The position numbers were made by a program, and so were the translations under genes. Of a stretch of 58,194 nt of DNA, positions 1-58,194 are shown piece after piece. A model generated the notes under the pieces. That model was not told where the DNA came from and ran no database searches. It saw nothing but the letters and a program-made list of their open reading frames with translations. How positions within the stretch are numbered: the first letter of the stretch is position 1; the number at the start of each line of letters is the position of its first letter. The DNA is from Candidatus Nomurabacteria bacterium. GTDB taxonomy: Bacteria > Patescibacteriota > Minisyncoccia > Phycocordibacterales > UBA9973. The stretch is taken from NCBI GenBank assembly GCA_025361085.1, contig JANYAX010000001.1:1-58194 (forward strand). Direction: 5' to 3'.

Positions 1-90
1 TCCTCATTTTAGCCGGATATGCCGGTTGTTGATTTCTGTTTGCCATAGTTATGATTCTTATTAAATTAAGGTATTAAAAGCTAGTTAACC

Positions 91-124
91 TTTGTCACCC
101 CAATCTAACATATTTGTCACCCCA
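91..124. repeat. Direct repeat, 2 x TTTGTCACCCCA with a 22-bp period, bracketed by inverted GTTAACC (85-91) and GGTTAAC (128-134)
   Basis: Read directly from the sequence; copies at 91-102 and 113-124 are identical. Confidence 0.9.
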
Positions 125-208
125 TATGGTTAACTGAACACTCGGTAGATATTATTGCTGATTTTTGCTAAAATAGGTCCGAGCCTTGTTTAAAAGGTAC
201 TCCAAATT

Positions 209-1210
209 TTAAATGTAAAAATCTTTTAGTTCTTTTGTCACTTTTTCGTCTAGAAGATTTTTTTCGGCCATCCACTCATCACAAAAAGCATGCGTTAAAT
301 AACTTTCTCCACTGTCGCCGATAATCAAAACCATCTTTTTTATTTTTTCCGAGACTGGTTCGCTCTTAATAAATTTCATGGCGTAATAGAGCATCATTCC
401 ACTTGAGTCTCCGACGAGTAATCCTTTACTCTCGGCGAAAAATCTCATAGTGTTGAATGCCTCTTTGTCGGCAACATAATCGTGTTTATCAAATAGAGCA
501 GTGTCGATATTTTTTGGCAATATTGCTCCAGCCGGGTAACCAGGTCCTGAAATGAAATATCCGTGCCCATGTGGCGAGAAGTGGCTCGAGCCCTTTGGTT
601 CAAGCGCTATTATTTTGGTTTGCCCATGCTCTTTGATATATTGCCCTGATCCAGAAAGGGAACTGCCAGTTCCTATTGTCCCGACCAAGTAATCTGCATC
701 TGGAACTTGCTCAAAAATTTCTTTTCCCAAAGTATCATAGTAACCTTTAGGGTTTTCAGGGTTGTCGTATTGGTCGAGATTGATACCACCTCTTTCTTCT
801 GCTAATCGCTTGGCCGTTTTACGGCGGATATCTACCAAGTGCCCACCCTTCTTGTCCTCATCATCACTGCAAAAATGCAATTTCCCGCCGTAAGCTTTGA
901 TAGATCGTAGTTTGTCGGCTGGGGCATGTTCATCGACAATGGCGGTAAATTTGTACCCTCGAGCCGCCGAGAGCATAGCCAGAGCTTTGGCCGTGTTGCC
1001 AGAAGAAGATTCAAAAATTTCCATCCCTCTTTTTAATTTACCAGTTTTTTCAGCCCAATCCATCAGAGATCTAGCGGTTCGATCTTTAAAACTTCCAGCT
1101 GGGTTAAAATATTCTAATTTTAGATAAATCTTCCAATCGGGTCTTGCTGTTTTTATCTCTAGTATGGGTGTGTTGCCGATGAGTTCATCGAGTTTGGTAT
1201 TTATGGTCAT
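209..1210 (-). CDS. PLP-dependent cysteine synthase / cystathionine beta-synthase family enzyme
   Basis: 333-aa ORF with PLP-lysine motif NPAGSFKDR, SSGNTA and the GTIGTGSS glycine loop typical of the Trp-synthase-beta-like fold. Confidence 0.8.
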   Translation of the reverse strand: MTINTKLDELIGNTPILEIKTARPDWKIYLKLEYFNPAGSFKDRTARSLMDWAEKTGKLKRGMEIFESSSGNTAKALAMLSAARGYKFTAIVDEHAPADKLRSIKAYGGKLHFCSDDEDKKGGHLVDIRRKTAKRLAEERGGINLDQYDNPENPKGYYDTLGKEIFEQVPDADYLVGTIGTGSSLSGSGQYIKEHGQTKIIALEPKGSSHFSPHGHGYFISGPGYPAGAILPKNIDTALFDKHDYVADKEAFNTMRFFAESKGLLVGDSSGMMLYYAMKFIKSEPVSEKIKKMVLIIGDSGESYLTHAFCDEWMAEKNLLDEKVTKELKDFYI

Positions 1211-1277
1211 TTTTCTATTATATAGGGGTTTTATATTTTTGTTAATTGTGATATTTTTATTAGAGTGGAATTACATT

Positions 1278-1314
1278 CCCTCTACTTTATAAGGAGAGGG
1301 GCAGGGGGTGAGGT
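1278..1314 (+). repeat. G+C-rich repeat copy in the prfB leader (CCCTCTACTTTATAAGGAGAGGGGCAGGGGGTGAGGT)
   Basis: Matches 1680-1717 inside prfB with 3 substitutions and one 1-nt indel; its 3' end (GAGGTG, about 10 nt before ATG 1327) is the only Shine-Dalgarno-like sequence for prfB. Confidence 0.85.
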
Positions 1315-1326
1315 GGATTAATTAAT

Positions 1327-2280
1327 ATGGAAAACAATACCGAAGAATTAAAGAAAGAAATAGAAACTCTTGAAGGCCAGATGATGGAAGGGAATTTCTG
1401 GAATGATAAAACAAAAGCGCAAGCGACGATAAAGCGGATTGCTTTTTTGAAAGACGAAATACTTGGTGCGCAGAAATACGATAAGGGGAATGCTATCCTT
1501 TCGATTCTCTCTGGTGCTGGTGGTGATGATGCCGAAGACTTTTCGGCCATGCTTCTAAAGATGTACATGAAGTATATTGAGAAAATGAATTGGAAGTGGA
1601 GTGTGATTCATGAGAATAAAAATGACAATGGTGGTTATCGCAATGTATCAATCGAGGTCAAGGGGGTTGGTTCTAAACCCCCTCTCCTTACTAAGGAGAG
1701 GGGGCAGGGGGTGAGGTCTTTTGCGGGGGTGACTGGTCCTTACGGCACACTGAAAAATGAATCTGGTGTTCATCGTTTAGTCCGCATTTCTCCATTTAAT
1801 GCGAATGCCAAGCGTCACACTTCTTTTTCTTTAATTGAAGTCATTCCAGAATTTGAGAAAAGTGATAAAGTTATCGAGATTCCACAGAACGATCTCAAGA
1901 TCGAACTTTCTAAATCGGGGGGCCCTGGCGGGCAGAATGTGAACAAGCGCGAGACGGCTGTTCGAGTAGTTCATTTGCCGACAAACTTATCTGTCCATGT
2001 TACTTCTGAGCGTTCTCAAGAGCAAAATAAAGAAAAAGCACTTGAGATGCTCAAAGGTAAACTTTTCAAGAAAAGAGAAGAAGACAAAAAGCGCGAAAAA
2101 GACGGTTTATCTATTTCCAAGACGACAGACATCGAATGGGGGAACCAAATCCGCTCTTATGTGCTTCATCCTTATAAAATGGTCAAAGATCATCGCACGG
2201 GAGTTGAAGTTGGTAATGTTGACTCCGTCCTTTTAGATGGTGCGATTGATGAATTTATTGAAGCCGAACGTGATTTGTGA
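1327..2280 (+). CDS. prfB: Peptide chain release factor 2
   Basis: 317-aa ORF with SPF (RISPFNANAKRHTSF) and GGQ (SGGPGGQNVNKRETAVR) motifs; single uninterrupted ORF; carries an insert of about 20 aa encoded by the repeat at 1678-1717. Confidence 0.9.
   Translation: MENNTEELKKEIETLEGQMMEGNFWNDKTKAQATIKRIAFLKDEILGAQKYDKGNAILSILSGAGGDDAEDFSAMLLKMYMKYIEKMNWKWSVIHENKNDNGGYRNVSIEVKGVGSKPPLLTKERGQGVRSFAGVTGPYGTLKNESGVHRLVRISPFNANAKRHTSFSLIEVIPEFEKSDKVIEIPQNDLKIELSKSGGPGGQNVNKRETAVRVVHLPTNLSVHVTSERSQEQNKEKALEMLKGKLFKKREEDKKREKDGLSISKTTDIEWGNQIRSYVLHPYKMVKDHRTGVEVGNVDSVLLDGAIDEFIEAERDL
1678..1717 (+). repeat. In-frame G+C-rich palindromic element inside prfB
   Basis: CCCCCTCTCCTTA-C-TAAGGAGAGGGGG is a perfect 13-bp inverted repeat followed by CAGGGGGTGAGGT; it encodes KPPLLTKERGQGVRS between IEVKG and PYGTLKNESGVHRLVR; second copy at 1278-1314. 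Confidence 0.85.
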
Positions 2281-2296
2281 TATTCTTAATAAGGTA

Positions 2297-2974
2297 ATGA
2301 TTTATTTCAATAATGTTACAAAAAAATATCCTGGAACGGTATCATTGGAAGATATAAATATGACAATAACTCAGGGAGAATTTGTAGCTATTGTGGGCCA
2401 TTCTGGTGCTGGCAAGACGACTCTAACCAAATTAATTTTAGCTGAAGAGGCTCCCACCGACGGGACTGTTTTCTTTGAATCTACCGATATCCACAAACTT
2501 TCTTCAAAAGATTTGATGAATTTTCGTCGTAAGGTCGGTATTGTTTTCCAAGATTTTCGACTTTTGTCAAATAAAACCGCCTATGAGAATATCGCTTTTG
2601 CAATGGAAGCAATAGAAAAAGACGAAAACGATATCGCTCAAGATGTTCCTCATGTACTTGAACTCGTAGATCTTACCGCCAAGGCTTCTCATTTCCCTCA
2701 TCAACTTTCAGGTGGAGAGAAGCAACGCCTCGCTATTGCCCGTGCGATCATAACCCAACCCGATTTGATTATCGCCGACGAGCCAACAGGTAATCTTGAC
2801 CCTATCAATACTAGTGATGTAGTGAACCTTTTGAAAAAGATAAACGATCTTGGTACAACAGTTATCATAACTACTCACAATAGAAATGTTGTTGATCAAA
2901 TCAAGAAAAGAGTTATAACCCTAGAAAATGGCCGTATAATTAGGGATGATAAGGAAGGTAAATATATGTTATAA
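2297..2974 (+). CDS. ftsE: Cell-division ABC ATPase FtsE
   Basis: Walker [10 protein letters not shown], signature LSGGEKQR, Walker B LIIADEP; ATG 2297 follows the prfB stop; followed by ftsX. Confidence 0.9.
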
Positions 2975-2981
2975 TACGCCT

Positions 2982-3905
2982 ATGTTTTTTACTAAATTAA
3001 AAAGAATAATAGTTTCAGGTTATCGTAATTTCTCACGTAGTGGTTTCACTTCCGTAGCCAGCATTCTAGTCATGACGATAACTCTCTTTGTCGTAATCTC
3101 GCTTATTTTTACTCAAGCGGCACTCAATTCATCTCTCAATGATATAAAAGAAAAGGTTGATGTGACTGTTTATTTTGTTTCAGACGCACCAGAAGCTTCG
3201 ATAATGGATGTCAAAGAGGCTCTCAAGAAATTACCAGAAGTCAAAGAGATTACTTACACTTCTCAAGATGAAGCTCTGACAAAATTCAAAGAAAAACATT
3301 CCAACGATTATCTTACTCTTCAAGCTCTCGATGAATTAGGATCAAATCCACTTGGAGCATCTCTCAGTATTAAAGCAGAAGATCCCTCGCAATATGAAAG
3401 TATTTCAAAATATTTTGATAATGAATCCAATCTTTCAAGAGGTGATTTAACAATTATCGATAAAGTAGATTATAGTCAAAATAAAGTTGTCATTGACAAG
3501 CTTACCTCGATTATAAATGGTGCCAAAGAACTTGGTTTTGCCATTTCGCTTATACTAGTTATTATTTCAATATTAATTACATTCAATACGATTCGCCTTA
3601 TCATTTATATGTCACGTGAAGAAATAAGTGTCATGAAGTTAGTCGGAGCCGGTGGCCGATTCATCCGTGGACCATTCATCGTTTCAGGTGTATTGGTCGG
3701 AATTCTGGCCGCTCTTCTTACCACCGTATTGTTATTTCCCGTGTCTATCTGGCTTGGAAATAGGATGACAGATTTTGTTGGGATTAATCTTTACACATAT
3801 TATAAATCAAATTTCTTTCAGTTATTTATTATCATGCTAGGGTCTGGTGTAATAATTGGAAGTATATCCAGTATTTTTGCCATTCACCGTTATCTAAGAA
3901 AGTAA
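2982..3905 (+). CDS. ftsX: Cell-division permease-like protein FtsX
   Basis: N-terminal TM, extracytoplasmic domain, three C-terminal TMs; lies immediately after ftsE; ATG 2982. Confidence 0.85.
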   Translation: MFFTKLKRIIVSGYRNFSRSGFTSVASILVMTITLFVVISLIFTQAALNSSLNDIKEKVDVTVYFVSDAPEASIMDVKEALKKLPEVKEITYTSQDEALTKFKEKHSNDYLTLQALDELGSNPLGASLSIKAEDPSQYESISKYFDNESNLSRGDLTIIDKVDYSQNKVVIDKLTSIINGAKELGFAISLILVIISILITFNTIRLIIYMSREEISVMKLVGAGGRFIRGPFIVSGVLVGILAALLTTVLLFPVSIWLGNRMTDFVGINLYTYYKSNFFQLFIIMLGSGVIIGSISSIFAIHRYLRK

Positions 3906-4019
3906 TAAAGATACCTGTCCCGTATTAAATTTTTGATTACGTGATTTTATGATATATAATACGAGCATTGAAATATAGAAACATTATGATTAATTATAAA
4001 TTAAAATTTTAATATCGGG

Positions 4020-5681
4020 ATGAAGGACGAAAATGTAGAAAAAAATCTACCAAAATATATCTTCGTAGTTGGCGGAGTAATTTCTGGTGTGGGGAAAGGG
4101 GTAGCAGCATCATCAATCGGTCTCATCATGCAAGCACGAGGTTACAAAGTGACTTCTATAAAGATCGACCCATATATAAACGTAGACGCAGGAACGATGA
4201 ACCCTACAGAACACGGAGAAGTTTTTGTGCTTGACGATGGAGATGAGTGTGATCAAGACATGGGTAACTATGAACGTTTCTTGGGAGAAGATTTGGGTCG
4301 TTCGAATTACATGACGACTGGTCGTGTGTATCAAGAAGTTATTCGTAAAGAAAGAAATCTAGAATACAAAGGCAAGAACGTTGAAGTTGTGCCCGATGTA
4401 CCATTTGAAGTTATCAGAAGAATCAAAGAAGCTACAAAAAATACAAATTCAGACATTACAATTATCGAAATAGGTGGAACTGTCGGCGAATATCAGAACG
4501 TTCTTTTCCTAGAAGCTGCTCGTATCTTGAAAGCCAAGCACCCTACCGATGTCGCTTTCGTTCTCGTTTCTTATCTACCAGTACCTTCAAACCTTGGAGA
4601 AATGAAAACAAAGCCAACACAGTACGCTTCTCGAACACTCAATTCTGCTGGAGTTCAAGCTGACGTGATTATTGCTCGCGGGCCAATAGCTCTTGATAAA
4701 AAACGAAAAGAAAAGATTGCCCTATTTTGTAATGTGCCCGAGGAAAATGTCATATCGGCACCCGATGTGAAAAGTATCTATGATATTCCACTAAATTTTG
4801 AAAAAGATAAAATGGGTGAAACTCTTACAAGAGTTCTTCATTTACCAAAGAAAACTGCCAATCTTACAAAATGGAAAAATTTTGTTTCAAAAACAAAGAA
4901 TGGCGAAGAGAAAGTAAAAATCGCGGTAGTTGGAAAGTATTTTGATTCTGGTGATTTCGTTCTCTCCGATGTTTATATCTCAATACTTGAAGCTTTGAAA
5001 TTCTCATCATACGAATCGCACGTCGGCATCGAGATTGCTTGTGTAAATTCAAAAGATTTTGAATCAAAGAAAATTCCATTATCAATGCTCAAGAAATACG
5101 ATGGGGTTATCGTGCCGGGAGGTTTTGGAGAAAGTGGTATAGAGGGTATCATTTCTGCAATCGGTTATGCTCGCAAAGAAAAGATTCCATATTTTGGATT
5201 GTGTTATGGCATGCAACTTTTAGTTATCGAATTTGCTCGTAATGTACTTGGATTGAAAGATGCAAACACACGCGAGATTAATCCTAAATCAAAAAATCTT
5301 GTTATCGACGTGATGGAAGACCAGAAAGAAAAGATCAAGAATAATAATCTTGGTGGAAGCATGAGACTTGGGGCTTACCCTGCAACGCTTGTGAAGGGAA
5401 CAATAGCTAGAAATGCTTATGGTACTAGTACCATCTCGGAACGTCATCGTCACCGTTATGAAGTAAATAATGAATACAAAGAGAAATTAGAAAAGGCCGG
5501 GTTGATATTCTCTGGAATGTCTCCCGACGGAAAGCTTTGTGAAATCGCAGAATTATCTACGAAAGATCACCCTTTTTTCTTGGGAACGCAATTCCATCCA
5601 GAATTCAAAGCGCGTCCACTTTCGCCGCACCCACTCTTTTCTGCTTTCATAAAAGCTTGTATTAAGAATAAAAAGAAATAA
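4020..5681 (+). CDS. pyrG: CTP synthase
   Basis: 553 aa with an N-terminal synthetase domain (GGVISGVGKG) and a C-terminal glutamine amidotransferase (GLCYGMQ, HRHRYEVN). Confidence 0.95.
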   Translation: MKDENVEKNLPKYIFVVGGVISGVGKGVAASSIGLIMQARGYKVTSIKIDPYINVDAGTMNPTEHGEVFVLDDGDECDQDMGNYERFLGEDLGRSNYMTTGRVYQEVIRKERNLEYKGKNVEVVPDVPFEVIRRIKEATKNTNSDITIIEIGGTVGEYQNVLFLEAARILKAKHPTDVAFVLVSYLPVPSNLGEMKTKPTQYASRTLNSAGVQADVIIARGPIALDKKRKEKIALFCNVPEENVISAPDVKSIYDIPLNFEKDKMGETLTRVLHLPKKTANLTKWKNFVSKTKNGEEKVKIAVVGKYFDSGDFVLSDVYISILEALKFSSYESHVGIEIACVNSKDFESKKIPLSMLKKYDGVIVPGGFGESGIEGIISAIGYARKEKIPYFGLCYGMQLLVIEFARNVLGLKDANTREINPKSKNLVIDVMEDQKEKIKNNNLGGSMRLGAYPATLVKGTIARNAYGTSTISERHRHRYEVNNEYKEKLEKAGLIFSGMSPDGKLCEIAELSTKDHPFFLGTQFHPEFKARPLSPHPLFSAFIKACIKNKKK

Positions 5682-5683
5682 AT

Positions 5684-5718
5684 AAAAGAAAAACCCAAAT
5701 AATTTGGGTTTTTCTTTT
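5684..5718. terminator. Bidirectional intrinsic terminator between pyrG and the LOG-family gene
   Basis: AAAAGAAAAACCCAAA-TAA-TTTGGGTTTTTCTTTT hairpin with A/T runs on both sides. Confidence 0.8.
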
Positions 5719-5720
5719 AT

Positions 5721-6395
5721 TTATTTTAATGAATCTTCTCCGTTTCGTATTTTACTATTTTTTATGATTTCAAGAATTTCATCTTCGTCATCTTTTATAA
5801 CATACAAACTCACGTCATTTTCATTTACAGTTTGATATTTTTCTAGTAAATTTTCTCTTATAACTTTCTCTATTGGTTGCCAGAATTCAGAACCAAAGAG
5901 GATTACTGGGATTTTCCCGATTTTCATTGTCTGCTGTAGGGTTAAAATTTCAAAAAGTTCATTTAGTGTGCCAAAACCTCCAGGACCAAAGATACAGACC
6001 TCTGTAGAGTATGACATTGTTGATTGTCTGGTGAAAAAATAGTGAAATGGAATTTCATCTGTTAGGTAAGGGTTAGCTATTTGTTCGTTCGGTAGCTTAA
6101 TTGTAAGACCGACAGACTTGCCTCCAGCTTCAAATCCTCCTCTATTTGCGGCTTCCATTATTCCAGGGCCTCCTCCAGAGAGAATTGCGTACCCCAATTC
6201 TTTTGATATTCGATAAGTTAAATTTCTTACCTTTTCATAATAAGGGTGACCTTCTCTTACTCGTGTTGATCCATAAAAAGTAACTGATGGATTAAATTGG
6301 CCGACCGTCTCGAGCCCTTGATGGAACTCTTCTTGAATCATTTTTAATTTTATATCTACTACATTTTTATCATTATTATCTTGCATGTGGGTCAT
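5721..6395 (-). CDS. LOG-family (TIGR00730-type) nucleotide phosphoribohydrolase
   Basis: SGGGPGIMEAANRG and PGGFGTLNELFE motifs. Confidence 0.85.
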   Translation of the reverse strand: MTHMQDNNDKNVVDIKLKMIQEEFHQGLETVGQFNPSVTFYGSTRVREGHPYYEKVRNLTYRISKELGYAILSGGGPGIMEAANRGGFEAGGKSVGLTIKLPNEQIANPYLTDEIPFHYFFTRQSTMSYSTEVCIFGPGGFGTLNELFEILTLQQTMKIGKIPVILFGSEFWQPIEKVIRENLLEKYQTVNENDVSLYVIKDDEDEILEIIKNSKIRNGEDSLK

Positions 6396-6468
6396 TGTAC
6401 TATAATTTTAAACGTTTTTCAACCCGTATCGAAATTGTTTTTTCACAATTTTGTGGTACTATGATGGG

Positions 6469-6474
6469 TATAAT
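6469..6474 (+). promoter_or_regulatory. Putative -10 box (TATAAT) for tRNA-Gln
   Basis: TATAAT ends 7 nt before tRNA position 1; no convincing -35 box. Confidence 0.35.
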
Positions 6475-6481
6475 TATAAAT

Positions 6482-6555
6482 TACGGGATCGTCTAACGGT
6501 AGGACGTCGCTCTCTGAAAGCGAAAATTTTGGTTCGATTCCAAGTCCCGTAGCCA
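6482..6555 (+). tRNA. tRNA-Gln (anticodon CUG), CCA encoded
   Basis: Manual cloverleaf with acceptor TACGGGA/TCCCGTA, D stem GTCT/GGAC, anticodon stem TCGCT/AGCGA with loop CTCTGAA, T arm TTTGG-TTCGATT-CCAAG; U1-A72 and G73 as in bacterial tRNA-Gln. Confidence 0.9.
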
Positions 6556-6556
6556 A

Positions 6557-7129
6557 ATGGAAAATTTAAATAAAAAAATTATATATGATGAACAAGGGTT
6601 GAAACCAGGTTCAGATTATGAAAAGGGCCAGTGGAAAAATATTGCCGTTCATAATGATAAAGAGGTCAGAGGTTTCTTCGGAGAATATCGTTTTTTGAAC
6701 AATTTTTGGCCAGCTAGAGTTATATTAGAAGATGATGAATACCATGCGACAGAAAATGCTTATCAAGCTTCAAAATATAAAAAAGAGATGAGAGAATATT
6801 TTAAAACTTGCACCCCTAAAGAGGCTGTAGCTTTCGTTCGAGATAACCCCATGGGTATATATACAAGAGAAGAATGGGATAAAGTTAAATTAGAAATAAT
6901 GAGAAAATTGTTAGAGCAAAAATTTGATAAAAATTTAAATCCTGAAAACTATAAAAAATTAATAGAAACCGGAGATAAATATCTTGAGGAGACAAATTAT
7001 TGGGAAGACAAATATTGGGGCGTAAGCAAAATTGACGCTAGTGAAAATGGAATCGGCGAAAATAATCTCGGCAAATTATTAATGGAAATCAGAAGTGAGT
7101 ATCATGAGGCAAGACCTCACGATATATAA
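6557..7129 (+). CDS. NADAR (YbiA/DUF1768)-family protein
   Basis: 190 aa; FFGEYRFLNNFWP, ENAYQASKY and YWG motifs recalled from the family; ATG lies 1 nt after the tRNA CCA end. Confidence 0.75.
   Translation: MENLNKKIIYDEQGLKPGSDYEKGQWKNIAVHNDKEVRGFFGEYRFLNNFWPARVILEDDEYHATENAYQASKYKKEMREYFKTCTPKEAVAFVRDNPMGIYTREEWDKVKLEIMRKLLEQKFDKNLNPENYKKLIETGDKYLEETNYWEDKYWGVSKIDASENGIGENNLGKLLMEIRSEYHEARPHDI
7034..7099 (+). repeat. Left copy of a 66-bp direct repeat (3' part of the NADAR gene)
   Basis: 65 of 66 nt identical to 9218-9283. Confidence 0.95.
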
Positions 7130-7164
7130 AACCTAGTACAATATAGATTTTGTAATTAAAAGAA

Positions 7165-7190
7165 AACAGCCCATGTTTAGTGGGCTGTTT
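7165..7190 (+). terminator. Intrinsic terminator after the NADAR gene
   Basis: AACAGCCCA-TGTTTAG-TGGGCTGTT followed by T. Confidence 0.7.
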
Positions 7191-7371
7191 CGTCCAGTGC
7201 TATCTGCCAGATAGGTTCCATGTCTATAGGGGTTTTAATTTCAACCCCAGACCGTCTTGTGGCAGCGTCTGCGGTTATTAGATGAAAACAATAACTTAAT
7301 TATTATATTACATACATCGTAATAAAAATCAACTTTTATCGTGGAATAAAAAATAATGATATAATAAATTT

Positions 7372-7623
7372 ATGGAAAATAATAAAAAATTATGGTTTAG
7401 AAGAAAATTGTATGGTTGGGGGTGGACACCATCAACTTGGGAAGGGTGGGTGGTTTTGCTAGTTTGGGCGGTAATTTTTGTTTCTATTGTAAGTAAAGTT
7501 AATGATCATGAAGGGATCAACAATATTGTTTTTGTATTTATCTCAGTGCTGGTTTTGCTCTTTGTTTGCTACAAAAAAGGTGAAAAGCCACGCTGGCAAT
7601 GGGGAAAAAGAAAAGAAGATTAA
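7372..7623 (+). CDS. Small membrane protein (hypothetical)
   Basis: 83 aa; WGWTPSTWEGW followed by two hydrophobic helices and a basic tail. Confidence 0.5.
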   Translation: MENNKKLWFRRKLYGWGWTPSTWEGWVVLLVWAVIFVSIVSKVNDHEGINNIVFVFISVLVLLFVCYKKGEKPRWQWGKRKED

Positions 7624-7653
7624 AAGAATTAATAAATAAGTATAATATATATT

Positions 7654-7839
7654 ATGAAAAACGATATTTGTAAAAGTAGTTCATCTTGTGCGATTTATTT
7701 TATAGGTTTTATTGGTGGAGCAATATATTTTATCTCCCATGCGACAACTTTTTGGATGGGTGTTTTGGGAATCTTGAAAGCAATAGCATGGCCAGCGTAT
7801 TTGGTTTATCATTCACTCGGTTTCTTTGGCCTAAAATAG
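7654..7839 (+). CDS. Small membrane protein (hypothetical)
   Basis: 61 aa with two predicted TM helices; no family recognised. Confidence 0.4.
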   Translation: MKNDICKSSSSCAIYFIGFIGGAIYFISHATTFWMGVLGILKAIAWPAYLVYHSLGFFGLK

Positions 7840-7918
7840 CTTTACATAATATTGTCGTGAGGCAAGACTTAATGAACCACACGTCGATTATTATAATAAA
7901 GTGATATAATCAAAATAT

Positions 7919-8317
7919 ATGATAGAAAATATTTATCCAGAAGATTGGCAACAAACAAGAGGTTTTTATTCACCAGCAAAAAAGATTGATATGGGTGATT
8001 TTTATATGATATATGTATCTGGACAACAGGTCGGCAAGAATAAAAATAATGAAGCTATTACAAACGGCATAGAAGAACAAACAGAACTTGTATTCCATGC
8101 GATTGAAAATATATTAAAATCAGCTGGTGCCTCAATGAAAGATGTTGTAAAAGCTCAAATATTTTTAACTGATATAAATGATTTTCCAAAAGTTTCTGCT
8201 ATTCGAGATAACTGGTTTGCTGAAAGCAAACCAGTTAGTACATTACTTGAAGTAAATGCCATGACTCGCAAAGGAGCAAAAATTGAGATCGAAGTGACTG
8301 CCTTTATTAAAAAATAA
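7919..8317 (+). CDS. RidA/YjgF/UK114-family protein
   Basis: 132 aa; family-typical length and a C-terminal KIEIEVTA segment. Confidence 0.8.
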   Translation: MIENIYPEDWQQTRGFYSPAKKIDMGDFYMIYVSGQQVGKNKNNEAITNGIEEQTELVFHAIENILKSAGASMKDVVKAQIFLTDINDFPKVSAIRDNWFAESKPVSTLLEVNAMTRKGAKIEIEVTAFIKK

Positions 8318-8528
8318 TTATAATAAATTTTGATAAAAAATATGAGAATAATAGTGGATAGTGAAGATAATATTTTAGGTCTCGGTGATGATAATAAAAT
8401 GTATATATGAAATGAGCATTCAGCTACATGGGACTTGCTTCGAGTAAAATAAAGTTAGTCAACGCTCGAGATGCGTTATTGATGTATACTAAAAGTAGTA
8501 AAATAGTGTTGCGAGGCTATGAAATAAA

Positions 8529-9167
8529 ATGGAAAATAATATAAAACTTGTTTGTTTTGATTTAGATCAAACTTTAATTGAGCAAAATAGTTGGTACAAG
8601 CTTAATCTTGGGCTTGGTGTTACTGCGGATGAAGATAAGGGTCTTTTTGAAAAATATATAAAAGATAAATTTTCTTACAAGGAATGGAATCAAGAACTAC
8701 TAAAACTTTTTAAAGAAAGGAATAAAGCCAATAAAACAAACATCACAAATATTCTCTCTGAATACACTTTAAAAGATGGAGCGCGAGAAATAATTGAATA
8801 CTTGAAACAAAAAGGATATATTGTTGCGATAATATCTGGTTCAATTGATATTCTGGTAGATATTGTTGCTAAAGATCTAGGAGTTAAATACAGAAGAGCA
8901 TGTAATAAATTTGTATTTGATGACCAGGATATGTTAGAAAGCATTATTACGGATGAAAAAGATTCAATCCACAAAGTAGTTATTCTTCAATCAATTTGTG
9001 AAGAATCAGATATTAGAATGAATGAATGTGTATGTATTGGTGATGGGTCTAATGATCTCCCTCTTTTTGTGGAAACGGGTCATGGTATAACTTTTAAATC
9101 TTCGGTTATAGAGGCAGATGCTTGGAAAATAATTAATAATTTATTGGAGGTTAAAGAAATTTTATAA
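8529..9167 (+). CDS. HAD-superfamily hydrolase, phosphoserine-phosphatase-like
   Basis: Motif I CFDLDQTL (DxDxT) and motif IV GDGSNDLP. Confidence 0.8.
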   Translation: MENNIKLVCFDLDQTLIEQNSWYKLNLGLGVTADEDKGLFEKYIKDKFSYKEWNQELLKLFKERNKANKTNITNILSEYTLKDGAREIIEYLKQKGYIVAIISGSIDILVDIVAKDLGVKYRRACNKFVFDDQDMLESIITDEKDSIHKVVILQSICEESDIRMNECVCIGDGSNDLPLFVETGHGITFKSSVIEADAWKIINNLLEVKEIL

Positions 9168-9211
9168 TCTCTCTATGTTGGGTGTATATAGTAAGGACCG
9201 CCCTTGCTACT

Positions 9212-9313
9212 AAAACCGACGCCAGTGAAAATGGAATCGGCGAAAATAATCTCGGCAAATTATTAATGGAAATCAGAAGTGAGATCAAAAATGGCCAACA
9301 ACTTGTTGTATAA
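9212..9313 (+). pseudogene. Displaced 3' fragment of a NADAR gene (contains the right copy of the 66-bp repeat, 9218-9283)
   Basis: Reads KTDASENGIGENNLGKLLMEIRSEIKNGQQLVV-stop in the same frame as the intact gene but has no upstream coding body. Confidence 0.8.
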
Positions 9314-9433
9314 TATTATATATGAATAATCAAATAACACTTCAATGTTGAATGTACCCTTTTGTGAGATTTGACTTATTTATCAATCTGTCTTAATGTA
9401 TATTTAAATATTCACATTTTAATAATTACGTTT

Positions 9434-10381
9434 ATGACAGAAATTAGATTTTATCCTGGACAAACGAAACCGCCTTATCAAGGTAAAGTTCGTACTGTAT
9501 CAGATGTCGGAGAATTTTTGGTGGCGGAAACTACCAACAGAATTTCGGCATTTGATGTCGTGTTACCACCTGAGATTCCCTACAAAGGGGCCGTTCTCAA
9601 CCTTATGGCCTATTATTTCATGAAAGCCACAGAGGACATCATTCCTAATTGCATTCTGGATGTTCCTCATCCGAGAGTTGCAATTTGGAAAAAGACGACC
9701 CCGTTTAAGTTCAAGGTTATAGTCAGAGCCTTCAATACCGGCTCTCTCTACAAAAACTATACTTCAAAAGGGAAAGCAAATCCTTGGGGGTATGAGTTGC
9801 CCGAGCTTAAAAAGAATGAGAGATCGCCATTCCTCATGGTCACACCCACCACAAAAGCAGACCATGGCCACGATGAAGATATTTCGTGGGAAGAGATTGT
9901 TGAGCGCAATATTGCTACCCAGAAGGAATGGGGTTACATCTGTGGCATTGCTCTTGAACTTTTCCGTTGCGGTGCTGTGATGGCTGATATCTTTGGTCTC
10001 ATACTCGTAGACACCAAATACGAATTTGGGAAAGATGACGAAGGCAACATATACCTTATTGACGAAGTTCATACACCGGACTCAAGTCGCTACTGGTATA
10101 AAGATACCTACATGTTTTCTTTTATGAGAAAGGAAGAACCGAAGGCGCTCTCGAAAGAGTTCGTGCGTAAGTGGCTTGTTGATCATGGGTTTCAATGTAA
10201 CGAAGGTGATGTGATGCCAGAGTTCCCCCCTCTTTTCGTCAGAGAAATTTCCGACCGTTATCTGGAGCTTTACCAGATGATGAATTTGCTACTTGAAGAG
10301 GTGACGGGAGAAGAAGGTGGCTCTGAAGACCTCTACAACAGAGTTTGTCAGTCGCTCGAAAAATTGAGGCAGAAGAAATGA
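9434..10381 (+). CDS. purC: SAICAR synthetase
   Basis: RISAFDVV, LILVDTKYEFG and DEVHTPDSSRYW motifs; ATG 9434 chosen over the TTG at 9371. Confidence 0.85.
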   Translation: MTEIRFYPGQTKPPYQGKVRTVSDVGEFLVAETTNRISAFDVVLPPEIPYKGAVLNLMAYYFMKATEDIIPNCILDVPHPRVAIWKKTTPFKFKVIVRAFNTGSLYKNYTSKGKANPWGYELPELKKNERSPFLMVTPTTKADHGHDEDISWEEIVERNIATQKEWGYICGIALELFRCGAVMADIFGLILVDTKYEFGKDDEGNIYLIDEVHTPDSSRYWYKDTYMFSFMRKEEPKALSKEFVRKWLVDHGFQCNEGDVMPEFPPLFVREISDRYLELYQMMNLLLEEVTGEEGGSEDLYNRVCQSLEKLRQKK

Positions 10382-10405
10382 CATAAACCCGGTGATTTTA
10401 CTTGG

Positions 10406-10438
10406 AGTCAGACATTGTTAAAAATGTCTGACTTTTTT
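10406..10438 (+). terminator. Intrinsic terminator after purC
   Basis: AGTCAGACATT-loop-AATGTCTGACT followed by TTTTT. Confidence 0.85.
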
Positions 10439-10445
10439 GTTTTAT

Positions 10446-10469
10446 ACTGCGAGGCAAGGCCTCGCGGTA
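10446..10469. terminator. GC hairpin ACTGCGAGGC-AA-GCCTCGCGGT (probable terminator of the convergent glycosyltransferase gene)
   Basis: Inverted repeat read directly; related to the hairpin at 7105-7119. Confidence 0.5.
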
Positions 10470-10489
10470 TTTCATGGTGAAGTAAGTTT

Positions 10490-11605
10490 TTATTTTTTAA
10501 TTATCTCGAGACACTTTTGCCAAATATCGTCGAAGACTTTTTCCCATGTATAATTTTTAATAAAGTTTGCTCCGTTAGTTAGCATTTCATTTTGCAGGAC
10601 AGGATTGTCTAATATCATGTTTATCTTTTCATAAAAATCTTTTGAATTTTTTGGTTCACAAAGTAGTCCAATATTTTTATTTTCTATCAATACTTTTATC
10701 CCACCGATATTTGCCAAGACAGGGATTATTCCAGAAGACATGGCCTCAAGTGGCACATTTGCGAAGTTCTCAGTACTTGATGCCGAGAAGAATAGATCAG
10801 ACGATGCATATGCTTCCGATAAATCCTTTCCACCAATATGCCCGAGGAATATCGCTTCTGGCATCGCATCTTCGAGCTCTTTTTTTATTGGGCCATCACC
10901 GGCGATGACGACTACAAAATCGTCGCGTTTCTTTTTTAGTAAATTATATGTTTCAATAAAAGTTCTAAAATCTTTATACCAAATCAATCTTCCGACATAT
11001 AATATTATTTTTTTATTTTCACCTTTCAGAATTTTATTTCGCCATTCATTTGAATAAAATGATTTATTAAATCTTGTTGGTTCTACTCCCCAAGGAATTG
11101 TATATGTCTTTTTTATGCCAAGGTTTATAAGTTCTTGGCTCACGGTATGAGATGGGGAAGTCACGAAATCCATTTTTTTATAAAGTTTTCTCAACATCTC
11201 CCACACAAGTGGTTCGAGTGCTGAAAGATAATAGTAGCTAAGATATTGGCAGAAGTTTGTATGATAAGTTGCGACGATTGGGATCTTATTCTTTTTTGCA
11301 TATTTGAGAGCTGCCCAAGCGATCGTATCTGGACTATGAACGTGGATAATATCGGGCTTAAATTCACCCAAGGCTTTTTCGAAGCCACGCATTCCTGGCA
11401 GTGGCAATTTGTAATCTTTATATAATGGGAATGGTACCGATGATACCTCGATGACTTTTGATGTTGTTATCGATGGGTCTTCAGCCCAGCCTGTAACAAT
11501 CATTGTCTCTATTCCTCTCTTTTGTGCTTCACGTACTAAAGATAAGATAACGCTGGTTACTCCGTCTTCTACTTTAAATGTACCAAGAAAATAAGCTATT
11601 TTCAT
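10490..11605 (-). CDS. GT-B fold glycosyltransferase (family 4-like)
   Basis: 371 aa; C-terminal ENFANVPLEAMSSGIIPV segment typical of GT4 enzymes. Confidence 0.85.
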   Translation of the reverse strand: MKIAYFLGTFKVEDGVTSVILSLVREAQKRGIETMIVTGWAEDPSITTSKVIEVSSVPFPLYKDYKLPLPGMRGFEKALGEFKPDIIHVHSPDTIAWAALKYAKKNKIPIVATYHTNFCQYLSYYYLSALEPLVWEMLRKLYKKMDFVTSPSHTVSQELINLGIKKTYTIPWGVEPTRFNKSFYSNEWRNKILKGENKKIILYVGRLIWYKDFRTFIETYNLLKKKRDDFVVVIAGDGPIKKELEDAMPEAIFLGHIGGKDLSEAYASSDLFFSASSTENFANVPLEAMSSGIIPVLANIGGIKVLIENKNIGLLCEPKNSKDFYEKINMILDNPVLQNEMLTNGANFIKNYTWEKVFDDIWQKCLEIIKK

Positions 11606-11609
11606 ATGT

Positions 11610-12014
11610 TTAATTTTTTAAAGAATCAGAGATTCTTTTTCTTAAGTTACTTGAAGAATAATTGTGATCACGAGTATTATAAATTATTTTAATTGGCAGA
11701 TCATCACCGGTGAATGGTTTGCCACGGTGATCTTCTCCCAAAAATCTAACATCGGGGTTTAATTTTTCTAGTAATTCATACAAATCAGTTTCTGTCTCAT
11801 AAAGAATTATATGATCAATATACTTACAACCTTCAAGTTTTACTTTTCTTTCCTCGATTGTTTCAATAGGTTTATTCTTTTCTGGTCTATCAATGCTTGG
11901 GTCTGTCTGGAGACCAACAATAAGAAAATCACATTGATTACGAATTTCTTTAAACATCATAATGTGTCCTGCATGCAATAAATCAAAAGCTCCGCAAGTA
12001 AATCCTTTTATCAT
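11610..12014 (-). CDS. Cytidylyltransferase-like protein (TagD / RfaE domain II-like)
   Basis: 134 aa; nucleotidyltransferase HxGH motif in CGAFDLLHAGH. Confidence 0.8.
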   Translation of the reverse strand: MIKGFTCGAFDLLHAGHIMMFKEIRNQCDFLIVGLQTDPSIDRPEKNKPIETIEERKVKLEGCKYIDHIILYETETDLYELLEKLNPDVRFLGEDHRGKPFTGDDLPIKIIYNTRDHNYSSSNLRKRISDSLKN

Positions 12015-12170
12015 AAATGTGATTTTTTTTAATGTATATATATTGTATCATATTACCCGCATTTGCGGGAATATGAATTCACGGTTGCGTTTTGAGTCTA
12101 AAAAGGATAGACTTCACTTTATAATAATAACAACCTGTCTAGTGTATAGACGGTTATCAATATAATATAT

Positions 12171-12737
12171 ATGGGAAATTTTCAAGGAGGAGGTAATAGA
12201 GGCGGTGGAGGTTTTAGAGGGGGCAGTAGAGGAGGGAATCATGGTGGAGGGTATCATGGTAGCAATGGTGGTGATAGAGCTGAAACGACAATGCATAAGG
12301 CTGTTTGTGATGAATGTCACAAGAGTTGTGAAGTTCCTTTCCGTCCATCAAGTGATAAACCAGTTTATTGTAATGATTGTTTCTCTAGTAAAAGAAAAGA
12401 CGATGATCGTGGTGGAAGAAAAGATTTCGGAGATCGTGGACCAAAAAGAGATTTCAACGACCGTGGGTCACAATCATTTGCAAAACCAGCACCTGTTCAA
12501 GGCGATATGTCAAAACAGTTGAGTGACATAAATACAAAACTCGATAAGTTAATCAATGCGATCGGGAATCTTTCTGGCCAAAAAGTAGAATCAAAACCAG
12601 AAACAAAAACATCTACTATCGCAGTAAAAACTGAAGTCAAAAAAATACCAGTTGCTAATGCAAAAGTAAAAAAGGTTGTAGTAAAAGTTCCAGCTAAAAT
12701 AGTAGCGAAGAAAGTAGTTACAAAAAAGAAGAAATAA
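12171..12737 (+). CDS. CxxC-x17-CxxC domain protein with an RGG-rich N-terminus and a Lys-rich tail
   Basis: CDECHKSCEVPFRPSSDKPVYCNDCF; N-terminus GGGNRGGGGFRGGSRGG; C-terminus KKVVVKVPAKIVAKKVVTKKKK. Confidence 0.7.
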   Translation: MGNFQGGGNRGGGGFRGGSRGGNHGGGYHGSNGGDRAETTMHKAVCDECHKSCEVPFRPSSDKPVYCNDCFSSKRKDDDRGGRKDFGDRGPKRDFNDRGSQSFAKPAPVQGDMSKQLSDINTKLDKLINAIGNLSGQKVESKPETKTSTIAVKTEVKKIPVANAKVKKVVVKVPAKIVAKKVVTKKKK

Positions 12738-12745
12738 AAAGTGAA

Positions 12746-12777
12746 CAACAAAAGTCCTCGAAAGAGGGCTTTTGTTG
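12746..12777 (+). terminator. Intrinsic terminator
   Basis: CAACAAAAGTCCTC-GAAA-GAGGGCTTTTGTTG. Confidence 0.8.
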
Positions 12778-12794
12778 TGTTAATATAAAATTAT

Positions 12795-13196
12795 ATGAGT
12801 AGAGTATTTAAAATATATTTCAGATTGAGAAGAAAACCAATAAAAAGAACAAGAAGGGTCAGTAGAGAATATCTGGAAAATAAAGAAAAAGCATTATTTT
12901 TAGCCAAAGAAAGATTAAACTACTTCAATGACTTTTATCATTTTAAATGGAATAATGTAACAATAAAAAATCAAAAGACGAGATGGGGGAGTTGTTCGCG
13001 AAAAGGGAATATCAATTTTAATTATCGGATCGCCACAATCCCACAAAAATATTCTGACTATATTATTGTCCACGAATTATGTCATCTTGAAGAGTTTAAC
13101 CACTCCGATAAGTTTTGGAATCTAGTCTCTAAAACCATCCCTGGTTGGAAAGAAATACGAAAAAATTTAAGAAAGAATAGTCTCAGTGTTAATTAG
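12795..13196 (+). CDS. YgjP/DUF45-like zinc metallohydrolase (short form)
   Basis: WGSCS followed by HELCHLEEFNH (HExxH). Confidence 0.7.
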   Translation: MSRVFKIYFRLRRKPIKRTRRVSREYLENKEKALFLAKERLNYFNDFYHFKWNNVTIKNQKTRWGSCSRKGNINFNYRIATIPQKYSDYIIVHELCHLEEFNHSDKFWNLVSKTIPGWKEIRKNLRKNSLSVN

Positions 13197-13239
13197 AAAC
13201 TTTCAATTTTGTCAAAAATGTTGTAAAGTAAGCACTTAT

Positions 13240-14712
13240 ATGGCCAATAATGAAATCGTAATACGATTCGAAAAAGTTTCATTTGAATATGGGTACAATA
13301 AACCGATATTGGACGCGGTTGATTTTTCTGTTCGTCGAGGGATGAAAGTTACAATCATGGGTCAAAACGGGGCTGGGAAAAGTACAATTTTTTCATTAAT
13401 CACGGGAATTCAACATCCTGAGGATGGAGTAATAAATATTACACAGAGAAATACAATCGCACTTGGAAGACAAGTAATCTCTCGTGATGAGCTTGACCTG
13501 ACAGTTAGAGAATTTTTTGCAAAATGCTTCAAAGAGAAAATATACGACATCGATCCGAGGATTGATGATGTTCTAGAAGTTGTAAATTTGAAAGGTCACG
13601 AAAAGGTTCACGAAAGAATTGTGAGATCTTTTTCTGGTGGTCAGCAAGCGCGTTTGCTTCTTGCTTCGGCACTCATTCAAGAGCCAGATATTTTACTTCT
13701 AGATGAACCCACCAATAATCTTGATAAAGCAGGTATTGCACATTTAACAGACTTTTTAGTTAAATACAAAAAAACTGTTATTGTTATTTCTCACGACGCA
13801 GACTTTTTAAATAGATTTACTGATGCCGTTCTTTATCTCGATGTTTACACAAAAAAGATTGAACAATATGTTGGTAACTATACAGATGTACGAGATCAGA
13901 TCACAACCCGAATGGAGCGAGAGAATCGCAAAAATGCGTTACTATCAAAAGAAATTATTGCCAAGAAAGAACAAGCAAATGCTTTTGCGATGAAAGGTGG
14001 TAACTTGCGTTTAGTAGCGAAGCGAATGCGCGAACTCGCTGAAGAACTCGAAGAAGAAAAAGTTGATGTTCGTAAGGAAGACAAAACCATTAGGCCTTTT
14101 GTCATACCGATCCAAGAAGATATAAATGGAGATATTGTTGTTCTGTCTTCGATTTCTATTTATAAAAATCACAAAGTCAAAAAAATAAAAGTAAATTTAA
14201 AACTTCGTAAAAATAAACATTTGCTTCTTTCTGGTCCAAATGGAATAGGGAAGAGTACATTACTTGAATTAATTTCAAGCAGAAAAGAAGAAGGAGTTGT
14301 CATCTCACCCGATGTGCGGATCGGGTATTACCGTCAAGATTTTTCGACTCTTGATTTTAATGACACGGTCTATGAATCATTAGCTGATACTTCGAGAAAA
14401 GTGATCGGGAAAGTAAATGAAGAAGCGATTCGTTCTACTGTCGCAGGATTTCTAATTACTGGAGATATGGTTTACACAAAAATTGGCAGTTTATCAGAAG
14501 GGCAAAAAGGGCTTGTGGCTTTTGCCAAGCTGGTACTGACTCGCCCGGGGTTACTGATACTCGATGAGCCAACCAACCATATCAATTTCCGTCACTTGCC
14601 TGTTATTGCAAAAGCGCTTAGTGATTACAAGGGGGCGATGATCCTCGTCTCACACACTCCCGAATTTGTGGAGCAAATCCGTATCGATGAAATTCTTGAC
14701 TTAGATAAATAG
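13240..14712 (+). CDS. ABC-F family ATPase (translation-associated type)
   Basis: Two ABC cassettes (GQNGAGKST/LLLDEP and GPNGIGKST/LILDEP) joined by a charged linker; no TM domain. Confidence 0.9.
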   Translation: MANNEIVIRFEKVSFEYGYNKPILDAVDFSVRRGMKVTIMGQNGAGKSTIFSLITGIQHPEDGVINITQRNTIALGRQVISRDELDLTVREFFAKCFKEKIYDIDPRIDDVLEVVNLKGHEKVHERIVRSFSGGQQARLLLASALIQEPDILLLDEPTNNLDKAGIAHLTDFLVKYKKTVIVISHDADFLNRFTDAVLYLDVYTKKIEQYVGNYTDVRDQITTRMERENRKNALLSKEIIAKKEQANAFAMKGGNLRLVAKRMRELAEELEEEKVDVRKEDKTIRPFVIPIQEDINGDIVVLSSISIYKNHKVKKIKVNLKLRKNKHLLLSGPNGIGKSTLLELISSRKEEGVVISPDVRIGYYRQDFSTLDFNDTVYESLADTSRKVIGKVNEEAIRSTVAGFLITGDMVYTKIGSLSEGQKGLVAFAKLVLTRPGLLILDEPTNHINFRHLPVIAKALSDYKGAMILVSHTPEFVEQIRIDEILDLDK

Positions 14713-14784
14713 TCGTCTAATTAATAGAGATAAAATTAATTAATCATGGTATAATATAGATACTTATTATTAATATATAATTAT

Positions 14785-15489
14785 ATGCAATTTACTTTCA
14801 AAATTGGTTCAAAAATAAAAGAAGCATGGGTTATCTACAAAGAAAATCTCAGTATTTTTTTATTGTTGGCGCTCATGACTTTTATAATAAAAGCATTGGG
14901 GTCAAAAGATAACAGTTTGTTGACAGTTATAACATTTTTTGTCGGTTTGGTTCTATCTTACATCTGGATACGTTTTGGTTTGGATTTGGTTGATAAAAAA
15001 GCATCAGATCCATTCTCTCAAAAAGCGTTACCTACACTTAAGCAGTATTGGAATTTTCTAAAAACAACCGTTCTTGTTTTCCTTTGTATTTTAGCGGGAT
15101 TTATTTTACTCATTGTTCCTGGTTTATATGTTTCTGGCCGTTTGGTTTTTGCGCTCTATATTTCTGTTGAGAAAAATCAAGGTGCGAGAGTTACAGTAAA
15201 AGAAGCTTGGGAAATGACAGATGGTTATGGGTGGAAATTATTCTGGAAGAGTGTTGTGATTGGGCTATTTATGATTGTTGGTTTCATCGCCTTCTTTATC
15301 GGTGGGTTCGTTACATACCCAGTAGGGTTCATCGTCTTTATCATTATGTATCGTGAATTTTTGAAAATGAAATCTATGGTATCTTCTACGACATCTTCTG
15401 TTACACCTGTCTCCGAGATAAAACAAGAAGAAAAAGTTGAACCAAAAGAAGAGGTGAAAGAAGAAGCCCCGCAAGCTGTTAATCACTAA
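14785..15489 (+). CDS. Integral membrane protein with a Glu/Lys-rich tail (hypothetical)
   Basis: 234 aa; several hydrophobic helices; no motif recognised. Confidence 0.55.
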   Translation: MQFTFKIGSKIKEAWVIYKENLSIFLLLALMTFIIKALGSKDNSLLTVITFFVGLVLSYIWIRFGLDLVDKKASDPFSQKALPTLKQYWNFLKTTVLVFLCILAGFILLIVPGLYVSGRLVFALYISVEKNQGARVTVKEAWEMTDGYGWKLFWKSVVIGLFMIVGFIAFFIGGFVTYPVGFIVFIIMYREFLKMKSMVSSTTSSVTPVSEIKQEEKVEPKEEVKEEAPQAVNH

Positions 15490-15500
15490 TTTGTTTTTTG

Positions 15501-15534
15501 AAAAAGCTGATAATTGTTATGTTATCAGCTTTTT
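15501..15534 (+). terminator. Intrinsic terminator
   Basis: AAAAAGCTGATAA-loop-TTATCAGCTTTTT. Confidence 0.85.
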
Positions 15535-15584
15535 CTTTTGTCAACGCGACAAAATGGTCGAATTATGCGTATAATATATGAGTA

Positions 15585-16166
15585 ATGACAAATCATGAAG
15601 ACTGTCCAAACAAAACGGATGACGAACTGGTCAAATTATCGCTTGGTAATTCGGATCATTTTTTGTGTTTAACAAGAAGATATGAGGGTAAATTACTTCA
15701 TTACATTATGAGAGTTACAAAATTTAGCCGTGATGATGCCGGAGATATTCTTCAAGATGTATTTGTCAAAACATATTATAATTTAAATGATTTCAATGAA
15801 GAGCTAAAGTTTTCTTCTTGGATATATCGCATAGCGCACAATCAAGCTGTAAGTGAAATAAGAAAAAAATCAGTTCGTCCAACCATCTCTCTCGAGAAGG
15901 AAGATATTGAAAGGTTTGAGGATAGTTTCGACGTTGTTAAAGATGTAGATAATTCTTTCGATAGGGAATTGATAAACGAAGTATTGTCACATTTAGACGA
16001 AAAATATCGTGAAGTTTTAATTCTCAGATTTTTAGATGAAAAAGATTATGTTGAGATTGCCGATATTTTGAAGAAGCCAGTTAGTACTGTCGGTAATCTG
16101 ATCGCAAGGGGCAAGAAACTTTTTAAAGAAGAGTATGACAAATTAGTAAATAAAGTCGGTAAATAA
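15585..16166 (+). CDS. ECF-type sigma-70 family sigma factor
   Basis: Region 2 (FSSWIYRIAHNQA) and region 4 HTH (YVEIADILKKPVSTVGNLIARGKK). Confidence 0.85.
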   Translation: MTNHEDCPNKTDDELVKLSLGNSDHFLCLTRRYEGKLLHYIMRVTKFSRDDAGDILQDVFVKTYYNLNDFNEELKFSSWIYRIAHNQAVSEIRKKSVRPTISLEKEDIERFEDSFDVVKDVDNSFDRELINEVLSHLDEKYREVLILRFLDEKDYVEIADILKKPVSTVGNLIARGKKLFKEEYDKLVNKVGK

Positions 16167-16178
16167 TTTTTTATTATT

Positions 16179-16898
16179 ATGGAAGAAAATAAAGATATAA
16201 GCCAAATAGCATTAGAAAGAATTAAGGAAAGTGGAATCAAACCAATTTCTAAAAAAGTCTTTAATCTAAAGAGGGTTCTCTTCTGGTCCCTTGTTGGGTT
16301 TGCTGTACTTGTCGGATCTGTATCATTTTCTATAACGGTTTCAATCTTGTTTAATAACGACTGGTATTTGTATAATAAATTTGGTTTCGGTTACATTTTG
16401 AAATCACTGCCATACTTTTGGCTTGTATGTTTGATTCTCTTCTCACTACTGGGCGAATTCTATTATCGCAAAACATTTTTGGGCTATCGTCATCGAATGG
16501 TCACTATCGTTGGGATCTATATAATACTAACTGTGGTGTTTGGAGTTATTTTACAATTGTTCGGCCTCGGGGAAACGATAGAGAAAACAGTCTCTCAAAA
16601 TATTCCTATTTATCATGTGGTAGTTTTTGATCTAGATGAGTTTTGGTTACAACCTAAAGTTGGGCTTCTTTCTGGCAAAATTGTATCTATAGAAAATGGA
16701 GATATAAAAATAATTGATTCGGGTAATATTATTTGGACAATAAAAACTGAAAATGCCTCTGTCGGGAATGCTACAAAAATACAAATAGGAGAATCTATAA
16801 AAATAGTTGGAGGTCAAGATGACGATGGTGTATTTAGAGCAGATCAGATCTACCCGATCAATAATAGCTTTAGTCAAAGTTGTTGTTCGGTGAGATAA
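16179..16898 (+). CDS. Membrane protein, probable cognate anti-sigma factor
   Basis: Directly follows the sigma gene; multi-TM core; C-terminal beta-rich module related to the ORFs at 21008 and 25314. Confidence 0.5.
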   Translation: MEENKDISQIALERIKESGIKPISKKVFNLKRVLFWSLVGFAVLVGSVSFSITVSILFNNDWYLYNKFGFGYILKSLPYFWLVCLILFSLLGEFYYRKTFLGYRHRMVTIVGIYIILTVVFGVILQLFGLGETIEKTVSQNIPIYHVVVFDLDEFWLQPKVGLLSGKIVSIENGDIKIIDSGNIIWTIKTENASVGNATKIQIGESIKIVGGQDDDGVFRADQIYPINNSFSQSCCSVR

Positions 16899-17004
16899 AA
16901 TCGGACGTGCTCGCGTATTATAAGTGTAAGTGAGTTATGAACACTTACACTTATAAACATTTAACTAAAACTTTGCGAGATGTAAACAAAGTAAAACAAA
17001 ATAT

Positions 17005-17334
17005 ATGAGAAATAAATTAATTATGAGCAGTTTGATGACTTTAGCGCTTGGTTTAGGAGTCTCAGGAACAGCTTTAGCAGATCAAGGAGATTTTTCCAGA
17101 AATGGCCCTAATTACACCTCGGATTTTGAGGCACAAATTACAGACGTAATGACAAATGGGGATTATTATGGATGGAAAGATTTAATTGAAAAAAGGGTTG
17201 GAGATGGTGTTACAGCAGACGTTATTACTAAAGATAATTTTGATAAATTTGTTGAAGCATGGAAGCTTGCAAATGAAGGTAAGATTAAAGAAGCAAATAT
17301 GATCAAGAGAGAGTTAGAGCATCCAACGGTATAG
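17005..17334 (+). CDS. Small secreted protein (hypothetical)
   Basis: Signal-peptide-like N-terminus MSSLMTLALGLGVSGTALA. Confidence 0.5.
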   Translation: MRNKLIMSSLMTLALGLGVSGTALADQGDFSRNGPNYTSDFEAQITDVMTNGDYYGWKDLIEKRVGDGVTADVITKDNFDKFVEAWKLANEGKIKEANMIKRELEHPTV

Positions 17335-17411
17335 TTGTCAGTGATGAAAAGACTTAAATGTTATATAAGCAAAATATGGGACAAGATATTTCAACATTTC
17401 GTCGCATAGCA

Positions 17412-17445
17412 AAAAAGCTCACAAGTTAATCGTGTGGGCTTTTTG
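17412..17445 (+). terminator. Intrinsic terminator
   Basis: AAAAAGCTCACA-loop-TGTGGGCTTTTT. Confidence 0.7.
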
Positions 17446-17540
17446 TTATATGATATTTTGTGTTGAATATAGTCAATCTATATGGATTAATGTTATAATG
17501 GTTAAGTTATCAATTAACTCGCTTATAGCGAAATAATAGT

Positions 17541-17936
17541 ATGAAAAAAGGATATAAAGATAATATTGAAGAATTAACTTTAGAAAATGATAATTTTCGT
17601 AAAGTTTTGTATACAGGTGAACATAGCCAACTTGTTCTCATGAGTTTACTGCCAAATGAAGAAATAGGAATGGAAATACACGAAGGGAATGATCAATTTT
17701 TCCGTTTTGAAAAAGGGAAAGGGAAGGTTATTATTGATGGAACAGAATATGATGTGAAGGATGGGGACGCTGTTATTGTTCCAAGTGGATCAAGACACAA
17801 CGTGATAGCAGGATTTGATGGGTTAAAACTTTACACGATATATTCTCCAGCACATCACAAAGATGGAATAGTCCGTGCGACTGCCGATGAAGCAGAAAGT
17901 GATGCCCCAGAGTTTGATGGTGTTACAACAGAATAA
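17541..17936 (+). CDS. Cupin-domain protein
   Basis: GMEIHEGNDQFF ... GDAVIVPSGSRHNV two-motif cupin pattern. Confidence 0.75.
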   Translation: MKKGYKDNIEELTLENDNFRKVLYTGEHSQLVLMSLLPNEEIGMEIHEGNDQFFRFEKGKGKVIIDGTEYDVKDGDAVIVPSGSRHNVIAGFDGLKLYTIYSPAHHKDGIVRATADEAESDAPEFDGVTTE

Positions 17937-17939
17937 TAA

Positions 17940-19049
17940 ATGATTCGTTTAATTTATAAAAAAATAATAAAACCGATTCTTTTCCTCTTCCCGGCTGATG
18001 ATGTTCATACTTATTTCTTAAAGAAGGGTAGTTTGTTAGGCAGGTTTAATTTTTCTAAATCTTTAGTTAAAAAATTTTTCCTTCATAAAAATGAGTCATT
18101 AGAAGAAAATGTAGTTGGTATTGATTTTACAAATCCGATCGGTCTTGCTGCTGGTTTTGATTATGACGCTGACCTGATTGATATTTTACCATCAGTTGGT
18201 TTTGGTTTTCATACCATTGGGACTGTTACTTATTTACCATATGCGGGGAATCCAAAACCAATGCTTGGCCGACTCCCACAGTCGAAATCTTTGCTCGTAA
18301 ATAAAGGTTTCAAAAGCATGGGGCTTCTGTCTGTTTTGAAGAAGATAAATAAAAGAAGGAAAGAAATACCTCTCGGGCTAAGTATAGGTTCTACGAATCA
18401 GCCGTATAAAAAGATTGAAGAAATGATAGATGATATCTGTGCTTCTTTTCAAATGGCACTCCGAGAAGATTACTTTGATTATTTTGAATTAAATATCAGT
18501 TGTCCAAATTTAATAAATGTTGAGAATCTTAAAGACAAATTTGATGAGCCCATTGGTCTTGGAATGCTACTAAACAAATTGTCATATCTTGGTATAAACA
18601 GACCTTTGTTTATAAAAATGTATTTGGAAAAAAGCGAAGAGAGCACCCTAAAACTTTGTGAAGTTGCCAATACTTATAAATTTGTAAGTGGTTTTATTTT
18701 TTCGAATCTTGTGAAAGATCGTTCAAATCCGGCTTTTGATAAAGAAGAAATAGAAAACGCGGGGCGAGGAAATTTTAGCGGTAAGCCGACCGAGAAAATT
18801 ACAAACAATTTAATCAGCGCTGTTTATAAAAAATATAAAGATAGATTTGTGATTATCGGTTGTGGAGGAGTTTTCACAGGAGCTGATGCTTATGAGAAAA
18901 TAAAAAGGGGGGCAACGCTCATCCAGATGATTACAGGGATGATTTATGAAGGGCCAAGTCAGATTGGCAATATAAATAAAGAGCTTGCTACACTGCTCAA
19001 AAAAGACGGATACAAAAATATAAAAGAAGCAGTGGGGAGTTATAAATAA
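17940..19049 (+). CDS. pyrD: Dihydroorotate dehydrogenase, class 2-like
   Basis: GLAAGFD, ELNISCPN and IGCGGVFTGADAYEKIKRGATLIQ motifs; hydrophobic N-terminal extension. Confidence 0.85.
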   Translation: MIRLIYKKIIKPILFLFPADDVHTYFLKKGSLLGRFNFSKSLVKKFFLHKNESLEENVVGIDFTNPIGLAAGFDYDADLIDILPSVGFGFHTIGTVTYLPYAGNPKPMLGRLPQSKSLLVNKGFKSMGLLSVLKKINKRRKEIPLGLSIGSTNQPYKKIEEMIDDICASFQMALREDYFDYFELNISCPNLINVENLKDKFDEPIGLGMLLNKLSYLGINRPLFIKMYLEKSEESTLKLCEVANTYKFVSGFIFSNLVKDRSNPAFDKEEIENAGRGNFSGKPTEKITNNLISAVYKKYKDRFVIIGCGGVFTGADAYEKIKRGATLIQMITGMIYEGPSQIGNINKELATLLKKDGYKNIKEAVGSYK

Positions 19050-19054
19050 ATAGA

Positions 19055-19077
19055 GGGAGGTGATGTGATCACCTCCC
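19055..19077. terminator. GC hairpin shared by convergent transcripts
   Basis: GGGAGGTGAT-GTG-ATCACCTCCC. Confidence 0.6.
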
Positions 19078-19093
19078 GAATCTTGTAAACTTT

Positions 19094-19225
19094 TTAAGCT
19101 CTTCTGCGGGTTCGATACCGATTCTCTTGCCGCATTTTTCTCTCTGTTACTTTTATCTCTCTCGCCTCTTTTTTAGCCTGTTTAGCCTCAGGTGTGTTGC
19201 AGTTTTTTTTACGTCCGTGACACAT
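19094..19225 (-). CDS. Possible 43-aa highly basic protein (below the ORF-track cutoff)
   Basis: Hand translation MCHGRKKNCNTPEAKQAKKEAREIKVTERKMRQENRYRTRRRA; no clear RBS. Confidence 0.2.
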   Translation of the reverse strand: MCHGRKKNCNTPEAKQAKKEAREIKVTERKMRQENRYRTRRRA

Positions 19226-19351
19226 ACAAATTAGTTTAAGGTTCGACAAAATAGTTTAGTTCTTTATTACTATATTCTTTCCATAAAATTAGTCAACGTT
19301 TATAAACAATTCATTTTTTTATTTAATTTTAAACCGTGATATACTTTCAAA

Positions 19352-19957
19352 ATGAAGAAGAAAAGCCATCTAAAAAAAGACAAAAACATGCTATATACTG
19401 GCCTTGGTGACAAGGGGACTACGACGCTTTTTGATTGCAAGCAAGGGCGCATTTCGAAAAGTTCTATCTTGGTTGAAGCGCTTGGCTCTGTCGATGAACT
19501 CAATGCATATTTAGGAGTTGTGAAAGTATATTCTGACATCGATAAGGTCTCATTGGAAGTTGGTAATAAGAAAATTCCTTATTCAAAAATAATCGAAGAT
19601 ATTCAACAGACACTTTTTGTTATCCAAGCCGAGCTCGGTGGTTCGAAAATGCATGTTGGTAAAAAAGAATTGAATAATATAGAAAAAATAATTGAGAAAA
19701 TTGCTGAGACTATCCCACCCATCACATCTTTTACTATTTCAGGTGGGAGCCTCATAAGTTCTGGTCTTGATTTTGCCCGAACTCTTGCTCGTAAAGCAGA
19801 ACGTAGAGTTATTTCAGTTTCTGATGAGGGAAATAGAAAAATCGGAGTAGGAACTATCTCGTATATGAATAGATTATCTAGTGTTTTATTTGCATTATCT
19901 AGATATGCGAACTATTTTTTTTCTATTGCCGAGAATCATCCAAGCTACAATAAATAA
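19352..19957 (+). CDS. PduO-type ATP:cob(I)alamin adenosyltransferase family protein
   Basis: YTGLGDKGTTTL and ALGSVDELNAYLG motifs; the true start may be ATG 19388. Confidence 0.8.
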   Translation: MKKKSHLKKDKNMLYTGLGDKGTTTLFDCKQGRISKSSILVEALGSVDELNAYLGVVKVYSDIDKVSLEVGNKKIPYSKIIEDIQQTLFVIQAELGGSKMHVGKKELNNIEKIIEKIAETIPPITSFTISGGSLISSGLDFARTLARKAERRVISVSDEGNRKIGVGTISYMNRLSSVLFALSRYANYFFSIAENHPSYNK

Positions 19958-19993
19958 TAATTTATTTCACAATTTTTGTTTTAGGAGTATATT

Positions 19994-20560
19994 GTGGTAA
20001 TGCACGAAACAGATGAAAACCTGATAGAGGGTTATATAAAAGGAAATCAAAATTTTTTAAAGATACTCATAGATAGATACACTCCATCTATTTATAACTT
20101 TTCGGTACGTTTTGTAGGTGTCTCATATGCAGAAGATATAGTTCAAGATGTATTCATCAAAGCTTGGAAAAATATAAAGAAATTTGATATAAAAAAGTCG
20201 AGTTTTAAGACGTGGCTTTTTACCATCACACGCAATACAATAACTGATTATTTAAGAAAAAAGAAAATGATTTCATTTTCGAAGTTAAACAAAGACGAAG
20301 AAGAGCCATATGAAGCAACTATTGAAGATGAAGTTATTTTACCTAGTGAAGCATTAATGAAACTCGAGGATAAAGAATTTTTAAATAATATTTTAGATAA
20401 ACTCCCAATTAATTATAAAGAAGTGCTAGTTCTTTATTATCAAGAAGAAATGACTTTTAAAGAAATAGGGGAACTTTTAAATAAACCTCTAAATACTGTA
20501 AAAAGCTATCATCACCGAGCCCTTATTAAAATGAAAGAAATGGTTGCACCAAGAGTGTAA
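19994..20560 (+). CDS. ECF-type sigma-70 family sigma factor (second copy)
   Basis: Region 2 FKTWLFTITRNTITDY and region 4 MTFKEIGELLNKPLNTVKSYHHRA; AGGAG lies 6 nt before GTG 19994 (alternative ATG 20000). Confidence 0.85.
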   Translation: MVMHETDENLIEGYIKGNQNFLKILIDRYTPSIYNFSVRFVGVSYAEDIVQDVFIKAWKNIKKFDIKKSSFKTWLFTITRNTITDYLRKKKMISFSKLNKDEEEPYEATIEDEVILPSEALMKLEDKEFLNNILDKLPINYKEVLVLYYQEEMTFKEIGELLNKPLNTVKSYHHRALIKMKEMVAPRV

Positions 20561-20573
20561 TTCATACGTATAT

Positions 20574-20978
20574 ATGAGTGTGGAACAAAATCTACAAAAA
20601 TCATTCAAAAATGCAAAATATGAGCCAGATGGTCGACTATCTGGTGATATTTTATGTGTTATTGAATCTAAAAATTTTCAAATAATCAAATTAAAAAAAT
20701 TCGGTTATTTGGGGTTGAGTATATTATCACTATCTGGAAGTATATTCTCTATCAAGATTCTTATCGAACAATCTACAAGGTTAGGTTTTTTCAGATATTT
20801 ATCATTAGCATTTTCAGATGGTGGTATTATCGCACAATATTGGAAAGAATATTTACTTTCTCTGACAGATTCTTTGCCAGTTGTAAGTATTGTTCTTTCT
20901 TTTTTCTTATTGTTCATTTTATTTATTTCAATACGAAAAATGTCTTATCAATTTAAAAACAAATTATTAACAGCATAA
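20574..20978 (+). CDS. Membrane protein, probable anti-sigma factor
   Basis: Follows the sigma gene; two or three TM helices; ATG 20574. Confidence 0.5.
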   Translation: MSVEQNLQKSFKNAKYEPDGRLSGDILCVIESKNFQIIKLKKFGYLGLSILSLSGSIFSIKILIEQSTRLGFFRYLSLAFSDGGIIAQYWKEYLLSLTDSLPVVSIVLSFFLLFILFISIRKMSYQFKNKLLTA

Positions 20979-21007
20979 TTTAGATTTATTAAAAATTAGT
21001 GAACAGT

Positions 21008-21514
21008 ATGAAAAACGAAACAAAGACAAAGATAAAAAATATTTTAGAATCGAAAAGTTTTCGAGCAGTAATCTATACATTGGGAGCATTGGTTCTAGCT
21101 TTTATGATATTCCAAGCCGGGTCTGTATCTGGGTTTAGAAAAGCATCATTTGGTAGAGATTGGGGGAAAAATTATGATATGAATTTTGGTTCTCCTCATC
21201 GTGGTCCTGGAATGATGGGTGGAGAGTTTGGTGATTTTGGAAATTTGCCAAATGCTCATGGTGCAATAGGAAAAATTATTAAAATAGAATTACCAAATAT
21301 AATAGTTCAAGACGAGAAAGATAATACAGAGAAAGTTATTGTTATAAACAAAGATACACAGATTCGTAAAGTCCGCGATCAAATTGCGGAAGATGGATTG
21401 AAAGTAGATGATTCCGTAGTTATCATCGGAGCTCCAAATTCAAGTGGGCAAATTGAAGCAAGATTAATACGAATTTTACCAGCCCCGTTCGATATGCCAA
21501 TTAAAACACAATAA
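21008..21514 (+). CDS. Membrane-anchored protein with a Gly-rich linker and a beta-rich C-terminal module (DUF5666-like, from memory)
   Basis: N-terminal TM; paralogous to the ORF at 25314 and to the C-terminus of the ORF at 16179. Confidence 0.6.
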   Translation: MKNETKTKIKNILESKSFRAVIYTLGALVLAFMIFQAGSVSGFRKASFGRDWGKNYDMNFGSPHRGPGMMGGEFGDFGNLPNAHGAIGKIIKIELPNIIVQDEKDNTEKVIVINKDTQIRKVRDQIAEDGLKVDDSVVIIGAPNSSGQIEARLIRILPAPFDMPIKTQ

Positions 21515-21531
21515 TTAAAGTAATTAAAATT

Positions 21532-23166
21532 ATGATACAAAAAATAAAAATATTTGTCTTAACTCATAGAATTATGGTTGGAGCTGTAGTCGTTGTCGTC
21601 GCTGTTGGTTGTTATCTCTTATTTAAGAAAACTGCTGTCGGTGTTACTCGTTATGTTACGAGTACAGTTGAGAAGGGTAGTATAACAACGATAGTGACAG
21701 GCACAGGACAAGTAGAAGCATCAAATACGATAGACTTAAAACCGAAAGCCACTGGTGATATCGTCTATGTGGGAGTTCTAGCGGGTCAGACAGTGAGAAA
21801 GGGAACGCTCATTGCTAGTGTAGATTCTCGTGATGCAAAAGCGGCGCTCGAAAGTGCAAAAATTTCTTTAGCAAAATTAACTAGACAACCAGATACTCTC
21901 ACATTACTTCAAAAAGAAAATTCTCTCACGAAATCATACAACGATGGGTGGAACACGGTATCTTCATATCTCAATGATACGACTTTGATGTTATCCAATT
22001 TGGAAGATATTTATAGTACTGGATATTTGAGGAATAATAATATTTCAGGTTCAACTCAAACGGGGAGAAATAAAGTTTCGCTAGGAGAAAAAAGTTATTA
22101 TGATGCAAAAAGTAGTATTGATAAAGTAAATAAATTGTACAAGACATTATCTAGATCGAGTAAGCTTGAAGATATTAATATATTAATAAACCAAGCGTAC
22201 GATTCTTCTCTCGTCATGTCTACGGCAGTTAAAAATACTGAATCCGCATTTAATTATATCGTCACTGATCTAAGTTATGAAAATAGTCCAGACACAACAA
22301 CGACGAGATCAAATATTTCTTCATGGCTTTCAGATTCAAATAATTTCGTAGATAATTTATTGTTATCAATAAATTCTATAAAAGAAGGAACTATCTCTTT
22401 GTCAGATACGATTACTGGCTCAGATGAACTTGATATTCGCTCTGCACAACTATCTGTCCAGTTGAAACAAGATGCTGTGAATGATTGCTACGTCTATGCA
22501 CCTTTTGACGGAATTATTGCCACACTTACAGCGAAGGTTGGTCAGTCTTCAGGAACAAGTGTGGGGACTTTAATTACCAAACAAAAAATTGCAACTATTT
22601 CTCTCAATGAAGTCGATATTGCAAAAGTAGAGTTGGGGCAGAAGGCCACGCTTACTTTCGATGCTGTAGATGGGCTTACTATTACTGGTGAAGTCGCAGA
22701 AATCGATTCTGTCGGCACAGTTTCTCAAGGAGTTGTCACATACACAGTAAAAATTAGTTTTGATACTGGAGACAATCTTGTGAAGCCAGGAATGAGTGTT
22801 TCTGCGACAATCATTACCGACATGAAGCAAGATGTGCTTGTCGTTCCAAGTAGTGCAATCAAAACTCAGAATGGAATAAGTTATGTTTCTACATTTGCTT
22901 CACCACTTGCAGCAAGCGAAACTGGAATGCAAGGATCGATATCTCTAACTCAACCAGAACAAGTTGAAGTTGGCGTCGGACTTGTCGGTGACACATCTAC
23001 AGAAATAATTTCAGGATTAAAAGAAGGAAACATAATTGTTACAAAAACTATCACAAGCACTACTACAACTAAAACAGGCACACAGGCACCAAGTATTTTG
23101 AATTCTGTCGGAGGCAATCGTGCTGGTGCTAGTGCTGGGGCAATGAGAGCAACTTTCCATGATTAA
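21532..23166 (+). CDS. Efflux periplasmic adaptor (HlyD/MacA-like)
   Basis: N-terminal TM, long helical region, barrel segment EVDIAKVELGQKATLTFDA; precedes the ABC ATPase and permease. Confidence 0.8.
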   Translation: MIQKIKIFVLTHRIMVGAVVVVVAVGCYLLFKKTAVGVTRYVTSTVEKGSITTIVTGTGQVEASNTIDLKPKATGDIVYVGVLAGQTVRKGTLIASVDSRDAKAALESAKISLAKLTRQPDTLTLLQKENSLTKSYNDGWNTVSSYLNDTTLMLSNLEDIYSTGYLRNNNISGSTQTGRNKVSLGEKSYYDAKSSIDKVNKLYKTLSRSSKLEDINILINQAYDSSLVMSTAVKNTESAFNYIVTDLSYENSPDTTTTRSNISSWLSDSNNFVDNLLLSINSIKEGTISLSDTITGSDELDIRSAQLSVQLKQDAVNDCYVYAPFDGIIATLTAKVGQSSGTSVGTLITKQKIATISLNEVDIAKVELGQKATLTFDAVDGLTITGEVAEIDSVGTVSQGVVTYTVKISFDTGDNLVKPGMSVSATIITDMKQDVLVVPSSAIKTQNGISYVSTFASPLAASETGMQGSISLTQPEQVEVGVGLVGDTSTEIISGLKEGNIIVTKTITSTTTTKTGTQAPSILNSVGGNRAGASAGAMRATFHD

Positions 23167-23866
23167 AGTAACAAACATTATAAAAACATATCAAACTGGT
23201 GATGAATCCTTCAATGCGCTTTCTGGAGTTAGTTTTGAAATTAACGATGGTGAATTCGTGGCGATAATGGGTCCGTCTGGCTCCGGTAAATCCACTTTAA
23301 TGCATATTCTTGGTGCTCTTGATAACCCGACAAGTGGTTCATATATTCTCGATGGCCGTGATGTGTCGACAATGACCGATGATGAACTTGCTGACATTAG
23401 GAAAGATAAAATCGGTTTCGTTTTTCAGGCCTTCAATCTGCTTCCTCGCACGACAGTTCTTCGAAATGTGATCTTGCCCCTTGTCTATGATGGAGTCGAA
23501 GAAAAAGAAAGGATCAAGCGTGCGCGCGAATCACTTTTTGCAAGCGGACTAGATGAAGCTCACTTTTCACATCTTTCCAATCAGCTTTCCGGTGGGCAGA
23601 TTCAGCGTGTCGCGATTGCTCGTGCGCTTGTGAATAATCCGACGCTTATTCTTGCTGATGAACCGACAGGTAATCTAGATACAAAAACTGGTGAAATTGT
23701 TTTGGGGACATTCCAAAAATTAAATAAAGAACAAGGTAGAACAATTATTTTAATTACACATGAACCCGATGTAGCCGAACACGCGGATAGAATTATTACT
23801 ATCCGTGATGGTCTCATTGTTAGCGACAACAAATTACACAGTAAAAGGATTATCAAAGATAATTAA
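23159..23866 (+). CDS. ABC transporter ATPase, MacB/LolD-type
   Basis: GPSGSGKST, LSGGQIQR and [12 protein letters not shown] motifs. Confidence 0.9.
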   Translation: MIKVTNIIKTYQTGDESFNALSGVSFEINDGEFVAIMGPSGSGKSTLMHILGALDNPTSGSYILDGRDVSTMTDDELADIRKDKIGFVFQAFNLLPRTTVLRNVILPLVYDGVEEKERIKRARESLFASGLDEAHFSHLSNQLSGGQIQRVAIARALVNNPTLILADEPTGNLDTKTGEIVLGTFQKLNKEQGRTIILITHEPDVAEHADRIITIRDGLIVSDNKLHSKRIIKDN

Positions 23867-23990
23867 TACTTGTCCCGTACAAAGTCATGCGTGTTATACG
23901 GGATATTGGAATTTTATTAAAAAGATAGTTATATTTTGATTTTATAAATTAATTTATGTTGGTCTTGTAATCAAGACAACTTTGTATGGG

Positions 23991-25211
23991 ATGAAAACTA
24001 AAGATATTTTACAAGAAACATTCATGGCTCTCAAAGGGAATAAAGTTCGTTCAGGCTTAACTATGCTTGGTATTGTTATTGGTATCGCTTCGGTAATCGC
24101 TATGACAGCTATCGGGGCGGGTGCTCAAAGTTCTATATCAGCATCGATTCAATCAATTGGGGCGAACCTCATAATTGTCTCACCTGGGGCACCACGAGGC
24201 GTAGGGCAACAAGTCAATCAAGGACGTGGCTCTGCCAAGACTTTGACGATGGAAGATGCCAATGCTCTTACTGCACTCTCTGGAGTCAAAGCTGTCACGG
24301 CCGAAGTCACAGGACGTTATCAAGTAACTGCCAAAGGAACAAACACAAACACAAGCGTTGATGGGGTAACCTCAACCTATACAGAAGTACGTAATCTACA
24401 AATTGACCAAGGAGATTTCATTAGTGATTCACAAAATCAAAGTGGAGCAAAAGTGGCAGTTATTGGCCCCACCGTACAAACCGATCTTTTTGGTGAAGGA
24501 ACAGATGTTATTGATAAAACTATTAGAATTAAAGGAACACAATTCAAAATAATTGGATTAACAAAAGCAAAAGGAGGTTCCGGTTTTCAAAATGCTGATG
24601 ATATGATTTACATTCCTCTTATTACTGCTCAAAGATATTTTTCAGGAGATCAATATGTAAGTTCGATTAGTGTTGCAGCCGAAAGCGCAGATGTGACAAC
24701 GGCCGTCCAAGAAAATATTACTTCAGTACTTTTAGCTCGTCACAATATTGCTGATGCTACCTCTGCTGATTTTTCTACAATGAATCAAGCCGATATTATT
24801 GCTACTGCATCATCGGTGACAGGAACATTTACAATTCTTCTTGCTGCGGTTGCTGGTATTTCTCTTATTGTCGGCGGAATCGGTATTATGAATATGATGC
24901 TAACAACAGTGACAGAAAGAACTCGTGAGATCGGTTTGCGTAAAGCAATAGGAGCAAAACGCAAAGATATTAATCGCCAGTTCTTAATAGAAGCAGTGAT
25001 GTTAACGTTTATCGGGGGAGTGGTCGGTGTTTTATTAGGGTGGGGTGTTTCGATGGGAGTGACGGCGCTCGGAGTGTTGCAGACAAAAGTTTCAATATCT
25101 TCAGTGTTGCTTGCTTTTGGGGTTTCTGCTTTTATTGGGATTGTGTTTGGTTATTATCCAGCACAACGTGCTTCGAAGTTGAACCCGATAGAGGCATTAA
25201 GGTACGAATAG
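23991..25211 (+). CDS. ABC transporter permease, MacB/FtsX-type
   Basis: TM1, large extracytoplasmic domain, three C-terminal TMs with the REIGLRKAIGA motif. Confidence 0.85.
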   Translation: MKTKDILQETFMALKGNKVRSGLTMLGIVIGIASVIAMTAIGAGAQSSISASIQSIGANLIIVSPGAPRGVGQQVNQGRGSAKTLTMEDANALTALSGVKAVTAEVTGRYQVTAKGTNTNTSVDGVTSTYTEVRNLQIDQGDFISDSQNQSGAKVAVIGPTVQTDLFGEGTDVIDKTIRIKGTQFKIIGLTKAKGGSGFQNADDMIYIPLITAQRYFSGDQYVSSISVAAESADVTTAVQENITSVLLARHNIADATSADFSTMNQADIIATASSVTGTFTILLAAVAGISLIVGGIGIMNMMLTTVTERTREIGLRKAIGAKRKDINRQFLIEAVMLTFIGGVVGVLLGWGVSMGVTALGVLQTKVSISSVLLAFGVSAFIGIVFGYYPAQRASKLNPIEALRYE

Positions 25212-25313
25212 TATTATTAATAATTACAAAAGACGTGAATTATATTTTGGAAAACTAGTTGAAAATAGATGATAGAAATTTTTTATAAAATAATTTACTG
25301 TGTTTTAAAAAAT

Positions 25314-25781
25314 ATGCAAAAAAATAAAAAAATTATTGTGAGTGTTGTAGTTTGTCTAGTTATTGCAATATTAAGTTTTAGTGGTGGGATGATTTATGCC
25401 GGTAAAAATATAAAAGATGCTAATGCGAGTCGCATGAATCAATTCACTCAAAGAGGATTCAACCAAGGTGATGGACAAAGATTTGGTGGTCAAGGTTTAG
25501 CAAGAGGAGGAATGGGCGGAGGTTTTGTTTCTGGTGAAGTTCTATTTATCGATAACAAGAGTATGACAGTTAAAACCCAAAATGGCGGTTCAAAAATCGT
25601 TTTCTTTTCACCAACAACGAAAGTTGAGAAAACCGTTGATGGCACAACAGCAGATGTTATCGTTGGTAAACAAGTTATGATAACTGGTGTCGCAAACACC
25701 GACGGAAGTGTAAATGCGACATCTGTCGAATTACGCACAATCCCATTGGTTGCCCCCTCTAATCTTCCTATTAAACAATAA
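25314..25781 (+). CDS. Membrane-anchored protein with a Gly-rich linker and a beta-rich module (paralog of the ORF at 21008)
   Basis: Same architecture and C-terminal pattern as 21008-21514. Confidence 0.6.
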   Translation: MQKNKKIIVSVVVCLVIAILSFSGGMIYAGKNIKDANASRMNQFTQRGFNQGDGQRFGGQGLARGGMGGGFVSGEVLFIDNKSMTVKTQNGGSKIVFFSPTTKVEKTVDGTTADVIVGKQVMITGVANTDGSVNATSVELRTIPLVAPSNLPIKQ

Positions 25782-25850
25782 TTTATATCAATTTTAAAAC
25801 CGCTCTACTTCTTCTTTGAATTAGAGTGGTTTTTATATATAATATAGAAT

Positions 25851-26465
25851 ATGGATGATATTAAAAAAGAGAGAGAAATTGTCTGGGTTCAGATTTTATA
25901 TTTATTTTTAATTCCGACGCTTCTTTTATATTTCAAAGTTATACCTGGTGATTTGAGAGCCGTTTTGTTGTTTAGTGTCGCTATTCTTCTCCTTGGAATT
26001 GTTAAACACGCTAAATGGACATATGAAGATATGGGTATCCACAAGGAGTATATGCAAGATATAATTCCTTATTCTATTTTCACAGTTGCTGGAGTTTTGT
26101 TTCTCATTTGGCTTGCACAGGTTGTTCCACATGAGCCGTTTTTGAATTGGTGGAAGAATATTAAATTCTTACTTTTATTTATTCCGCTGAGTGTTATCCA
26201 AGAAATTGTTTTTCGTGGGGTTCTAATGAAAATGTTGCAGAAAGTTTTTTCTAACCCTCTTTTTGTTATTGTATTGAATTCTTTAGTTTTCGCTTTTATG
26301 CATGTGATATACCTAAATTCTATGTTTGTTCTCCCCATGACTTTTATCGCAGGACTCGGTTTCGCGTGGATGTATTACAAATATAAAAATTTGATATTAA
26401 TTTCTGCTTCTCACACAGTCCTAAATTTTGTGGCTATGATACTTGGTTTCTTTATCATTCGATAA
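25851..26465 (+). CDS. CPBP-family intramembrane metalloprotease
   Basis: QEIVFRG (ExxxR), FAFMH (FxxxH) and HTVLN (HxxxN) motifs in TM helices. Confidence 0.75.
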   Translation: MDDIKKEREIVWVQILYLFLIPTLLLYFKVIPGDLRAVLLFSVAILLLGIVKHAKWTYEDMGIHKEYMQDIIPYSIFTVAGVLFLIWLAQVVPHEPFLNWWKNIKFLLLFIPLSVIQEIVFRGVLMKMLQKVFSNPLFVIVLNSLVFAFMHVIYLNSMFVLPMTFIAGLGFAWMYYKYKNLILISASHTVLNFVAMILGFFIIR

Positions 26466-26504
26466 ACAAGAGTGTTGGATTATTTTTATTAGATTAGGTA
26501 TTAT

Positions 26505-27038
26505 ATGAATATGAAAAAAGAAACTAAAAAAACTACAAAAAAAGAGACAGAAGTGAAATACAAAAGACCATCTTGGGATGAATATTTTATGGATATTGTT
26601 CACGCTGTAGGTGCTCGAGCTACTTGTGACAGGGGGCGTACAGGGGCGGTTCTAGTCAAAGACAAGCACCTTATATCGACTGGCTACGTTGGGGCTCCAG
26701 CAGGGTGCAAAAGTTGTGATGATATAGGGCACGAAATGCATACCGTCACTCATGAGGATGGAACTATATCTAGGCACTGTATACGAACAAGTCACAATGA
26801 AGAGAATGCCATTGCTCAAGCAGCTAGAATGGGTATAAGCACAGAAGGGGCAACTTTATATTGTATGATGACTCCATGTTATACTTGTGCCAAGCTTTTA
26901 ATAAATGCTGGGATCAAAAGAGTCGTCGCCGAGAAGGACTACCACGCGGGAGCTCGTAGTAAAGAAATTTTTAAAGAAGCTAAAGTCAAATACGAATTAT
27001 TAAATAAAGATATGGTGACATATAAAGATATGAAATAA
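26505..27038 (+). CDS. dCMP deaminase (ComEB-like)
   Basis: HNEENAI (HxE) and PCYTCAKLL (PCxxC) zinc motifs. Confidence 0.85.
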   Translation: MNMKKETKKTTKKETEVKYKRPSWDEYFMDIVHAVGARATCDRGRTGAVLVKDKHLISTGYVGAPAGCKSCDDIGHEMHTVTHEDGTISRHCIRTSHNEENAIAQAARMGISTEGATLYCMMTPCYTCAKLLINAGIKRVVAEKDYHAGARSKEIFKEAKVKYELLNKDMVTYKDMK

Positions 27039-27042
27039 TCTT

Positions 27043-27594
27043 ATGAATAAAATAATCATCGGGCTCGTGGGAACTTTAGCCAGTGGAAAAGAAACAATAA
27101 AAAAATACTTAGTTGAAAAATATGAAGCGAAGGACTGTAAATTCTCGTCGAGTTTACGTGATGTTCTAGACAGATTGTCTTTGTCGGTAAGTCGTGGAAA
27201 TCTGCAGAAAATTTCAACAGTTTTGCGTGAGGCCTTTGGGGAGAATTTGTTGGCAAAAACTATTGCTTCAGATGCTTCCAAGTTAGATTCTAAGATTGTT
27301 GTTATCGATGGGGTTAGAAGGTTTACTGATCTAGAAAATTTGAATCAATTACCAAACTTTATATTGGTTAAAGTTGATGCAGATCCAAAGATCAGATATG
27401 AGAGAATGAAAATACGTAATGAAAACGAAGGAGATGATCAAAAAACATATGAAGAATTTTTGGCTGATCATGAGAAAGAAGCAGACAGACAAATACATGA
27501 TGTAATGAAGTCCGCTAAATATGAAATAGAAAATTCTGGGAACCTAGAAAATTTATATAAGCAAATAGATGAGATATTGGTTAAATTAAATTAA
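27043..27594 (+). CDS. P-loop nucleotide/nucleoside kinase-like protein
   Basis: Walker A GLVGTLASGKET; size and context suggest a (d)NMP kinase or CoaE-like fold. Confidence 0.55.
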   Translation: MNKIIIGLVGTLASGKETIKKYLVEKYEAKDCKFSSSLRDVLDRLSLSVSRGNLQKISTVLREAFGENLLAKTIASDASKLDSKIVVIDGVRRFTDLENLNQLPNFILVKVDADPKIRYERMKIRNENEGDDQKTYEEFLADHEKEADRQIHDVMKSAKYEIENSGNLENLYKQIDEILVKLN

Positions 27595-27646
27595 CAAAAA
27601 ATCCCCAATTTGATCCGTACCCTATAAAGTAGACTCAAAATAAAAG

Positions 27647-28189
27647 TCACTTTTGGGAGGCTAAAAGATGATTTCTGTATTCTACAAACGACATCCCGTA
27701 CATATTTTTCTCGTCTGATTCGTGTTTTTCTTCAGAGATTTTTTGCCATTTAGTCATATCAATAGTAGGGAAGAAAGTGTCAGCGTCTGGGACTTCTACA
27801 TCAACGTGTGTGATATAAAGCTTGTCGGCTAGATCAATAAATAATTTGTATATTTGCCCGCCACCAATCACGAAACATTCGCTATCTTCTTTTTCTGTTT
27901 GTTTCAATAAGTTTATTAATTCATCGACAGAATAGACAATTTCTATGCCTTCTCTTTTAAAAGTTTCATCTTTAGTTAAAACTATATTTCTACGGTTTGG
28001 AAGTGGTCGGCCGGGTTCACCATTTGGCCCAGTTCCTAACGATTCAAACGTTTTTTGCCCCATTATTACCGTGTGACCGCTTGTTGTTTTGCGGAAGTGT
28101 TGCATATCAAGTGGCAAATCCCAAAGAAGCGCATTCTTCCTTCCAATTTCATTATTTTTCCCAATGGCCGATATTATTGATAGAATCAT
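27647..28189 (-). CDS. folA: Dihydrofolate reductase
   Basis: IGRKNALLWDLPLDMQHFRKTTSGHTVIMGQKTFESLG is the typical DHFR N-terminus. Confidence 0.85.
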   Translation of the reverse strand: MILSIISAIGKNNEIGRKNALLWDLPLDMQHFRKTTSGHTVIMGQKTFESLGTGPNGEPGRPLPNRRNIVLTKDETFKREGIEIVYSVDELINLLKQTEKEDSECFVIGGGQIYKLFIDLADKLYITHVDVEVPDADTFFPTIDMTKWQKISEEKHESDEKNMYGMSFVEYRNHLLASQK

Positions 28190-28206
28190 AGTTTTTTATA
28201 AATGAA

Positions 28207-28278
28207 GCAGGATTGTTAAAATTTTTATCCGTGTCGGAGCCCTTTAGGGTAAAGCGGGAAAAATTTTAATAATTCTGC
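28207..28278 (-). ncRNA. Long-stem hairpin element, copy 1 (between thyA and folA)
   Basis: Stem of about 20 bp (18 of 20 paired) around the core CCCGCUUUACCC-UAAA-GGGCUCCGACACGG in the sense of the flanking genes; related to 47904-47979 and 33559-33596. Confidence 0.6.
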
Positions 28279-28287
28279 GAAATTTAT

Positions 28288-29160
28288 CTATATAGCTATC
28301 TCAAAAGGAATTTTGTCATAGCTTTGATAATTTAATAATTTTGTATCTTCAGACTTCCAATCGAAAATTGATTTCCATTCAGATGTCTCAATAGCAGGGA
28401 GAGGGAATTTGTTTGGGTCTCGAGTTAGTTGCTCACGTGCACCATCTACATGATTTTCATATATGTGAACATCTGCCAAAAATCCAACAAGTTTTCCTTC
28501 TTTTAATCCCGATTCTTTGGCGAGCAAGTGAAGAAGAATTGCATAACTTGCAATGTTGAATGGGAGGCCGAGCATCGTATCGACAGAGCGCTGGTTCCAC
28601 AACAAATTTAATTTATTATCTATGACAGTAATCTGAAAAGAATAGTGGCAAGGAGGCAATGCCATTTCACTGAACTGTTGCGGGTTCCAGGCGCTGACGA
28701 TCATTCTTCTGTCTCTTGGGTTTGTTTTAAGTGTCTCAACTAATTTTTTTATTTGATCAATTCCAAGTCCATTATAATCAGTATTAAAATCTTTATAAGG
28801 AGCGTTGAAGTGACGCCATTGAAAACCATAAATCGGTCCGAGATCTCTTTCTTCCAGCATTTTCTTTTTCGACTCTTCGTCGTGACCATATGGGGCGAGT
28901 TGTGGTTTGGCCCATTCATCCCAGATGTGATTGTTTTTATCCTGCAACCATTTCTTGTCAGTAATTCCTTTTATAAAAAATTCTAATTCAGACGCGACTA
29001 ATTTGAATGGCGTTTTCTTTGTTGTCAAAAGCGGAAATCCTTTCGACATATCATGTTCAAACATTGCCCCAGCTATTGTGTAAGCTTTCACACCCGTTCT
29101 TGTATTAACCAATTTACCTTCTTCTAATATTTTTTTAACTATATCTAAATATGCTCTCAT
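28288..29160 (-). CDS. thyA: Thymidylate synthase (ThyA type)
   Basis: RRMIVSAWNP and active-site LPPCHYSFQ motifs; ATG 29160 (MRAYLDIVKK) chosen. Confidence 0.9.
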   Translation of the reverse strand: MRAYLDIVKKILEEGKLVNTRTGVKAYTIAGAMFEHDMSKGFPLLTTKKTPFKLVASELEFFIKGITDKKWLQDKNNHIWDEWAKPQLAPYGHDEESKKKMLEERDLGPIYGFQWRHFNAPYKDFNTDYNGLGIDQIKKLVETLKTNPRDRRMIVSAWNPQQFSEMALPPCHYSFQITVIDNKLNLLWNQRSVDTMLGLPFNIASYAILLHLLAKESGLKEGKLVGFLADVHIYENHVDGAREQLTRDPNKFPLPAIETSEWKSIFDWKSEDTKLLNYQSYDKIPFEIAI

Positions 29161-29281
29161 ACTCTCTATTATACCCAGAAGTAAAGTTATTTCAAAACTT
29201 ACTACTGGATATGCTCTTTTTTGATTTTTTTCCAAACGTGGTAAAATCAACCTATTACAAACTAAAAACCACTAAATTAAC

Positions 29282-30520
29282 ATGCAAGACAAACAAGTAG
29301 AAAAGCTCATAAAGGCCGAAGAAAAAAGACAAAAAAGTGTTATAAACCTTATCGCTTCTGAGAACTATGTTTCAAACGATGTTTTAAAGGCTCTTGGTTC
29401 AAAACTAACCAATAAATACGCTGAAGGTTATCCAGGTCGCCGATATTATGGTGGAAATGAAATTATAGATAAGGTAGAAACTCTTGCGATGGCTCGTGCT
29501 CTAAAACTTTTCAAACTCAAAGGAGATGGCCCATTCGCTTCGAAAGCTCATGACCAAATATCTAAAGATATTTGGCATGTAAATGTTCAGCTTCTCTCGG
29601 GTTCGCCAGCCAATTTTGCTCTATATTCAGCTCTTGTGCCGATTGGCGGAAAAATTATGGGTATGAAGCTTACTGCTGGTGGTCACTTGACTCACGGGCA
29701 CCCTCTCTCAATGACAGGTAAACTTTGGAAACCATTACAATTCGAACTTGATCCTAAAACTGAAATGATAGATTACGATGCTCTCAAAAAATTAGCAATT
29801 GCAGAAAAGCCAGATATTATAGTTTGTGGATTCACAGCTTACCCAAGAGTTGTTGATTTTAAAAAGTTTAGAGAAATCGCCGATGCGGTAGTTTACCCTG
29901 ATGGAAGAAAAGGCGCAATTCTTCATGTCGACATGTCTCACTTTGCGGGGCTTGTTGCTGGTGGGGCATACCCATCTCCATTTCCATTTGCTGATTCTGT
30001 TATGAGCACAACTCACAAATCTCTCCGTGGTCCAAGACAAGCGATCCTTTGGGTAAAGAAAGATGAAAGAGGTTTTGATAAAAAATTAGATAAGATGGTA
30101 ATACCTGGGTTATTCGGTGGGCCACACGAGAACAACATCGCTGGAGTTGCGATTGCTCTAAAAGAAGCGATGAAGCCAGAGTTCAAAAAATGGGCTAAAC
30201 AAGTTGTGAAGAATGCAAAAACTTTAGCCAAAGAATTACAAAAACTCGGTTGGCATATTATTTCTGGTGGTACAGATTCTCATTTGATATTGATGGATAC
30301 ATGGATGGATGGAAAGGGAATATCTGGCAAAGAGGCAAGTATAAAACTAGAGAAAGCCGGAATCATTGTAAATATGAATACAATCCCTGGCGACACTCGC
30401 TCAGTCATGGACCCATCCGGAATTCGCCTCGGCACTTGTGCCGAAACCACTCGAGGTAAAAAAGAAAAAGATATGATAGTTATTGCCAAGAAGATGGATA
30501 AAGCCCTAAGAGGAAAATAA
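29282..30520 (+). CDS. glyA: Serine hydroxymethyltransferase
   Basis: NVQLLSGSPAN and PLP-lysine TTHKSLRGPR motifs. Confidence 0.9.
   Translation: MQDKQVEKLIKAEEKRQKSVINLIASENYVSNDVLKALGSKLTNKYAEGYPGRRYYGGNEIIDKVETLAMARALKLFKLKGDGPFASKAHDQISKDIWHVNVQLLSGSPANFALYSALVPIGGKIMGMKLTAGGHLTHGHPLSMTGKLWKPLQFELDPKTEMIDYDALKKLAIAEKPDIIVCGFTAYPRVVDFKKFREIADAVVYPDGRKGAILHVDMSHFAGLVAGGAYPSPFPFADSVMSTTHKSLRGPRQAILWVKKDERGFDKKLDKMVIPGLFGGPHENNIAGVAIALKEAMKPEFKKWAKQVVKNAKTLAKELQKLGWHIISGGTDSHLILMDTWMDGKGISGKEASIKLEKAGIIVNMNTIPGDTRSVMDPSGIRLGTCAETTRGKKEKDMIVIAKKMDKALRGK
29528..29555 (+). repeat. In-frame G+C-rich patch in glyA related to the metG element at 46115-46152
   Basis: GGCCCATTCGCTTCGAAAGCTCATGACC versus GGCCCTTCGCTGATGCTCAGGACC; encodes GPFASKAHD. 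Confidence 0.6.
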
Positions 30521-30521
30521 A

Positions 30522-31241
30522 ATGACAAAGAATAAAAAAGAAAAATGCAAAGGAAAACTTATTGTGATTGATGGGACAGATGGTAGTGGGAAAGCCACAC
30601 AAGTCGAGCTTTTAGCGAAGACCCTGAGGAACGAAGGGTTGAAGGTAAAAGTTGTAGATTTCCCAGAGTATTATAAGAATTTCTTTGGGCAATTTATTGG
30701 GCACTGCCTTTCTGAGCAATATTATAATTGGCTCAATATTCATCCAAAGATTGCTTCAGTTATGTATGCTGCTGATAGGTGGGAGTCGAGTGAAGAGATG
30801 AGAAAATGGTTGGATGAGGGTTATATTGTTATTGCAAATCGTTATGTGTCAGCTAATCAAATCCATCAAGGGGGTAAGATTATGAGTGCCAAGAAGAGGA
30901 ACGATTTTTTGAAATGGCTAAACCAAATGGAATATGAGGTTTTTAAAATTCCAAGACCCGATCTGACTTTGTATTTGAGTTTACCTATCGATTTAGTCCT
31001 CAAACTTTTGAAAGATCGAGATAGTAAAATGAAAAGAGAATATTTAAAAAAGAAAAAGGATGTTCACGAAGCGGACGTGAATCATTTAATAAATTCTCGC
31101 AAAAGTGCACTCAAGCTTGTTAAAGAGATCCAGAATTTTATAAAAATTGAATGCTCAGAAAAAGGTGCAATGCTGTCACGTGAAGATATTCACAAAAAGG
31201 TGTATAAAGAAGTTAAAAAAATTATTAAGAAAATAATTTAA
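30522..31241 (+). CDS. tmk: Thymidylate kinase
   Basis: P-loop VIDGTDGSGKATQ. Confidence 0.85.
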   Translation: MTKNKKEKCKGKLIVIDGTDGSGKATQVELLAKTLRNEGLKVKVVDFPEYYKNFFGQFIGHCLSEQYYNWLNIHPKIASVMYAADRWESSEEMRKWLDEGYIVIANRYVSANQIHQGGKIMSAKKRNDFLKWLNQMEYEVFKIPRPDLTLYLSLPIDLVLKLLKDRDSKMKREYLKKKKDVHEADVNHLINSRKSALKLVKEIQNFIKIECSEKGAMLSREDIHKKVYKEVKKIIKKII

Positions 31242-31250
31242 TATTTTATT

Positions 31251-31676
31251 ATGAAAGTAGAGATCAAAAGGATAGATAAATCATTGTCATTACCCGAATA
31301 CCATACGTCTGGAGCTGTAGCTTTTGACTTATATTCAAGGTTTGATGGTATCGTTGCTCCCAAAGCATTAGAAAGATTTCCAACAAATATAATTGTTAAA
31401 ATTCCTGATGGTTATATGCTTGAGATTAAGGATCGTTCCAGTACACTAAAACGAAAAGGGCTTTTGGTAAGTACTGGCTATATAGATAATGATTTTCATG
31501 GAGAGAATGATGAAATTTTGCTCCAGGTATATAATTTGACTGATAATGATGTTAAAATAGAAAAAGGGGAACGTTTAGGCCAAGGTGTTTTTATTAAGGT
31601 AGAAAAGGCAGAATGGGAAGAAGTAGAAAAAATGAAAGAAGTATTTCGTAGTGGTTTTGGTTCAACAGGATATTAA
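31251..31676 (+). CDS. dut: dUTP diphosphatase
   Basis: GYIDNDFHGE and C-terminal RSGFGSTGY motifs. Confidence 0.85.
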   Translation: MKVEIKRIDKSLSLPEYHTSGAVAFDLYSRFDGIVAPKALERFPTNIIVKIPDGYMLEIKDRSSTLKRKGLLVSTGYIDNDFHGENDEILLQVYNLTDNDVKIEKGERLGQGVFIKVEKAEWEEVEKMKEVFRSGFGSTGY

Positions 31677-31677
31677 T

Positions 31678-33522
31678 ATGAAAGAACAAATAGAAAATTT
31701 AATAAAAGAAACTTTAAAAAATCTTGGGATTCCTGCCTGCGCAGGCAGGGAAGATTGTGATTTTTCTGTTGAACATCCTGATGATTTTAATAATGGTGAT
31801 TATTCGACGAATGTGGCGATGGTGAGTGCCAAAAGTTTAAAAACAAATCCAAAAGAATTAGCGGAAAAGATTGTTATAACCCTTCGGCAAGCTCAGGGTG
31901 AATTTCCTGGAATACAGGAAATTCAGATTGCGGGGCCTGGGTTTATAAATTTTTATTTATCTCGAAATTTTTTTACAGAAAGTATAAATAAAATTTTGAA
32001 GGAAGGAGAAAATTGGGGGAAAAATAATTCATCTCTTGGTAAAAAAATAATGGTTGAGTATACCGACCCGAACCCTTTTAAGCCATTTCACATCGGGCAC
32101 TTAATGACGAATGCAATAGGAGAATCGATTTCTCGTATTGTTGAATTCTCTGGAGCTAAAACTGTCAGGGCAAATTATCAGGGCGATATTGGGCCACATG
32201 TAGCTAAAGCGATATATGGTCTTATGAAATTTGGCATGCCTGATGAATTAAAATTAACCGCGGAAAAAGCAGAATATATTGGTGAATGTTATTCGAAAGG
32301 AAGTAATTTATATGATACTGATGAGAATGTTAAAAAAGAAATTGATGAGATAAATAAGAAGATTTATGATAAATCAGATGTTGAGATAAACAAAATTTAT
32401 GATTGGGGGCGAAAAGTAACTCTCGATGCTTTTGAAGAAATATACAAAATTCTTGGAACGAAATTCAATCATTATTTTTTTGAAAGCGAGATGGCGCCTA
32501 TTGGAGAGGAGATTGTTCGCGCAAATGTTATGGCCGAAGGTCCCGAGAGTAACCGAGGGATATTTGAAGATTCAAATGGCGCAATAATTTTCCATGGTGA
32601 GAATTATGACAAGAAACTTCACACACGAGTGTTTATCAATTCACAAGGCCTTCCAACATATGAGACAAAAGAAATTGGTCTCACAATGACTAAATTTGAA
32701 AAAGAAAATCCCGATCTTTCTATTGTTATCACTGCCACAGAGCAAGCCGAATATATGAAAGTAGTTCAGAAAGCTATTTCGTTACTTCACCCAGATTTAG
32801 AGAGTAGAATGAAGCATATTACTCACGGTATGATGCGCTTCGCTTCTGGTAAAATGTCGTCTAGAAAAGGGAATGTAGTCACAGGTGAATCACTTTTGCG
32901 TGATTCGATGGATGTAGTTTATGAAAAAGTTAAAGATCGTGATTTAGAAAATGGAGAAAAAAAGAAAATTGCCGAAGTAGTTGGAGTATCTGCTCTCAAA
33001 TATTCAATTCTAAGGTCGTCTATTGGTAGTGATATTATTTACGATTTTGAAAAATCTATTTCTTTTGATGGTGATTCTGGTCCATATTTACAATACACTG
33101 CAGTCCGAGCAAATTCGATACTCGATAAAGCAAAAGATTTTAAAACCCCCTCGGCTGTTGGCCACTCCTTACAGGAGCAGTACACTTCTCACGTTTTGAA
33201 TACAAAACATTCAAAGTCTTGCGCTTCGGATCCCATCCCGAAGCTCACCCCCTTATCAGGGGGAGAAGTAAATTCTCTTGAAAAATTAATTTATCAATTC
33301 GAAGAAATTGTTGAGTACTCATATGAGAGGCTAGAACCGCATCATATAGCGGTTTATCTTACCGAACTCGCAAGTAGTTTCAATACTTTTTATGGTAATA
33401 CAAAAATTCTTGATGATGGAAACAAAAATATAGCTTATCACTTAGATCTAGTAAAAGCATTTTACCAAACAATGAAAAACGGCCTCTGGCTCTTGGGTAT
33501 TGAAGTTCCAGAGAAAATGTAA
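31678..33522 (+). CDS. argS: Arginine--tRNA ligase
   Basis: PNPFKPFHIGHLMTNAIGE (HIGH) and C-terminal YLTELASSFNTFY; ATG 31678 is adjacent to the dut stop. Confidence 0.9.
   Translation: MKEQIENLIKETLKNLGIPACAGREDCDFSVEHPDDFNNGDYSTNVAMVSAKSLKTNPKELAEKIVITLRQAQGEFPGIQEIQIAGPGFINFYLSRNFFTESINKILKEGENWGKNNSSLGKKIMVEYTDPNPFKPFHIGHLMTNAIGESISRIVEFSGAKTVRANYQGDIGPHVAKAIYGLMKFGMPDELKLTAEKAEYIGECYSKGSNLYDTDENVKKEIDEINKKIYDKSDVEINKIYDWGRKVTLDAFEEIYKILGTKFNHYFFESEMAPIGEEIVRANVMAEGPESNRGIFEDSNGAIIFHGENYDKKLHTRVFINSQGLPTYETKEIGLTMTKFEKENPDLSIVITATEQAEYMKVVQKAISLLHPDLESRMKHITHGMMRFASGKMSSRKGNVVTGESLLRDSMDVVYEKVKDRDLENGEKKKIAEVVGVSALKYSILRSSIGSDIIYDFEKSISFDGDSGPYLQYTAVRANSILDKAKDFKTPSAVGHSLQEQYTSHVLNTKHSKSCASDPIPKLTPLSGGEVNSLEKLIYQFEEIVEYSYERLEPHHIAVYLTELASSFNTFYGNTKILDDGNKNIAYHLDLVKAFYQTMKNGLWLLGIEVPEKM
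31732..31749. repeat. Perfect 18-nt palindrome CCTGCCTGCGCAGGCAGG inside argS
   Basis: Self-complementary; read as PACAGR; near-identical copies at 34891-34908 and 47553-47570. Confidence 0.9.
33145..33267 (+). repeat. Composite G+C-rich insertion of about 120 nt in the argS C-terminal region
   Basis: Four successive hairpins (CTCCT-TAC-AGGAG, GTTTTG-AATA-CAAAAC, CTTCGG-N8-CCGAAG, CCCCC-TTATCA-GGGGG); its ends match the metG element at 46537-46576. Confidence 0.8.
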
Positions 33523-33558
33523 AATAATCAAAAGGCAGTTTATAAAAATATAAGATAC

Positions 33559-33596
33559 AATCAACAGCTTTCTGCTATCGCCGACAAGTGTTGATT
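33559..33596 (+). ncRNA. Short variant of the long-stem hairpin element (after argS)
   Basis: AATCAACA-GCTTTCTGCTATCGCCGACAAG-TGTTGATT; shares GCUUUC and CCGACA core blocks with 28207-28278 and 47904-47979. Confidence 0.4.
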
Positions 33597-33617
33597 ACAA
33601 TAAAAAGGTCTACACGC

Positions 33618-33645
33618 TTGCGATTTTAGGATATTTAAGTATAAT
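33618..33645 (+). promoter_or_regulatory. Sigma-70-type promoter for the ileS leader
   Basis: TTGCGA-N16-TATAAT. Confidence 0.55.
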
Positions 33646-33651
33646 TTGTTT

Positions 33652-33830
33652 ATACGCGTTGAAGAGGTTATCACCTCTGAGTGTGGGGAAGAAAGCCTTA
33701 AATGGTAAGTAGAACCCTATAAATGAGAAGCCCCGCGCAAATCTGGCGGGTAAAAAGTAAGGTGGTACCACGAGAGAAACTCGTCCTTATATAGCAATTA
33801 TTTTAATTGTTATATGTGGACGAGTTTTTT
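33652..33830 (+). promoter_or_regulatory. T-box leader (transcription attenuation) controlling ileS
   Basis: T-box sequence AAGGUGGUACCACG (33759-33772) overlaps the 5' side of the terminator AAACTCGTCC...GGACGAGTTTTTT (33777-33830); Stem I is short. Confidence 0.75.
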
Positions 33831-33937
33831 ATTTAAAAATTAATAATAAAAACTTCGCAAATTATATTCTGAAAAAACTGTACGAGGGAAAGGTCAGACA
33901 TTTTTTCATAAAATAATTTGCTTCGTTTCTTAAATAT

Positions 33938-36900
33938 ATGGAAGAAAACAAAAAATCACAATCTGCGCTTCGAGAAGAATCAGTTTTACAGTTCTGGAAA
34001 GAAAATGATACTTTCAAGAAAAGTCTCGAGAAAGAATCACCAAAGGGTGAGTATGTTTTCTATGAAGGTCCACCAACTGCCAACGGCAAACCAGGCATTC
34101 ACCATCTAGAGGCACGAGCATTCAAAGATGCAATTCCAAGATATAAAACAATGCGAGGGTATCATGTTCGCCGAAAAGGGGGTTGGGATACGCACGGTCT
34201 TCCTGTGGAATTGCAAGTTGAGAAAAAATTGGGTCTTGCTTCGAAGAAAGCAATTGAAGAATATGGAATTGCAAAATTCAATCAAGAATGCAAAGAAAGC
34301 GTTTGGGAATACACCGATCTCTGGGAGAAATTTACTGACCGCATCGGTTACTGGGTAGACCAGAAGAATGCATATGTAACTTATCACAACGATTATATTG
34401 AATCTGTTTGGAATGTTATCAAAGAAGCCGACAAACAGAAATTACTTTATAAAGATTATAAAGTTGTTCCATGGTGCCCACGTTGTGGGACCGGGCTTTC
34501 TTCGCACGAGCTAGCGCAGGGGTATGTGGATGTGAAAGATTTGTCGGTGTATGCAAAATTTCGACTTGTGCAACAAGTCGTCCCGAGCGAAGTCGAGGGA
34601 AAAAGTCTTTCAATAGGTTATGATACATATATTCTTGCTTGGACAACAACCCCTTGGACACTCCCTGGTAATGTGGCTTTGGCTGTTGGTGAAGATATTG
34701 ATTATGTAAAAATAGAAATTTCATCAGACCTCACCCTTGCTAAGGGGGAGGAGAAGATGGGGGTATTTTTAATTCTTGCAAAATCTCGTCTTTCTGTAAT
34801 AGAAGGCGAGTATAAGACTGTTGAAGAATTTAAAGGTAAAGATTTAATCGGTTTAGAATACGAACCTCTTTACCCTTATCTCTCAAATATCCTGGCTGCG
34901 CAGGCAGGAATTTCTGATCTTGAAAAACAAAAACTCGATAAAGCGTTCAAGGTTTACGGCGCAGATTTTGTGACGACCGAAGATGGTACTGGTGTTGTGC
35001 ACACTGCGGTGATGTATGGAGTAGATGACTTTGTGTTGGGAAATAAAATTGGTTTGCCAAAACATCACATGGTTGGGCTTGATGGAAAGTTCCTAGAAGG
35101 GACCGATTTCTTAGAAGGGAGATTTGTTCGTGACGAAGATGTGGCGGTAGATATAATAAAAGATTTAGCACATCGTGGCCTTCTGTTTAAAAAAGAAAAA
35201 TACGAACACTCATACCCACATTGTTGGCGCTGTAAAACAGCTCTCATTTATTATGCTCGCGATTCTTGGTATATCAGGATGTCGTCTCTTCGCGATAAAA
35301 TGGTAGAAGAAAATGAAAGTATAAATTGGGAACCATCATATATCAAAGACGGGCGTTTTGGTGAATGGCTCAAAGACATAAAAGATTGGGCAATTTCTCG
35401 TGAACGTTACTGGGGTACACCTCTTCCTGTTTGGAGTTGTAATGAATGTAAAAAATATGAAGTTATTGGAAGTTTGGAAGATATAAAATCAAAAACCAAA
35501 AAATCTGGAAATAAATATTTCATAATGCGTCATGGAGTATCGGAAGCTAATATTTGTGATAAGGTGAGTTGCAATGTTAATGATGTTGACCATCTTACCG
35601 AAGAAGGGAAAAAACAAGTTCTAAATTCCATAGAAGATTTAAAAAATAAAAAAATTAATTTAATAATTTCGTCTGATTTTATAAGAACGAAAGAAACAGC
35701 AGAAATTATTAAAGATACGTTAAACATTAAAGAAGAAGATTATATTTTTGAGAAAAGAATAAGAGAATTAAATGTTGGAGTTTTTGATGGGAAAACATGG
35801 AGTGAATATTATGGTTCTCGCGAAGAAAAAGATTGGTACTCTTATAAACCGCAAAGTGGTGAATCATGCAAGGAAGTCAAATTTAGAATGACTAGCTTTT
35901 TGTATGAATTAGAACAAAAATATAAAGATAAAAATATTCTAATCGTTACCCACGAAGGACCAGCTAGAATGTTATTAGCGGGAATACTTGGATTAGATGA
36001 CAAAGAGACAGAAGAACAACTAGAAAATAAAATTCCGCACTTAGAAAATGCTAGTGTAACAGAACTTGATTTTATCCCTCTACCTCACAACGAAAATTAC
36101 GAACTTGATTTTCATAAACCATATATCGATGAGGTTGAATTAAATTGTCAGTGTGGTGGAAAGTTAGAAAGAACAAAAGAAGTGATGGATGTCTGGCTTG
36201 ATTCAGGGACGATGCCGTTTTCGCAAGATCATTATCCTTTCGATTTCCTTCCACAAAAGTCAGGACAAGTCGCGGAGGGCAGGCCATTCGAAAACAAACA
36301 ATTACCTTATCCCGCAGATTTTATCTGTGAAGCGATGGACCAGACTCGTGGATGGTTCTATACCTTGCACGCCGTTGGAATGATAATGGGTAAGGGCAAA
36401 GCCTACAAAAACGTGATTTGTCTGGGTCTTCTTCTTGATGCCCAAGGAAAGAAAATGTCTAAGTCGCTTGGTAATATCGTCGACCCTTGGGAGATGATGC
36501 ACAAATATGGAGCCGATACTATTCGTCTGTGGATGTATTCGGTCAATCAGCCCGGTGACCCAAAGAGTTTCGATGAGAAAGTTGTTTCTGAATTACACAA
36601 TAAAGTTTTCAATTTGCTTTATAACGTTCTCGCTTTCTATGAACTCTATCGTGACCCTTCATTAGAAACTAAAACATATAAATTAGAATCTGATTCGAAT
36701 ATATTAGATCAGTGGATAATTGCACGTCTCTCTGAACTTACAGAAAATATGACCAAGCAACTTGACGGCTACAAACTTCTCGAACCTATCCGCGCGATTC
36801 GAGATTTCATTGATGATCTTTCGACTTGGTATTTGAGACGATCAAGAGATCGTATAAAAAATAATGATCAAGAAGCAAAAATCACAATGTACTATGTTTT

Positions 36901-37579
36901 GAAAACACTAGTCAAACTCATGGCTCCATTTGCGCCTTTCGCAGCCGAAGATATTTGGCAGAGATTAAAAAATAATCGTGTTTCAACAGACGAGACACGA
37001 CATGATTTCGCTAAATCAGAGGTAGAAAGTGTGCATTTAGCAGATTGGCCTGAGTTACCTCTATTGGGTCTCCTTCATACAAAGGGCGAAGGGAAATATA
37101 AGGTTTTGGAAGAAATGCAACAAGTTAGAAAAATTGTTACTCTTGGGTTGCAAGCAAGACAAAAAGCTGGAATTCCAGTAAGACAACCGCTTTCGGATTT
37201 GAGTCTAAAAAATTATGAATTAGATAAAGAATATACAAAAATAATTAAAGAAGAATTAAATATTAAGATTGTCATGACAAATAGTGCAATGACAGATGAG
37301 GTAGTTATAAACACCAACATAGATCCGAAATTAAAACGTGAAGGGCAGTATCGAGAACTCGTGAGAGCAATACAAGATATTCGTAAAAAGAACGGGCTTA
37401 ATCCAAGTGACATAGTTACTATTGTTGCTGATACAAATTCAAAAGGGCAAGAATTGGTAAATGAATTCAAAACCGAGCTCATGAAAGCAGTTAGTGCCAA
37501 AGATATACAGATGAAAGAAAACAGTGGAGAAGAAATGAAAATCGGAGAATTTTCATTTAAAATTTTAATCGAAAAATAA
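33938..37579 (+). CDS. ileS: Isoleucine--tRNA ligase with a nested histidine-phosphatase domain
   Basis: PPTANGKPGIHH (HIGH), WTTTPWTLPGN (editing domain), KMSKSLGN; 1213 aa. Confidence 0.95.
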   Translation: MEENKKSQSALREESVLQFWKENDTFKKSLEKESPKGEYVFYEGPPTANGKPGIHHLEARAFKDAIPRYKTMRGYHVRRKGGWDTHGLPVELQVEKKLGLASKKAIEEYGIAKFNQECKESVWEYTDLWEKFTDRIGYWVDQKNAYVTYHNDYIESVWNVIKEADKQKLLYKDYKVVPWCPRCGTGLSSHELAQGYVDVKDLSVYAKFRLVQQVVPSEVEGKSLSIGYDTYILAWTTTPWTLPGNVALAVGEDIDYVKIEISSDLTLAKGEEKMGVFLILAKSRLSVIEGEYKTVEEFKGKDLIGLEYEPLYPYLSNILAAQAGISDLEKQKLDKAFKVYGADFVTTEDGTGVVHTAVMYGVDDFVLGNKIGLPKHHMVGLDGKFLEGTDFLEGRFVRDEDVAVDIIKDLAHRGLLFKKEKYEHSYPHCWRCKTALIYYARDSWYIRMSSLRDKMVEENESINWEPSYIKDGRFGEWLKDIKDWAISRERYWGTPLPVWSCNECKKYEVIGSLEDIKSKTKKSGNKYFIMRHGVSEANICDKVSCNVNDVDHLTEEGKKQVLNSIEDLKNKKINLIISSDFIRTKETAEIIKDTLNIKEEDYIFEKRIRELNVGVFDGKTWSEYYGSREEKDWYSYKPQSGESCKEVKFRMTSFLYELEQKYKDKNILIVTHEGPARMLLAGILGLDDKETEEQLENKIPHLENASVTELDFIPLPHNENYELDFHKPYIDEVELNCQCGGKLERTKEVMDVWLDSGTMPFSQDHYPFDFLPQKSGQVAEGRPFENKQLPYPADFICEAMDQTRGWFYTLHAVGMIMGKGKAYKNVICLGLLLDAQGKKMSKSLGNIVDPWEMMHKYGADTIRLWMYSVNQPGDPKSFDEKVVSELHNKVFNLLYNVLAFYELYRDPSLETKTYKLESDSNILDQWIIARLSELTENMTKQLDGYKLLEPIRAIRDFIDDLSTWYLRRSRDRIKNNDQEAKITMYYVLKTLVKLMAPFAPFAAEDIWQRLKNNRVSTDETRHDFAKSEVESVHLADWPELPLLGLLHTKGEGKYKVLEEMQQVRKIVTLGLQARQKAGIPVRQPLSDLSLKNYELDKEYTKIIKEELNIKIVMTNSAMTDEVVINTNIDPKLKREGQYRELVRAIQDIRKKNGLNPSDIVTIVADTNSKGQELVNEFKTELMKAVSAKDIQMKENSGEEMKIGEFSFKILIEK
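34730..34750 (+). repeat. In-frame C/G-run hairpin in ileS
   Basis: CTCACCCTT-GCT-AAGGGGGAG, same type as 46557-46576 and 33244-33265; encodes LTLAKGE. Confidence 0.6.
34891..34908. repeat. 18-nt palindrome copy (CCTGGCTGCGCAGGCAGG) inside ileS
   Basis: 17 of 18 nt identical to 31732-31749; read in a different frame (LAAQAG). Confidence 0.85.
35500..36073 (+). other. Histidine phosphatase (PGAM-like) domain nested in IleRS
   Basis: FIMRHGVSEAN (RHG at 35528-35536), SSDFIRTKETA, RELNVGVFDGKTW and IVTHEGPARML, in the canonical order and spacing. Confidence 0.8.
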
Positions 37580-37580
37580 A

Positions 37581-38117
37581 ATGGAAACAAGATTTGAAAA
37601 AGAATTAGAATCATTTAAAAAACTTGGATTCTTAAATCATCTTAATCTCTCAGAAGAAGAGGGTTTATTACGACCCGTGACTTACAATGCCCGAGCGGTT
37701 GTATTGTTAAAAAATAATAAAATAATTCTAATAAAAGCAGAAAATGGGGGATATCATTCTATTGTTGGGGGAGGAATAGAAGAGAATGAGACGATTGAGG
37801 AAGCTTTGATTAGAGAAGTTAAAGAAGAATCCGGGTATGATATTTCTATTCTTTGTAAAATTGGATATTTGGAATATTGGACTAAAAAATATAGAAAATT
37901 TGATTTTTGTTTTTTAGTCCAAGCTATCGGAGAAGCTTCTCCTCTTAGCTTAACCGAACAAGAACTTAATTTTGGGCATGAAATCCTTGAGTTAGATATT
38001 AACGATGCCTTAAAGGTATTAAAAAACGATGCAAAAGATCAAAGCAAAGTAGTCTCTATCAGATCTCTTATCCAACTAGGAGAAGCTCAAAAATGTTTAG
38101 AGAATATGGTAAAATAA
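37581..38117 (+). CDS. NUDIX hydrolase
   Basis: Nudix box GGGIEENETIEEALIREVKEESGY. Confidence 0.8.
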   Translation: METRFEKELESFKKLGFLNHLNLSEEEGLLRPVTYNARAVVLLKNNKIILIKAENGGYHSIVGGGIEENETIEEALIREVKEESGYDISILCKIGYLEYWTKKYRKFDFCFLVQAIGEASPLSLTEQELNFGHEILELDINDALKVLKNDAKDQSKVVSIRSLIQLGEAQKCLENMVK

Positions 38118-38121
38118 GAGT

Positions 38122-38517
38122 ATGAAAACAATTTTAATTGATGCAGCGGATTGCTTTATTATTGAACAAGAGGGTGGTTTTGTGGTTTTTAAAGACATGT
38201 ATAATTTATTAGAAACATATCCTAACAGAAAAATTATATTAACTGGTGCTAATGATGAGCAAGCTATTAAATTTGGGTTAGATAAAGTGCCTTATGAAGT
38301 TTTTACCCTTAAGCATAATCCAGAAAAAACGGATCCAAGATACTATGAAATACTTTTAGAAAAGTTTGGATTGAAAAAAGATGAAGTTGTCTATTCTGAA
38401 CATAATATAAATGCAGTCAAGAGTGCACAATCTGTTGGAATTAATACTTACTATTATGATAATGACAAAAAAGACATAGATTCATTAAAAAATTTTTTAG
38501 ATGAGAATTTAAATTAG
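38122..38517 (+). CDS. HAD-like fold protein with degenerate catalytic motifs
   Basis: ILIDAADC replaces DxDxT and SEHN replaces the DD motif; otherwise the HAD-IA layout. Confidence 0.5.
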   Translation: MKTILIDAADCFIIEQEGGFVVFKDMYNLLETYPNRKIILTGANDEQAIKFGLDKVPYEVFTLKHNPEKTDPRYYEILLEKFGLKKDEVVYSEHNINAVKSAQSVGINTYYYDNDKKDIDSLKNFLDENLN

Positions 38518-38549
38518 TCATTATTAATTGGTAATTAGTAATTATTCTA

Positions 38550-39134
38550 ATGCATCACATTTATCACACTCATGGATTTATACTTTCGTCGCGCAATATG
38601 GGCGAGGCGAATAAGATGCTCGCGATTTATACGCGAGAGATGGGTTTGGTGTGGGCGGCGGCACAAGGGGTGAGACTTCACAAATCAAAACTTCGTTTCA
38701 CTTTGCAAGATTTTTCTTATGTAAATGTTGATCTGGTTCGCGGTAAAGAATTGTGGCGCGTAACTTCAGCTCGACATGTTTCATCTTTTCCATTTGCAAG
38801 AAGTAATGCGAGCTCATTACTTATGATCACCAGAGTTAGTAAATTACTCGAACGACTTTGCCGTGGTGAAAGTCCCAGTGAAAGTATCTTCGATGATTAT
38901 ATTCAGGCACTTTATTTACTAGATGATGATAATATTTCTCCCGAATCTAAAGAAGCGCTTGAACTCCATTTAGTTCTTCGAATAATGAATAACTTGGGGT
39001 ATATAGGAGATTCTGATATTCTCTCGAAATATTTATGTTTCTCATTTGATTATAGTAAGACAGAATCACTGCTCAAAGAACGTCAATCTATAATTGCTCA
39101 TATAAATAAAGCCCTGAATGAAAGCCAATTATAA
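38550..39134 (+). CDS. recO: DNA repair protein RecO (short form)
   Basis: N-terminal OB-fold pattern GFILSSRNMGEANKMLAIYTREMGLVWAAAQGVR; no C-terminal zinc finger seen. Confidence 0.6.
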   Translation: MHHIYHTHGFILSSRNMGEANKMLAIYTREMGLVWAAAQGVRLHKSKLRFTLQDFSYVNVDLVRGKELWRVTSARHVSSFPFARSNASSLLMITRVSKLLERLCRGESPSESIFDDYIQALYLLDDDNISPESKEALELHLVLRIMNNLGYIGDSDILSKYLCFSFDYSKTESLLKERQSIIAHINKALNESQL

Positions 39135-39214
39135 AACTTTTGTGACCCTAAAGGACTGCGATTCTTTAAGTTTTCTTTGAAAACAAGTAAATCGGGAGTA
39201 TAATAACAAGATAT

Positions 39215-41101
39215 ATGGCAGATGATAATAAAAACAAAATTGAAGACATAAAAATGAATCTTTACGATCCAAACGACAAATCGATGACTCACCAAAGAGA
39301 GGGATTATTGCATCAGATTAATCATAAAGTAGATATTGATTGGAAACCAGAAGATATTCCAAAACAAGAAAGTAATATGAAAAATAAATTTAAAAAACCA
39401 CCAATGTCAGGATTCAAGAAATTTTTTATCGTTTCCATCGTTTTTTTTATAGTTGCGCTTGGGTTTGCATATTACAAATTTACTCAAAATGATGTCTCTG
39501 TTTCGAGTGATAAGATCAATATAAACGTCATTGGTAATGCGTTCACTAAAGGAGGTGAGAAACTTCCTCTTCAAATAGAAGTTACCAACAGCAATAATGC
39601 CAATCTTGAACTTGCTAATTTGATCGTAGAATACCCCAAAGGAGCCGATGATAATGCTACCGATGTTGTTCGTCTACCTCGAGATACTATAGGTAAAATC
39701 AAACCCGGGGAGACGATTATTAGAAACATAGAAGTCAAACTTTTTGGCGAAGAAAATTCAATTCGTAATATCAAAGCGAGCTTAGAATATCATCCAGCTG
39801 GGTCAAATGCCATTTTTGCAAAAGATAAAATTTATCCTGTGACCATTAGTTTGGCTCCGCTGTCTCTAATCATGGAGGCTCCCGCCAATACATCTTCTGA
39901 TCAACCTATTTCACTTAAGGTTACAGCAACTCTCAATACAGTTTTGCCAAGTGAGAATACAATGCTTCAAGTTACATACCCCAATAACTTTATTTTTGAG
40001 AGTGCAACGATTCCTCCTGCACTTGGGAACTCGACATGGGATCTGTCATCTCTCACAACAGAAACTCCTATAACGATTGAGATCAAAGGGCGTCTATCAG
40101 GGCAAGATGGAGATGAACAAGTATTTCATGCATACGCTGGGACAACAAATCAGACGGATCGGCTGACTATAAATGTAATTTATAGTTCTGTTCTGCAAAA
40201 AGTTACAATATCAAAACCTTTCTTAGAGGCTAAAATTCTTGTGAATGGTCAAGATCAAACAGGGTATTCTGTCTCTGGTGGGAGTACTGTTAATGCAGGA
40301 GTTGCTTGGGCTAACAATTTATCAACACGCATAACCGATGCACAGATTATTGTTAGTCTCTCTGGTAACGCTTACGATAAGACTACAGTTGACGCGGGGA
40401 ATGGATTCTTTGATTCGGCCAATAATCAAATTATCTGGGATAGAAATTCTATCTCAAATTTGTCTGAAATAAATCCTGGAGAGAATGGGTCAGTATCATT
40501 TAGTTTCAAGCCCGTTTCTCTTATTGGTTTAACAAACATGATCAAGAGTCCAGAGGTTTCGATAAAAGTAAGTATAAAAGGGAGAGAGCCACAACTTGGT
40601 TCTACTTATACAGATGTAAATAATTTTTCAGAAAAAATAGTAAAACTTTTGTCAGATTTTCAAATTGCATCTTCGGTATCGTATCTTTCTGGAAGTTTAC
40701 CTCCTAAGGCAGAGACCACTACGAATTACACTGTAACTTGGACACTTTCAAATTCTGCCAACAGTATATCGGGAGGTCAGGCTCACGCACTTATCCCTAT
40801 ATATGTAAATTGGGTAGGTGTTTCGACTGGGGAAAATGAAAATGTGACATACAACGAAGTTACTCGCGAAGTAACTTGGAATACTGGTTCTGTAAGTCCA
40901 AATACTGGGATTGATTCGAACAGAGAAGCATCGTTCATCATTTCGATTAAACCGTCTTTGTCGCAATTCGGTAGTATTCCTCAGTTGATGAAAGAAATTT
41001 ATCTCTCTGGAACAGATTCATTTACGAATACTGTGATTAAAAGTACACGTGGGTCAGTAACGACAGGATCAGCAGGAGGTGATGGTCGCGTAATTCAATA
41101 A
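39215..41101 (+). CDS. Membrane-anchored protein with a large beta-rich extracytoplasmic region (hypothetical)
   Basis: 628 aa; single TM (FFIVSIVFFIVALGFAYYKF) followed by Ig-like repetitive beta segments. Confidence 0.6.
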   Translation: MADDNKNKIEDIKMNLYDPNDKSMTHQREGLLHQINHKVDIDWKPEDIPKQESNMKNKFKKPPMSGFKKFFIVSIVFFIVALGFAYYKFTQNDVSVSSDKININVIGNAFTKGGEKLPLQIEVTNSNNANLELANLIVEYPKGADDNATDVVRLPRDTIGKIKPGETIIRNIEVKLFGEENSIRNIKASLEYHPAGSNAIFAKDKIYPVTISLAPLSLIMEAPANTSSDQPISLKVTATLNTVLPSENTMLQVTYPNNFIFESATIPPALGNSTWDLSSLTTETPITIEIKGRLSGQDGDEQVFHAYAGTTNQTDRLTINVIYSSVLQKVTISKPFLEAKILVNGQDQTGYSVSGGSTVNAGVAWANNLSTRITDAQIIVSLSGNAYDKTTVDAGNGFFDSANNQIIWDRNSISNLSEINPGENGSVSFSFKPVSLIGLTNMIKSPEVSIKVSIKGREPQLGSTYTDVNNFSEKIVKLLSDFQIASSVSYLSGSLPPKAETTTNYTVTWTLSNSANSISGGQAHALIPIYVNWVGVSTGENENVTYNEVTREVTWNTGSVSPNTGIDSNREASFIISIKPSLSQFGSIPQLMKEIYLSGTDSFTNTVIKSTRGSVTTGSAGGDGRVIQ

Positions 41102-41124
41102 TTAATAATCATTATTTTTTTAAA

Positions 41125-42423
41125 ATGGAAAAAGAACAAAACAACTTGATGGAAACGATTATCTCACTTGCGAAAAGAAGAGGGTTTGTTTATCAGGGGT
41201 CTGAGGTATATGGTGGGCTTGCTGGAACTTGGGATTATGGTCCGCTCGGAGTTGCCCTCAAAAATAATATTAAAAATCTTTGGTGGAAAAAGTTTGTAGA
41301 TTCTCGCGAAGATATGTATGGTATCGATGCTGCAATTTTAATGAATTCGGCTGTCTGGAAGGCGAGTGGTCACGTCGATACTTTTTCTGACCCGCTTGTT
41401 GAGTGTACGAAATGCCATCATCGTTTTCGCGCCGATCAATTAGAAAAGGCTGGTATTTGCAATGATTGCGGAGGGAAGACTGGAGAATCGAGACAATTCA
41501 ATATGATGTTCAAAACACAAATTGGTGCTGTCGAAGATTCTTCAGCAACTGTTTACCTTCGCCCTGAAACTGCGCAAGGAATGTTTGTGAATTTTAAAAA
41601 TGTTGTTGATTCTTTCCACCCAAAACTTCCTTTTGGTTTAGCTCAGATAGGTAAAGCGTTTCGTAATGAGATAACACCTCGCGATTTTATCTTTCGTGTT
41701 CGAGAATTTGAACAAATGGAAATGGAATTCTTTTTGCGCTCTGAAGATTGGGAAAAGTATTTTGAGTATTGGCGTAATGAAATGCTTTCATGGATCGAAA
41801 TGATCGGAATAGATATGGACAAAGTTCATGAACTAGAAGTCGAAGGAGCTGATCTAGCCCACTATTCAAAACGAACAATCGATTTCGAATTTGATTTTCC
41901 ATTCGGCAGAAGTGAACTTTACGGTTTAGCATATAGAACAGATTTTGATTTAAATAATCATAAGTTGTTTTACCAAGATGAAGGAACAAACACAAAGATT
42001 GTTCCGCATGTTATTGAACCTTCGTTTGGAGTGGATAGAACTTTGCTTGCTTTACTTTTGAGCGCATATAAAGAAGATGGAAGCGGGGAAGAGGCAAGAC
42101 CATACCTCGCATTTAACCCGAGCGTTGCTCCTGTGATTTGCGCAGTGTCGCCACTTTTGAAAAATAAACCAGAGCTTCGTGATTATGCTCATCTTATATA
42201 CAGACAATTAAAAGACGAATTTGGTCGTGTGATGTGGGATGATAATGGTAATATCGGCAAACGTTATCGTCGACAAGATGAGATCGGTACGCCTTGGTGT
42301 ATAGTAATAGATTTCGATACTCTCACCGACAACTCTGTTACAATCCGTGATCGTGATACGGCTAAACAAGAAAGAGTCAAAAAAGAAGATATCGTTGATT
42401 ACATAAAAGATAAAATGAATTAA
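41125..42423 (+). CDS. glyQS: Glycine--tRNA ligase (dimeric class II type)
   Basis: RPETAQGMF, GLAQIGKAFRNEI and FRVREFEQME motifs. Confidence 0.9.
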   Translation: MEKEQNNLMETIISLAKRRGFVYQGSEVYGGLAGTWDYGPLGVALKNNIKNLWWKKFVDSREDMYGIDAAILMNSAVWKASGHVDTFSDPLVECTKCHHRFRADQLEKAGICNDCGGKTGESRQFNMMFKTQIGAVEDSSATVYLRPETAQGMFVNFKNVVDSFHPKLPFGLAQIGKAFRNEITPRDFIFRVREFEQMEMEFFLRSEDWEKYFEYWRNEMLSWIEMIGIDMDKVHELEVEGADLAHYSKRTIDFEFDFPFGRSELYGLAYRTDFDLNNHKLFYQDEGTNTKIVPHVIEPSFGVDRTLLALLLSAYKEDGSGEEARPYLAFNPSVAPVICAVSPLLKNKPELRDYAHLIYRQLKDEFGRVMWDDNGNIGKRYRRQDEIGTPWCIVIDFDTLTDNSVTIRDRDTAKQERVKKEDIVDYIKDKMN

Positions 42424-42426
42424 AAA

Positions 42427-42449
42427 AACCCCCGACAAAATCGGGGGTT
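42427..42449. terminator. Bidirectional intrinsic terminator
   Basis: AACCCCCGA-CAAAA-TCGGGGGTT flanked by A and T runs. Confidence 0.85.
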
Positions 42450-42454
42450 GCTTG

Positions 42455-42931
42455 TTAAGGGGTCATGTTTCGTGTAGATCTTTCGATCTTTTTTCTCAGA
42501 CCTTTAAGTTCAGGGACAGGAGGGTTCTCTGAATCCTTCCATTCACCTTCCGGCAAAATTGGTTTTTTGAATCCCTCTGCTACTCGAAGCTCATGCTCGA
42601 TCCTTGTTCTGATATTCTGTAGATTGTTGACATCATCGAAGTTCAACAGTGCGCAAACAATGTTCAAGGCGCAGGTTCTAGCATCCTTGATGCGTTTGAT
42701 CTCTGTCTCCGAAAGATCTTTGGGAATACCTTCTAAAGATTTTTCAAATTGGAGATAGGGTTTATCCATACTGTTTTCGTTTATGAACCGAATGATTTCA
42801 TCTTTATGCTCTGGATAATAATCCAAGAGTTCTAATCTCTTCTTTAATGACAAATCTTTTAAAAATTCATCACTTACTCTGTTTTTTTTGTGTGTCATCT
42901 GTCTTTTTTTTTGAGCGTTTATTTCATTCAT
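42455..42931 (-). CDS. Hypothetical protein
   Basis: 158-aa ORF with no recognisable motif; the only minus-strand gene in this stretch. Confidence 0.45.
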   Translation of the reverse strand: MNEINAQKKRQMTHKKNRVSDEFLKDLSLKKRLELLDYYPEHKDEIIRFINENSMDKPYLQFEKSLEGIPKDLSETEIKRIKDARTCALNIVCALLNFDDVNNLQNIRTRIEHELRVAEGFKKPILPEGEWKDSENPPVPELKGLRKKIERSTRNMTP

Positions 42932-43009
42932 AAATTATCATTAATGAAGATATAAGTCAAATAAAACTATAGTATTTTTAATAAACCAAAAATATGGTAA
43001 TATCACCTT

Positions 43010-44281
43010 ATGCAAAAAGCTATAAAAAAGACATATAAAAATGGTTTAAGGGTTATAACTGTGCCAATGAAAGATAATCCCACTGTTACGGTTCTTGTTC
43101 TTGTCGGCACGGGGAGTGACTATGAACCTAAAGAAATTAATGGTATTTCTCATTTTTTAGAGCACATGTGTTTTAAGGGCACAGTTAAGAGGCCAACATC
43201 TCAAGTTATTTCTCACGAGCTCGATTCTCTTGGTTGCCAGTACAATGCTTTCACTGGCCATGAAATGACTGGGTATTATGCAAAAGGTGACGCCAAAAAT
43301 TTCAAGCAAATTTTCGATATTGTGTCAGATATTTATTTGAATTCTACTTTTCCCGAAAAAGAAATGGAGAAAGAAAAAGGAGTGATAATCGAAGAAATAA
43401 ATATGTACGAAGATATGCCTCAACAACACGTGCAAGACTTATTCAGCCAAGTACTTTATGGTGACCAACCAGCGGGGTGGAATATCGCTGGTCCGAAAGA
43501 GAATATTAAAAAAATGGTGCGTGACAATTTCGTAAAGTATAAAGGGAGTCACTATGTAGCATCGAACACTCTCATAGTGGTATCAGGGAATATAACAAAT
43601 GATGATGTCTACAAAGAAGTAAACAAATATTTTAAAGATATAAAATCAACTGGGAAAATTAAAAAAGTAAAAACAAAAGTATCACAAACAAATCCAAATA
43701 TTTTGGTAAAATATAAAGAGACAGATCAGACGCATTTTGTATTGGGCGTTCATACTTTCTCATTGTTTGATAAAAGAAATATGGCAATCTCACTTCTAGG
43801 TGGTGTACTAGGAGCAGGGATGAGTTCGCGCTTGTTCAATAAACTTCGTGAAGAAATGGGTGTGGCATATTATGTCAGGGCTTACAATGACACCTCACTT
43901 GATCATGGAGAATTTCAGATATCTGCAGGGGTGAACAATGCTCGGACTGAAGAAGTAATCAAAGAAATTTTAAAAGAATGCAACCTATTAATGATTGAGA
44001 AAGTAAGTGAGAAAGAATTAAATAAGGTAAAGTCATTTTTAATTGGTAATATGAAAATGTCTCTTGAAGCTACCGATGATATTACCAATTTCTATGGGGG
44101 TCAGGAACTTATGAAAGGTGAGATAAAAACTCTAGAAGAAAAGATAAAAGAAATAAATAAAGTTACAGCCCTCGATATTCAAAAGATGGCAAAAGTAATA
44201 TTCAAAAGTAAAAATCTTAATCTAGCCCTTATCGGGCCATTCAAAGATAATGCTAAATTCAAAGATATATTAACGTTCTAA
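43010..44281 (+). CDS. M16-family (pitrilysin-like) zinc peptidase
   Basis: Inverted zinc motif HFLEHMCFKGT. Confidence 0.85.
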   Translation: MQKAIKKTYKNGLRVITVPMKDNPTVTVLVLVGTGSDYEPKEINGISHFLEHMCFKGTVKRPTSQVISHELDSLGCQYNAFTGHEMTGYYAKGDAKNFKQIFDIVSDIYLNSTFPEKEMEKEKGVIIEEINMYEDMPQQHVQDLFSQVLYGDQPAGWNIAGPKENIKKMVRDNFVKYKGSHYVASNTLIVVSGNITNDDVYKEVNKYFKDIKSTGKIKKVKTKVSQTNPNILVKYKETDQTHFVLGVHTFSLFDKRNMAISLLGGVLGAGMSSRLFNKLREEMGVAYYVRAYNDTSLDHGEFQISAGVNNARTEEVIKEILKECNLLMIEKVSEKELNKVKSFLIGNMKMSLEATDDITNFYGGQELMKGEIKTLEEKIKEINKVTALDIQKMAKVIFKSKNLNLALIGPFKDNAKFKDILTF

Positions 44282-44321
44282 ATTATTGGCAAAATTTACG
44301 ACGCGGTGTTATTATAGAAAG

Positions 44322-45389
44322 ATGGAGGAAAAACCAAGGAACATGCATATAAGCATCTCAACAAATACTCTCATAAAGATAATTCTTCTGGGGGTTTTGG
44401 TCTTTGCAGTAATTAAATTAATAAATGTGGTTCTTATTATCCTCGTTGCGATAGTGCTCGCTTCATTTGTAGAATCAGGTGTAAAAAAGCTTAAGAAATA
44501 TATAAAGAATAGGTCTGTTGCCGTTTTCCTTATTTATATAGTTGCTCTCATAATAATCGTTACTTTATCATCTATCTTTATGCCAGTGTTCATAGAGGAG
44601 GTGTCTGCACTTGTGACTTCTCTTTCCCAATATATTCCACATGGTAGTATTTTAAATACCTTCCAGCCCGATACGATTTCTGGGGCAAAAGATGTTGTTA
44701 CTAGCTTATCTCACAACGCCTCTCTCGGTGATGTCATCAAAAGTGTTCAATCTTTGATATCAAGTCTTTCTGGTGGTTTCTTGGACATTTTTAATGGAGC
44801 ATTTGGTGGTGTTCTTAACTTTATATTGATTGTAATTATTTCATTTTATCTATCGGTTACTGAAAAGGGGATCGAAAATTTCTTGCGTGTTATTACTCCA
44901 AGAAAAAGTGAAGAATACATAATAGGTCTATGGCAAAGAACAGAACATAAAATCGGTCTGTGGATTCAAGGACAGATGCTTTTGGGTCTTATAATCGGAG
45001 TGTTGGCATACCTTGGGCTTACGATAATCGGAGTTAAATATTCACTGGTCTTGGCAATCATAACTGCTTTCTGTGAACTTGTTCCTTTTGGGATATATCT
45101 TGCCATTATTCCCGTTGTGATATTTAGCTTTCTTGATGGTGGTGTTACAATGGCGGCACTTTCATTTGGTTTGTATTTTATTCTTCATCAATTCGAAAAT
45201 TATTTGATTTATCCTTTGATAATCAAAAAAGTTATAGGCATATCTCCACTTGTTGTCGTACTTTCTATTATTATAGGGATAGAGTTGGCTGGATTTTTTG
45301 GTGTGATTCTTGCGATACCGACAGCTGTCTGTTTATTAGAATTTTTAGATGATCTTGAGAAGAAGAAAGTTCTTGCTCGAGAAACATAA
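44322..45389 (+). CDS. AI-2E (PerM/UPF0118) family transporter
   Basis: Multi-TM protein with the family-typical C-terminal half; start uncertain (TTG 44286 or ATG 44322). Confidence 0.75.
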   Translation: MEEKPRNMHISISTNTLIKIILLGVLVFAVIKLINVVLIILVAIVLASFVESGVKKLKKYIKNRSVAVFLIYIVALIIIVTLSSIFMPVFIEEVSALVTSLSQYIPHGSILNTFQPDTISGAKDVVTSLSHNASLGDVIKSVQSLISSLSGGFLDIFNGAFGGVLNFILIVIISFYLSVTEKGIENFLRVITPRKSEEYIIGLWQRTEHKIGLWIQGQMLLGLIIGVLAYLGLTIIGVKYSLVLAIITAFCELVPFGIYLAIIPVVIFSFLDGGVTMAALSFGLYFILHQFENYLIYPLIIKKVIGISPLVVVLSIIIGIELAGFFGVILAIPTAVCLLEFLDDLEKKKVLARET

Positions 45390-45390
45390 T

Positions 45391-46875
45391 ATGCAAAAAA
45401 CATTTTTCTTAACCACAACGCTACCTTACGTAAATGCGCCACTTCACATGGGGCATGCTCTTGAATTTGTGCGAGCCGATACGATAGCTCGCTACAAGAA
45501 ACTTTCTGGTTTTGATGTCTATTTTAATACGGGGACAGATGAACACGGTTTAAAAATATTTGAAAAAGCTAAAGAAAAAGGTTTAACTGCTCAAGAATTT
45601 GTCGACCAAGGGTTTGAAGTTTTTAAAGAACAATTGAAAATGTTTGGGGTAAGTGATGATATTCACTTTATTCGTACAACCGACAAGAGCCATGAAAAAG
45701 CCGCGCAAGAATTCTGGGTTAGGGTGAATGACAATGGTTATATCTATAAAAAGAATTATGAAGCTAAATATTGTGTAGGATGTGAAAGTGGAAAGACTGA
45801 TAGTGAGCTTGTAGATGAGAGATGCTCGCTCCACCCAGATGTTGAATTGAAAATAATTAAAGAAGAAAATTATTTTTTTAAATATTCAGAATTTGGAGAA
45901 AAGCTCCTAGCTTTTTACGAAAAGAACCCTAATTTTGTTGTCCCAGATTTTCGTTTTCATGAGATAAAAAACTTTGTTAAAAATGGTTTGCAAGATTTTT
46001 CTATTTCACGTTTGAAAGAAAAAATGCCGTGGGGGATAGAGGTACCAGGAGATAATACTCAAGTAATGTATGTTTGGTTTGACGCGCTTGTAAATTATAT
46101 CTCGACACTTGGTTGGCCCTTCGCTGATGCTCAGGACCTTCGGCCCTTCGAACAAAATAATTTTGAAAAATACTGGGTGAATGGGAATCCAACGCAATAT
46201 TGTGGAAAAGATAATACTCGTTTTCAGGCGGCTATGTGGCAAGCAATGCTTATGGCTGCGGGTGTTCCAAATTCACATCAAATAATCGTAAATGGGTTTA
46301 TCACAGGAGAAGGGGGAATTCGTATGTCTAAATCACTTGGTAATGGTGTAGACCCACGCGATATTGTGGGTGAATATGGCACAGATGCGCTCCGATATTT
46401 CTTGCTTCGCGAAGTCGGAAGTTTTGAAGATAGCCCATTTACGGTTGAACGATTCAAAGATGCTTACAATTCAGGATTAGCAAACGGGTTGGGAAATTTG
46501 ACGTCGAGGATTTTGACTTTATCGGAAAAATATTTGACCCCCTCTGCCTCCGGCATCTCCCCCTTAGCAGGGGGAGAAAAATACGTTTTTCATACAGAGT
46601 TTACTAATCACTTAGAAAATTTTGATATTCAAAAAGCAACAGAATTTATTTGGCAGAAAATAGGAGATCTAGATAAGAGAATTCAAGAAACAGAACCGTT
46701 CAAGGTTGTGAAAGTAGATATTGAGAAAGGGAAAGAATTGATAAAAGAAAATATCGAGAGACTTTATGAAATATCCGAATTATTAATTCCCATGCTTCCA
46801 GAAACTTCACAAAAAATTCAAGAACTCATAAAACAAAACAAAAAACCAGAAGCCCCATTGTTTTTTAGAAAATAA
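45391..46875 (+). CDS. metG: Methionine--tRNA ligase
   Basis: PYVNAPLHMGHA (HIGH) and RMSKSLGN (KMSKS); ATG 45391 follows the previous stop. Confidence 0.9.
   Translation: MQKTFFLTTTLPYVNAPLHMGHALEFVRADTIARYKKLSGFDVYFNTGTDEHGLKIFEKAKEKGLTAQEFVDQGFEVFKEQLKMFGVSDDIHFIRTTDKSHEKAAQEFWVRVNDNGYIYKKNYEAKYCVGCESGKTDSELVDERCSLHPDVELKIIKEENYFFKYSEFGEKLLAFYEKNPNFVVPDFRFHEIKNFVKNGLQDFSISRLKEKMPWGIEVPGDNTQVMYVWFDALVNYISTLGWPFADAQDLRPFEQNNFEKYWVNGNPTQYCGKDNTRFQAAMWQAMLMAAGVPNSHQIIVNGFITGEGGIRMSKSLGNGVDPRDIVGEYGTDALRYFLLREVGSFEDSPFTVERFKDAYNSGLANGLGNLTSRILTLSEKYLTPSASGISPLAGGEKYVFHTEFTNHLENFDIQKATEFIWQKIGDLDKRIQETEPFKVVKVDIEKGKELIKENIERLYEISELLIPMLPETSQKIQELIKQNKKPEAPLFFRK
46115..46152 (+). repeat. In-frame 38-nt G+C-rich element in metG
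   Basis: GGCCCTTCGCTGATGCTCAGGACCTTCGGCCCTTCGAA; the 16-nt core GCTCAGGACCTTCGGC is identical to the inverted intergenic copy at 48104-48141; the 5' half matches glyA 29528-29555. Confidence 0.85.
46537..46576 (+). repeat. In-frame C/G-run hairpin element in metG
   Basis: ACCCCCTCTGCCTCCGGCAT-CTCCCCC-TTAGCA-GGGGGAG; encodes TPSASGISPLAGGE; the ends match the argS insertion (TPSAVG...TPLSGGE). Confidence 0.85.
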
Positions 46876-46879
46876 AATA

Positions 46880-46912
46880 CCCTCACCTGGCCTCCCCCTA
46901 CATAGGGGGAAG
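46880..46912. repeat. Intergenic C/G-run hairpin element between metG and the TatD gene
   Basis: TCCCCCTA-CA-TAGGGGGA (46893-46910), perfect 8-bp arms. Confidence 0.8.
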
Positions 46913-46956
46913 TGCTCCAACTTTGTTGGAGTGGTGGTGGATATTTAAATAATACC

Positions 46957-47895
46957 ATGCCCAAATACATTGATATACATTGCCATACGAATTTTAAGAT
47001 TTTCGAGAATGATCGAGATGAGGTTATTCGACGTGCGCTCGATAATGACACCTGGCTTATAAATATTGGTACACAATATGATACTTCGAAAAAAGCAGTC
47101 GAAATGACAAGAGAATATCCTGACGGAGTTTTTGCAACTATTGGCCTCCACCCGATTCATACAGACAAGTCATATCATGATGAGAGTGAGATTGGCGAGG
47201 GTGGTCAAGAATTTTCTTCTCGTGGAGAAATTTTTGATAAAGAAAAATATAAAGAATTAGCTAAACAAGGGAAAGTTGTAGGAATAGGTGAGTGTGGACT
47301 CGATTATTATCACATTGGTTCGACAAGCTCACCACAAAGGGAACTAGAATTTATTGAAAAACAAAAAACGGCATTTATTGCACAGATTGAACTTGCAAAT
47401 GAACTTGATTTACCACTTATGCTTCACGTGCGCAATGGTTCACTTCGTCGGGCTCAGTGTAAACTCAGCTCACCACAGGCAACCGAAAAGAACGCGTATT
47501 TTGATGTTTATGAATTATTAAAAAAGTATTCAAAAAGGATTAATGAAAAAGGCCTGCCTGCGCAGACAGGAGTCTCGCATTTTTTTGCTGGTAGTGTAGA
47601 AGATATGAAAAGATTTATCGAGATAGGAGTATATATTTCTTTTGCTGGTCCAATAACTTATAAACCAAAGCCAGAAATTTGTGACTATATAGGAGTGATA
47701 AAAGAAACCTCGCTAGATATGATTCTTGCCGATACAGACAGTCCATATGTGGCCCCGGTGCCCCATAGGGGGGAAAGGAATGAACCAGTGAATGTATCTG
47801 ATATAGTGGCCAAAATAGCCGAAATTAAGGGGATTAGCGAGGCTGAAGCATCTAAATCGATACTTTCAAACGCCCAAAAACTCTTTAATATATAA
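46957..47895 (+). CDS. TatD-family metal-dependent hydrolase
   Basis: IDIHCH, GECGLDYY, SHFFAG and DTDSPYVAPVPHRGERNEP motifs; about 55 aa longer than typical because of three G+C-rich patches. Confidence 0.85.
   Translation: MPKYIDIHCHTNFKIFENDRDEVIRRALDNDTWLINIGTQYDTSKKAVEMTREYPDGVFATIGLHPIHTDKSYHDESEIGEGGQEFSSRGEIFDKEKYKELAKQGKVVGIGECGLDYYHIGSTSSPQRELEFIEKQKTAFIAQIELANELDLPLMLHVRNGSLRRAQCKLSSPQATEKNAYFDVYELLKKYSKRINEKGLPAQTGVSHFFAGSVEDMKRFIEIGVYISFAGPITYKPKPEICDYIGVIKETSLDMILADTDSPYVAPVPHRGERNEPVNVSDIVAKIAEIKGISEAEASKSILSNAQKLFNI
47317..47340 (+). repeat. In-frame G+C-rich patch 1 in the TatD gene
   Basis: GGTTCGACAAGCTCACCACAAAGG (GSTSSPQR); shares TTCG-CAAGCTCA with argS 31880-31902 and AGCTCACCACA with 47437-47482. 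Confidence 0.6.
47437..47482 (+). repeat. In-frame G+C-rich patch 2 in the TatD gene
   Basis: GGTTCACTTCGTCGGGCTCAGTGTAAACTCAGCTCACCACAGGCAA (GSLRRAQCKLSSPQA). Confidence 0.6.
47553..47570. repeat. 18-nt palindrome copy (CCTGCCTGCGCAGACAGG) in the TatD gene
   Basis: 17 of 18 nt identical to 31732-31749; read as LPAQTG. Confidence 0.85.
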
Positions 47896-47903
47896 ATTAC
47901 TTC

Positions 47904-47979
47904 ACAAGATTACTAAAATTATTCGCGCTTTCCCCAGAGTACTGGGCTCCGACACGACTCATAATTCTAGTAATCTTGT
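47904..47979 (+). ncRNA. Long-stem hairpin element, copy 2 (between the TatD gene and rpsF)
   Basis: 19-bp stem (18 paired) around the core CGCGCUUUCCCCAG-AGUA-CUGGGCUCCGACACGA; same orientation relative to the flanking genes as copy 1. Confidence 0.6.
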
Positions 47980-48103
47980 TTCGTTTTATGACTGGACATT
48001 TGGGCTTTGTTCTGTTAATATAAGCCTTATCTCGTTTGTCCCGACCCTGAAGTCGGTACACATAGGTCCGTAGCGAGATTCCGTATGCATTGAGAAGTTA
48101 GTC

Positions 48104-48141
48104 TTCGAATGCGCCGAAGGTCCTGAGCCGAAAGGCGAAGG
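48104..48141 (-). repeat. Intergenic inverted copy of the metG 46115-46152 element
   Basis: The reverse complement reads CCTTCGCCTTTCGGCTCAGGACCTTCGGCGCATTCGAA. Confidence 0.85.
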
Positions 48142-48184
48142 AATTAAAAATTAAAAATTAAAGCGTATTTTACGCTAAATCATA

Positions 48185-48688
48185 ATGGCTAAAGTAAAGA
48201 AAGTCGTTGAAGAAGGAAATTCTTCTGAAGAAGTAGAATTTCGTGTGAGTGTTTATGAAGTGGGTTACCACATGGTTCCTACAATAGCAGAGGAGAATTT
48301 GGGCGAAGAGGTTACAGTATTTAAAGATATGTTCCTAGAAAACGGAGCAGTATTTATTTCTGATGAATATCCTAAATTAATGGAATTAGCATATGAAATG
48401 TCTCGTTCTATTAACAACAAGAAACAAAAGTTTTCTTATGGATATTTCGGTTGGGTAAAGTTTGAATGTACGACTACCCAGGCTAAGGTTATAAAAGATA
48501 TTTTGGATAAGAATGAAAAGCTTGTTCGTTACCTCATGATCAAGACTGTTCGCGAAAATACAATGTCAGTTAAACGTGCTTATGGAAAACAAGATGGCCC
48601 ACGTCGTCGCATTGCTCCAAAGGCAGAAGAGACCGCTCCAATTAATGAAGAAACAATAGACAAGGAAATTGACGCTTTGGTGGTATAA
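48185..48688 (+). CDS. rpsF: 30S ribosomal protein S6 (with N- and C-terminal extensions)
   Basis: S6-like core YEVGYHMVP...LMELAYEM...VRYLMIK; gene order rpsF-ssb-rpsR. Confidence 0.8.
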   Translation: MAKVKKVVEEGNSSEEVEFRVSVYEVGYHMVPTIAEENLGEEVTVFKDMFLENGAVFISDEYPKLMELAYEMSRSINNKKQKFSYGYFGWVKFECTTTQAKVIKDILDKNEKLVRYLMIKTVRENTMSVKRAYGKQDGPRRRIAPKAEETAPINEETIDKEIDALVV

Positions 48689-48718
48689 TATAACTATTAA
48701 TAATTTAACTATTTATAT

Positions 48719-49183
48719 ATGTATTTAAATAAAGTATTCATTATAGGTAATCTTACTCGCGACCCAGAATTGAAAGCAATTCCGTCAGGTATCAAAGTTT
48801 GTAGTTTTTCAGTTGCAACTAATCGTGTCTGGAAAGATAAAAATGGCGCAAGGCAAGAGGCTGCAGATTATCACAATGTTGTTGTATTTGGTCGCCAAGC
48901 TGAAACTGTGGCTCAGTATATGAAGAAGGGCAGTCAGGTTATGGTTGAAGGAAGAATGCAGACTAGATCATGGGATGATGCTGCAACAAATTCAAAAAAA
49001 TATCGTACTGAAGTTATTGCAGACAGAGTTCAATTTGGATCAAATACTGGTGGCGCCAAGAGTAGTGGAAGTTTTGATCAATCTTCACCAAAGGCCTCAC
49101 AACAAGAAGACAAAGATGAAGGCGGATTAGATACTATTGAATATCCCGAAGAACAAATTAACGCAGAAGACATCCCGTTCTAA
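48719..49183 (+). CDS. ssb: Single-stranded DNA-binding protein
   Basis: OB-fold N-terminus MYLNKVFIIGNLTRDPEL and an acidic tail ending DIPF. Confidence 0.9.
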   Translation: MYLNKVFIIGNLTRDPELKAIPSGIKVCSFSVATNRVWKDKNGARQEAADYHNVVVFGRQAETVAQYMKKGSQVMVEGRMQTRSWDDAATNSKKYRTEVIADRVQFGSNTGGAKSSGSFDQSSPKASQQEDKDEGGLDTIEYPEEQINAEDIPF

Positions 49184-49215
49184 ATTAACAAGAATTAAAA
49201 ATTAAGAATTAAACA

Positions 49216-49416
49216 ATGAAACAAGATTATTTTTCATCAAACAATATAAAACATATTGATTACAAAGACACAGAGCTTCTTCGAAGATTTCTAACTCCTT
49301 CAGCTCGTATGCAGTCACGCCGACGTACAGATGTTACTGCTAAGAATCAACGGAAGCTTTCAGAAGCCATCAAACGAGCTCGTTTTATGGGGTTGTTGCC
49401 TTATATCGCAAAATAG
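49216..49416 (+). CDS. rpsR: 30S ribosomal protein S18
   Basis: IDYKDTELLRRFLT and KNQRKLSEAIKRARFMGLLPY. Confidence 0.9.
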   Translation: MKQDYFSSNNIKHIDYKDTELLRRFLTPSARMQSRRRTDVTAKNQRKLSEAIKRARFMGLLPYIAK

Positions 49417-49462
49417 CGATCAGGTGACCATTAGGTTTAACTAAATAAAGTCAAATTTACAT

Positions 49463-49494
49463 AAAACCCCCACAAACTAGTTTGTGGGGGTTTT
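49463..49494 (+). terminator. Intrinsic terminator after rpsR
   Basis: AAAACCCCCACAAAC-TAG-TTTGTGGGGGTTTT. Confidence 0.9.
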
Positions 49495-49544
49495 ATGCTT
49501 GATTTATGATATACTTAATTTATTATCAATTATATTATTACAAT

Positions 49545-51191
49545 ATGAAAAAAATATTATTTGGGTTGTTTGTTTTAGGGTTTATGATGGTTAGTTCACA
49601 CGTTCATGCAGCAGATGAAGTGGCACCAATGCCTCCTGATCTTATAGTCCAAGATTTCTCTTGGTACCCACTAACTCCGGTTGCTACATATACTCCAGAT
49701 GTCACTACCTCAGAGGGATATATTCATGGGAATGTGACAATAAAAAATATAGGCAATTCCTCGATCACTTTACCAGAGGGGATGGGCGTTTACTTATACA
49801 AGAGTGATGAGAGTAATATTGTAGGAGGTTTTTCTTTGGGGAAAGAGATTACTACACTATTTCCAGGTGGAATAAAAACATACACGTTTACATCTACTGC
49901 GGGTCCAAATATCACTGAAAATCCTGGAACTTTTGATCTAAAAATGGTTGTCGATGATCCAAGAGTTAGCACAAATTCTTATGGTCTTGTTTATGAATCA
50001 AATGAAGATAATAATACACTCACTAAACAAATAACAATTAAGGAGGGAGAAGTATCAAGACCTTCAATTACAATTTTATCTCCAAATGGAGGAGAAACAT
50101 ATGTTAAAGGTGAGCCAATAAAAATTCTTTTGTCAGGAGGTCCGTATTTAGCGAAAGTTGGAATTGTTTCTCCAGATTTTGATCCTAATAAAATAGAAAG
50201 TGATAGTAATGATGTAAACTGGCTTCCTGTATCAACCGAGAGAGGAGTGTTGCAATACCTTTCTTGGGATGGTTCTTCAATAACAGATTTTAATGGAAAT
50301 AAAAATTATTGGATACCAGGAGTCGGTAAACATAAAATTGTAGCAATTAATTACGAAAATTCTTGTTTCAAAGAAGGAATAAGTAAAATAAGTGATTGTG
50401 TTTATGATATAAGTGATAATTATTTCACAATTACTTCTTCTACTGATAGTAATCATGTAAATATTTCTGGGGTTAGTGGCCCACAAACACTTGATGTTGG
50501 GAAAGAAGGAACTTGGAAGGTTACAGCTTCAAGTGGAAATGGGGGGAATTTAGCATATTCTGTAAAATGGGGAGATGAAGTTTACCCTATATATAGAAGT
50601 GAGACAAGCTCAACTGTAACTACTCAACAATCTGCAACATTTACTCACACATATAAAAGTGCTGGTAAATATGAACCAAAGTTTACTGTCATAAGTGAAA
50701 TTGCGGTTGGATGTATTACTACTCCTTGCTATTCTAATCCAGAAAAAGAAATAGTAAGTATTAATGTTAAGGTTGTTGGAACATCATCAGATACTGTAAT
50801 TGATGATTGTCAACCAGGATTTAAATATAGCCCTAAGACTGGTCAGCTTTGTTCAGGAGAAGAAGTAGTTATTGATTGCCAACCAGGGTACAAATATAGT
50901 CCAACAACGGGTCAAGCATGTACAGCTTGGGGTAAGACTTGTTCTTCTTCATCCGCATATGGTTGTAGCGGGAAATTAGACACTACTACACATCCCATCA
51001 AGAAAACTCTTAAAAAAGGAGAGAAGGGTGATGAAGTTAAAATAATTCAAGCCTTACTCAATTTAATTCAAGATGGAGTTTTTGGCTCAGAGACTCAAAA
51101 GAAAGTTATGGAGTGGCAGGCTCAAAATGGTCTTACTCCCGATGGAGTCTTTGGCCATCAGAGTCGAACCAAGGCAGGATTTGCTGATTAG
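49545..51191 (+). CDS. Secreted multidomain cell-surface protein with a PKD-like domain, two Cys-loop mini-repeats and a C-terminal peptidoglycan-binding domain
   Basis: Signal peptide MKKILFGLFVLGFMMVSSHVHA; WGDE...FTHTYKSAGKYEPKFTV (PKD-like); CQPGFKYSPKTGQLC and CQPGYKYSPTTGQAC; PG_binding_1-like GDEVKIIQALL...DGVFG. Confidence 0.75.
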   Translation: MKKILFGLFVLGFMMVSSHVHAADEVAPMPPDLIVQDFSWYPLTPVATYTPDVTTSEGYIHGNVTIKNIGNSSITLPEGMGVYLYKSDESNIVGGFSLGKEITTLFPGGIKTYTFTSTAGPNITENPGTFDLKMVVDDPRVSTNSYGLVYESNEDNNTLTKQITIKEGEVSRPSITILSPNGGETYVKGEPIKILLSGGPYLAKVGIVSPDFDPNKIESDSNDVNWLPVSTERGVLQYLSWDGSSITDFNGNKNYWIPGVGKHKIVAINYENSCFKEGISKISDCVYDISDNYFTITSSTDSNHVNISGVSGPQTLDVGKEGTWKVTASSGNGGNLAYSVKWGDEVYPIYRSETSSTVTTQQSATFTHTYKSAGKYEPKFTVISEIAVGCITTPCYSNPEKEIVSINVKVVGTSSDTVIDDCQPGFKYSPKTGQLCSGEEVVIDCQPGYKYSPTTGQACTAWGKTCSSSSAYGCSGKLDTTTHPIKKTLKKGEKGDEVKIIQALLNLIQDGVFGSETQKKVMEWQAQNGLTPDGVFGHQSRTKAGFAD

Positions 51192-51307
51192 AAAATTTAA
51201 AGATTGTTGCCAAACAGTCCGCAATTTTTGGTTGGGGACTGTTTGTCGTATTTATTTTTAGTATTTAATGATATAATATGAATATTATAAAAATAATTTA
51301 TTGCAAT

Positions 51308-51958
51308 ATGAAAAAAATATTATTTGGGTTGTTTCTGTTCTGCCTTTTCGCATTTGGTTCTCAGGCTCATGCATCGGTTCTAAGTGATGCACTTGCTCAA
51401 ATTAAAAATTTAGAAAATGAAATTGCTCAATTAAAAGCCAATCTCACTGCTTGGGGGTATGTTCCTAGGACTACCACTACCACTACTGCAAACACAAACA
51501 CAAATCTAAAAACGAGTACTGTGATTACTCAATGTAGTGATGGTGTTGATAATGATGGGGATGGTTTAGTAGATGCCAGAGATCCTGGTTGTCATACAGA
51601 TGAAATAGCAAGCAATGTCGCTAGTTATAATCCTAAAATTAATAATGAGGGAACAGTCACGATATCACTACTACCTCAATGTAGTGATGGTGTTGATAAT
51701 GATGGGGATGGTTTAGTAGATGCCAGAGATCCTGGTTGTCATACAGATGAAATAGCAAGCAATGTCACTAGTTATAATCCTAAGTGGACTTTTGAATCAA
51801 CAATTCCAAATGGATGCACAACGACAACAAAATATAGTGTAACCACTGGTCAATTGTGTACTGGAGTAACATACCCTCCGGGTTGTACTTCAATTTATGG
51901 TTACAGTGTTACAACAGGGCAATCGTGTTCTCCTATTGCTATTGCTGCTGCTGATTAG
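51308..51958 (+). CDS. Secreted protein with duplicated DNDGDG calcium-binding-like modules and two Cys-loop mini-repeats
   Basis: Signal peptide MKKILFGLFLFCLFAFGSQAHA; QCSDGVDNDGDGLVDARDPGCH twice; CTTTTKYSVTTGQLC and CTSIYGYSVTTGQSC. Confidence 0.7.
   Translation: MKKILFGLFLFCLFAFGSQAHASVLSDALAQIKNLENEIAQLKANLTAWGYVPRTTTTTTANTNTNLKTSTVITQCSDGVDNDGDGLVDARDPGCHTDEIASNVASYNPKINNEGTVTISLLPQCSDGVDNDGDGLVDARDPGCHTDEIASNVTSYNPKWTFESTIPNGCTTTTKYSVTTGQLCTGVTYPPGCTSIYGYSVTTGQSCSPIAIAAAD
51528..51783 (+). repeat. Near-perfect 109-bp direct duplication with a 147-bp period inside the CDS
   Basis: 51528-51636 versus 51675-51783; single mismatch (51620 g versus 51767 a). Confidence 0.95.
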
Positions 51959-51972
51959 AAAATTTAAAGTCA

Positions 51973-52015
51973 AAACTAAAAGCACCGCAGGCGAAGCCTG
52001 CGGTGCTTTTAGTTT
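51973..52015. terminator. Bidirectional intrinsic terminator
   Basis: AAACTAAAAGCACCGCAGG-CGAAG-CCTGCGGTGCTTTTAGTTT. Confidence 0.9.
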
Positions 52016-52017
52016 GG

Positions 52018-52752
52018 TTATATTAAATTTAATGATTTTAAAAATTCATCGAGTTCTTTACCTTTGATTTCCCTGAATTCTCCTAAACCAAGTTTACCAA
52101 GTTCTACGTTCATTATGCGTATTCGTTTTAGGTCTATAACTTCGTGGTGTAGAGCTTCACACATTCGTCTTATTTGGCGCTTTTTGCCTTCTGTAAGTAT
52201 TATATGGAAAGTATCTTTTGGTTTCGGTTTGCGCCCGCCTTGACTCGGCGAGGCAGGCCAAACTTTACATTTTTTACTTATGAATCCATCAAAGTGAACG
52301 CCACTCCCCATGAGAGTTATGAAAGTATCTGAGAAAGGTTTATCGACTCGAACGACGTATTCTTTTTCGTGTACAAAGCGTGGAGATAGGAGACGGTCAG
52401 TCACACGACCATCATTTGTCATAATTATAAGTCCATGAGAATCTTTATCGAGTCGGCCGACAGGAAAGACTTTCACTGGGAATTTTGTTACATGTAAAAT
52501 ATCTTTACTTGTCGTATCAGGATTCGTGGAGACATTTATGTCTTTATTGTAGGCGTAATATACATATTCTTTTTTATCACCCTTCATTTTTACAATTACT
52601 TCATCGCCATCATTTACTTTATCTCCGAGAACTGCTTTCCGGCCATTGATAAAAACGAGACCTTTTTTGATAAGTTCATCTCCACCGACACGGGTAGAAT
52701 AATTCTTCAGAGCTAAATATTTATTTATTCGGACAGGGTAAATTATTATCAT
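52018..52752 (-). CDS. Pseudouridine synthase, RsuA/RluB family
   Basis: N-terminal S4-like RINKYLA and catalytic PVGRLDKDSHGLIIMTNDG; G+C-rich patch at 52231-52260 encodes ASPSQGGRKP. Confidence 0.85.
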   Translation of the reverse strand: MIIIYPVRINKYLALKNYSTRVGGDELIKKGLVFINGRKAVLGDKVNDGDEVIVKMKGDKKEYVYYAYNKDINVSTNPDTTSKDILHVTKFPVKVFPVGRLDKDSHGLIIMTNDGRVTDRLLSPRFVHEKEYVVRVDKPFSDTFITLMGSGVHFDGFISKKCKVWPASPSQGGRKPKPKDTFHIILTEGKKRQIRRMCEALHHEVIDLKRIRIMNVELGKLGLGEFREIKGKELDEFLKSLNLI

Positions 52753-53902
52753 TGTTGTGTTTTAATTGTGGAATATAATATAATCCAGACAATAATATTA
52801 TGCTTAATATAATAAAGAGAAACTTGAATGGTAAAAATATAAATATGATAGTACTGATGATTGGAGCAATAATATATGCAACTGGCATCATATCTCGAAA
52901 TACACTAAGTAGGTATGCTTCTTCTTCTTTAATATGTGAAAAGAAATAAATTTCTGAAGTTGTCTCGATTATACTTGCTCCGACACGAGTCATGAACAAG
53001 ACAACTCCCCAGACTAGAATATTTTTCGTTGTGATTCCTGATATTATAAATGTGAATATACTTATAATCAGGAATCCAAAATAAAGAAGTGTTCTTTTTT
53101 TGACATGATATTTATCAATAAGTATTCCGATCGGTAAACCAAGTATTACAAATGGTGCGAGCATTATTGTAAATATAATTCCAATCTGAGCCCAACCTAA
53201 ACCGATATGTTCATATAAATATATAGGTGTATAAACAACCATCCAAGCGTAAAAGAATTGCAAAATAAAATTTATTATTGTAATTGCCAGCATATGGTGA
53301 TTTGTTTTGAGGAATCTATATGTTTCTAAAAATGGTGTTTTTTTATAAGTCTTATCTTTGAAAGTTTTTACTGAGAAAACCAAGCCGATAGCCATTATCG
53401 CAACTGTTATAAATGCGAGTGTATAAATAGCTTTGTATCCGCCTTCTTTTGTTATTAAAAATGATGCTAAAAGGGGAGACATCATCCATGCGATATTTAT
53501 TATTGTTAGATAGAGTCCACGATTTTTGCCAACAGTTTTTTTATTACCAAAATGCTCGATAAATATATCAATACAGAAGAGTATCTGAGTGTTTGTCGAA
53601 ACGAAGGCAACAAATGAAGCCCCAACGATATAAGAGTTTGTCGACGTGATCATTCCCACGAGAGATAACATGTTTAATACTAGCAGTGTCAATGTTAACC
53701 GTTTGTTTCCAAAATATTTCAAGATATTTGCACTTTTAGACAGCAAAATTAGTGTAGTCAGAGAAGCCAAAGTAAAGAGTATACCTACATATTTTTCGGA
53801 TATTATGCCAGTTAGAAATGTCGAGTTTATATATGCCGATAAGGCGATATGAAGAGAAAAAAGAAACGACAATATGTACATTCGATTAATTTTTTTTGAC
53901 AT
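52721..53902 (-). CDS. MFS transporter
   Basis: 393 aa; about 12 hydrophobic helices in two halves. Confidence 0.75.
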   Translation of the reverse strand: MSKKINRMYILSFLFSLHIALSAYINSTFLTGIISEKYVGILFTLASLTTLILLSKSANILKYFGNKRLTLTLLVLNMLSLVGMITSTNSYIVGASFVAFVSTNTQILFCIDIFIEHFGNKKTVGKNRGLYLTIINIAWMMSPLLASFLITKEGGYKAIYTLAFITVAIMAIGLVFSVKTFKDKTYKKTPFLETYRFLKTNHHMLAITIINFILQFFYAWMVVYTPIYLYEHIGLGWAQIGIIFTIMLAPFVILGLPIGILIDKYHVKKRTLLYFGFLIISIFTFIISGITTKNILVWGVVLFMTRVGASIIETTSEIYFFSHIKEEEAYLLSVFRDMMPVAYIIAPIISTIIFIFLPFKFLFIILSIILLSGLYYIPQLKHNNDNNLPCPNK

Positions 53903-53912
53903 GATGTAATTA

Positions 53913-55919
53913 TTAAATACTTAATAATACCGGTATAACAATTGGTCGTTTTGCAGTTTTTTGGAAAAGAAACTTTGAAATATTATCTCCAAGAGAAGTT
54001 TTAATAGAATCGAAGTTTAGAGGGTTCATTCCTTTGATTTCATCTTCAACTGTTTTCTTAATGATCAAGCGGACTTGGTGAAGAAGTTCTTGATTCTCTT
54101 TGAGATAGATAAATCCACGAGAAATAATATCTGGTGATTTTCTTAGCCTGCCGGTTGTTGAATCGATCGTTGCGATTAAGACAAACATTCCGTCTTGCGC
54201 AAGCATCACTCTGTCGCGGATCACAACGTCTTGTTCGTCACCGATAGAGAATCCATCCACCATCATTGGACCCGACGGAGCTTTTTCTTTTCGAAGTATC
54301 ATTTTTTCTCCATTATTGACTATCTCTATTATTGATCCATTATCAGGAACGATAATATTTTCTTCAGACATGCCGAGTGACATAGCAACTTCTTTGTGTT
54401 TGACTAGCATCGAGTGCCAACCGTGAATTGGAATAAAGAATTTCGGATGAGTTTTTCTGTGAAGCCATTTAATATCTTCTTGGTTGCCGTGTCCTGTGGC
54501 GTGAATATATTCTTCGCTTGTTCTATAACTAATGATGCGAACGCCATGGCGAGATAAATTGTCTTTCAAATGTTGAACGGCGATTTCATTCCCAGGAACG
54601 ATTGAAGAAGAAAGGATGATCGTGTCTCCTCTACGAATCGTAAACTTTTTGTGTGTTTTATTTGCAGCACGTCCAAGTGCAGCAAACTCTTCACCTTGGG
54701 CTCCAGTCATCATGACAAGAACTTTATTTGGTGGGTATTTATCTACATCTTCAACTGGAATTATCGTTCCTTTTTTTGGCTTGAAAATCCCAGCTTGTTC
54801 ACAAATCTCCATATTGCTTTTTAGTGACCTCCCGTCAAGTACAACCTTTTTCCCTAGAGATTCAGCAATTTCTACTATTTTCATTAAACGGGTAATAGAA
54901 GAAGCAAAAGCAGAAATAATAATACGCCCTGTTCCTTGCCTTATGACTTTATCTAAACCTTCATGAACGCGTACTTCAGGTAATGAAAAACCCTCGTTTT
55001 CAATGTTTGTGGAATCAGTCATAAGAAGAAGAACTTTTTCTTTATCAAAAAAGGCGTATTCTTTTTCTTCTTCATCACTGACAACTCCGTCGATTTGATC
55101 AAGCTTGAAATCGCCAGGTGTTACGATTGACCCATATGGAGTCTCTATAACTATACCCATAGAATCGGGCATGGTGTGAGTAACTCCGAAGAATCGTATG
55201 CGAAGATTCCCAGCGTAGACAACTGAATTTGTTTCAATGATATGTGCATCAAGAGGAGGAAGATGAGGGAATTCTTCTTGACGCTTTTTCATCACAAGAA
55301 CAGAAAGATTTCTAGAATATAGTGGTGGATTGCCGATGCGACTCATGACAAGTGGAATACCACCTACGTGATCCAAGTGGCCGTGAGTTACAAGCATTGC
55401 TCGTATTTTGTCTTTTCTTTCTTCGAGATAGGTTGTATTTGGAATGATATAATCAATCCCCGGAGTATCTTCTGTTTTAAATTGCATTCCAGCATCGACG
55501 ATGATAATGTCGTTGTCGATTTCAATAGCCGTCATGTTCTTTCCTATTTCTTCTGCTCCACCGAGAGGAATTATCCTGATAACTCCTTTTTCTGGTGGGG
55601 GAATGGGGTTTGTTTTATTTTTTTGGATGGTTATTTTGTTTTGGATTCCTTGTGTTTCAGATCTTGTCCGGCTTCCTCCTCTTTTTATATTGCTATATTG
55701 ATAACTTCCGCGGCTTATTTTTTTATTTTGATTGGTTATTTGTGGTTTATCACTGGTGTAAGCAGCACTTTTAACAATCGGGGCTGTACCCGAAACCGAT
55801 TTTGTATTAGTTGGTAATTGTGTTTTGTGTAAAACACGGATATTGCCATGTTTACGGTAGCTAAATCTTTGACTGCTTTTTATTTTAGGGTTTTGGGTTT
55901 TTTTAGGTAATTCGTTCAT
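53913..55919 (-). CDS. rnj: Ribonuclease J with a basic N-terminal extension of about 110 aa
   Basis: Metallo-beta-lactamase motif VTHGHLDHVGG plus beta-CASP and C-terminal domains. Confidence 0.9.
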   Translation of the reverse strand: MNELPKKTQNPKIKSSQRFSYRKHGNIRVLHKTQLPTNTKSVSGTAPIVKSAAYTSDKPQITNQNKKISRGSYQYSNIKRGGSRTRSETQGIQNKITIQKNKTNPIPPPEKGVIRIIPLGGAEEIGKNMTAIEIDNDIIIVDAGMQFKTEDTPGIDYIIPNTTYLEERKDKIRAMLVTHGHLDHVGGIPLVMSRIGNPPLYSRNLSVLVMKKRQEEFPHLPPLDAHIIETNSVVYAGNLRIRFFGVTHTMPDSMGIVIETPYGSIVTPGDFKLDQIDGVVSDEEEKEYAFFDKEKVLLLMTDSTNIENEGFSLPEVRVHEGLDKVIRQGTGRIIISAFASSITRLMKIVEIAESLGKKVVLDGRSLKSNMEICEQAGIFKPKKGTIIPVEDVDKYPPNKVLVMMTGAQGEEFAALGRAANKTHKKFTIRRGDTIILSSSIVPGNEIAVQHLKDNLSRHGVRIISYRTSEEYIHATGHGNQEDIKWLHRKTHPKFFIPIHGWHSMLVKHKEVAMSLGMSEENIIVPDNGSIIEIVNNGEKMILRKEKAPSGPMMVDGFSIGDEQDVVIRDRVMLAQDGMFVLIATIDSTTGRLRKSPDIISRGFIYLKENQELLHQVRLIIKKTVEDEIKGMNPLNFDSIKTSLGDNISKFLFQKTAKRPIVIPVLLSI

Positions 55920-55922
55920 TTT

Positions 55923-57746
55923 TTATTTTTTATTATTGGTAAAAATTTTCCACACTTTATCTGTATCCGCAGACCATTTATATACAGTTCCAAATCGATC
56001 ACTAGGCACAGTTATATTTTCAATTGAAAAATTATTTAATCGTGGAGATGTTACATATAGATATAGAGGAGAATATATTAACAAAGCTGGAATATTGAGA
56101 TTGAATTCTTTTTCTAGCTCCTCATATTTACTTATACGGTCTTCTAATTTTAACATTTTTTGTATTGATTCTAATAGAGAATCTACTTTTTTGTCACTGT
56201 AAAGTCCGATATTTAATCCCGGATCAGTTCTTTGTGAAGAATGCCAGTATGAATATAGATCTGATTCATGGTTTATAACTTGTCCGAAGAAGAGAGCTTC
56301 GTATTCGCGAGTTCTTATTAATTGATTCAATTGGCCAGTTTCATAAACTTTACTTATATTTACTTCTGCCCCAATCTTTGCCAATTGTTCTTTTATGAGT
56401 TCAGTTGTTTGTTTTAATTCTGGTGTATCTCCAGTTATCAGTGAAAATGAAAGTCGGATAGAAGGAGTTGAACTTTTTTCTGTTTGCGTAACAGTCTTCT
56501 TCCCAACTTTTTTCGTTATCGTCTTTGAAGTTGTCCCTCCTTTTGTTCTAATTCCATCAGCTCCGAGTACCCAGCCAGCTTTATCAAGTATTTCATTGGC
56601 CTCAGCTATTGTGGAACTAGTAAATTTTTTGATGTCTTTGTCAGGAATTATTTTTTCAGGAATTGGATTTGAAACGATTGAACCATAACCTCCGAGAACT
56701 TGGTCGACGATTTCTTGCCTGTTAATAGCTTTATCAAAAGCTTCGACTACACTTTGGTCAGTGAAGATTTTGTTTTTACTGCTATTGAAAAAGATTCCGA
56801 AAATTCTTGGCAATGTTGATGTATTGATCGATAAATTGCTTTTCTTGATATTGGTCATATTTTCTGAACTAATACCACCAGCCTGATCAATCGTATGGTT
56901 GAGTAACGCTTTGACCAAATCTTTTTCATTTGAATAAGATATAATATTGAAATTTGAAATGCGTGGTTTACCAAGAGCAAAATTATTGAAACGCCCTAGC
57001 TTGTATTCTTCTGTTATTCCATCTTTGTTTTTTACAACTCTACTTATTTTATAAGGTCCTGAACCAACCGCTTTTGTATTAAGTGCAGATATATTGAATT
57101 CGTTTGAATTAACATTTTTCCATAAATTAGATGGAAGAATCCCAATGGTTGTGTTATCTAAGAAAGAAATATATGGTTGAACCAAAGTGAAAATAACAGT
57201 TTGGTCATCTTTCTTATTGACAGTTACTCCATCCCAACTTATTTTTCTTGGACTTTTTATAATTGGGTCTTTTATTTTTTCTATTGTGAAGACAACATCA
57301 TCGGCTGTAACTTTTGTTCCATTTTGGAATTTGGCATTTCTTTTTAAAATGAAAGTATATACAGTTCCGTCAGGAGATACAGAGTATGATTCTGCTAAGT
57401 CAGGAATGAAATCTCCTTCAGGAGTTTTTCTCATGAGACCAGAATAGACCATAGAAGTTAGATCTTTATCTGCGTCAGAAAGAGCAATGACAGGGTTTAT
57501 GAGTGTTGGTATACCGATTATCCCTTCTGTTACTGTACCTCCATTAAGGGGGACTTCAACTAAAAACATGGAGTTGATTTTCCCAAGGATAATAATCATT
57601 GAAACAAAAGCTACTAATACAATGCCAGTAAAAATCCAAAGCTGTTTCTTTGAAAAAGATGCTACTGCATCTAATAATTCTTTTTTATTATAAATATGAA
57701 ATTCTTTAATGAAGAGAATAAATTTATGCATAAAAGCACGCATCAA
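55923..57746 (-). CDS. Family-5 (Opp/Dpp-type) solute-binding protein, membrane anchored
   Basis: N-terminal TM, then LMRKTPEGDFIPDLAESYSVSPDGTVYTFILKRNAKFQNG, typical of SBP_bac_5; no adjacent permease or ATPase. Confidence 0.8.
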   Translation of the reverse strand: MMRAFMHKFILFIKEFHIYNKKELLDAVASFSKKQLWIFTGIVLVAFVSMIIILGKINSMFLVEVPLNGGTVTEGIIGIPTLINPVIALSDADKDLTSMVYSGLMRKTPEGDFIPDLAESYSVSPDGTVYTFILKRNAKFQNGTKVTADDVVFTIEKIKDPIIKSPRKISWDGVTVNKKDDQTVIFTLVQPYISFLDNTTIGILPSNLWKNVNSNEFNISALNTKAVGSGPYKISRVVKNKDGITEEYKLGRFNNFALGKPRISNFNIISYSNEKDLVKALLNHTIDQAGGISSENMTNIKKSNLSINTSTLPRIFGIFFNSSKNKIFTDQSVVEAFDKAINRQEIVDQVLGGYGSIVSNPIPEKIIPDKDIKKFTSSTIAEANEILDKAGWVLGADGIRTKGGTTSKTITKKVGKKTVTQTEKSSTPSIRLSFSLITGDTPELKQTTELIKEQLAKIGAEVNISKVYETGQLNQLIRTREYEALFFGQVINHESDLYSYWHSSQRTDPGLNIGLYSDKKVDSLLESIQKMLKLEDRISKYEELEKEFNLNIPALLIYSPLYLYVTSPRLNNFSIENITVPSDRFGTVYKWSADTDKVWKIFTNNKK

Positions 57747-57780
57747 ATATGGTTAGCCGAAAAGGCACTAAATACTGTAA

Positions 57781-58014
57781 TTATTTGATGAATATTGCTA
57801 CAAACGATGATATAGCGAATAAAATACTAACTACTATCGTTAGGATAAAAAGGAATTTCTCAAAACCACGGCGTGTATTATAAAGCCCACCTCCGTCGCC
57901 TCCGCCTAGAGCACCCCCGACACCAGCACTTGATTGCTGAAGCAAGATAGCACCTATTAAGATAATTGATAGAATAATCTGTATGTACGGTAGTATATTA
58001 GCAATAATCGTCAT
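57781..58014 (-). CDS. secG: Preprotein translocase subunit SecG
   Basis: 77 aa; two TMs separated by the Gly-rich loop LLQQSSAGVGGALGGGDGGG. Confidence 0.8.
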   Translation of the reverse strand: MTIIANILPYIQIILSIILIGAILLQQSSAGVGGALGGGDGGGLYNTRRGFEKFLFILTIVVSILFAISSFVAIFIK

Positions 58015-58194
58015 ATAATCTAGTATACTCTATTTGGGGTTGATATGCAACTACGAGTCTTGTCCAACGCACATTTACACCCAAATGAAAATGGATTCCA
58101 ACGTAAAAGGAGCCCAAAAGGGCTCCTAAAACAATGAATCAATGTATCATATCAATATATGACTATGGACATAATAGATGATCATTTAACAAGT

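Follow-up and report, generated by a model that had tools for sequence, protein, structure and literature searches.

The window analysed here is a 58,194-nt stretch of a Candidatus Nomurabacteria contig (JANYAX010000001.1), and near its left end lies prfB, the gene for the release factor RF2 (1327..2280, + strand). The gene is a single ORF of 317 aa with TIGR00020 prfB as its best match; the SPF and GGQ motifs are intact, and domain 1 is short, as it is clade-wide. A programmed frameshift or internal UGA was considered and ruled out, since one continuous ORF aligns with RF2 from its first residues. The locus carries two closely similar elements on the + strand, one in the prfB leader (copy A, 1277-1315; alignment range 1278-1314) and one in frame within prfB itself (copy B, 1678-1716). 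The first-pass annotation had described the two stretches as nearly identical, and this holds: 3 substitutions and 1 indel separate CCCTCTACTTTATAAGGAGAGGGG-CAGGGGGTGAGGT (A, 1278-1314) from CCCTCTCCTTACTAAGGAGAGGGGGCAGGGGGTGAGGT (B, 1680-1717), an identity of 34/38.

Each copy consists of three arms. In copy A, arm 1 (CCCTCTACTT, 1278-1287) is followed by a loop (1288-1290), a purine arm 2 (AAGGAGAGGGG, 1291-1301), the spacer CAG (1302-1304) and a mirror arm 3 (GGGGTGAGG, 1305-1313). Copy B is the intact member of the pair, with arm 1 (CCCCCTCTCCTTA, 1678-1690), the loop C1691, arm 2 (TAAGGAGAGGGGG, 1692-1704), the spacer CA (1705-1706) and arm 3 (GGGGGTGAGG, 1707-1716). Its arms 1 and 2 form the perfect 13-bp inverted repeat that had been noted earlier, which begins 2 nt to the left of the start first given for the copy. 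A partial second copy of arm 3 (GGGGGTGA, 1725..1732, + strand) lies shortly downstream, within a stretch of about 15 nt that encodes residues F132-T136.

The two copies share one orientation and are separated by 403 nt; a search for further copies found them to be the only clear ones in the window. The 15-mer GGCAGGGGGTGAGGT, allowing up to 3 mismatches, occurs in the window just at 1300 and 1703, and a 24-mer of copy A had no match over 100 shuffles. One degenerate relative is found on the - strand in the spacer between two genes (46880..46914), where a hairpin (CTTCCCCCTA/TAGGGGGAGG) is followed by CCAGGTGAGGG, an arm 3 that mirrors arm 2 poorly. The proximity of A and B, in 58 kb that hold no third clear copy, exceeds the clustering expected from random scatter and leaves some room for a local event or a functional pairing.

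The contig derives from a metagenome and G-rich hairpins are error-prone, which might suggest a chimeric join at a G-rich repeat. Such an assembly or sequencing artefact has a negligible probability, however: an independent Logan assembly from other runs (SRR23617162), whose contig turned up in 3 samples, matches the window without a difference over 2414 nt, both copies included, the reading frame is intact, and many RF2 genes from independent assemblies carry inserts of a similar kind.

Membership in the triplex-motif family

Judged by architecture and sequence, A and B both belong to the family of the G/C-rich intrastrand triplex motif (BoxC = PIT = TM_ECO). This motif is defined as a pyrimidine arm followed by its purine complement and then by a third, G-rich arm, which runs antiparallel to the purine arm and mirrors it; C-G*G, T-A*A and T-A*T triads are allowed in a stem of 6-15 with at most one mismatch, and the ITxF definition sets loops of 1-6 nt. 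Copy B has all three arms, with 10/10 allowed triads (8 C-G*G, 1 T-A*A and 1 T-A*T). Copy A, with CAG as its spacer, has 9 third-arm triads; its stem counts 8 triads and has a single mismatch in the hairpin (A1284/G1294). We class it as a degenerate member because a loose search found it and a strict search did not. Both copies are short-looped: loop 1 and loop 2 of copy A measure 3 nt each, and in copy B loop 2 is 2 nt, whereas loop 1 comes to 1 nt with the TTA/TAA pairs included and to 7 nt on the 10 triads alone.

The same arms recur far beyond this genome. The 23 E. coli TM_ECO copies share all three, CCCTCTCC(C), GG(G)AGAGGG and GGGTGAGG (PMC4666352, Table 1), and the set CCCTCTCC / GGAGAGGG / GGGTGAGG is also present at more than 180 loci in many phyla, a lower bound in which the arms of the collection matches are set by the search patterns used. 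Exact 21-25-nt matches to GGAGAGGGG(N)CAGGGGGTGAGG were found at 120 or more genome loci, with Chloroflexota, Planctomycetota, Bacteroidota, Patescibacteria, Cupriavidus, Pseudomonas, Synechococcus and others among the matches listed, and a longer pattern added a further 61 metagenome loci, in which a CA spacer and a T tail occur often. The complementary arm CCCCTCTCC stands just upstream in 81-84% of the listed matches, vs 0.6% of control positions. A prfB-specific element was ruled out by these collection scans. In the family the motif also lies in frame in fpg, trxB, mnmE, a CN-hydrolase gene and a Wzy-like gene on other contigs; a 20.9-kb stretch of the relative L186 holds no strict copy.

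Four clean G3 runs, as for a G-quadruplex, are absent from the tracts of A and B, and Rfam gave no family match around the locus up to E = 10. A purine-motif triplex cannot be expressed as nested pairs. Over the whole window, a single tRNA reached the Rfam gathering score. Formation of the triplex in vivo has not been seen even in E. coli, and purine-motif triplexes do not form in RNA (PMC4666352).

The RF2 loop and its inserts

Copy B belongs to a loop insert at codons 114-138 (VGSKPPLLTKERGQGVRSFAGVTGP; 1666..1740, + strand), which places 25 residues between the strand at 104-112 and the helix at 138-145, where related RF2s have the three residues KNA. The first-pass annotation had proposed that about 20 residues are added here to what is normally a short turn, and comparison with other RF2s agrees: copy B adds about 22 residues, solved RF2 chains have 2 residues opposite window residues 114-137, the closest homologues (295 aa) read G-KNA-YG, and a short loop of the G-K-N-A type is present in about 100 of the 120 closest homologues. 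The homologous segment in other phyla that could have spoken against an insertion was not found among diverse RF2 representatives, 139 of 145 of which have 3 residues at this site, vs 25 in the window. AlphaFold gives residues 116-134 a pLDDT below 50, as coil, and the loop is thus predicted to be disordered. Only one of the three sense frames of copy B is open, and it is the frame in use.

The names attached to the nearest RF2 homologues put the host in the Paceibacterota (CPR), and the same loop is filled repeatedly in related lineages. Of 121 related Paceibacterota RF2s, 21 (about 17%) carry some G/C-rich insert there, and the filled alleles are scattered over a neighbour-joining (NJ) tree, mostly as sisters to empty alleles, a distribution that marks the loop as an insertion hotspot. 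At the DNA level several of the inserts are triplex-type repeats of differing sequence (L122, L123, L150 and L186). That of L150 lacks the stretch of about 15 nt encoding F132-T136; its motif core is identical to that of copy B at 40/41 positions, with flanking RF2 coding DNA at 67-69%. The inserts recur at one codon position and in one frame, with a shared junction ...GG(N)-CC(N)-TAT-GG, and random insertion plus selection alone is hard-pressed to explain such a pattern. It hints at targeting of the site, or else at filled alleles that spread by recombination.

Could the loop instead have been filled once, in an ancestor of the Paceibacterota, and then emptied by many precise losses? The basal NJ branches (L150, P0028, P0104 and P0071) are all filled, and the inserts have site, frame and the G-P-Y-G junction in common, as vertical descent would have it. 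We nevertheless consider this history very improbable. With 3 residues, the empty G-K-N-A-Y-G loop matches 139 of the 145 diverse RF2s in length and is for that reason taken as ancestral, dozens of precise losses would each have to restore it, and the inserts comprise several unrelated sequence types. Moreover, the core is 98% identical between lineages whose flanks are 67-69% identical, although the peptide that it encodes is predicted to be disordered.

A closer origin would be a local duplication, in which A was copied from B or B from A, with template switching or gene conversion at replication as possible routes. The short distance, the common orientation and the lack of a third clear copy in 58 kb fit such an event, as do the CA spacer and GGTGAGGT tail that the two copies share and the short, similar direct repeats that flank them (GTGGAATTA / GTGGATTAA around A, GGGGGTTGGTTCT / GGGGGTGACTGGTCCT around B). 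These repeats are imperfect, and they are all that was seen at A and B by way of target-site duplications; firm boundaries are not definable. The duplication is nonetheless unlikely in our estimate: B is closer to the RF2 copy of L150 than to A, the spacer and tail are common family-wide, and A and B differ at informative arm-1 and loop positions.

The prfB leader and translation start

Copy A lies outside any gene, as first proposed; the upstream neighbour, a PALP/cysteine-synthase-like gene, points the other way, with its start at 1210 on the minus strand. Two small ORFs that overlap copy A (1164..1292, + strand; 1287..1568, - strand) were considered as genes that might contain it and set aside as short and unsupported. 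Upstream of the copy is a conserved, promoter-like stretch (1239..1269, + strand; TTGTTA ... TGTGATATTTT) that ends in GTGGA (1265-1269). In the alignment with the syntenic relatives L186 and L122, this GTGGA pairs with the ATGGA of their prfB start, and the leader insertion begins directly after it. Copy A is missing from these alignable leaders, in which the ATG directly follows the conserved region. From this sequence comparison we infer that 1239..1269 may contain a promoter for a leaderless mRNA; the sole + strand site reported by a promoter scan is a weak one upstream of it (1194-1221).

The end of arm 3 of copy A forms the Shine-Dalgarno-like GAGGTG (1310-1315, + strand), 11 nt before the ATG at 1327. 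The earlier claim that this is the only such sequence before the prfB start stands, and the ribosome-binding role attached to it is just plausible: a GGAG/GAGG core precedes 4 of the 56 ORF starts in the window, prfB among them, which equals the background of 5.5%, and no Shine-Dalgarno enrichment is thus seen. Boxes resembling a -10 element are, by comparison, enriched right before starts (11/56 vs 5.7%), a sign that translation here is normally initiated on leaderless mRNAs or independently of a Shine-Dalgarno sequence. GAGGTG may be used as a ribosome-binding site, going by its sequence and position.

The larger claim of the first-pass annotation, that one special repeat plays two roles in prfB, finds no support in these comparisons: A and B are ordinary members of a pan-bacterial BoxC/PIT/triplex-motif family, B is nearer to the RF2 copy of L150 (40/41) than to A (34/38), and the prfB genes of relatives have neither copy. 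A dual-use regulatory element would still be conceivable, with the leader copy as a working ribosome-binding site and the internal copy acting on translation of the same mRNA through Shine-Dalgarno-like pausing, long-range pairing of arm 1 and arm 2 between the copies, or a shorter RF2 started at GTG 1729; it would replace the usual autoregulation of prfB by frameshifting. Its appeal lies in the spacing, with GAGGTG 11 nt before ATG 1327 and GAGGT 11 nt before the in-frame GTG (1729-1731), in the presence of both copies at one gene and of no other clear copy in 58 kb, in a prfB that lacks the frameshift site, and in the strong hairpin of 12 bp that copy B forms when the mRNA segments are folded. 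An internal start at the GTG is speculation, and we regard the dual-use reading as a whole as quite improbable. Neither copy is present in close relatives, no start codon follows the motif in the RF2 copy of L150, Shine-Dalgarno enrichment is absent from this genome, the same repeat occurs in unrelated genes and spacers across phyla, and the fold energies are, against shuffles, ordinary for the composition (z = -0.5 for the leader, -1.3 for the internal segment). A likeness to the known +1 frameshift site of prfB, in which a Shine-Dalgarno-like AGGGGG precedes CUU UGA near codon 26 and the gene falls into two frames, is superficial: both are G-rich, Shine-Dalgarno-like stretches inside prfB, but the window gene has no in-frame UGA and needs no frameshift, and its stretch lies at codon 120-130 rather than about 25 and is absent from relatives.

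Relation to known repeats and DUF559 cassettes

We consider it probable that the prfB pair is selfish or neutral repeat DNA of the triplex-motif family, tolerated in frame in the manner of the Rickettsia palindromic elements (RPEs). Copy B would have landed in, or been copied into, the single RF2 domain 2 loop in which extra residues are tolerated, where its sole stop-free sense frame would yield a disordered loop of about 25 residues at the protein surface, carried without a dedicated function. Copy A would be a separate and more decayed insertion between the conserved promoter-like region and the ancestral start codon, one that probably gave an mRNA with no leader, or a very short one, a leader of about 62 nt. 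This insertion would have been viable because the purine-rich arm 3 happens to put GAGGTG 11 nt before the ATG, ahead of an A/T-rich, unstructured stretch. Selective neutrality of both copies and a leaderless ancestral prfB mRNA fit this account and are presumed in it.

The repeat itself has been known since the 1990s; its names BoxC, PIT element and TM_ECO triplex motif go with Bachellier, Hoyne and Maher 2000 and Holder et al. 2015 (PMC4666352). The window copies resemble it in their three-arm layout, in near-same arms (CCCTCTCC, GGAGAGGG, a 2-3-nt spacer and GGGTGAGG; PMC4666352), in size (34-40 nt), in a family spread over multiple phyla, in variable loops between conserved arms and in lying close together, as pairs of the known repeat often do. 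They differ in the spacer (CA, vs TTA or CCG), in a hairpin lengthened by TTA/TAA pairs in an A/T-rich host, and in the small number of copies, just 2-3 visible in 58 kb. E. coli copies, moreover, are reported to be always intergenic, as copy A is, whereas copy B is translated within an essential gene.

RPEs, as the accounts we draw on describe them, are palindromic repeats that lie in frame in housekeeping genes of a reduced genome; translation runs through them and adds surface peptide that leaves the protein intact, and only stop-free frames survive (Ogata et al. 2000, reviewed in PMC10969869). Copy B shares this in-frame carriage alone: in those accounts RPEs are about 100-150 bp, restricted to Rickettsia, of other sequence and described without a third mirror arm, whereas the window element is 38-40 nt and of another family. 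Our literature search found no paper pairing RPEs with a release factor. MITE- and REP-type elements are likewise small, structured, non-coding scattered repeats, sometimes intragenic and sometimes accidental regulatory signals, with a possible derivation from an enzyme-encoding element, but at A and B neither terminal inverted repeats nor target duplications stand out clearly enough to be defined. We know of no transposase for the triplex-motif family.

DUF559 nuclease genes, E. coli ycjD and the gene for Deinococcus psychrotolerans WP_124874550.1 included, are flanked by inverted copies of the motif, which thus forms the inverted ends of DUF559 cassettes elsewhere; this nuclease gene is the sole candidate partner seen for the repeat. 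The bracketing suggests a possible route of spread. Tentatively, small selfish cassettes that encode a DUF559 (Vsr-like PD-(D/E)XK) nuclease could have BoxC/PIT/triplex repeats as their inverted ends, with solo copies as MITE-like derivatives or footprints; such a system would be able to insert copies in frame, and with a preference for certain sites, into conserved genes, with the RF2 domain 2 loop of Paceibacterota as a recurrent target. If so, DUF559 cassettes would be the long-missing agent behind the repeat, and the prfB copies would be its traces. In the literature searched, no paper was found that connects this motif with either coding regions or DUF559.

In conclusion, the prfB pair is a new setting of a known element and no new regulatory device. 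It extends the triplex-motif repeat to reduced CPR genomes, to in-frame, RPE-like carriage inside essential genes and to repeated uptake by one RF2 loop in related lineages, none of which is reported for the family in the literature searched. Copy A is a small natural case of an inserted repeat that supplies a ribosome-binding-like sequence where the genome hardly uses one. The bracketing of DUF559 genes offers a testable lead on the movement of these repeats, and the inserts in the RF2 loop provide a natural map of its tolerance for extra sequence.

Identity of the repeated element

prfB, which encodes RF2, is a single ORF of 317 aa (1327..2280, plus strand) with SPF and GGQ motifs and TIGR00020 prfB as its best family match; its neighbours are a divergent PALP/cysteine-synthase-like gene (209..1210, minus strand) and, downstream, ftsE and ftsX. 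The first-pass annotation had described a near-identical repeat in the prfB leader and in frame within the gene, and this holds: copy A, in the leader (1278-1314), and copy B, within the gene (1680-1717), differ by 3 substitutions and one 1-nt indel, and copy B contains the perfect 13-bp inverted repeat ascribed to it (1678-1690 / 1692-1704). The pair is real and beyond chance. An assembly artefact is ruled out as the source of this arrangement, because an independent Logan assembly (SRR23617162; contig present in 3 samples) is identical to the window over 2414 nt, both copies included.

What is the element? Scanning GTDB, one genome per species, with the pattern GGAGAGGGG(N0-1)CAGGGGGTGAGG returned at least 120 loci, where chance would yield a few by our rough estimate, even if all genomes were G+C-rich; the matches listed come from Chloroflexota, Planctomycetota, Armatimonadota, Bacteroidota, Acidobacteriota, Patescibacteria, Cupriavidus, Pseudomonas, Hymenobacter and Synechococcus. 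Shortly 5' of 105 of the 129 matches listed stands the complementary arm CCCCTCTCC, as it does for 53/63 matches when metagenomes were scanned with a longer pattern, against just 0.6% of control positions; the unit thus consists of a hairpin and, 3' of it, a G-rich tail that mirrors the hairpin's purine arm. Judged by architecture and sequence, the element is TM_ECO, the G/C-rich intrastrand triplex motif of Holder et al. 2015 (PMC4666352), which had gone first by the name BoxC and then by PIT. It is not represented in Rfam. Copy B matches the motif definition exactly, its third arm (1707-1716) running antiparallel to the second (1695-1704) with 8 G*G, 1 A*A and 1 T*A triads and no mismatches; in copy A the third arm is good but the first has decayed. 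A degenerate hairpin resembling the motif, with a GGTGAGGG tail, lies on the minus strand at 46880-46914, in the spacer of ORFs 45349..46875 and 46912..47895. The window also holds unrelated repeats: a 109-nt unit repeated at 99% identity and 147-nt spacing (51528-51783), 72 nt at 96% identity 2.2 kb apart (7028-7099 / 9212-9283), and a pair of gene starts sharing 76% identity over 83 nt, each reading MKKILFGLF... (49528-49610 / 51291-51373).

The 23 copies in E. coli K-12, of the form CCCTCTCCC-loop-GGGAGAGGG-TTA or CCG-GGGTGAGGG, are intergenic without exception; in vitro the motif folds, as a single strand, into a purine-motif triplex, which was not observed in vivo; neither promoter nor terminator activity was detected, and motif-bearing loci are unusually variable among strains (PMC4666352). 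By contrast, copy B and a set of metagenome copies lie in frame within genes. The metagenome cases comprise mnmE and, in low-G+C uncultivated bacteria and with the motif in either orientation, fpg (loci L125, L143, L173 and L175), trxB (L134), a carbon-nitrogen hydrolase gene (L153) and a gene for a Wzy-like membrane protein (L157, L174); the encoded peptide reads TSPPAPLL.KERG from one strand and APLSLRRGAGGEV or PPLL.KERGQGVR from the other. Because Pfam matches span these insertions and confirm that they lie inside real genes, the rule that holds in E. coli, on this comparison, does not extend to the whole family.

Copy A and translation of prfB

The stretch that separates prfB from the divergent gene can be aligned well to L186 and L122, both syntenic relatives, as far as ...TGTGATATTTT(7-8 nt)ATGGA, where ATGGA is the relatives' prfB start. 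The aligned bases in the window read GTGGA (1265-1269), and ~60 nt, nearly all copy A, separate them from the real ATGGA at 1327, from which the N-terminus (MENNTEEL) again aligns with those of the relatives. Since spacer and N-termini align around it, copy A is an insertion specific to this lineage, placed between the conserved stretch and the prfB start. A putative upstream frame of 18 codons runs from a leaderless-type GTG at 1265, the position of the relatives' prfB ATG, through copy A (VELHSLYFIRRGAGGEVD) to a TAA at 1319-1321, 5 nt 5' of the prfB ATG.

The leaders of L186 and L122 contain no Shine-Dalgarno-like sequence at a usable distance. Within the window, GGAG or GAGG precedes 4/56 ORF starts (background 5.5%), and a strong -10-like (TATAAT-like) hexamer ends 5-10 nt 5' of 11/56 (against 5.7%); because Shine-Dalgarno cores are at background and -10-like boxes are enriched near starts, leaderless or Shine-Dalgarno-independent initiation is suggested to be usual in this genome. 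Insertion of copy A would have given prfB a leader, and GAGGTG (1310-1315) may have kept the gene translatable afterwards. The hexamer described earlier as ribosome-binding-site-like is indeed there, but with such cores at background its role is a putative one. The leader segment has an unexceptional RNA fold.

The RF2 loop as an insertion hotspot

Exactly three residues separate the conserved G from YG in 139 of 145 RF2 representatives (mutually <50% identical), against 25 in the window protein, and solved RF2 structures have 2 residues at the site of window residues 114-137, which bears out the proposal that the internal copy adds residues where other RF2s make a short turn. The nearest homologues (71-82% identical, source names Paceibacterota or Nomurabacteria) mostly have 295 aa and the loop G-K-N-A-Y-G, and because the three-residue length is near-universal, the empty loop is, on these alignments, the ancestral state. 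AlphaFold, with a 60-sequence alignment, places residues 116-134 at pLDDT <50 and without secondary structure, between a strand (104-112) and a helix (138-145); stops interrupt two of copy B's three sense frames, and the remaining, stop-free frame is the one that prfB uses. Given this low confidence and sole usable frame, the insert is predicted to behave as a tolerated, floppy surface loop, as do Rickettsia palindromic elements carried within genes. RF2s of this clade (window 1327-2280 and homologues P0002-P0120) are short, usually 295 aa, have a reduced N-terminal domain and lack a programmed frameshift; the window protein matches the prfB model over residues 48-313 only, at model positions 110-350.

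Exactly this loop carries an insert in 21/121 related RF2s, which are scattered in a neighbour-joining tree and mostly sister to empty alleles, as the window RF2 is to P0002. In L150, L122 and L123 the RF2 gene is interrupted at this same position, and in the same frame, by triplex-type repeats (KPPL..KERG), some with a C-rich outer arm that makes the repeat palindromic; L186 has another hairpin, CTCCCCCT/AGGGGGAG, which a 12-nt spacer separates from a matching mirror arm, GAGGGGGT, and L187 and L188 have further G/C-rich hairpins. G/C-rich palindromes of a second kind, CCTGCCTGCGCAGGCAGG and CCTGCCTGCGCAGACAGG, lie in frame within window ORFs 31651..33522 (at 31732-31749) and 46912..47895 (at 47553-47570), and hairpins of related appearance fill the RF2 loop of relatives such as P0117 (LPAGRQG) and P0015 (LSAQAG).

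Between the window and L150, from another organism, the motif core is identical at 40/41 positions while the RF2 coding DNA, over 267 nt on each side, is 67-69% identical, a poor fit to simple vertical descent of a neutral insert. A core so much more alike than its flanks points to inserts acquired repeatedly from a conserved source, or homogenised. Could copies A and B derive from one another by local duplication? They lie 403 nt apart in identical orientation, with no other clear copy in the 58 kb, where their common 15-mer GGCAGGGGGTGAGGT recurs nowhere else at up to 3 mismatches; this speaks for a local event. However, copy B is nearer to the L150 copy than to copy A (34/38), and the traits that A and B have in common are frequent across the family, so that we regard such a duplication as unlikely. 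The filled alleles have in common the junction GG(N)-CC(N)-TAT-GG, which may stem from selection for a Gly-Pro cap, from targeted insertion, or from recombinational spread of filled alleles.

DUF559 genes beside the motif

A gene for DUF559 (PF04480, Vsr-like nuclease fold) occurs in seven motif-selected loci, in every case 30-330 nt from the motif. DUF559 genes bracketed by inverted motifs are noted in L065 (6152-6648), L085 (375-808), L135 (599-1144), L193 (706-1166), L198 (717-1139), L201 (647-1244) and E. coli (L189; NC_000913.3 1351206-1351760), whose DUF559 gene ycjD has TM_ECO number 9 165 nt 3' of its stop codon. To our knowledge, ycjD is the only DUF559 gene of E. coli K-12. Among 12 DUF559 genes on plasmids and chromids sampled blind to the motif, 7 have one within 400 nt by a strict triplex finder, which found none in 150 kb of control stretches from three of the same replicons. 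Motif sequence varies by taxon and the three-arm mirror design is retained.

The order motif(-), DUF559(+), motif(+) recurs in both Deinococcus loci, Pseudanabaena galeata, L065, L085 and L135, the flanking copies being inverted with the third arm outward. Both Deinococcus loci have an inverted repeat that continues for 17-22 nt past the motif, giving ends of ~55 nt, and one of these cassettes lies between paaD and paaZ. From its sequence layout, DUF559 with its flanking motifs resembles a small cassette whose ends are inverted, suggesting that solo triplex motifs may be its derivatives; because the window contains no DUF559 gene and mobility is conjectural, we offer this origin as a hypothesis. 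In L135 (metagenome contig VFQO010006928.1, ~599-1144) a DUF559 domain with two motifs on either side lies in the G-domain region of mnmE, in the same stop-free frame, resembling an intein-like in-frame insertion but lacking a splicing domain, and in L156 a DUF559 ORF, the motif and trpA share one stop-free frame. Regular arrays of motifs on alternating strands follow the DUF559 gene in Neisseria gonorrhoeae (L195, 1289-1882; period ~281 nt) and Photobacterium (L199, 1155-1841; period ~148 nt).

The double role first proposed for one repeat in prfB needs correcting: the pair does not look like a regulatory device and works in the manner of a Rickettsia palindromic element. It is a further instance of a repeat family already known, in a host group that is new for it and in a new, in-frame setting, and the main weight of the finding lies with the RF2 loop hotspot and the DUF559 lead.

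Follow-up and report, generated by a model that had tools for sequence, protein, structure and literature searches.

Intragenic G+C-rich repeats in a CPR bacterium

Palindromic repeats lying inside genes have been described in Rickettsia (Rickettsia palindromic elements, RPEs). The first-pass annotation of the DNA studied here took these to be the only well-described precedent, which is too narrow a view: other intragenic short REPs, including RPE-4 and RPE-6, have been catalogued in several phyla (Di Nocera et al. 2013, PMC3733652). The repeats that we describe are alike, but they occupy essential genes of a CPR bacterium and are read as extra protein loops. Intragenic REPs and RPEs are thus already known; a literature search found no paper linking CPR with such repeats and, as far as that search went, their occurrence in CPR is new.

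We analyzed a stretch of 58,194 nt (the window) from a small, AT-rich CPR bacterium of the Paceibacteria type; its GC content is 36%. About 20 short G+C-rich patches are present, with three nucleotide families (A, B/F and C/D). In-frame copies lie in prfB, argS, ileS, metG, tatD and a pseudouridine synthase gene, decayed copies in glyA, and three copies are intergenic; host gene identities are backed by Pfam. We consider it probable (about 0.6) that these are REP/RPE-type repeats, 18-45 nt long, G+C-rich, mostly hairpin-forming and with no gene of their own, which inserted at the DNA level into genes and spacers. An RPE-like reading had been put forward from the outset, based on nucleotide families found in frame in housekeeping genes and again in non-coding DNA, and it fits every test that we ran. 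The copies and associated insertions are as follows.

1278..1316, minus strand: family C/D, non-coding, between a PLP-dependent enzyme gene (minus strand) and prfB
1661..1718, minus strand: family C/D in prfB, read as KPPLLTKERGQGVRS
29528..29572, plus strand: glyA insertion, read as (G)PFASKAHDQISKDI; decayed family B/F copy
29891..29911, plus strand: glyA insertion VYPDGRK, AT-rich now
31732..31749, no strand assigned: family A in argS, perfect 18-nt palindrome read as PACAGR; -6.5 kcal/mol
31880..31902, plus strand: family B/F in argS, CCCTTCGGCAAGCTCAGGGTGAA, read as TLRQAQGE
32532..32559, minus strand: family B/F in argS, reversed, read as (A)EGPESNRG
33139..33267, plus strand: composite insertion near the C-terminal part of argS, aa 488-529
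34568..34594, plus strand: ileS insertion VQQVVPSEV, GC 0.59; weakly tied to family B/F by insert clustering
34724..34753, plus strand: family C/D in ileS, GACCTCACCCTTGCTAAGGGGGAGGAG, read as SDLTLAKGEE; -8.4 kcal/mol, z = -4.0
34891..34908, no strand assigned: family A in ileS, one mismatch, read as LAAQAG
36236..36283, plus strand: ileS insertion PFDFLPQKSGQVAEGR, GC 0.54
46115..46152, plus strand: family B/F in metG, read as (W)PFADAQDLRPF(E)
46537..46578, plus strand: family C/D in metG, read as TPSASGISPLAGGE; hairpin with a 9-bp stem
46880..46912, plus strand: family C/D, non-coding, after the metG stop codon and before tatD
47319..47343, plus strand: family B/F in tatD, TTCGACAAGCTCA..., read as STSSPQRE
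47437..47469, plus strand: tatD insertion GSLRRAQCKLS, GC 0.55; no family assigned
47553..47570, no strand assigned: family A in tatD, one mismatch, read as LPAQTG
48103..48141, minus strand: family B/F, non-coding, reverse orientation, in the tatD-rpsF spacer
52231..52259, minus strand: A-like hairpin CCTGCCTCGCCGAGTCAAGGCGGG in the pseudouridine synthase gene, read as PASPSQGG

Nucleotide families shared between genes and spacers

Family A is the perfect 18-nt palindrome CCTGCCTGCGCAGGCAGG, family B/F is CCTTCGRCNNGCTCAGGACCTTCGGC, and family C/D is ACCTCACCCCCTG followed by the hairpin CCCCTCTCCTTA/TAAGGAGAGGGG. All four seeds chosen in the first-pass annotation were recovered where it had placed them, for a shuffle expectation of about zero matches. 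CCTGCCTGCGCAGGCAGG is exact at 31732 and carries one mismatch at each of 34891 and 47553; GCTCAGGACCTTCGGC occurs at 46129 on the plus strand, at 48113 on the minus strand and, with two mismatches, at 32533 on the minus strand; AAGGAGAGGGGCAGGGGGTGAGGT is found at 1291 and, with one indel, again at 1693; and CTCCCCCTTAGCAGGGGGAG lies at 46557, with related sequences at 33246, 34738 and 46893.

The patches are akin at the nucleotide level and not at the protein level. As first suggested, the family A 18-mer is read differently in argS, ileS and tatD, using two frames within the window and all three across genomes. Family B/F uses two frames and two orientations, its tatD copy being in another frame than those of argS and metG. 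One element does occur in both orientations, the metG copy at 46115..46152 and the spacer copy at 48103..48141 being identical in 31 of 40 aligned columns, and the three non-coding copies reported initially are all present. The copy at 1278..1316 matches that of prfB in 34 of 42 aligned columns, and the glyA insertion at 29528..29572 matches the metG copy in 24 of 40. In the latter, family B/F likeness is left only in the 5' 28 nt.

Alternatively, the patches may be ordinary lineage-specific loops, their GC content coming from Gly, Ala, Pro and Arg codons and their likeness being coincidental. We regard this as very improbable. Certain GC-rich patches are indeed conserved motifs and no inserts: for example, that at 1910-1941 in prfB is the conserved GGQ region and that at 34473-34496 in ileS a conserved zinc motif. 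Moreover, about half of the lineage-specific inserts in the genes examined are not GC-rich, and the raw count of GC patches (24 versus 13.3 +/- 3.8 in shuffles) is a modest excess of about twofold. However, strings of 16-42 nt are repeated in different frames, both orientations and non-coding DNA where shuffles expect none, identical elements are found in different genes of different genomes, and perfect palindromes are about 7-8 fold in excess over the window and related loci. The ordinary-loop explanation is already contradicted by the repeated seeds, the multiple frames and the clustering of inserts across sites.

Hairpin-forming potential

The window contains 19 perfect GC-rich hairpins, versus 2.7 +/- 1.4 in shuffles. 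Those of families A and C/D are stable; families B/F and E fold no better than shuffled sequence, and the hairpin is therefore not universal. In prfB, the C/D copy forms a 12-bp stem, CCCCCTCTCCTTA/TAAGGAGAGGGGG (-13.3 kcal/mol, z = -3.4). Its non-coding counterpart at 1278..1316, immediately 5' of the prfB start codon, is reversed: a hairpin CCCTCT..AGAGGG (-6.9 kcal/mol, z = -3.2), then CAGGGGGTGAGGTGG. The metG hairpin at 46537..46578 reaches -12.4 kcal/mol (z = -3.35), and the composite argS insertion -13.5 kcal/mol (z = -4.3); within the latter, a hairpin spans 33223-33244, and CTCACCCCCTTATCAGGGGGAG (33244-33267; peptide LTPLSGG) is a copy of family C/D. Rfam gives no family match for the spacer copy at 48103..48141, nor anywhere else in the window save one tRNA. 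All elements are very short, and copies of family A share neither flanking sequence nor a tag, except a purine at -1.

Codon-exact insertions in host proteins

Compared with orthologues, the patches are discrete, codon-exact, lineage-specific insertions. This had been proposed at first and is borne out for argS, ileS, glyA, metG, tatD and prfB by alignments with 60-120 orthologues and by the solved RF2 structure: the prfB insertion (aa 114-137, about 1666-1737) has 24 residues versus 2 in PDB RF2. In argS, PACAGR is an exact 6-codon insertion absent from all 119 closest ArgRS (unique among 120), and the remaining patches correspond to alignment columns that few orthologues occupy; TLRQAQGE is common to some relatives; and (A)EGPESNRG is an older insert, present at the identical site in three relatives (L023, L061 and L069). 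The pseudouridine synthase gene (52018-52752, minus strand), a host first listed as probable, does bear a patch, and its PASPSQGG element is also inserted in the ArgRS of relatives P0045, P0049 and L019. Likewise, the metG element at 46537..46578 recurs in the ArgRS of other genomes (L021, L033 and P0075). That at 46115..46152 is found at the identical site in L207 and L508, in a loop that is a hot spot for insertions among relatives, and the ileS site at 36236..36283 holds related PFDF(A/T)QGK inserts in L044, L046 and L047.

For glyA, the initial description of G+C-rich patches stands in part: both are true insertions, with an overall GC of only 0.36-0.38, and are no longer G+C-rich. The one at 29528..29572 (GC 0.36) is common to at most 2 of 65 orthologues; at the VYPDGRK site, L061 has the same insert with a GC still at 0.57.

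On the predicted ArgRS structure (mean pLDDT 85), the inserts map to segments modeled as disordered or loops: residues 22-24, 287-290 and 492-528 are predicted as coil, at pLDDT values under 50.

Recurrence, gain and decay in related genomes

Beyond the window, the families recur in related genomes, in other genes and at non-homologous sites. When 435 inserts taken from 13 genes are clustered, inserts from sites that are not homologous are linked. Across the clade, ArgRS length ranges from 567 to 605 aa, and insert peptides recur at many loops. GC-rich inserts have a GC of 0.55-0.78, their genes 0.27-0.38. Over 81 loci we counted 171 GC-rich hairpins versus 21 in shuffles; 78 of the 171 are within ORFs. 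The C/D hairpin is present in 2-3 copies per genome in several Paceibacteria. Each family is nevertheless sparse, with about 3-6 copies per Mb in the sampled relatives, which weighs against our reading.

Whole units are gained or lost between near-identical strains of a close relative. Strains L201 and L205 differ at 9 positions in 6,957 nt and by one 33-nt insert in argS, with neither target-site duplication nor flanking direct repeat. Presence/absence polymorphism, which the first-pass annotation had proposed to look for, thus exists in this relative; none was shown for the window's own copies. ArgRS pairs with 92-94% identity differ by 3-4 inserts. Old copies drift towards AT while staying coding: at one shared site the GC of the insert descends from 0.61 to 0.39 across relatives, and the nucleotide identity of this insert is 0.61, versus 0.73 in its flanks.

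Every surviving intragenic copy keeps the frame and lacks stop codons, a property noted initially and verified for all those in the window. Frame usage of family A is strongly biased in long ORFs of AT-rich genomes (31 LPAQAG : 7 PACAGR : 2 CLRRQ; p = 1.5e-8) and about uniform in short or non-ORF contexts (20:13:12). These observations bear on two further ideas: that the patches are intervening sequences excised from the RNA or the protein, or that they are assembly artefacts or chimeras. Some families are sharply bounded hairpin-forming units, but we judge both highly unlikely. Where an insert was delimited at the nucleotide level, it comprises a whole number of codons (18 nt; 33 nt), and the frame bias favours the most benign peptide, which is unexpected if inserts were excised before translation. 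RNA-level removal is disfavoured because of this strong bias and because old copies persist as in-frame codons; in addition, no Rfam family other than one tRNA is matched in the window. As to artefacts, a separately built assembly gives the same sequence (100% identity over 3,247 nt), which is present in three samples, and such inserts are found in hundreds of MAGs from studies unrelated to one another.

Spread of the repeats

Among the three explanations offered at first (selfish mini-insertions, nucleic-acid signals, intervening sequences), selfish mini-insertions tolerated in loops fit best. Insertion may be more or less indiscriminate, with selection purging any copy that breaks frame or fold. 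Large enzymes that tolerate additional loops (aminoacyl-tRNA synthetases, RF2 and TatD, for example) would be left with loops of 6-15 residues in which Gly, Ala, Pro, Gln and Leu abound, and these inserts are probably translated rather than spliced out. The mobilising activity could act in trans on single-stranded hairpin DNA, and we may hypothesize an HUH/RAYT-like enzyme encoded elsewhere, or a repair/recombination route. The 50 window ORFs scanned contain no transposase, HUH/RAYT or recombinase domain. Alleles with and without an insert may also pass between lineages through short-patch homologous recombination.

The family A 18-mer occurs in more than 120 stretches among the matches listed; most belong to CPR of many phyla, some of whose genomes have several copies, while others are Bacteroidota and other bacteria, and the flanks are not conserved. 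Vertical spread of a selfish element would hardly account for such identity by itself; horizontal transfer must be frequent, or else convergence or a function is required. A function would make the repeats nucleic-acid signals under selection instead of selfish DNA: competence DNA-uptake or recognition sequences, binding sites of a conserved protein, or RNA hairpins affecting mRNA stability or translation pausing between folding units. The exact palindrome kept across many CPR phyla (among the matches listed), the stable hairpins of families A and C/D, the concentration of elements in translation-related genes and the intergenic position of 3 of about 20 window copies, one just before the prfB start and one after the metG stop, are all consistent with this view. 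We nevertheless consider it unlikely. Site occupancy is patchy even among strains or proteins 92-100% identical, insert positions vary among orthologues and mark no fixed sites, and old copies lose both sequence and GC content. Several unrelated families lie side by side, B/F and E not being hairpins. Uptake sequences of Neisseria and Pasteurellaceae occur about once per kb; here, each family has roughly 0.05 copies per kb in the window and 3-6 per Mb in sampled relatives. Saccharibacteria, which are CPR, are known to be naturally competent (PMC10633639), and this would suit an uptake signal.

Horizontal circulation might also proceed with no transposition within the genome. GC-rich hairpin fragments could outlast the degradation of environmental DNA after uptake, be patched in by illegitimate or short-patch recombination, and then travel through a community by homologous recombination of their flanks. 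We consider this scenario unlikely too, although several findings agree with it. Identical family A and B/F sequences exist in distant phyla, and the B/F 19-mer is present in 67 viral contigs. The L201/L205 indel is adjoined on both sides by synonymous differences (two) that match insert-bearing relatives, and the two strains differ at only 9 positions over some 7 kb. De novo insertion explains this indel no better than does recombination with a diverged allele or a complex deletion. The absence of a target-site duplication there and of a transposase in the window, and the patchy occurrence of a same-site insert over ArgRS lineages, point the same way. On the other hand, direct evidence for uptake-linked insertion is lacking, and most viral or metagenomic matches to B/F and A are in GC-rich contigs with unconserved context, to which chance or unrelated repeats may contribute. 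Nor does the uptake route by itself explain why several members of a single family occupy unrelated sites in the same genome.

Repeat families in the window

The 58,194-nt window has a GC content of 35.7%, and its genes, assigned with Pfam, are almost all ordinary housekeeping genes (tmk, dut, recO, glyQS, rpsF and ssb, besides those listed here).

Pfam-assigned genes carrying G+C-rich patches
1327-2280, prfB
29282-30520, glyA
31651/31678-33522, argS
33938-37579, ileS
45349-46875, metG
46912-47895, tatD
52018-52752, minus strand, pseudouridine synthase gene

Using an 11-mer census and blastn-short searches with the family sequences, we reduced the patches to three nucleotide families and a few unclassified inserts. 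The short repeat strings that served as seeds in the first-pass annotation each occur where it placed them, while dinucleotide-preserving shuffles predict about zero occurrences. Family A is a perfect 18-nt palindrome, CCTGCCTGCGCAGGCAGG. Family B/F has, in AT-rich contigs, the extended form CCTTCGRCNN-GCTCAGGAC-CTTCGGC (13 metagenome copies), which unites the seed 'GCTCAGGACCTTCGGC' with a second motif. In family C/D, a hairpin of type CCCCTCTCCTTA-N-TAAGGAGAGGGG comes after a C-rich leader (ACCTCACCCCCTG); two of the original seeds are this one family in opposite orientations.

Copies in the window
31732, family A, in argS, read as PACAGR
34891, family A, in ileS, read as LAAQAG
47553, family A, in tatD, read as LPAQTG
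52231-52259, A-like variant CCTGCCTCG...CAAGGCGGG, in the pseudouridine synthase gene, read as PASPSQGG
29528, family B/F, decayed copy, in glyA
31880, family B/F, in argS
32532, family B/F, reversed, in argS
46115, family B/F, in metG
47319, family B/F, in tatD
48103, family B/F, reversed, in the tatD-rpsF spacer
1278, family C/D, non-coding
1661, family C/D, in prfB
33244, family C/D, in argS
34724, family C/D, in ileS
46537, family C/D, in metG
46880, family C/D, non-coding

Most of what the first-pass annotation had proposed about these patches is borne out. A single 18-mer is indeed read as PACAGR, LAAQAG and LPAQTG, at 31732, 34891 and 47553; one element does occur in both orientations (B/F at 46115 in metG and reversed at 48103); the non-coding copies are real (1278, 46880 and 48103); and the pseudouridine synthase gene, included only as a probable carrier, holds the A-like variant at 52231-52259. 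Two claims stand in part. Some G+C-rich patches, such as the prfB GGQ region and the ileS zinc motif, are conserved motifs and not inserts; and the glyA patches are two genuine insertions whose GC-richness is now gone. Peptides encoded by the inserts include LPAQAG, PACAGR and TPSASGISPLAGGE.

Families A and C/D form stable DNA hairpins, mostly of -6.5 to -13.5 kcal/mol with z-scores down to -4.3, mismatched family A copies folding more weakly. B/F and element E, a 33-nt insert in the argS of relatives, fold no better than shuffles. The window contains 19 perfect GC-rich hairpins (stem ≥7, loop ≤40) versus 2.7 +/- 1.4 in shuffles, several of the 19 being ordinary intergenic terminator-like hairpins. 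GC-rich patches number 24 versus 13 +/- 4 in shuffles, about twice as many; because this count is statistically weak, we rely on the repeated seeds and hairpins as evidence. Counting GC-rich 12-mers in the different loci proved uninformative, as coding motifs conserved among orthologous genes swamped the result.

About 85% of the copies in the window (17/20) are intragenic. Among clear family copies the figure is 11/14, all in five genes that make up ~15% of the sequence, and the remaining three adjoin those same genes. No head-to-head dimers occur in the window. A Pfam scan of 50 window ORFs found no transposase, HUH, recombinase or homing-endonuclease domain, and no gene for a RAYT (Y1 HUH) transposase lies within the 58 kb. 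Rfam searches of the window and the tatD-rpsF spacer returned a single tRNA and nothing else, which leaves the non-coding copies without a non-coding RNA explanation.

Insertion into conserved proteins

In an alignment of 120 ArgRS proteins, PACAGR is an exact six-residue indel unique to the window protein, and the remaining argS patches fall in low-occupancy columns. The ileS and glyA patches are likewise insertions relative to 58-65 syntenic orthologs fetched with their DNA, as are those of metG and tatD relative to 69-78 orthologs, and prfB residues 114-137 replace two residues of solved RF2. For argS, ileS, glyA, metG, tatD and prfB, comparison with orthologs thus upholds the proposed insertions, and in-frame insertion into these coding genes is accompanied by additional non-coding copies.

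The expectation that inserts lie in surface loops agrees with the predicted structure of ArgRS for three insert segments. In the AlphaFold model (mean pLDDT 85.4, pTM 0.87), inserts 19-24, 287-294 and 488-529 are modeled as coil; pLDDT falls below 50 at residues 22-24, 287-290 and 492-528, all within inserts, and the only other coil segment below this value is the usual mobile loop 396-399.

An assembly chimera is ruled out across argS, since a separate assembly of a public run (3 samples) is 100% identical over 3,247 nt covering this gene. The nearest ArgRS to that of the window is 75% identical (BLASTP), and no empty allele of the PACAGR site occurs in a metagenome collection from which the source genome is absent.

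Every intragenic copy in the window is in frame and stop-free, as the first-pass annotation had stated. No frame of the family A palindrome contains a stop codon; nevertheless, within ORFs of 600 nt or more in AT-rich genomes its frame use is strongly biased (31 LPAQAG : 7 PACAGR : 2 CLRRQ; chi-square p = 1.5e-8), whereas frame use is roughly even (20:13:12) where the context is short or non-coding. Such a bias would be explained by selection acting on the encoded peptide, and not by removal before translation. Taken with the in-frame, stop-free copies and the lack of an Rfam match, it argues at the sequence level against an intron or other intervening sequence. Ordinary loops and artifacts are contradicted, and RNA-level excision is disfavored, by the repeat, frame, insertion and assembly data.

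Turnover and decay among relatives

By BLASTP, the best-matching ArgRS proteins are 67-75% identical and come from sources named, for example, Candidatus Paceibacterota and Nomurabacteria, so that the window belongs in CPR/Patescibacteria. Among relatives, ArgRS length varies between 567 aa, in a form that seems to have no inserts, and 605 aa, and the loops contain recurring insert peptides: TPSASGISPLSGG, which is the window's metG element; the A-like SGLSAQAG/GLPTGQAG; and L(T/P)L(D/T)KGE..GGG, PASPSQGG, LPARNATHNVAGG, KQGFGG and LKDGPWGS..DRPL. The GC-rich inserts of relatives are palindromes with GC of 0.55-0.78, in host genes of 0.27-0.38; the remaining inserts are AT-rich, so the overall picture is bimodal.

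Pairs of ArgRS proteins with 92-94% identity are distinguished by three or four inserts. The cleanest case is the pair of relatives' proteins P0039 and P0037, whose loci (L201 and L205) are separated by nine differences in 6,957 nt plus one insert, the 33-nt element E, in frame in argS (CCTACTCCTGAGCAGGCTCAGAACGGGCAACGT, read as PTPEQAQNGQR). This indel shows neither a target-site duplication nor a flanking direct repeat, and no target-site duplication is seen at the exact PACAGR insertion or in the family A flanks; the missing duplication rules out a MITE. Among the nine differences, two synonymous changes flank the junction, at positions -1 and +2. Both have the state found in insert-bearing relatives, which favors short-patch recombination with a diverged allele, or a complex indel, over clean transposition.

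Element E, at the same site, is patchy across ArgRS lineages. Its GC drifts from 0.61 to 0.39 in older lineages, and its nucleotide identity is 0.61 versus 0.73 in the flanks (four loci only). The 33-nt element is therefore not constant across lineages at these four loci; it decays, and GC drift together with identity below that of the flanks gives no sign of nucleotide constraint after insertion. The window's glyA inserts resemble decayed copies of such elements; one of these inserts, VYPDGRK, is still GC-rich in another genome (L061).

An interpretation of the repeats as functional signals is weakened by the patchiness and decay of the copies, by the number of coexisting families and by their low density.

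Distribution across CPR and beyond

Nucleotide clustering of 435 lineage-specific inserts from 13 genes yielded families that span non-homologous sites and different genes, and the clusters take in the window's A, B/F and C/D copies. Across 81 loci (1.45 Mb) we counted 171 GC-rich perfect hairpins versus 21 in shuffles, 78 of the 171 within long ORFs. G+C-rich inserts are a clade-wide property.

Family A matched at least 120 stretches when one genome per species was scanned. Among the matches listed, most are from CPR of many phyla (WWE3, Microgenomates, Woese-, Gottesman-, Beckwith-, Shapiro-, Kaiser-, Nomura-, Uhr-, Yonath-, Zambryski- and Wildermuthbacteria), with some from Bacteroidota and others, and some genomes hold several copies. 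In 174 flanks from AT-rich genomes the sole bias is a purine at -1. Since the flanks are otherwise unconserved and the palindrome is seldom extended beyond its core, the unit really is about 18-20 nt long. Its density is three copies in the 58-kb window and 3-6 per Mb in relatives. The C/D hairpin occurs two to three times per genome in several Paceibacteria; zero counts from fixed-spacing patterns for C/D and A-like hairpins are not meaningful, as these patterns miss known copies because loop lengths vary.

In viral contigs, family A has 25 matches, nearly all in GC-rich contigs and with no clear phage vector among them, and the C/D hairpin has none. The B/F 19-mer CCTTCGACAAGCTCAGGAC is found exactly in 67 viral contigs (IMG/VR, L331-L397), mostly GC-rich, and seems to be a short repeat of very wide distribution. 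There it is often followed by GAACGG, sometimes forms inverted pairs (L343) and is read as 'PFDKLRTNG'; the metagenome contigs searched for it are those from L398 onward.

Three further arrangements were observed in other genomes. In five CPR genomes (L107:1700-2110, L117:3500-4020, L190, L118 and L122), the family A 18-mer sits at one fixed position in a pseudo 5' half of tRNA-Gln, laid out as GCCGGRTCR, the palindrome and TCTAATGGTAGGA, mostly just downstream of dnaX. The pseudo-half adjoins an intact tRNA-Gln and a GIY-YIG ORF, most clearly in L107 and L118, the ORF type in L117 being unverified; the arrangement could represent either a mobile module or a favored target site. At L187:5860-5940 the palindrome is immediately flanked by a CACCTCACCCCAG leader on one side and a CCCTCTCCTTATCAAGGAGAGGGGG hairpin on the other, which looks like a family A copy nested in a family C/D element. 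Finally, a hairpin with a 10-bp stem, GGGCGCGCCG-AGTA/TACT-CGGCGCGCCC, is present within ORFs of 1,488-1,635 nt in four related genomes (L057:13725, L066:13914, L069:7400 and L071:9020), with the loop in either orientation.

Comparison with known repeat systems

The Rickettsia palindromic elements (RPE-1 to RPE-8) were reportedly described by Ogata et al. in 2000 and 2002. As here, they are repeat families in the small AT-rich genome of a host-dependent bacterium, lie in frame in housekeeping genes as well as between genes, are translated as extra surface segments, differ in presence between relatives and gradually decay. We know of no transposase associated with RPEs or with the present elements. 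Compared by description and length only, the differences are that our elements measure 18-45 nt, versus about 100-150 nt for RPE-1, a length that rules out an RPE-1-type element and is nearer to RPE-4 and RPE-6; that the host belongs to CPR/Patescibacteria and is not an alphaproteobacterium; and that at least one family is common to many phyla as an exact 18-mer, not confined to one genus. RPEs are discussed in PMC1166351, PMC1458961 and PMC3733652, the last of which (Di Nocera et al. 2013) treats RPE-4 and RPE-6 as CGTC REPs and describes 20-40-bp REPs within known genes of several phyla, encoding short peptides; CPR lie outside the phyla surveyed there.

The GC-rich stem-loops of GTAG and CGTC REPs (PMC3733652) measure 20-40 nt, with a 5-13 bp stem and a 2-20 nt loop, dimensions that A and C/D share and that B/F and E do not. 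Several families can coexist per genome, some copies are intragenic, and CGTC REPs too lack a dedicated transposase. In contrast to REPs, family A is flanked by no GTAG/CGTC tag and no CCA tail (174 flanks), and the missing tag rules out the tagged REP superfamilies for this family. The intragenic share (17/20) is also much above that of classical REPs, and the window lacks both head-to-head dimers and a RAYT gene.

GC clusters are known from yeast mitochondrial DNA, and double-hairpin or palindromic elements from fungal, algal and sponge organelle genomes. Likened by description, these are also short GC-rich palindromes in very AT-rich, reduced genomes, mobile-looking, polymorphic between strains and occasionally in frame in protein genes (var1). 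They reside in organelles, whereas ours are in free-living or episymbiotic bacteria, and the AT-rich preferred targets and short duplications reported for GC clusters are not seen here.

DNA uptake sequences (Neisseria DUS, Pasteurellaceae USS) have one dominant motif at ~1 per kb. They too are short motifs in either orientation, intragenic in tolerated frames or in intergenic inverted pairs, common to related species and carried by naturally competent hosts, represented on the CPR side by Saccharibacteria. Unlike them, our elements form several families at ~0.05 per kb each and are insertions that decay afterwards, not point-mutation motifs; low density and the coexistence of several families argue against this class. 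By analogy, the phenomenon would work like Rickettsia RPEs and intragenic REPs (PMC3733652), and it seems to resemble yeast mitochondrial GC clusters. Full-text literature searches found no paper linking CPR/Patescibacteria to REP, MITE or RPE-type repeats or to in-frame palindromic insertions.

A possible mechanism and its implications

The families are related at the DNA level, are gained or lost discretely and without target-site duplication, survive in frame, lie in loops in ArgRS and decay. We propose that they are probably non-autonomous REP/RPE-type repeats that would insert more or less anywhere; purifying selection would then spare in-frame, benign copies in loop-tolerant proteins, and AT-biased mutation would erode them. 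A candidate mobilizer is an enzyme of the RAYT or IS200-like kind that acts in trans and specifically on single-stranded hairpins, which would fit both the hairpins and the missing duplication. We may also consider a transposase-free route tied to DNA uptake, consistent with the exact sharing of sequences across phyla and with the recombination signature at the strain-level indel; we regard it as improbable.

Also unlikely is a broader hypothesis: CPR, some co-occurring Bacteroidota and others would share a pool of 18-26 nt palindromic or near-palindromic DNA parasites, exemplified by CCTGCCTGCGCAGGCAGG and CCTTCGACAAGCTCAGGACCTTCGGC, that are tagless, transposase-free, horizontally circulating and loop-seeding. 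Circulation could plausibly proceed by natural competence and short-patch recombination, and new surface loops would continually be seeded in essential proteins of streamlined genomes. If true, this would represent transposase-free spread of selfish DNA and a steady source of protein insertions.

CPR/Patescibacteria are considered to have extremely streamlined genomes, which makes it a paradox that their most conserved enzymes (aminoacyl-tRNA synthetases, RF2, SHMT, TatD) are repeatedly colonized by tiny repeats, and selfish or neutral DNA evidently persists even here. Much of the difference in length among CPR housekeeping proteins (ArgRS 567-614 aa) is due to these inserts. In CPR marker genes they can distort alignments, phylogenies and structure predictions, and they generate spurious small ORFs. 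They are also possible strain-level markers and natural examples of insertion-tolerant loop positions. That many phyla share an identical 18-mer prompts one to ask how DNA this short can pass from genome to genome, a question that genetically tractable, naturally competent Saccharibacteria make testable; the phenomenon is relevant to CPR genomics and to the biology of minimal mobile DNA.

Other features of the window

The 1,213-aa IleRS contains a complete histidine-phosphatase (His_Phos_1) domain within the synthetase (35519-36073, ileS aa 528-712), an architecture also present in relatives' 1,166-aa IleRS. prfB is one 317-aa ORF with an upstream spacer of just 116 nt (1211-1330), so that it seems to lack both the programmed +1 frameshift leader and the ~20 N-terminal residues of classical RF2. 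Immediately 5' of its start codon there is a family C/D copy, which may supply its Shine-Dalgarno-like GAGGTGG.

A 43-nt inverted repeat, 77% complementary, joins the intergenic spacers at 28200-28242 and 47944-47986, and its core GGGCTCCGACACG occurs a third time at ~52977; at a permissive threshold, Rfam matched no family in spacer 47880-48200, which holds one arm. A 72-nt direct repeat, 96% identical, lies at 7028-7099 and 9212-9283, at the 3' end of a NADAR-domain ORF and between HAD hydrolase and SAICAR synthetase genes. Within the unannotated ORF 51278-51958 there is a 109-nt tandem duplication, 99% identical, at 51528-51783, and the 5' end of this ORF resembles that of ORF 49506-51191 (76% over 83 nt, 51291-51373 / 49528-49610).

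What the first reader, a model, noticed from the sequence alone, without database searches (positions are those of the whole stretch)
31732..31749. Perfect 18-nt palindrome CCTGCCTGCGCAGGCAGG present in three different coding sequences in two reading phases
Copies lie at 31732-31749 (argS, perfect), 34891-34908 (ileS, 17/18) and 47553-47570 (TatD gene, 17/18). In argS the palindrome starts at codon position 1. In ileS and TatD it starts at codon position 3, which gives unrelated peptides. Three chance occurrences of an 18-mer in 58 kb are not credible. A possible fourth relative shares GGCCTGCCT on the coding strand of the pseudouridine synthase (52231-52260). The centre is TGCGCA, and each copy can form a 7-9 bp GC hairpin or cruciform.
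Basis: seen in the sequence. Interest (0 to 1): 0.7.

Follow-up and report, generated by a model that had tools for sequence, protein, structure and literature searches.

The report
Tiny palindromic insert inside essential genes
An 18-base GC-rich palindrome has been spliced cleanly, as six extra codons, into three housekeeping genes of this AT-rich Patescibacteria (CPR) genome, and the same 18 bases recur at hundreds of unrelated sites across that superphylum, so it behaves like an extremely small mobile or self-propagating DNA unit that I could not find described in the paper library.

Summary
CCTGCCTGCGCAGGCAGG lies at 31732-31749 (argS, perfect), 34891-34908 (ileS, 17/18) and 47553-47570 (tatD, 17/18), where shuffles give zero. 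Alignments with the nearest homologues show that each copy is an exact 18-nt, 6-codon insertion with no target duplication and no shared flanks. All three tatD insertion sites lie in inter-element loops of a predicted model. At least 71 of the 120 genome loci are Patescibacteria of about 20 named lineages. I found 242 unique sites with unrelated flanks. Coding copies strongly favour the frame that reads LPAQAG (57:11:9). At orthologous sites the 18-mer is identical at all synonymous positions while neighbouring codons are saturated. Only the paired positions 5 and 14 vary often. Carriers do not form a clade. One near-identical gene pair shows a decayed copy against a precise 18-nt absence. No transposase is linked. 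Best reading: an ultra-short palindromic insertion element that enters and leaves precisely and is translated. The enzyme or drive behind it is unknown. It most resembles Rickettsia palindromic elements and yeast mitochondrial GC clusters but differs from both. I found no publication on it in the library.

The parts
31732..31749 (.). Copy 1, the perfect palindrome CCTGCCTGCGCAGGCAGG. It is in argS at codon phase 1 and encodes PACAGR (ArgRS residues 19-24).
   Evidence: One search shows an exact match. In one search the six residues are an exact insertion absent at this site from all 59 aligned nearest homologues (KNLGI|PACAGR|EDCDF against KNLGI|EDVSF). In one search none of the other 119 ArgRS homologues has PACAGR.
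34891..34908 (.). Copy 2, CCTGGCTGCGCAGGCAGG (C5>G). It is in ileS at codon phase 3 and encodes (I)LAAQAG, splitting an ancestral ATA or ACN codon after its second base.
   Evidence: It is an exact 6-aa insert against 57 of 59 homologues. P0271 (LSAQTG) and P0279 (LSAQAG) carry a copy at the same nucleotide position.
47553..47570 (.). Copy 3, CCTGCCTGCGCAGACAGG (G14>A). It is in tatD at codon phase 3 and encodes (G)LPAQTG, splitting a GGA Gly codon after its second base.
   Evidence: It is an exact 6-aa insert against the short homologues (..IK|GVSHFF). The site is shared by 10 of 120 homologues that do not form a clade. It lies in the loop between helix 180-191 and strand 205-209 of the AlphaFold model.
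31678..33522 (+). Host gene argS (arginyl-tRNA synthetase).
   Evidence: Pfam Arg_tRNA_synt_N, tRNA-synt_1d and DALR_1. Homologues are 67-75% identical Paceibacterota/Nomurabacteria ArgRS.
33938..37579 (+). Host gene ileS (isoleucyl-tRNA synthetase with an embedded His_Phos_1 domain).
   Evidence: Pfam and homologues.
46957..47895 (+). Host gene tatD (TatD-family hydrolase).
   Evidence: Pfam TatD_DNase, homologues, and a structure model with mean pLDDT 83.
52234..52257 (-). A separate GC-rich insert, CCTGCCTCGCCGAGTCAAGGCGGG (PASPSQGG), in the pseudouridine synthase gene. It shares only its first bases and the end GGCGGG with the 18-mer.
   Evidence: One search shows a 7-10 aa insertion against three syntenic orthologues. 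One search shows it is a different family, with one relative in L061. The same peptide occurs nested in tatD loops of P0147 and P0180.

Best explanation
The 18-bp palindrome (CCTG)2-CG-(CAGG)2, with consensus CCTGNCTGCGCAGNCAGG, is a discrete, self-contained insertion element. It is the smallest kind of palindromic repeat element and populates AT-rich Patescibacteria genomes. It enters a site as exactly 18 bp, with no target-site duplication and no co-transferred flanks, and it can leave again just as precisely. It is six codons long and stop-free in all three frames of either strand. Copies that land in surface loops of proteins are therefore tolerated and translated, mostly as x-LPAQAG-x. 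Copies elsewhere are presumably lost. Shown: it is an insertion, it has precise boundaries, it is present or absent among close relatives, it occurs at many unrelated sites, old copies decay, one precise 18-nt absence exists in a near-identical gene, and it sits in loops. Inferred: movement occurs through the single-stranded hairpin form at replication forks, in a process similar to peel-and-paste, because there is no duplication, both gain and loss are precise, and some copies sit exactly at the centre of other palindromes. Also inferred: the near-invariance of 16 of the 18 positions across about 20 named Patescibacteria lineages reflects recognition by a conserved sequence-specific trans-acting factor, so that only intact copies stay active and most visible copies are young. 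In this window the argS copy is perfect and unique to this lineage, so it is the youngest. The ileS and tatD copies each have one mismatch and are shared with other lineages, so they are older.
For: The motif is real and non-random. Each window copy is an exact 6-codon insertion relative to homologues.

At least 71 of those loci are labelled Patescibacteria, from about 20 named lineages, and flanks are unrelated. Genome and metagenome loci together give 242 unique sites, of which 137 lie in local GC below 45%. Flanks show no extended complementarity or conservation, apart from a purine at -1 and a pyrimidine at +1, which also holds in non-coding copies.

Other insertions of the same hexapeptide occur at different sites: three sites in TatD homologues, one in ArgRS P0057, a nearby but different site and phase in Zambryskibacteria argS (L058), and four different sites in UvrC of four loci.

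Carriers of the tatD site-C copy are not a clade. Within-group identity is 0.80 and between-group identity 0.797, and the nearest neighbour lacks the insert in 8 of 10 cases.

Fifteen syntenic loci of close relatives, about 250 kb, hold no copy and no decayed copy.

L386 and L387 are 94-96% identical tatD genes. One has a decayed copy, CTTGCCTGTGCAGACAGG, with three C>T or G>A changes. The other has a precise 18-nt absence between AGG direct repeats.

Four copies sit at the exact centre of other palindromes: L077, L069, L065 and L023. In a Sphingobacteriales MAG the 18-mer is one module of mosaic GC-rich repeats.

The three tatD hot spots are inter-element loops with lower pLDDT.
Against: No transposase or other candidate mobilising gene was found next to copies. 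The recurrent neighbours are ordinary genes such as UvrC, HsdR, IleRS, MgsA and FtsW.

Eighteen base pairs is far below the size any characterised transposase is known to mobilise (from general knowledge).

The same nucleotide position is occupied in several non-sister lineages, in tatD sites A, B and C, in ileS, and in an intergenic tRNA-Gln-like site next to mgsA. This requires either strong target specificity, although the empty targets share no motif, or old insertions.

If the insertions are old, the complete identity of all 6 synonymous positions in 6 orthologues, against only 32 of 160 such codons outside the insert, argues for nucleotide-level maintenance. A simple selfish-insertion model does not predict that.

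The frame bias could come from the R|Y target preference combined with codon structure, so it does not by itself prove translation.
Confidence: 0.5

Rival explanations
1. The 18-mer is a functional or driven genomic signal. It would be a palindromic recognition site for a conserved dimeric DNA-binding protein, or a DNA-uptake-type signal of these constitutively competent cells. Selection or uptake-biased recombination (molecular drive) would maintain it at the nucleotide level. In a 35% GC genome such a site cannot arise by point mutation, so it is seen only where it was once inserted, and lineages that lost the reader protein purge it.
For: All six synonymous positions are identical in six tatD orthologues whose other third positions are saturated, and conservation stops exactly at the element boundary. 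In about 1 Mb, every copy found matched all 16 fixed positions of the degenerate consensus, with no copies 1-2 further mismatches away. Variation is concentrated at positions 5 and 14, which vary independently of each other, as expected for a non-contacted position in each of two half-sites rather than for a structure. Mismatched variants do not keep the hairpin. An orthologous non-coding site next to mgsA and tRNA-Gln keeps a perfect copy in five lineages while the pseudo-tRNA around it decays. The frame and loop preferences resemble those reported for uptake sequences in coding DNA (from general knowledge; related literature PMC1939737, PMC1626085).
Against: Density is low and erratic: 3 copies in 58 kb here, 0 in about 250 kb of close relatives, and at least 3 exact copies on a 598-kb contig. 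Known uptake signals occur about once per kb (from general knowledge). One copy has clearly decayed and been deleted without replacement. Known binding or uptake sites arise in place by substitution, whereas every case tested here is an exact insertion. Copies on the 598-kb contig are dispersed, so the motif is not centromere-like. No candidate reader protein was identified.
Confidence: 0.25
2. There is no dedicated machinery. Nuclease-resistant GC-rich hairpin oligonucleotides, from imported environmental DNA or from excised copies, would be captured at nicks or forks by ordinary replication and repair enzymes. Hairpin-promoted slippage would remove them. The family persists because the oligonucleotide pool is self-renewing.
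For: There is no target duplication and no linked gene. Several unrelated GC-rich, often hairpin-forming inserts occupy the same loops of the same genes, sometimes nested. The deletion in L387 lies between 3-nt AGG repeats at the hairpin base. The motif also occurs in some non-CPR MAGs.
Against: It does not explain why one exact 18-mer, among all possible hairpins, is shared across the superphylum. It does not explain why 16 positions are invariant. It does not explain re-use of the same nucleotide position.
Confidence: 0.12
3. The element acts at the RNA level. The hairpin would be removed from the transcript (a mini-intron or bypassed segment, like mitochondrial 'byps'), or it would serve as an RNase or ribosome-pausing signal.
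For: The perfect copy forms a stable RNA hairpin (-14 kcal/mol with flanks). GC-rich mobile inserts in yeast mitochondrial genes are bypassed by ribosomes (the bypassing literature was listed but not read; this point is from general knowledge).
Against: The length is always a multiple of three, there are no stops, and one frame is strongly preferred (57:11:9). Old copies evolve as protein sequence while keeping their length (GLPVQT, DLPAQI, GQSAQT). Variants that destroy the hairpin persist. The flanks show no take-off and landing codon match.
Confidence: 0.06
4. The copies are chance matches or a sequencing or assembly artefact.
For: None beyond the fact that all the data are MAGs or metagenome contigs.
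Against: Zero matches are expected in shuffles. My own estimate of the chance frequency in DNA of about 36% GC is roughly 7e-13 per position. The same in-frame insert appears in independent assemblies from ENA, JGI, NCBI (including GCA_000380845.1) and Logan. Decayed versions and precise empty sites exist.
Confidence: 0.01

Closest known systems
Rickettsia palindromic elements (RPE)
   Same: Both are palindromic repeats that insert in frame into conserved protein-coding genes of a reduced AT-rich bacterial genome. Both are translated as extra peptide segments in permissive regions and also occur in non-coding DNA and RNA genes (from general knowledge; reviewed in PMC10969869).
   Different: RPEs are about 100-150 bp, restricted to Rickettsia, and diverge within families. 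This element is 18 bp, is nearly invariant, is spread over a whole superphylum, has no detectable flanking structure, and shows precise loss.
Yeast mitochondrial GC clusters (e.g. GC42) and related hairpin elements of organelles (sponge RHE, Volvox palindromes)
   Same: Both are short GC-rich palindromic units colonising very AT-rich genomes. Both show patchy presence and absence at homologous positions, merging or nesting with other clusters, and an unknown mobilising enzyme (PMC4478555, PMC2800124, PMC2670323).
   Different: GC clusters are 30-50 bp, carry a putative AG or TAG target duplication, evolve fast and are organellar. Here there is no duplication, the sequence is constant, and the hosts are bacterial chromosomes.
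REP/REPIN elements mobilised by RAYT (Y1/HUH) transposases; IS200/IS605 peel-and-paste transposition
   Same: All involve short hairpin-forming palindromes. Single-strand HUH transposition gives no target duplication and allows precise excision, which is the behaviour inferred here (PMC3733652, PMC10055086).
   Different: REPs are extragenic and 20-40 nt, carry a conserved GTAG or CGTC tag, occur in hundreds of copies and co-occur with a RAYT gene. Here there is no tag, at least 77 of the 137 low-GC sites are coding, density is low, and no RAYT or TnpA gene was seen near any copy.
HIP1 (GCGATCGC) of cyanobacteria and DNA uptake sequences (DUS/USS)
   Same: Both are phylum- or family-wide conserved short motifs found inside genes in preferred frames, conserved beyond coding needs, with a debated function or drive (PMC5861425, PMC1939737).
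   Different: Those motifs are 8-12 bp, hyper-abundant at about one per kb, and arise by substitution. This one is 18 bp, sparse, and installed as a whole insertion.

Membership tests
REP/REPIN (RAYT-associated) | Conserved GTAG or CGTC tetranucleotide tag adjoining the palindrome | tested here: not met
   Flanks of 88 low-GC sites show no conserved bases other than purine at -1 and pyrimidine at +1.
REP/REPIN (RAYT-associated) | Extragenic location, high copy number, inverted doublets | tested here: not met
   77 of 137 low-GC sites lie in long open frames and 26 are clearly non-coding. Density is 0-3 copies per about 50 kb. No doublets were seen.
REP/REPIN (RAYT-associated) | A RAYT (Y1 transposase) gene in the same genome | tested here: inconclusive
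   None of the recurrent ORF families within 3 kb of copies is a transposase. Whole genomes could not be searched.
MITE (DDE-transposase dependent) | Terminal inverted repeats plus a target-site duplication; length about 50-500 bp | tested here: not met
   The inserted DNA is exactly 18 bp with no duplicated target bases.
Rickettsia palindromic elements | In-frame palindromic insertion within conserved ORFs | tested here: met
Rickettsia palindromic elements | Length of about 100-150 bp and sequence homology to RPE families | tested here: not met
   The element is 18 bp and the organisms are Patescibacteria. Sequence homology to RPE families was not directly compared.
Yeast mitochondrial GC clusters | GC-rich palindromic unit in AT-rich DNA, patchy at homologous positions, merging with other clusters | tested here: met
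   The unit is 72% GC in a 36% GC genome. Distribution is patchy. Nested and mosaic arrangements occur in L077, L107 and Sphingobacteriales bin43.
Yeast mitochondrial GC clusters | Putative AG/TAG target-site duplication | tested here: not met
   Filled and empty sites differ by exactly the 18 bp.
IS200/IS605-type single-strand transposition | No target duplication and precise excision | tested here: met
IS200/IS605-type single-strand transposition | Insertion 3' of a specific tetra- or pentanucleotide; distinct left and right subterminal hairpins; a tnpA gene | tested here: not met
   Only a purine preference is seen at -1. The element is a single symmetric hairpin. No tnpA was seen nearby.
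DNA uptake sequence (DUS/USS) | Preferential uptake of motif-bearing DNA; about one copy per kb | not testable with these tools
   Uptake cannot be tested here. The density criterion was examined and is far lower than one per kb.
parS-like centromere or other protein-binding palindrome | A cognate binding protein; clustering near the origin | tested here: inconclusive
   The copies found on the 598-kb contig JBAZKU010000001 lie in the 40-48, 144-152 and 344-352 kb ranges, so they are dispersed. No protein could be tested.
Intrinsic terminator | GC hairpin followed by a T run at a gene end | tested here: not met
   The window copies lie inside ORFs and have no T tract. Hairpins that look like real terminators are at 10449-10467 and 51985-52003.

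The most novel reading that the evidence does not exclude
The 18-mer would be a superphylum-wide DNA signature of Patescibacteria, actively maintained at the nucleotide level by a conserved palindrome- or hairpin-specific protein such as an uptake receptor, a nucleoid or segregation factor, or a domesticated HUH-type enzyme. It would be installed in genomes only by whole-unit insertion. That would make it the smallest known DNA unit that propagates itself and the first sequence-specific genome tag of the CPR.
Probability: 0.22. Interest if true: 0.9.

Novelty: new variant of a known kind. Interest (0 to 1): 0.72.

Why it matters
If confirmed, this sets a new lower size limit of 18 bp for a DNA unit that spreads within and between genomes. 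It would also show that essential CPR genes (tRNA synthetases, UvrC, TatD) are being remodelled by such units. The combination of exact insertion, exact loss and nucleotide-level constancy across a superphylum points to an undiscovered sequence-specific activity in organisms whose DNA transactions (uptake, recombination, repair) are almost unstudied. In practice, the motif and its sister inserts explain many lineage-specific 'low-complexity' loops in CPR proteins. They could also serve as taxonomic or population markers and as a handle to fish out the responsible protein.

Tried and rejected
- **Longer element.** The flanks of more than 200 copies are unrelated and not complementary, so the element is not longer than 18 bp.
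- **Phage origin.** Only 25 viral contigs carry the motif, nearly all GC-rich, and 3 are low-GC.
- **Known RNA family.** A gathering-threshold Rfam scan of 18 loci with non-coding copies found only tRNAs and one group II intron fragment about 1 kb from the copy.
- **tRNA intron.** Five copies lie inside a tRNA-Gln-like 5' fragment. After removing the 18 nt, ARAGORN calls a poor tRNA overlapping the insertion site only in L038. These are decaying pseudo-tRNA copies beside an intact tRNA-Gln.
- **Linked transposase or nuclease.** All-vs-all clustering of 1,495 ORFs within 3 kb of copies gave only housekeeping families. Pfam annotation of the window ORFs between 209 and 26465 found no mobile-element genes.
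- **'EVGLPKI' tatD loops as decayed copies.** Rejected. Their DNA is a different palindrome, GGAAGTCGGACTTCC, found only at that locus.
- **Homologous-recombination spread of filled alleles.** Rejected as the sole mechanism, because synonymous differences begin at the codon adjoining the element.
- **LexA-box or sortase-motif resemblance.** Considered and dropped, because the motifs do not match (and direct inspection).
- **Literature.** Nine searches, including the sequence itself and LPAQAG, found no description.
Full report
**Observation.** The pattern search finds three copies of CCTGCCTGCGCAGGCAGG in the window.
- 31732-31749 is perfect.
- 34891-34908 has C5>G.
- 47553-47570 has G14>A.

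No match appeared in 100 dinucleotide-preserving shuffles. The window is 35.7% GC and the motif 72% GC. The hosts are argS, ileS and a tatD-family gene.
- codon position 1 in argS, giving PACAGR;
- codon position 3 in ileS, giving (I)LAAQAG;
- codon position 3 in tatD, giving (G)LPAQTG.

The two mismatches fall on the two partners of one base pair, positions 5 and 14. Only the perfect copy and the compensated variant fold into the full 7-bp hairpin. The ileS copy has an interrupted stem, and the tatD copy does not take the canonical fold.

**It is an insertion.** The closest homologues are Paceibacterota/Nomurabacteria proteins, 67-78% identical, so the organism is a Patescibacteria (CPR) bacterium.
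- In ArgRS the six residues PACAGR are absent at that site from all 59 aligned homologues (KNLGI|PACAGR|EDCDF against KNLGI|EDVSF).
- In IleRS, LAAQAG is absent from 57 of 59.
- In TatD, LPAQTG is absent from the short forms (..IK|GVSHFF).

In every case the extra DNA is exactly the 18-mer, with no duplicated target bases and no additional sequence. In an AlphaFold model of TatD (mean pLDDT 83), the three sites where this element occurs in the family are inter-element loops with reduced confidence.

**Distribution.** An exact-match scan of one genome per species stopped at its 120-locus limit. At least 71 of those loci are labelled Patescibacteria, from about 20 named lineages including WWE3, Microgenomates groups, Paceibacterota groups, Saccharibacteria and Dojkabacteria. 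About 16 are Bacteroidota, and the rest are mixed. Some 'uncultured Gammaproteobacteria' and 'Saccharibacteria' labels of third-party MAGs are unreliable, because close Paceibacterota relatives of this window carry them.

The metagenome scan also hit its limit, and many of the contigs it returned come from groundwater metagenomes. Viral contigs gave only 25 hits, nearly all GC-rich. My own estimate of the chance frequency in 36% GC DNA is about 7e-13 per position, so the enrichment is enormous.

The genome and metagenome loci give 242 unique sites, of which 137 lie in locally AT-rich DNA. Of these 137, 77 are in long open frames, 26 are clearly non-coding and 34 are ambiguous. Flanks are unrelated and not complementary, so the unit is the 18-mer itself. 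The only flank signal is a purine at -1 and a pyrimidine at +1, which also holds in non-coding copies (18/26 and 19/26).

Coding copies favour phase 3, which reads LPAQAG. The counts are 57:11:9 for phase 3, phase 1 (PACAGR) and phase 2 (CLRRQ). This may reflect peptide tolerance, the target preference acting on RNY-like codons, or both.

**Behaviour at orthologous sites.** The same hexapeptide occurs at three positions in TatD homologues (after DYYH; before K(S/T)xNAY; before GVSHFF). It also occurs at the ileS site in two other lineages, at another site in ArgRS P0057, at a nearby but different site and phase in a Zambryskibacteria argS (L058), and at four different sites in UvrC of four loci.

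Carriers of the tatD site-C copy are scattered over the tree. Within-group identity equals between-group identity (0.80 against 0.797), and 8 of 10 have a nearest neighbour without the insert.

DNA recovered for orthologous copies shows every one matching CCTGNCTGCGCAGNCAGG. In a codon alignment of six tatD orthologues (75-86% aa identity), all six synonymous positions inside the element are identical in all six sequences. Outside the element, only 32 of 160 conserved degenerate codons share a third base, and pairwise third-base identity is 0.55. The boundary Gly codon varies (GGA, GGC, GGT).

In about 1 Mb of related DNA there were no copies 1-2 further mismatches away from that consensus. 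Fifteen syntenic loci of close relatives, about 250 kb, had no copy at all.

A degenerate scan shows the canonical C5/G14 form predominating. There are roughly 40 canonical copies (my estimate, not counted) against 11 variants in low-GC loci of the same scanned portion, and 8 of the 11 are the C>T or G>A transition. One copy is the compensated perfect palindrome CCTGTCTGCGCAGACAGG (L150).

Decay and loss do occur. Two tatD genes 94-96% identical in DNA differ by exactly 18 nt. The filled allele carries CTTGCCTGTGCAGACAGG, with three AT-ward transitions. The empty allele reads AAAGG|GGTA, which is consistent with slippage between AGG repeats at the hairpin base.

**Context.** No transposase or other mobile-element gene recurs near copies. 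None was found among the window ORFs between 209 and 26465 that were scanned against Pfam. The ORFs beyond 26.5 kb were not all scanned.

The same genes carry several other lineage-specific, GC-rich and often hairpin-forming inserts.

Some copies sit at the exact centre of other palindromes (L077, L069, L065). In a Sphingobacteriales MAG the 18-mer is one module of mosaic intergenic repeats. Five Parcubacteria-type loci have a perfect copy between positions 10 and 11 of a decaying tRNA-Gln-like fragment beside an intact tRNA-Gln, and in three of them (L027, L038, L110) mgsA is also adjacent.

**Interpretation.** The facts that are shown define a discrete insertion unit:
- exact 18-bp gain;
- exact loss;
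- many unrelated sites;
- patchy distribution;
- decay of some copies;
- location in protein loops.

The closest described things are Rickettsia palindromic elements and yeast mitochondrial GC clusters (PMC4478555). This unit is several times smaller than either, lacks a target duplication, and is nearly invariant across a superphylum.

The absence of a duplication, the precision in both directions and the insertion into palindrome centres suggest that it moves as a single-stranded hairpin, resembling IS200/IS605 or REP-RAYT chemistry. It fails the defining tests for those families: no tag, no specific target, no linked gene, and mostly intragenic location.

The main unresolved tension is that the same nucleotide positions are filled in non-sister lineages with a sequence that has not drifted. 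There are three possible resolutions.
- Turnover is fast and targets are strongly preferred.
- The motif is maintained by selection or molecular drive, as a protein-binding or uptake-type signal.
- Existing copies are repeatedly corrected from a pool of consensus units.

I favour the selfish mini-element reading (about 0.5). I keep the maintained-signal reading as a serious rival (about 0.25).

Within the window the pattern fits an age series. The argS copy is perfect and unique to this lineage. The ileS and tatD copies are imperfect and shared with other lineages.

**Novelty.** Nine full-text searches, including the sequence and the peptide, found no description. I class this as a new variant of a known kind: short palindromic elements that colonise coding DNA of AT-rich genomes. 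There is a real chance that it is something more unusual.

Noticed in passing
window 35519-36073 (IleRS residues 528-712): A complete histidine-phosphatase domain (His_Phos_1, E=1e-32) is embedded inside the isoleucyl-tRNA synthetase. The precomputed Pfam lists show it in all 120 listed homologues, so it is a conserved fusion or insertion in this Paceibacterota group.
   Followed up: partly
window 1270-1316, 1680-1718, 33244-33264, 34727-34750, 46536-46575, 46880-46910: A second GC-rich repeat family of the type CCTCACCCC..CCCCTCTCC-loop-GGAGAGGGG (or CCCCC-TTAnCA-GGGGG hairpins) occurs both between genes and inside ORFs (release factor, ArgRS, IleRS). In L107 the 18-mer is nested between the CCTCACCCC and CCCTCTCC parts of such a unit.
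   Followed up: partly
window 32536-32559, 33157-33228, 34580-34621, 34721-34756, 36242-36289, 36977-37015, 47320-47343: Further lineage-specific inserts of 8-24 aa in ArgRS, IleRS and TatD are absent from most homologues. Most are GC-richer than their surroundings and several could form hairpins. One example is CGTGTTTC..GAGACACG at 36977-37015. Another is TCGACAAGCTCACCACAAAGGG at 47320.
   Followed up: partly
L027:1690-1830, L037:3500-3640, L038:6720-6830, L042:340-490, L110:700-800: A perfect 18-mer sits between positions 10 and 11 of a tRNA-Gln-like 5' fragment (..TCG|18-mer|TCTAATGGTAGGAC) next to an intact tRNA-Gln. In L027, L038 and L110 mgsA/rarA is also adjacent. The pseudo-tRNA is decayed to different extents while the 18-mer stays perfect. 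The window's own tRNA-Gln (6482-6555) has no such fragment upstream.
   Followed up: partly
L155, L157, L159, L165, L169 (tatD loop, e.g. L159:6839-6853): Many TatD relatives carry a different palindrome, GGAAGTCGGACTTCC (peptide EVGLP), a few codons upstream of the 18-mer site. Its synonymous positions are also conserved. It was found nowhere else in about 2 Mb of held loci.
   Followed up: partly
L012, L033, L071, L077, L083, L102 (Sphingobacteriales bin43, JAAFJW01): In this Bacteroidota MAG the 18-mer is non-coding and combined in varying order with other short GC-rich modules (GCGTTAACGAYGGTAGCGG, TAACACGCT, GGGCGTTT, CATCC). The result is a mosaic repeat architecture reminiscent of BIMEs or merged GC clusters.
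   Followed up: no
window 10449-10467 and 51985-52003: These are GC-rich hairpins between convergent genes (GCGAGGC-AAG-GCCTCGC, and CCGCAGGC-GAA-GCCTGCGG with A/T-rich complementary flanks). They look like ordinary bidirectional terminators and are unrelated to the 18-mer.
   Followed up: no
L158, L159, L171 and other 'MAG TPA_asm' records: Records titled 'uncultured Candidatus Saccharibacteria' or 'uncultured Gammaproteobacteria' encode TatD proteins 41-72% identical to this Paceibacterota window. The organism labels of these third-party assemblies are therefore unreliable, and the CPR share of motif hits is probably underestimated.
   Followed up: no
L070:3958-7494: A type I restriction R subunit with an N-terminal GIY-YIG domain carries the 18-mer as LPAQAG. 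The blastp cluster seeded by this protein drew members from 7 loci near copies, but most of those members are short ORFs of 84-132 aa, and some are spurious frames read across the 18-mer.
   Followed up: no

Follow-up and report, generated by a model that had tools for sequence, protein, structure and literature searches.

The window analysed here is a 58,194-nucleotide stretch of a Candidatus Nomurabacteria genome (CPR, Nomurabacteria/Paceibacterota group; ~35% GC) whose genes include those for ArgRS, MetRS, IleRS and RF2, as assigned by Pfam. Its argS gene carries an extra GC-rich, multi-hairpin segment of 123 nt (33145-33267, ACCCCCTCGGCTGTTGGCCACTCC...CTCACCCCCTTATCAGGGGGAGAA), whose ends resemble those of a 40-nt stretch of metG (46537-46576, ACCCCCTCTGCCTCCGGCATCTCCCCCTTAGCAGGGGGAG). 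What are these segments, are they related, and how did they come to lie inside essential genes? A sequence-only reading had assigned both to one element family, as a long and a short member whose termini are conserved and whose interior varies.

The argS insert and related copies in the window

In the argS frame the segment provides 41 codons without a stop, translated as TPSAVGHSLQEQYTSHVLNTKHSKSCASDPIPKLTPLSGGE (ArgRS residues 490-530). A peptide spanning an insert junction would contain YLTPSASGISPLAGGEK. The segment is absent from 119/119 related ArgRS proteins, whose base length is 567 aa against 614 aa for the protein of the window, and in comparison with solved ArgRS structures it forms an unaligned gap between the DALR helices. 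It is not conserved in ArgRS generally. An AlphaFold model places residues 492-529 below a pLDDT of 50, as coil between two helices; the insert thus lies in a segment modelled as disordered and is predicted to be a disordered loop. Folding returns five local hairpins (33153-63, 33165-77, 33193-208, 33223-44 and 33246-65), one more than the sequence-only reading had counted. The parts of the segment are as follows.

33145-33267, plus strand: long composite element in argS, in frame and stop-free, without counterpart in 119 homologues; folding energy -44.6 kcal/mol, z = -3.8
33145-33152, plus strand: 5′ tag ACCCCCTC, the putative third-strand (Hoogsteen-type) arm; mirror image of the hairpin arm CTCCCCC
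33153-33163, plus strand: linker mini-hairpin GGCTGTTGGCC; its counterpart at the same position in another locus, L001, is GGCTTCCAGCC
33165-33177, plus strand: proximal degenerate hairpin CTCC-TTACA-GGAG, from comparison with L001
33178-33244, plus strand: long-form interior, including by folding the hairpins at 33193-33208 and 33223-33244
33193-33208, plus strand: interior hairpin GTTTTG-AATA-CAAAAC
33223-33244, plus strand: interior hairpin GCTTCGG-ATCCCATC-CCGAAGC
33245-33267, plus strand: distal hairpin TCACCCCC-TTATCA-GGGGGAGAA, the 3′ terminus common to short elements

The distal stem comprises 6 bp, an A-A mismatch and then 2 bp. The proximal hairpin (33165-33177) occupies the place of CTCCCCC-TTAGCA-GGGGGAG in short elements.

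The metG element translates as TPSASGISPLAGG(E). Similar C5/G5 hairpins had been pointed out in ileS, in prfB and between genes, and these proved to be real and related copies.

46537-46577, minus strand: short element in metG, a perfect match to the class II triplex motif, TCTCCCCCT-gcta-AGGGGGAGA-tgccggaggc-AGAGGGGGT
46537-46577, plus-strand reading of the metG element: TPSASGISPLAGGE
1678-1718, plus strand: related BoxC-type element in prfB, CCCCCTCTCCTT-act-AAGGAGAGGGGG-ca-GGGGGTGAGGTC, with 12-nt arms and 1 mismatch
34728-34765, minus strand: degenerate reverse-orientation copy in ileS, read as LTLAKGEEKMG
46879-46938, minus strand: intergenic copy between metG and tatD, TCCCCCT-atgt-AGGGGGA-ggccagg-TGAGGGT
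1283-1307, plus strand: half copy TAAGGAGAGGGGCAGGGGGTGAGGT shortly before the start codon of prfB, nearly identical to 1692-1716 in prfB

The ileS copy is a 12-aa insertion specific to the window relative to three IleRS orthologues, and the prfB element sits in a ~22-aa insertion relative to solved RF2 structures. Hairpins of the form C5-N(3-12)-G5 number 4 in the window against 0.04 expected, and a triplex-motif finder returns 4 matches against 0.07 in Markov simulations. The intergenic copy is not terminator-like, since it has no T-tail, and a scan for intrinsic terminators around the argS and metG elements found none. It is similar to an argS variant in locus L004 (10572-10625). Rfam 15 at gathering score gives no relevant family in the window or in 14 element-bearing loci, nor does a permissive scan of 33050-33350.

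Hairpin, mirror tag and linker

The elements consist of a homopyrimidine arm and a complementary homopurine arm (CTCCCCC-loop-GGGGGAG), a third arm, the tag ACCCCCTC, and a linker between tag and hairpin. Tag and hairpin are the conserved termini that had been noticed, and their similarity holds across many aligned copies; the variable interior is the linker, which measures 2-3 nt, 11 nt as a covarying mini-hairpin (metG), 18-20 nt or, in argS, ~95 nt. At the 3′ end, a four-copy profile of the short form matches the argS terminus with E = 8.5e-4. The 5′ match of 27 nt reaches only E = 0.6 when taken alone, and becomes convincing because L001 holds a bridging copy, a short element in the same ArgRS loop, immediately behind the conserved SIL(D/N)K, that shares 20/24 of its first nucleotides with the long insert of the window.

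Tag and pyrimidine arm are mirror images of each other. Hairpin arms span 9 perfect base pairs in metG (TCTCCCCCT/AGGGGGAGA), 12 bp in prfB and 7 bp in the intergenic copy, and the third arm mirrors them at 9/9 positions in metG and 11/12 in prfB, where two interruptions of the purine arm are themselves mirrored. The argS tag lies ~95 nt from the distal hairpin, so the mirror feature is found there only across the long linker. Because the loci of our pattern scan were chosen for the hairpin, invariance of the hairpin itself is uninformative. The tag stands upstream of ~82% of CTCCCCC hairpins in 129 loci, and has the form (A)CCCCCTC in nearly all copies. In a table of single-T permutations, CTCCCCC hairpins have the mirror tag CCCCCTC upstream in 127 cases and the direct repeat in 8; for CCTCCCC hairpins the mode moves to CCCCTCC, 66 against 3. 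The linker helix covaries across 12 copies, with double compensatory changes in 4/4 pairs and 95.8% of cells paired; its covariation score is reached by 0/500 shuffles.

Given the arms and the mirror tag, one DNA strand could fold back twice into an intrastrand triple helix, which we infer from the symmetry of the sequence. The antisense strand would form a Y-R-R triplex (purine motif), and the sense strand or the mRNA a Y-Y-R triplex (pyrimidine motif). Alternatively, the C-run of the tag could pair with the G-run in the ordinary way, in competition with the hairpin arm. By their sequence symmetry, the termini are the three arms of a BoxC/PIT-type intrastrand-triplex motif, not transposon ends.

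Such a motif is shared with the BoxC/PIT/TMECO intrastrand-triplex repeats (Hoyne and Maher 2000; Holder et al. 2015, PMC4666352). By CD and NMR, an isolated single strand of the E. coli repeat forms a triplex; a stable triplex was found neither in double-stranded DNA nor in vivo (same study). Both sets of repeats are built from a pyrimidine arm, a loop, a purine arm, a short loop and a third arm that mirrors the purine arm; both are G/C-rich, have many dispersed copies above chance, some in inverted pairs, lack any transposon linkage, and show local instability and precise losses. In its third arm, the prfB copy (CCCCCTCTCC..GGAGAGGGGG..GGGGGTGAGG) even shares an A-to-T substitution with the E. 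coli consensus (GGGAGAGGG/GGGTGAGGG). Unlike in TMECO, the arms are of C5 type (CTCCCCC) rather than CCCTCNCCC, and the second loop can be a covarying mini-hairpin or ~95 nt rather than 3 nt; the exact TMECO pattern CCCTCNCCC N3-6 GGGNGAGGG N3 GGGNGAGGG was not found. BoxC copies of E. coli K-12 are always intergenic, whereas the argS, metG, ileS and prfB copies and the CPR copies in uvrA, pepN, murI, fmt and jag lie inside ORFs, in a CPR host, and the same sequence is shared across phyla. Their architecture argues for placing our elements in the same class as BoxC/PIT/TMECO and outside the E. coli family.

Dispersal, reading frame and the long form

Orthologous genes carry the element at some sites and lack it at others. 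MetRS site A is occupied by the same element in locus L137 and empty in L138; site B is filled in L138 and in the window, and empty in L137. Within ArgRS it is found near residue ~70 in L004; the copies of L001 and the window are at ~490. Further in-frame copies occur in other CPR genes (UvrA, PepN, MurI, Fmt, Jag and a helicase-nuclease), and alignments of ArgRS and MetRS show many insert peptides. This dispersed element has repeatedly entered different sites in different genes and genomes. Its sequence is far better conserved than the genes that host it, the first 26 nt being identical in four copies (that of metG and those of L004, L137 and L138) while the host proteins are only ~70-80% identical. 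Native loop residues are partly replaced by the element at two places, MetRS site B and the ArgRS loop, so these events are not clean additions or simple insertions.

Copies that are 99-100% identical, with unrelated flanks, are present in four unrelated metagenomes; matches of 43-44 nt at 100% identity, again with unrelated flanks, come from lake and groundwater metagenomes, and shorter ones (95-100%) from soil and freshwater. The exact 40-mer of the metG element was not found in JGI metagenome contigs and is present in Logan contigs of other metagenomes. Species genomes from many phyla contain >120 matches to the 20-nt hairpin, almost always accompanied by the tag, and hairpin plus tag are present in Patescibacteria, Proteobacteria, Omnitrophota, Planctomycetota, Bacteroidota and Cyanobacteria. 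Inverted doublets with a short spacer are frequent in Proteobacteria, in Omnitrophota and in the CPR uvrA copy. An assembly artefact was rejected, the copies being present in independent assemblies.

The long form was found in few places. Its interior (33165-33251) recurs at ~83-91% identity, over aligned stretches, in other short contigs of the same sediment metagenomes (runs X1-X3), where at least three copies lie in differing flanks; an interior of ~87 nt is common to these long copies at ~86%. At least two of the other long-form contigs begin with their own ACCCCTC tag and mini-hairpin, and one ends in its own C4/G4 hairpin, followed by a different flank. One long copy has four C's in both tag and distal hairpin, where the copy of the window has five. 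We found no second copy of the interior in the window or in ~130 loci, no match to it, by an interior 23-mer, in JGI metagenome contigs, none in viral contigs, and no candidates for the 41-aa insert peptide in a protein search. The long form appears, from these matches, to be a rare, local subfamily of its own. The kinship of the argS and metG segments therefore stands, with a dispersed short form and a multi-copy long form, and its proposed direction is reversed: the short form had been taken for an internally deleted member. Because the short form is widespread and highly conserved and the long form rare and local, the latter is better read as a linker-expanded short element; the argS long form is more likely such an expansion than the parent of the short form.

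These copies bear on whether there is a family at all. The hairpins could have arisen locally and independently, by template switching or fold-back synthesis in replication, their likeness reflecting the small sequence space of G/C runs and nothing having moved. The low complexity of the arms, the many different small GC-rich palindromes in the window, and the finding of neither a transposase nor a target-site duplication would suit such an origin. It does not account for 40-44 nt that are identical, linker and loop included, at unrelated loci and in unrelated samples, nor for the ~86% likeness of long copies in different flanks, and neither duplication nor inversion can generate a mirror repeat. 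The identical copies largely refute independent origin, to which we assign hardly any probability.

In CPR genomes, many copies lie inside essential genes, in frame and with no stop codons. The coding copies examined measure 42, 123, 33 and 27 nt, all multiples of 3 and stop-free in the host frame, and all plus-orientation coding copies use one and the same reading frame. The inserts are probably translated into floppy surface loops. They might instead go untranslated, by ribosome skipping or removal from the mRNA; GC-rich hairpins within essential genes of an AT-rich genome recall, by analogy, the GC-rich bypass elements of some yeast mitochondria that Lang et al. reportedly described in 2014. 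Skipping would make it unnecessary for every coding copy to be a stop-free multiple of 3 and for plus copies to keep to the sole frame with a benign peptide, and we regard it as very improbable.

The shared frame could also speak for a function in the host, with the peptide TPSxSGxSPLAGGE serving as a linker or modification site, or with the mRNA or DNA structure regulating translation, transcription or mRNA decay. Compensatory changes that preserve the linker hairpin fit such a role, as does the half copy placed exactly at the expected prfB ribosome-binding site. Yet those same linker changes alter the peptide (SASGI, SASSH, SPFGH, SADGH), the ArgRS insert is predicted to be disordered, and occurrence is patchy among close orthologues, base-length proteins doing without inserts. 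The same DNA is found in both orientations, between genes and in many phyla, a T-tail terminator is absent, and the E. coli elements had neither promoter nor terminator activity in earlier tests. A host function seems improbable to us.

Known repeats and mode of spread

The element leaves no target-site duplication. None accompanies the exact filled/empty pair, and across 29 copies the mean length of the longest string common to both flanks is 3.34, compared with 3.25 in shuffled pairs (p = 0.32); the search for such duplications that the sequence-only reading had recommended thus came out negative. Terminal inverted repeats were not found, and the ORFs of at least 100 aa in these 58 kb of the genome include no transposase or nuclease of a mobilising kind. 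The absence of terminal inverted repeats and target-site duplications sets the elements apart from MITEs of the DDE-transposase type. With only 5 hairpin matches in viral contigs, phages are no obvious vector. CRISPR repeats (wrong spacing), integron attC sites and inteins (the inserts are far too short) were considered and rejected.

A single-strand transposition route would place the elements among REP/REPIN-like repeats, moved by a RAYT or an IS200/IS605-type Y1/HUH transposase, with tag ACCCCCTC as recognition or cleavage motif and its mirror symmetry incidental. Several features agree: the hairpin is short and flanked by a conserved 5′ tag, inverted doublets are frequent (Proteobacteria, Omnitrophota, the CPR uvrA copy), and there are neither target-site duplications nor terminal inverted repeats, as that mode of transposition predicts. 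However, REPs are extragenic, lineage-specific and accompanied by a cognate RAYT, and the tag here is neither GTAG nor CGTC, which mark the two large REP superfamilies (PMC3733652). The tag also mirrors the stem and covaries with it, which a fixed cleavage motif would not need to do. REPIN-RAYT systems are described as vertically inherited, whereas the same 20-44 nt here span phyla and habitats, and the window, which is part of a genome, encodes no RAYT or other Y1 transposase. We consider this origin unlikely.

In behaviour, the elements parallel the Rickettsia palindromic elements (RPEs), selfish palindromes that lie in frame in unrelated housekeeping genes of a reduced AT-rich genome and are apparently tolerated in the folded protein. 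RPEs are ~150 bp long, form ten families and occur only in Rickettsia (PMC10969869). The elements described here are 30-48 nt (long form 123 nt), bear a triplex-type tag and span many phyla, so that the resemblance, compared by size and host, is in behaviour only. GC clusters and bypass elements of yeast mitochondria are likewise mobile GC-rich hairpins that invade coding regions of an AT-rich genome. The yeast elements often disrupt the frame, and they either lie outside conserved cores or are bypassed; in the copies described here the frame is kept and free of stops. A literature search on palindromic or in-frame insertions in CPR, Patescibacteria or Parcubacteria found nothing specific.

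On balance, we favour the explanation that the argS and the metG segment both represent a small, non-coding repeat of BoxC/PIT/TMECO type, which has no gene of its own, is dispersed, and is tolerated in frame as translated loops; this seems to us the probable account, if not a secure one. Such a repeat would spread as selfish DNA through a folded single-stranded intermediate, moving during replication or repair or by a trans-acting single-strand (HUH/Y1-type) enzyme encoded elsewhere, and its linker would be free to vary while compact. Selection would retain only the frame and orientation that yield a flexible peptide rich in Pro, Ser and Gly (TPS..SPLxGGE, or ..PL.KGE.G.G in reverse) within surface loops that tolerate it, the inserts being translated and not removed. 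The argS long form may then reflect linker expansion of a short element already in this ArgRS loop, followed by a few further copies.

A bolder proposal is that the 40-nt unit is a mobile element that is active today and spreads horizontally. Its structure, a hairpin with a mirror tag, would define it in place of a transposase-binding sequence; it would move across phyla without target duplication, by an undescribed mechanism, and would be a major source of length variation in essential CPR proteins. We hold this to be possible though doubtful; if it were true, the argS long form would show that units of this kind are able to acquire and transport additional sequence.

Since the 1990s, E. coli and cyanobacteria have been known to contain puzzling intergenic repeats of the intrastrand-triplex type. 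What is new is the setting, with the same architecture lying in frame in aminoacyl-tRNA synthetases, a release factor and repair genes of CPR bacteria. The repeats would form a much smaller counterpart to the selfish repeats in essential genes of Rickettsia, and a second case of in-frame repeats. Filled and empty alleles, identical copies across habitats and linkers from 2 to ~95 nt make their spread testable by comparative and population genomics. Many of the short, unalignable loops of CPR proteins are repeat insertions rather than lineage-specific protein features, which matters for CPR annotation, phylogenetic alignments and structure prediction.

The ArgRS insert and its long-form relatives

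A GC-rich segment of the otherwise AT-rich argS gene and a 40-nt element in metG had been proposed, from sequence alone, to be long and short members of one family. Checks of sequence and translation found both segments, and their peptides, as that reading had placed them. The elements are built from a 5′ tag, (A)CCCCCTC, a linker and a hairpin, CTCCCCC-loop-GGGGGAG.

33145–33267: long insert in argS, ArgRS residues 490–530 (numbered from the ATG at 31678); tag plus mini-hairpin (33145–33163), a shortened hairpin CTCC-TTACA-GGAG, two more hairpins, then a full C5/G5 hairpin
46537–46576: short element in metG

The argS segment folds at −44.6 kcal/mol (z = −3.8 against shuffles) and is missing from all 119 ArgRS homologues retrieved, so it is not general to the enzyme; these proteins are commonly 567 aa long, while the window enzyme has 614 aa. 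Compared with solved ArgRS structures, it falls in an unaligned gap of the DALR anticodon-binding domain. An AlphaFold model (mean pLDDT 82) renders residues 492–529, at pLDDT below 50, as coil flanked by helices 468–485 and 533–539.

A few interior residues (N..TK..D.P.IP.K) fall on native loop residues in the ArgRS alignment, and on this basis part of the long-form interior could be native loop. Several other short contigs from sediment metagenome runs match 33165–33251, or parts of it, at ~83–91% identity with different flanks; such independent copies argue against a native-loop origin for this stretch. One copy starts GACCCCTCAGCCCTACAGGCAG (tag and mini-hairpin) and ends ...CACCCC-TTAGCA-GGGG followed by ATCAAAACTC..., with four C's in tag and distal hairpin alike where the window has five; a second starts ACCCCTCCGCCTTCGGCAC. 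In sediment run X2, long-form copies are present while the window argS flanks have zero depth, so these copies belong to other genomes. The long form was not found outside the sediment runs, in other studies, ~130 loci, JGI metagenome contigs or viral contigs. Given this restriction, and the short form's presence in many habitats, we interpret the long form as local and derived, its linker having been expanded. The proposed family of long and short members holds, with a multi-copy long form, but its direction is probably reversed, the long form being more likely derivative than ancestor.

The window (~35% G+C, GC skew positive throughout) encodes housekeeping functions, chiefly from the plus strand, and its contig was seen again in sediment metagenomes. 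The nearest ArgRS and MetRS homologues (67–82% identity) carry the names Candidatus Nomurabacteria or Paceibacterota, which identify the host as a CPR (Patescibacteria) bacterium.

Short elements and their triplex-type architecture

In a related contig from another genome, L001, a short element (ACCCCCTCGGCTTCCAGCCACTCCCCCTTAGCAGGGGGAGAT, peptide TPSASSHSPLAGGD) occupies the same ArgRS loop, immediately following the conserved SIL(D/N)K, and shares 20 of its first 24 nt with the window long insert, which joins the two forms in one family. Contig L004 carries a near-copy of the window metG element (2 differences in 42 nt) at another ArgRS site (residue ~70), in an enzyme only 69% identical to that of the window. 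MetRS has two sites: B, filled in the window and L138, and A (near residue 259), filled in L137. As site B is empty in L137 and site A in L138, a filled and an empty allele are known for each. The window, L004, L137 and L138 agree in all of the first 26 nt of the element. Lake and groundwater metagenome contigs match 46537–46579/80 without differences, and for soil and freshwater contigs the matches are shorter, at 95–100% identity; both flanks are unrelated in all these copies, some of which lie within ArgRS or MetRS. Other CPR genomes hold in-frame copies in UvrA, aminopeptidase N, MurI, Fmt, Jag and a helicase-nuclease.

When species genomes were scanned, the 20-nt hairpin CTCCCCCTTANCAGGGGGAG turned up in at least 120 stretches across many phyla (~4 by chance, on our own estimate), with (A)CCCCCTC 2–25 nt upstream in nearly all hairpin matches listed. 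This tag mirrors the pyrimidine arm of the hairpin. The conserved termini of the sequence-only reading are real and shared across copies, but they are a mirroring tag and a hairpin, without terminal inverted repeats. The variable interior is the linker joining them, which spans 2–3 nt, an 11-nt mini-hairpin or 18–20 nt (loci L048 and L119). Among 12 copies of the 39-nt class, 95.8% of linker cells are paired, double compensatory changes occur at each of the four base pairs of the linker, and the covariation score was reached by none of 500 shuffles. The tag likewise covaries with the stem as its mirror image: CTCCCCC stems carry the mirror tag CCCCCTC 127 times versus 8 direct repeats, and CCTCCCC stems carry CCCCTCC 66 times versus 3. 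A mirror repeat is not producible by duplication or inversion, which points to a structural constraint.

BoxC elements, also called PIT elements or TMECO, pair a pyrimidine arm with a purine arm and add a third arm that mirrors the latter; as isolated strands they fold into an intrastrand triple helix (Holder et al. 2015, PMC4666352). They abound in Proteobacteria and Cyanobacteria, are always intergenic in E. coli K-12, and are associated with local instability but not with transposons (PMC4666352). The window elements share this architecture but are not the E. coli sequence family. A simple motif finder returned four triplex-type motifs in the window (0.07 expected), and C5/G5 hairpins occur there at ~100 times the expected frequency. 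The metG and prfB elements read as follows.

metG element, minus strand: perfect triplex-type motif, TCTCCCCCT-gcta-AGGGGGAGA-tgccggaggc-AGAGGGGGT
1678–1718, prfB element: textbook BoxC-type motif within a ~22-aa RF2 insertion

No report of triplex-type repeats within coding sequences, or of such elements in CPR bacteria, was found in the literature searched. Within 1283–1327, a half copy of the prfB element (TAAGGAGAGGGGCAGGGGGTGAGGT) immediately precedes the prfB start codon, in the position expected for a ribosome-binding site; the gene starts at 1327 with no CTTTGA frameshift site upstream, and, compared with E. coli RF2, its product has an N terminus ~45 aa shorter. In Marinomonas (L061, L081, L087, L129) the unit of tag and hairpin is arrayed in tandem, with periods of ~49, 113 and 133 nt, in contrast to the single or inverted-pair copies elsewhere.

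Other repeats and features of the region

Two further small repeat families occur in the window.

31732–31749 (argS), 34896–34912 (ileS), 47553–47570 (tatD): in-frame palindrome CCTGCCTGCGCAGGCAGG and variants, peptides PACAGR, LAAQAG and LPAQTG
32532–32558 (argS), 46114–46151 (metG, minus strand), 48101–48142 (intergenic): repeat with common GGCCGAAGGTCC

The argS and ileS copies of the first are window-specific insertions, the former with pLDDT below 50. About ten other ArgRS have, in the loop that contains the argS copy of the second (EGPESNRG), a homologous but AT-richer insert (AVSADDNRS), which suggests that older inserts drift to the base composition of the host; one AVSADDNRS-type insert is a clean 27-nt indel between contigs L130 and L131.

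The GC-rich motif GGGCTCCGACACG occurs at 28230–28242 (minus), 47944–47956 and 52977–52988, the first two within a 43-nt inverted pair (77% complementary) in two intergenic regions. Intergenic 47896–48184 (290 nt, upstream of rpsF) holds several GC-rich hairpin patches with no Rfam match. A 109-nt direct repeat (51528–51636 and 51675–51783, 99% identical) lies inside hypothetical ORF 51278–51958, and a 72-nt repeat (96% identical) is present at the 3′ end of a NADAR-domain gene (7028–7099) and once more shortly after the end of a HAD hydrolase gene (9212–9283). IleRS (33938–37579) contains a complete histidine-phosphatase domain (PF00300, PGM-like; residues 528–712) within its catalytic domain, an architecture found in all related contigs examined (L001, L004, L005, L130, L131) and thus a lineage trait. 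A 2,245-bp block of contig L005 (209–2453; MazG-like gene end, DHFR, thymidylate synthase, dCMP deaminase) is missing from the otherwise near-identical L006; being near the start of L006, this difference may be an alignment edge effect.

Insertion, reading frame and movement

Neither target-site duplications nor terminal inverted repeats were found, and a DDE-type MITE identity was rejected on the TIR and TSD test. Across 29 triplex-type copies, flank sharing equalled that of shuffled pairs, with no sign of target-site duplication. The GTAG/CGTC tag that defines REP elements is likewise absent, which counts against REP identity. None of the window ORFs of 100 aa or more encodes a transposase; Rfam gave no family match, and the element hairpins have no T-tail. 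A precise in-frame insertion of 33 nt in argS (5935–5967), without target duplication, sets contigs L005/L006/L007 apart from L008/L009, to which they are otherwise ~99.5% identical. This insert (CCCTACTCCTGAGCAGGCTCAGAACGGGCAACG, peptide PTPEQAQNGQR) belongs to a different small hairpin family from the triplex-type element and is patchy, at the same site in 12 of 120 ArgRS.

In-frame insertion into many different housekeeping genes is known from Rickettsia palindromic elements (PMC10969869); the present elements behave alike but are three to four times shorter and span many phyla. The sequence-only finding is real, and its interpretation essentially right.

Plus-orientation copies in genes all read in frame TPS..SPLxGGE, and reverse copies read ..PL.KGE.G.G. 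Of the alternative plus frames, one runs into TAG in copies with the loop TTAGCA, and the other yields a peptide rich in Arg. The frame bias is what would be left after a selection filter on random insertions. Movement would proceed via a folded single-strand intermediate; either a trans-acting enzyme of the HUH/Y1 type or replication and repair may process it.
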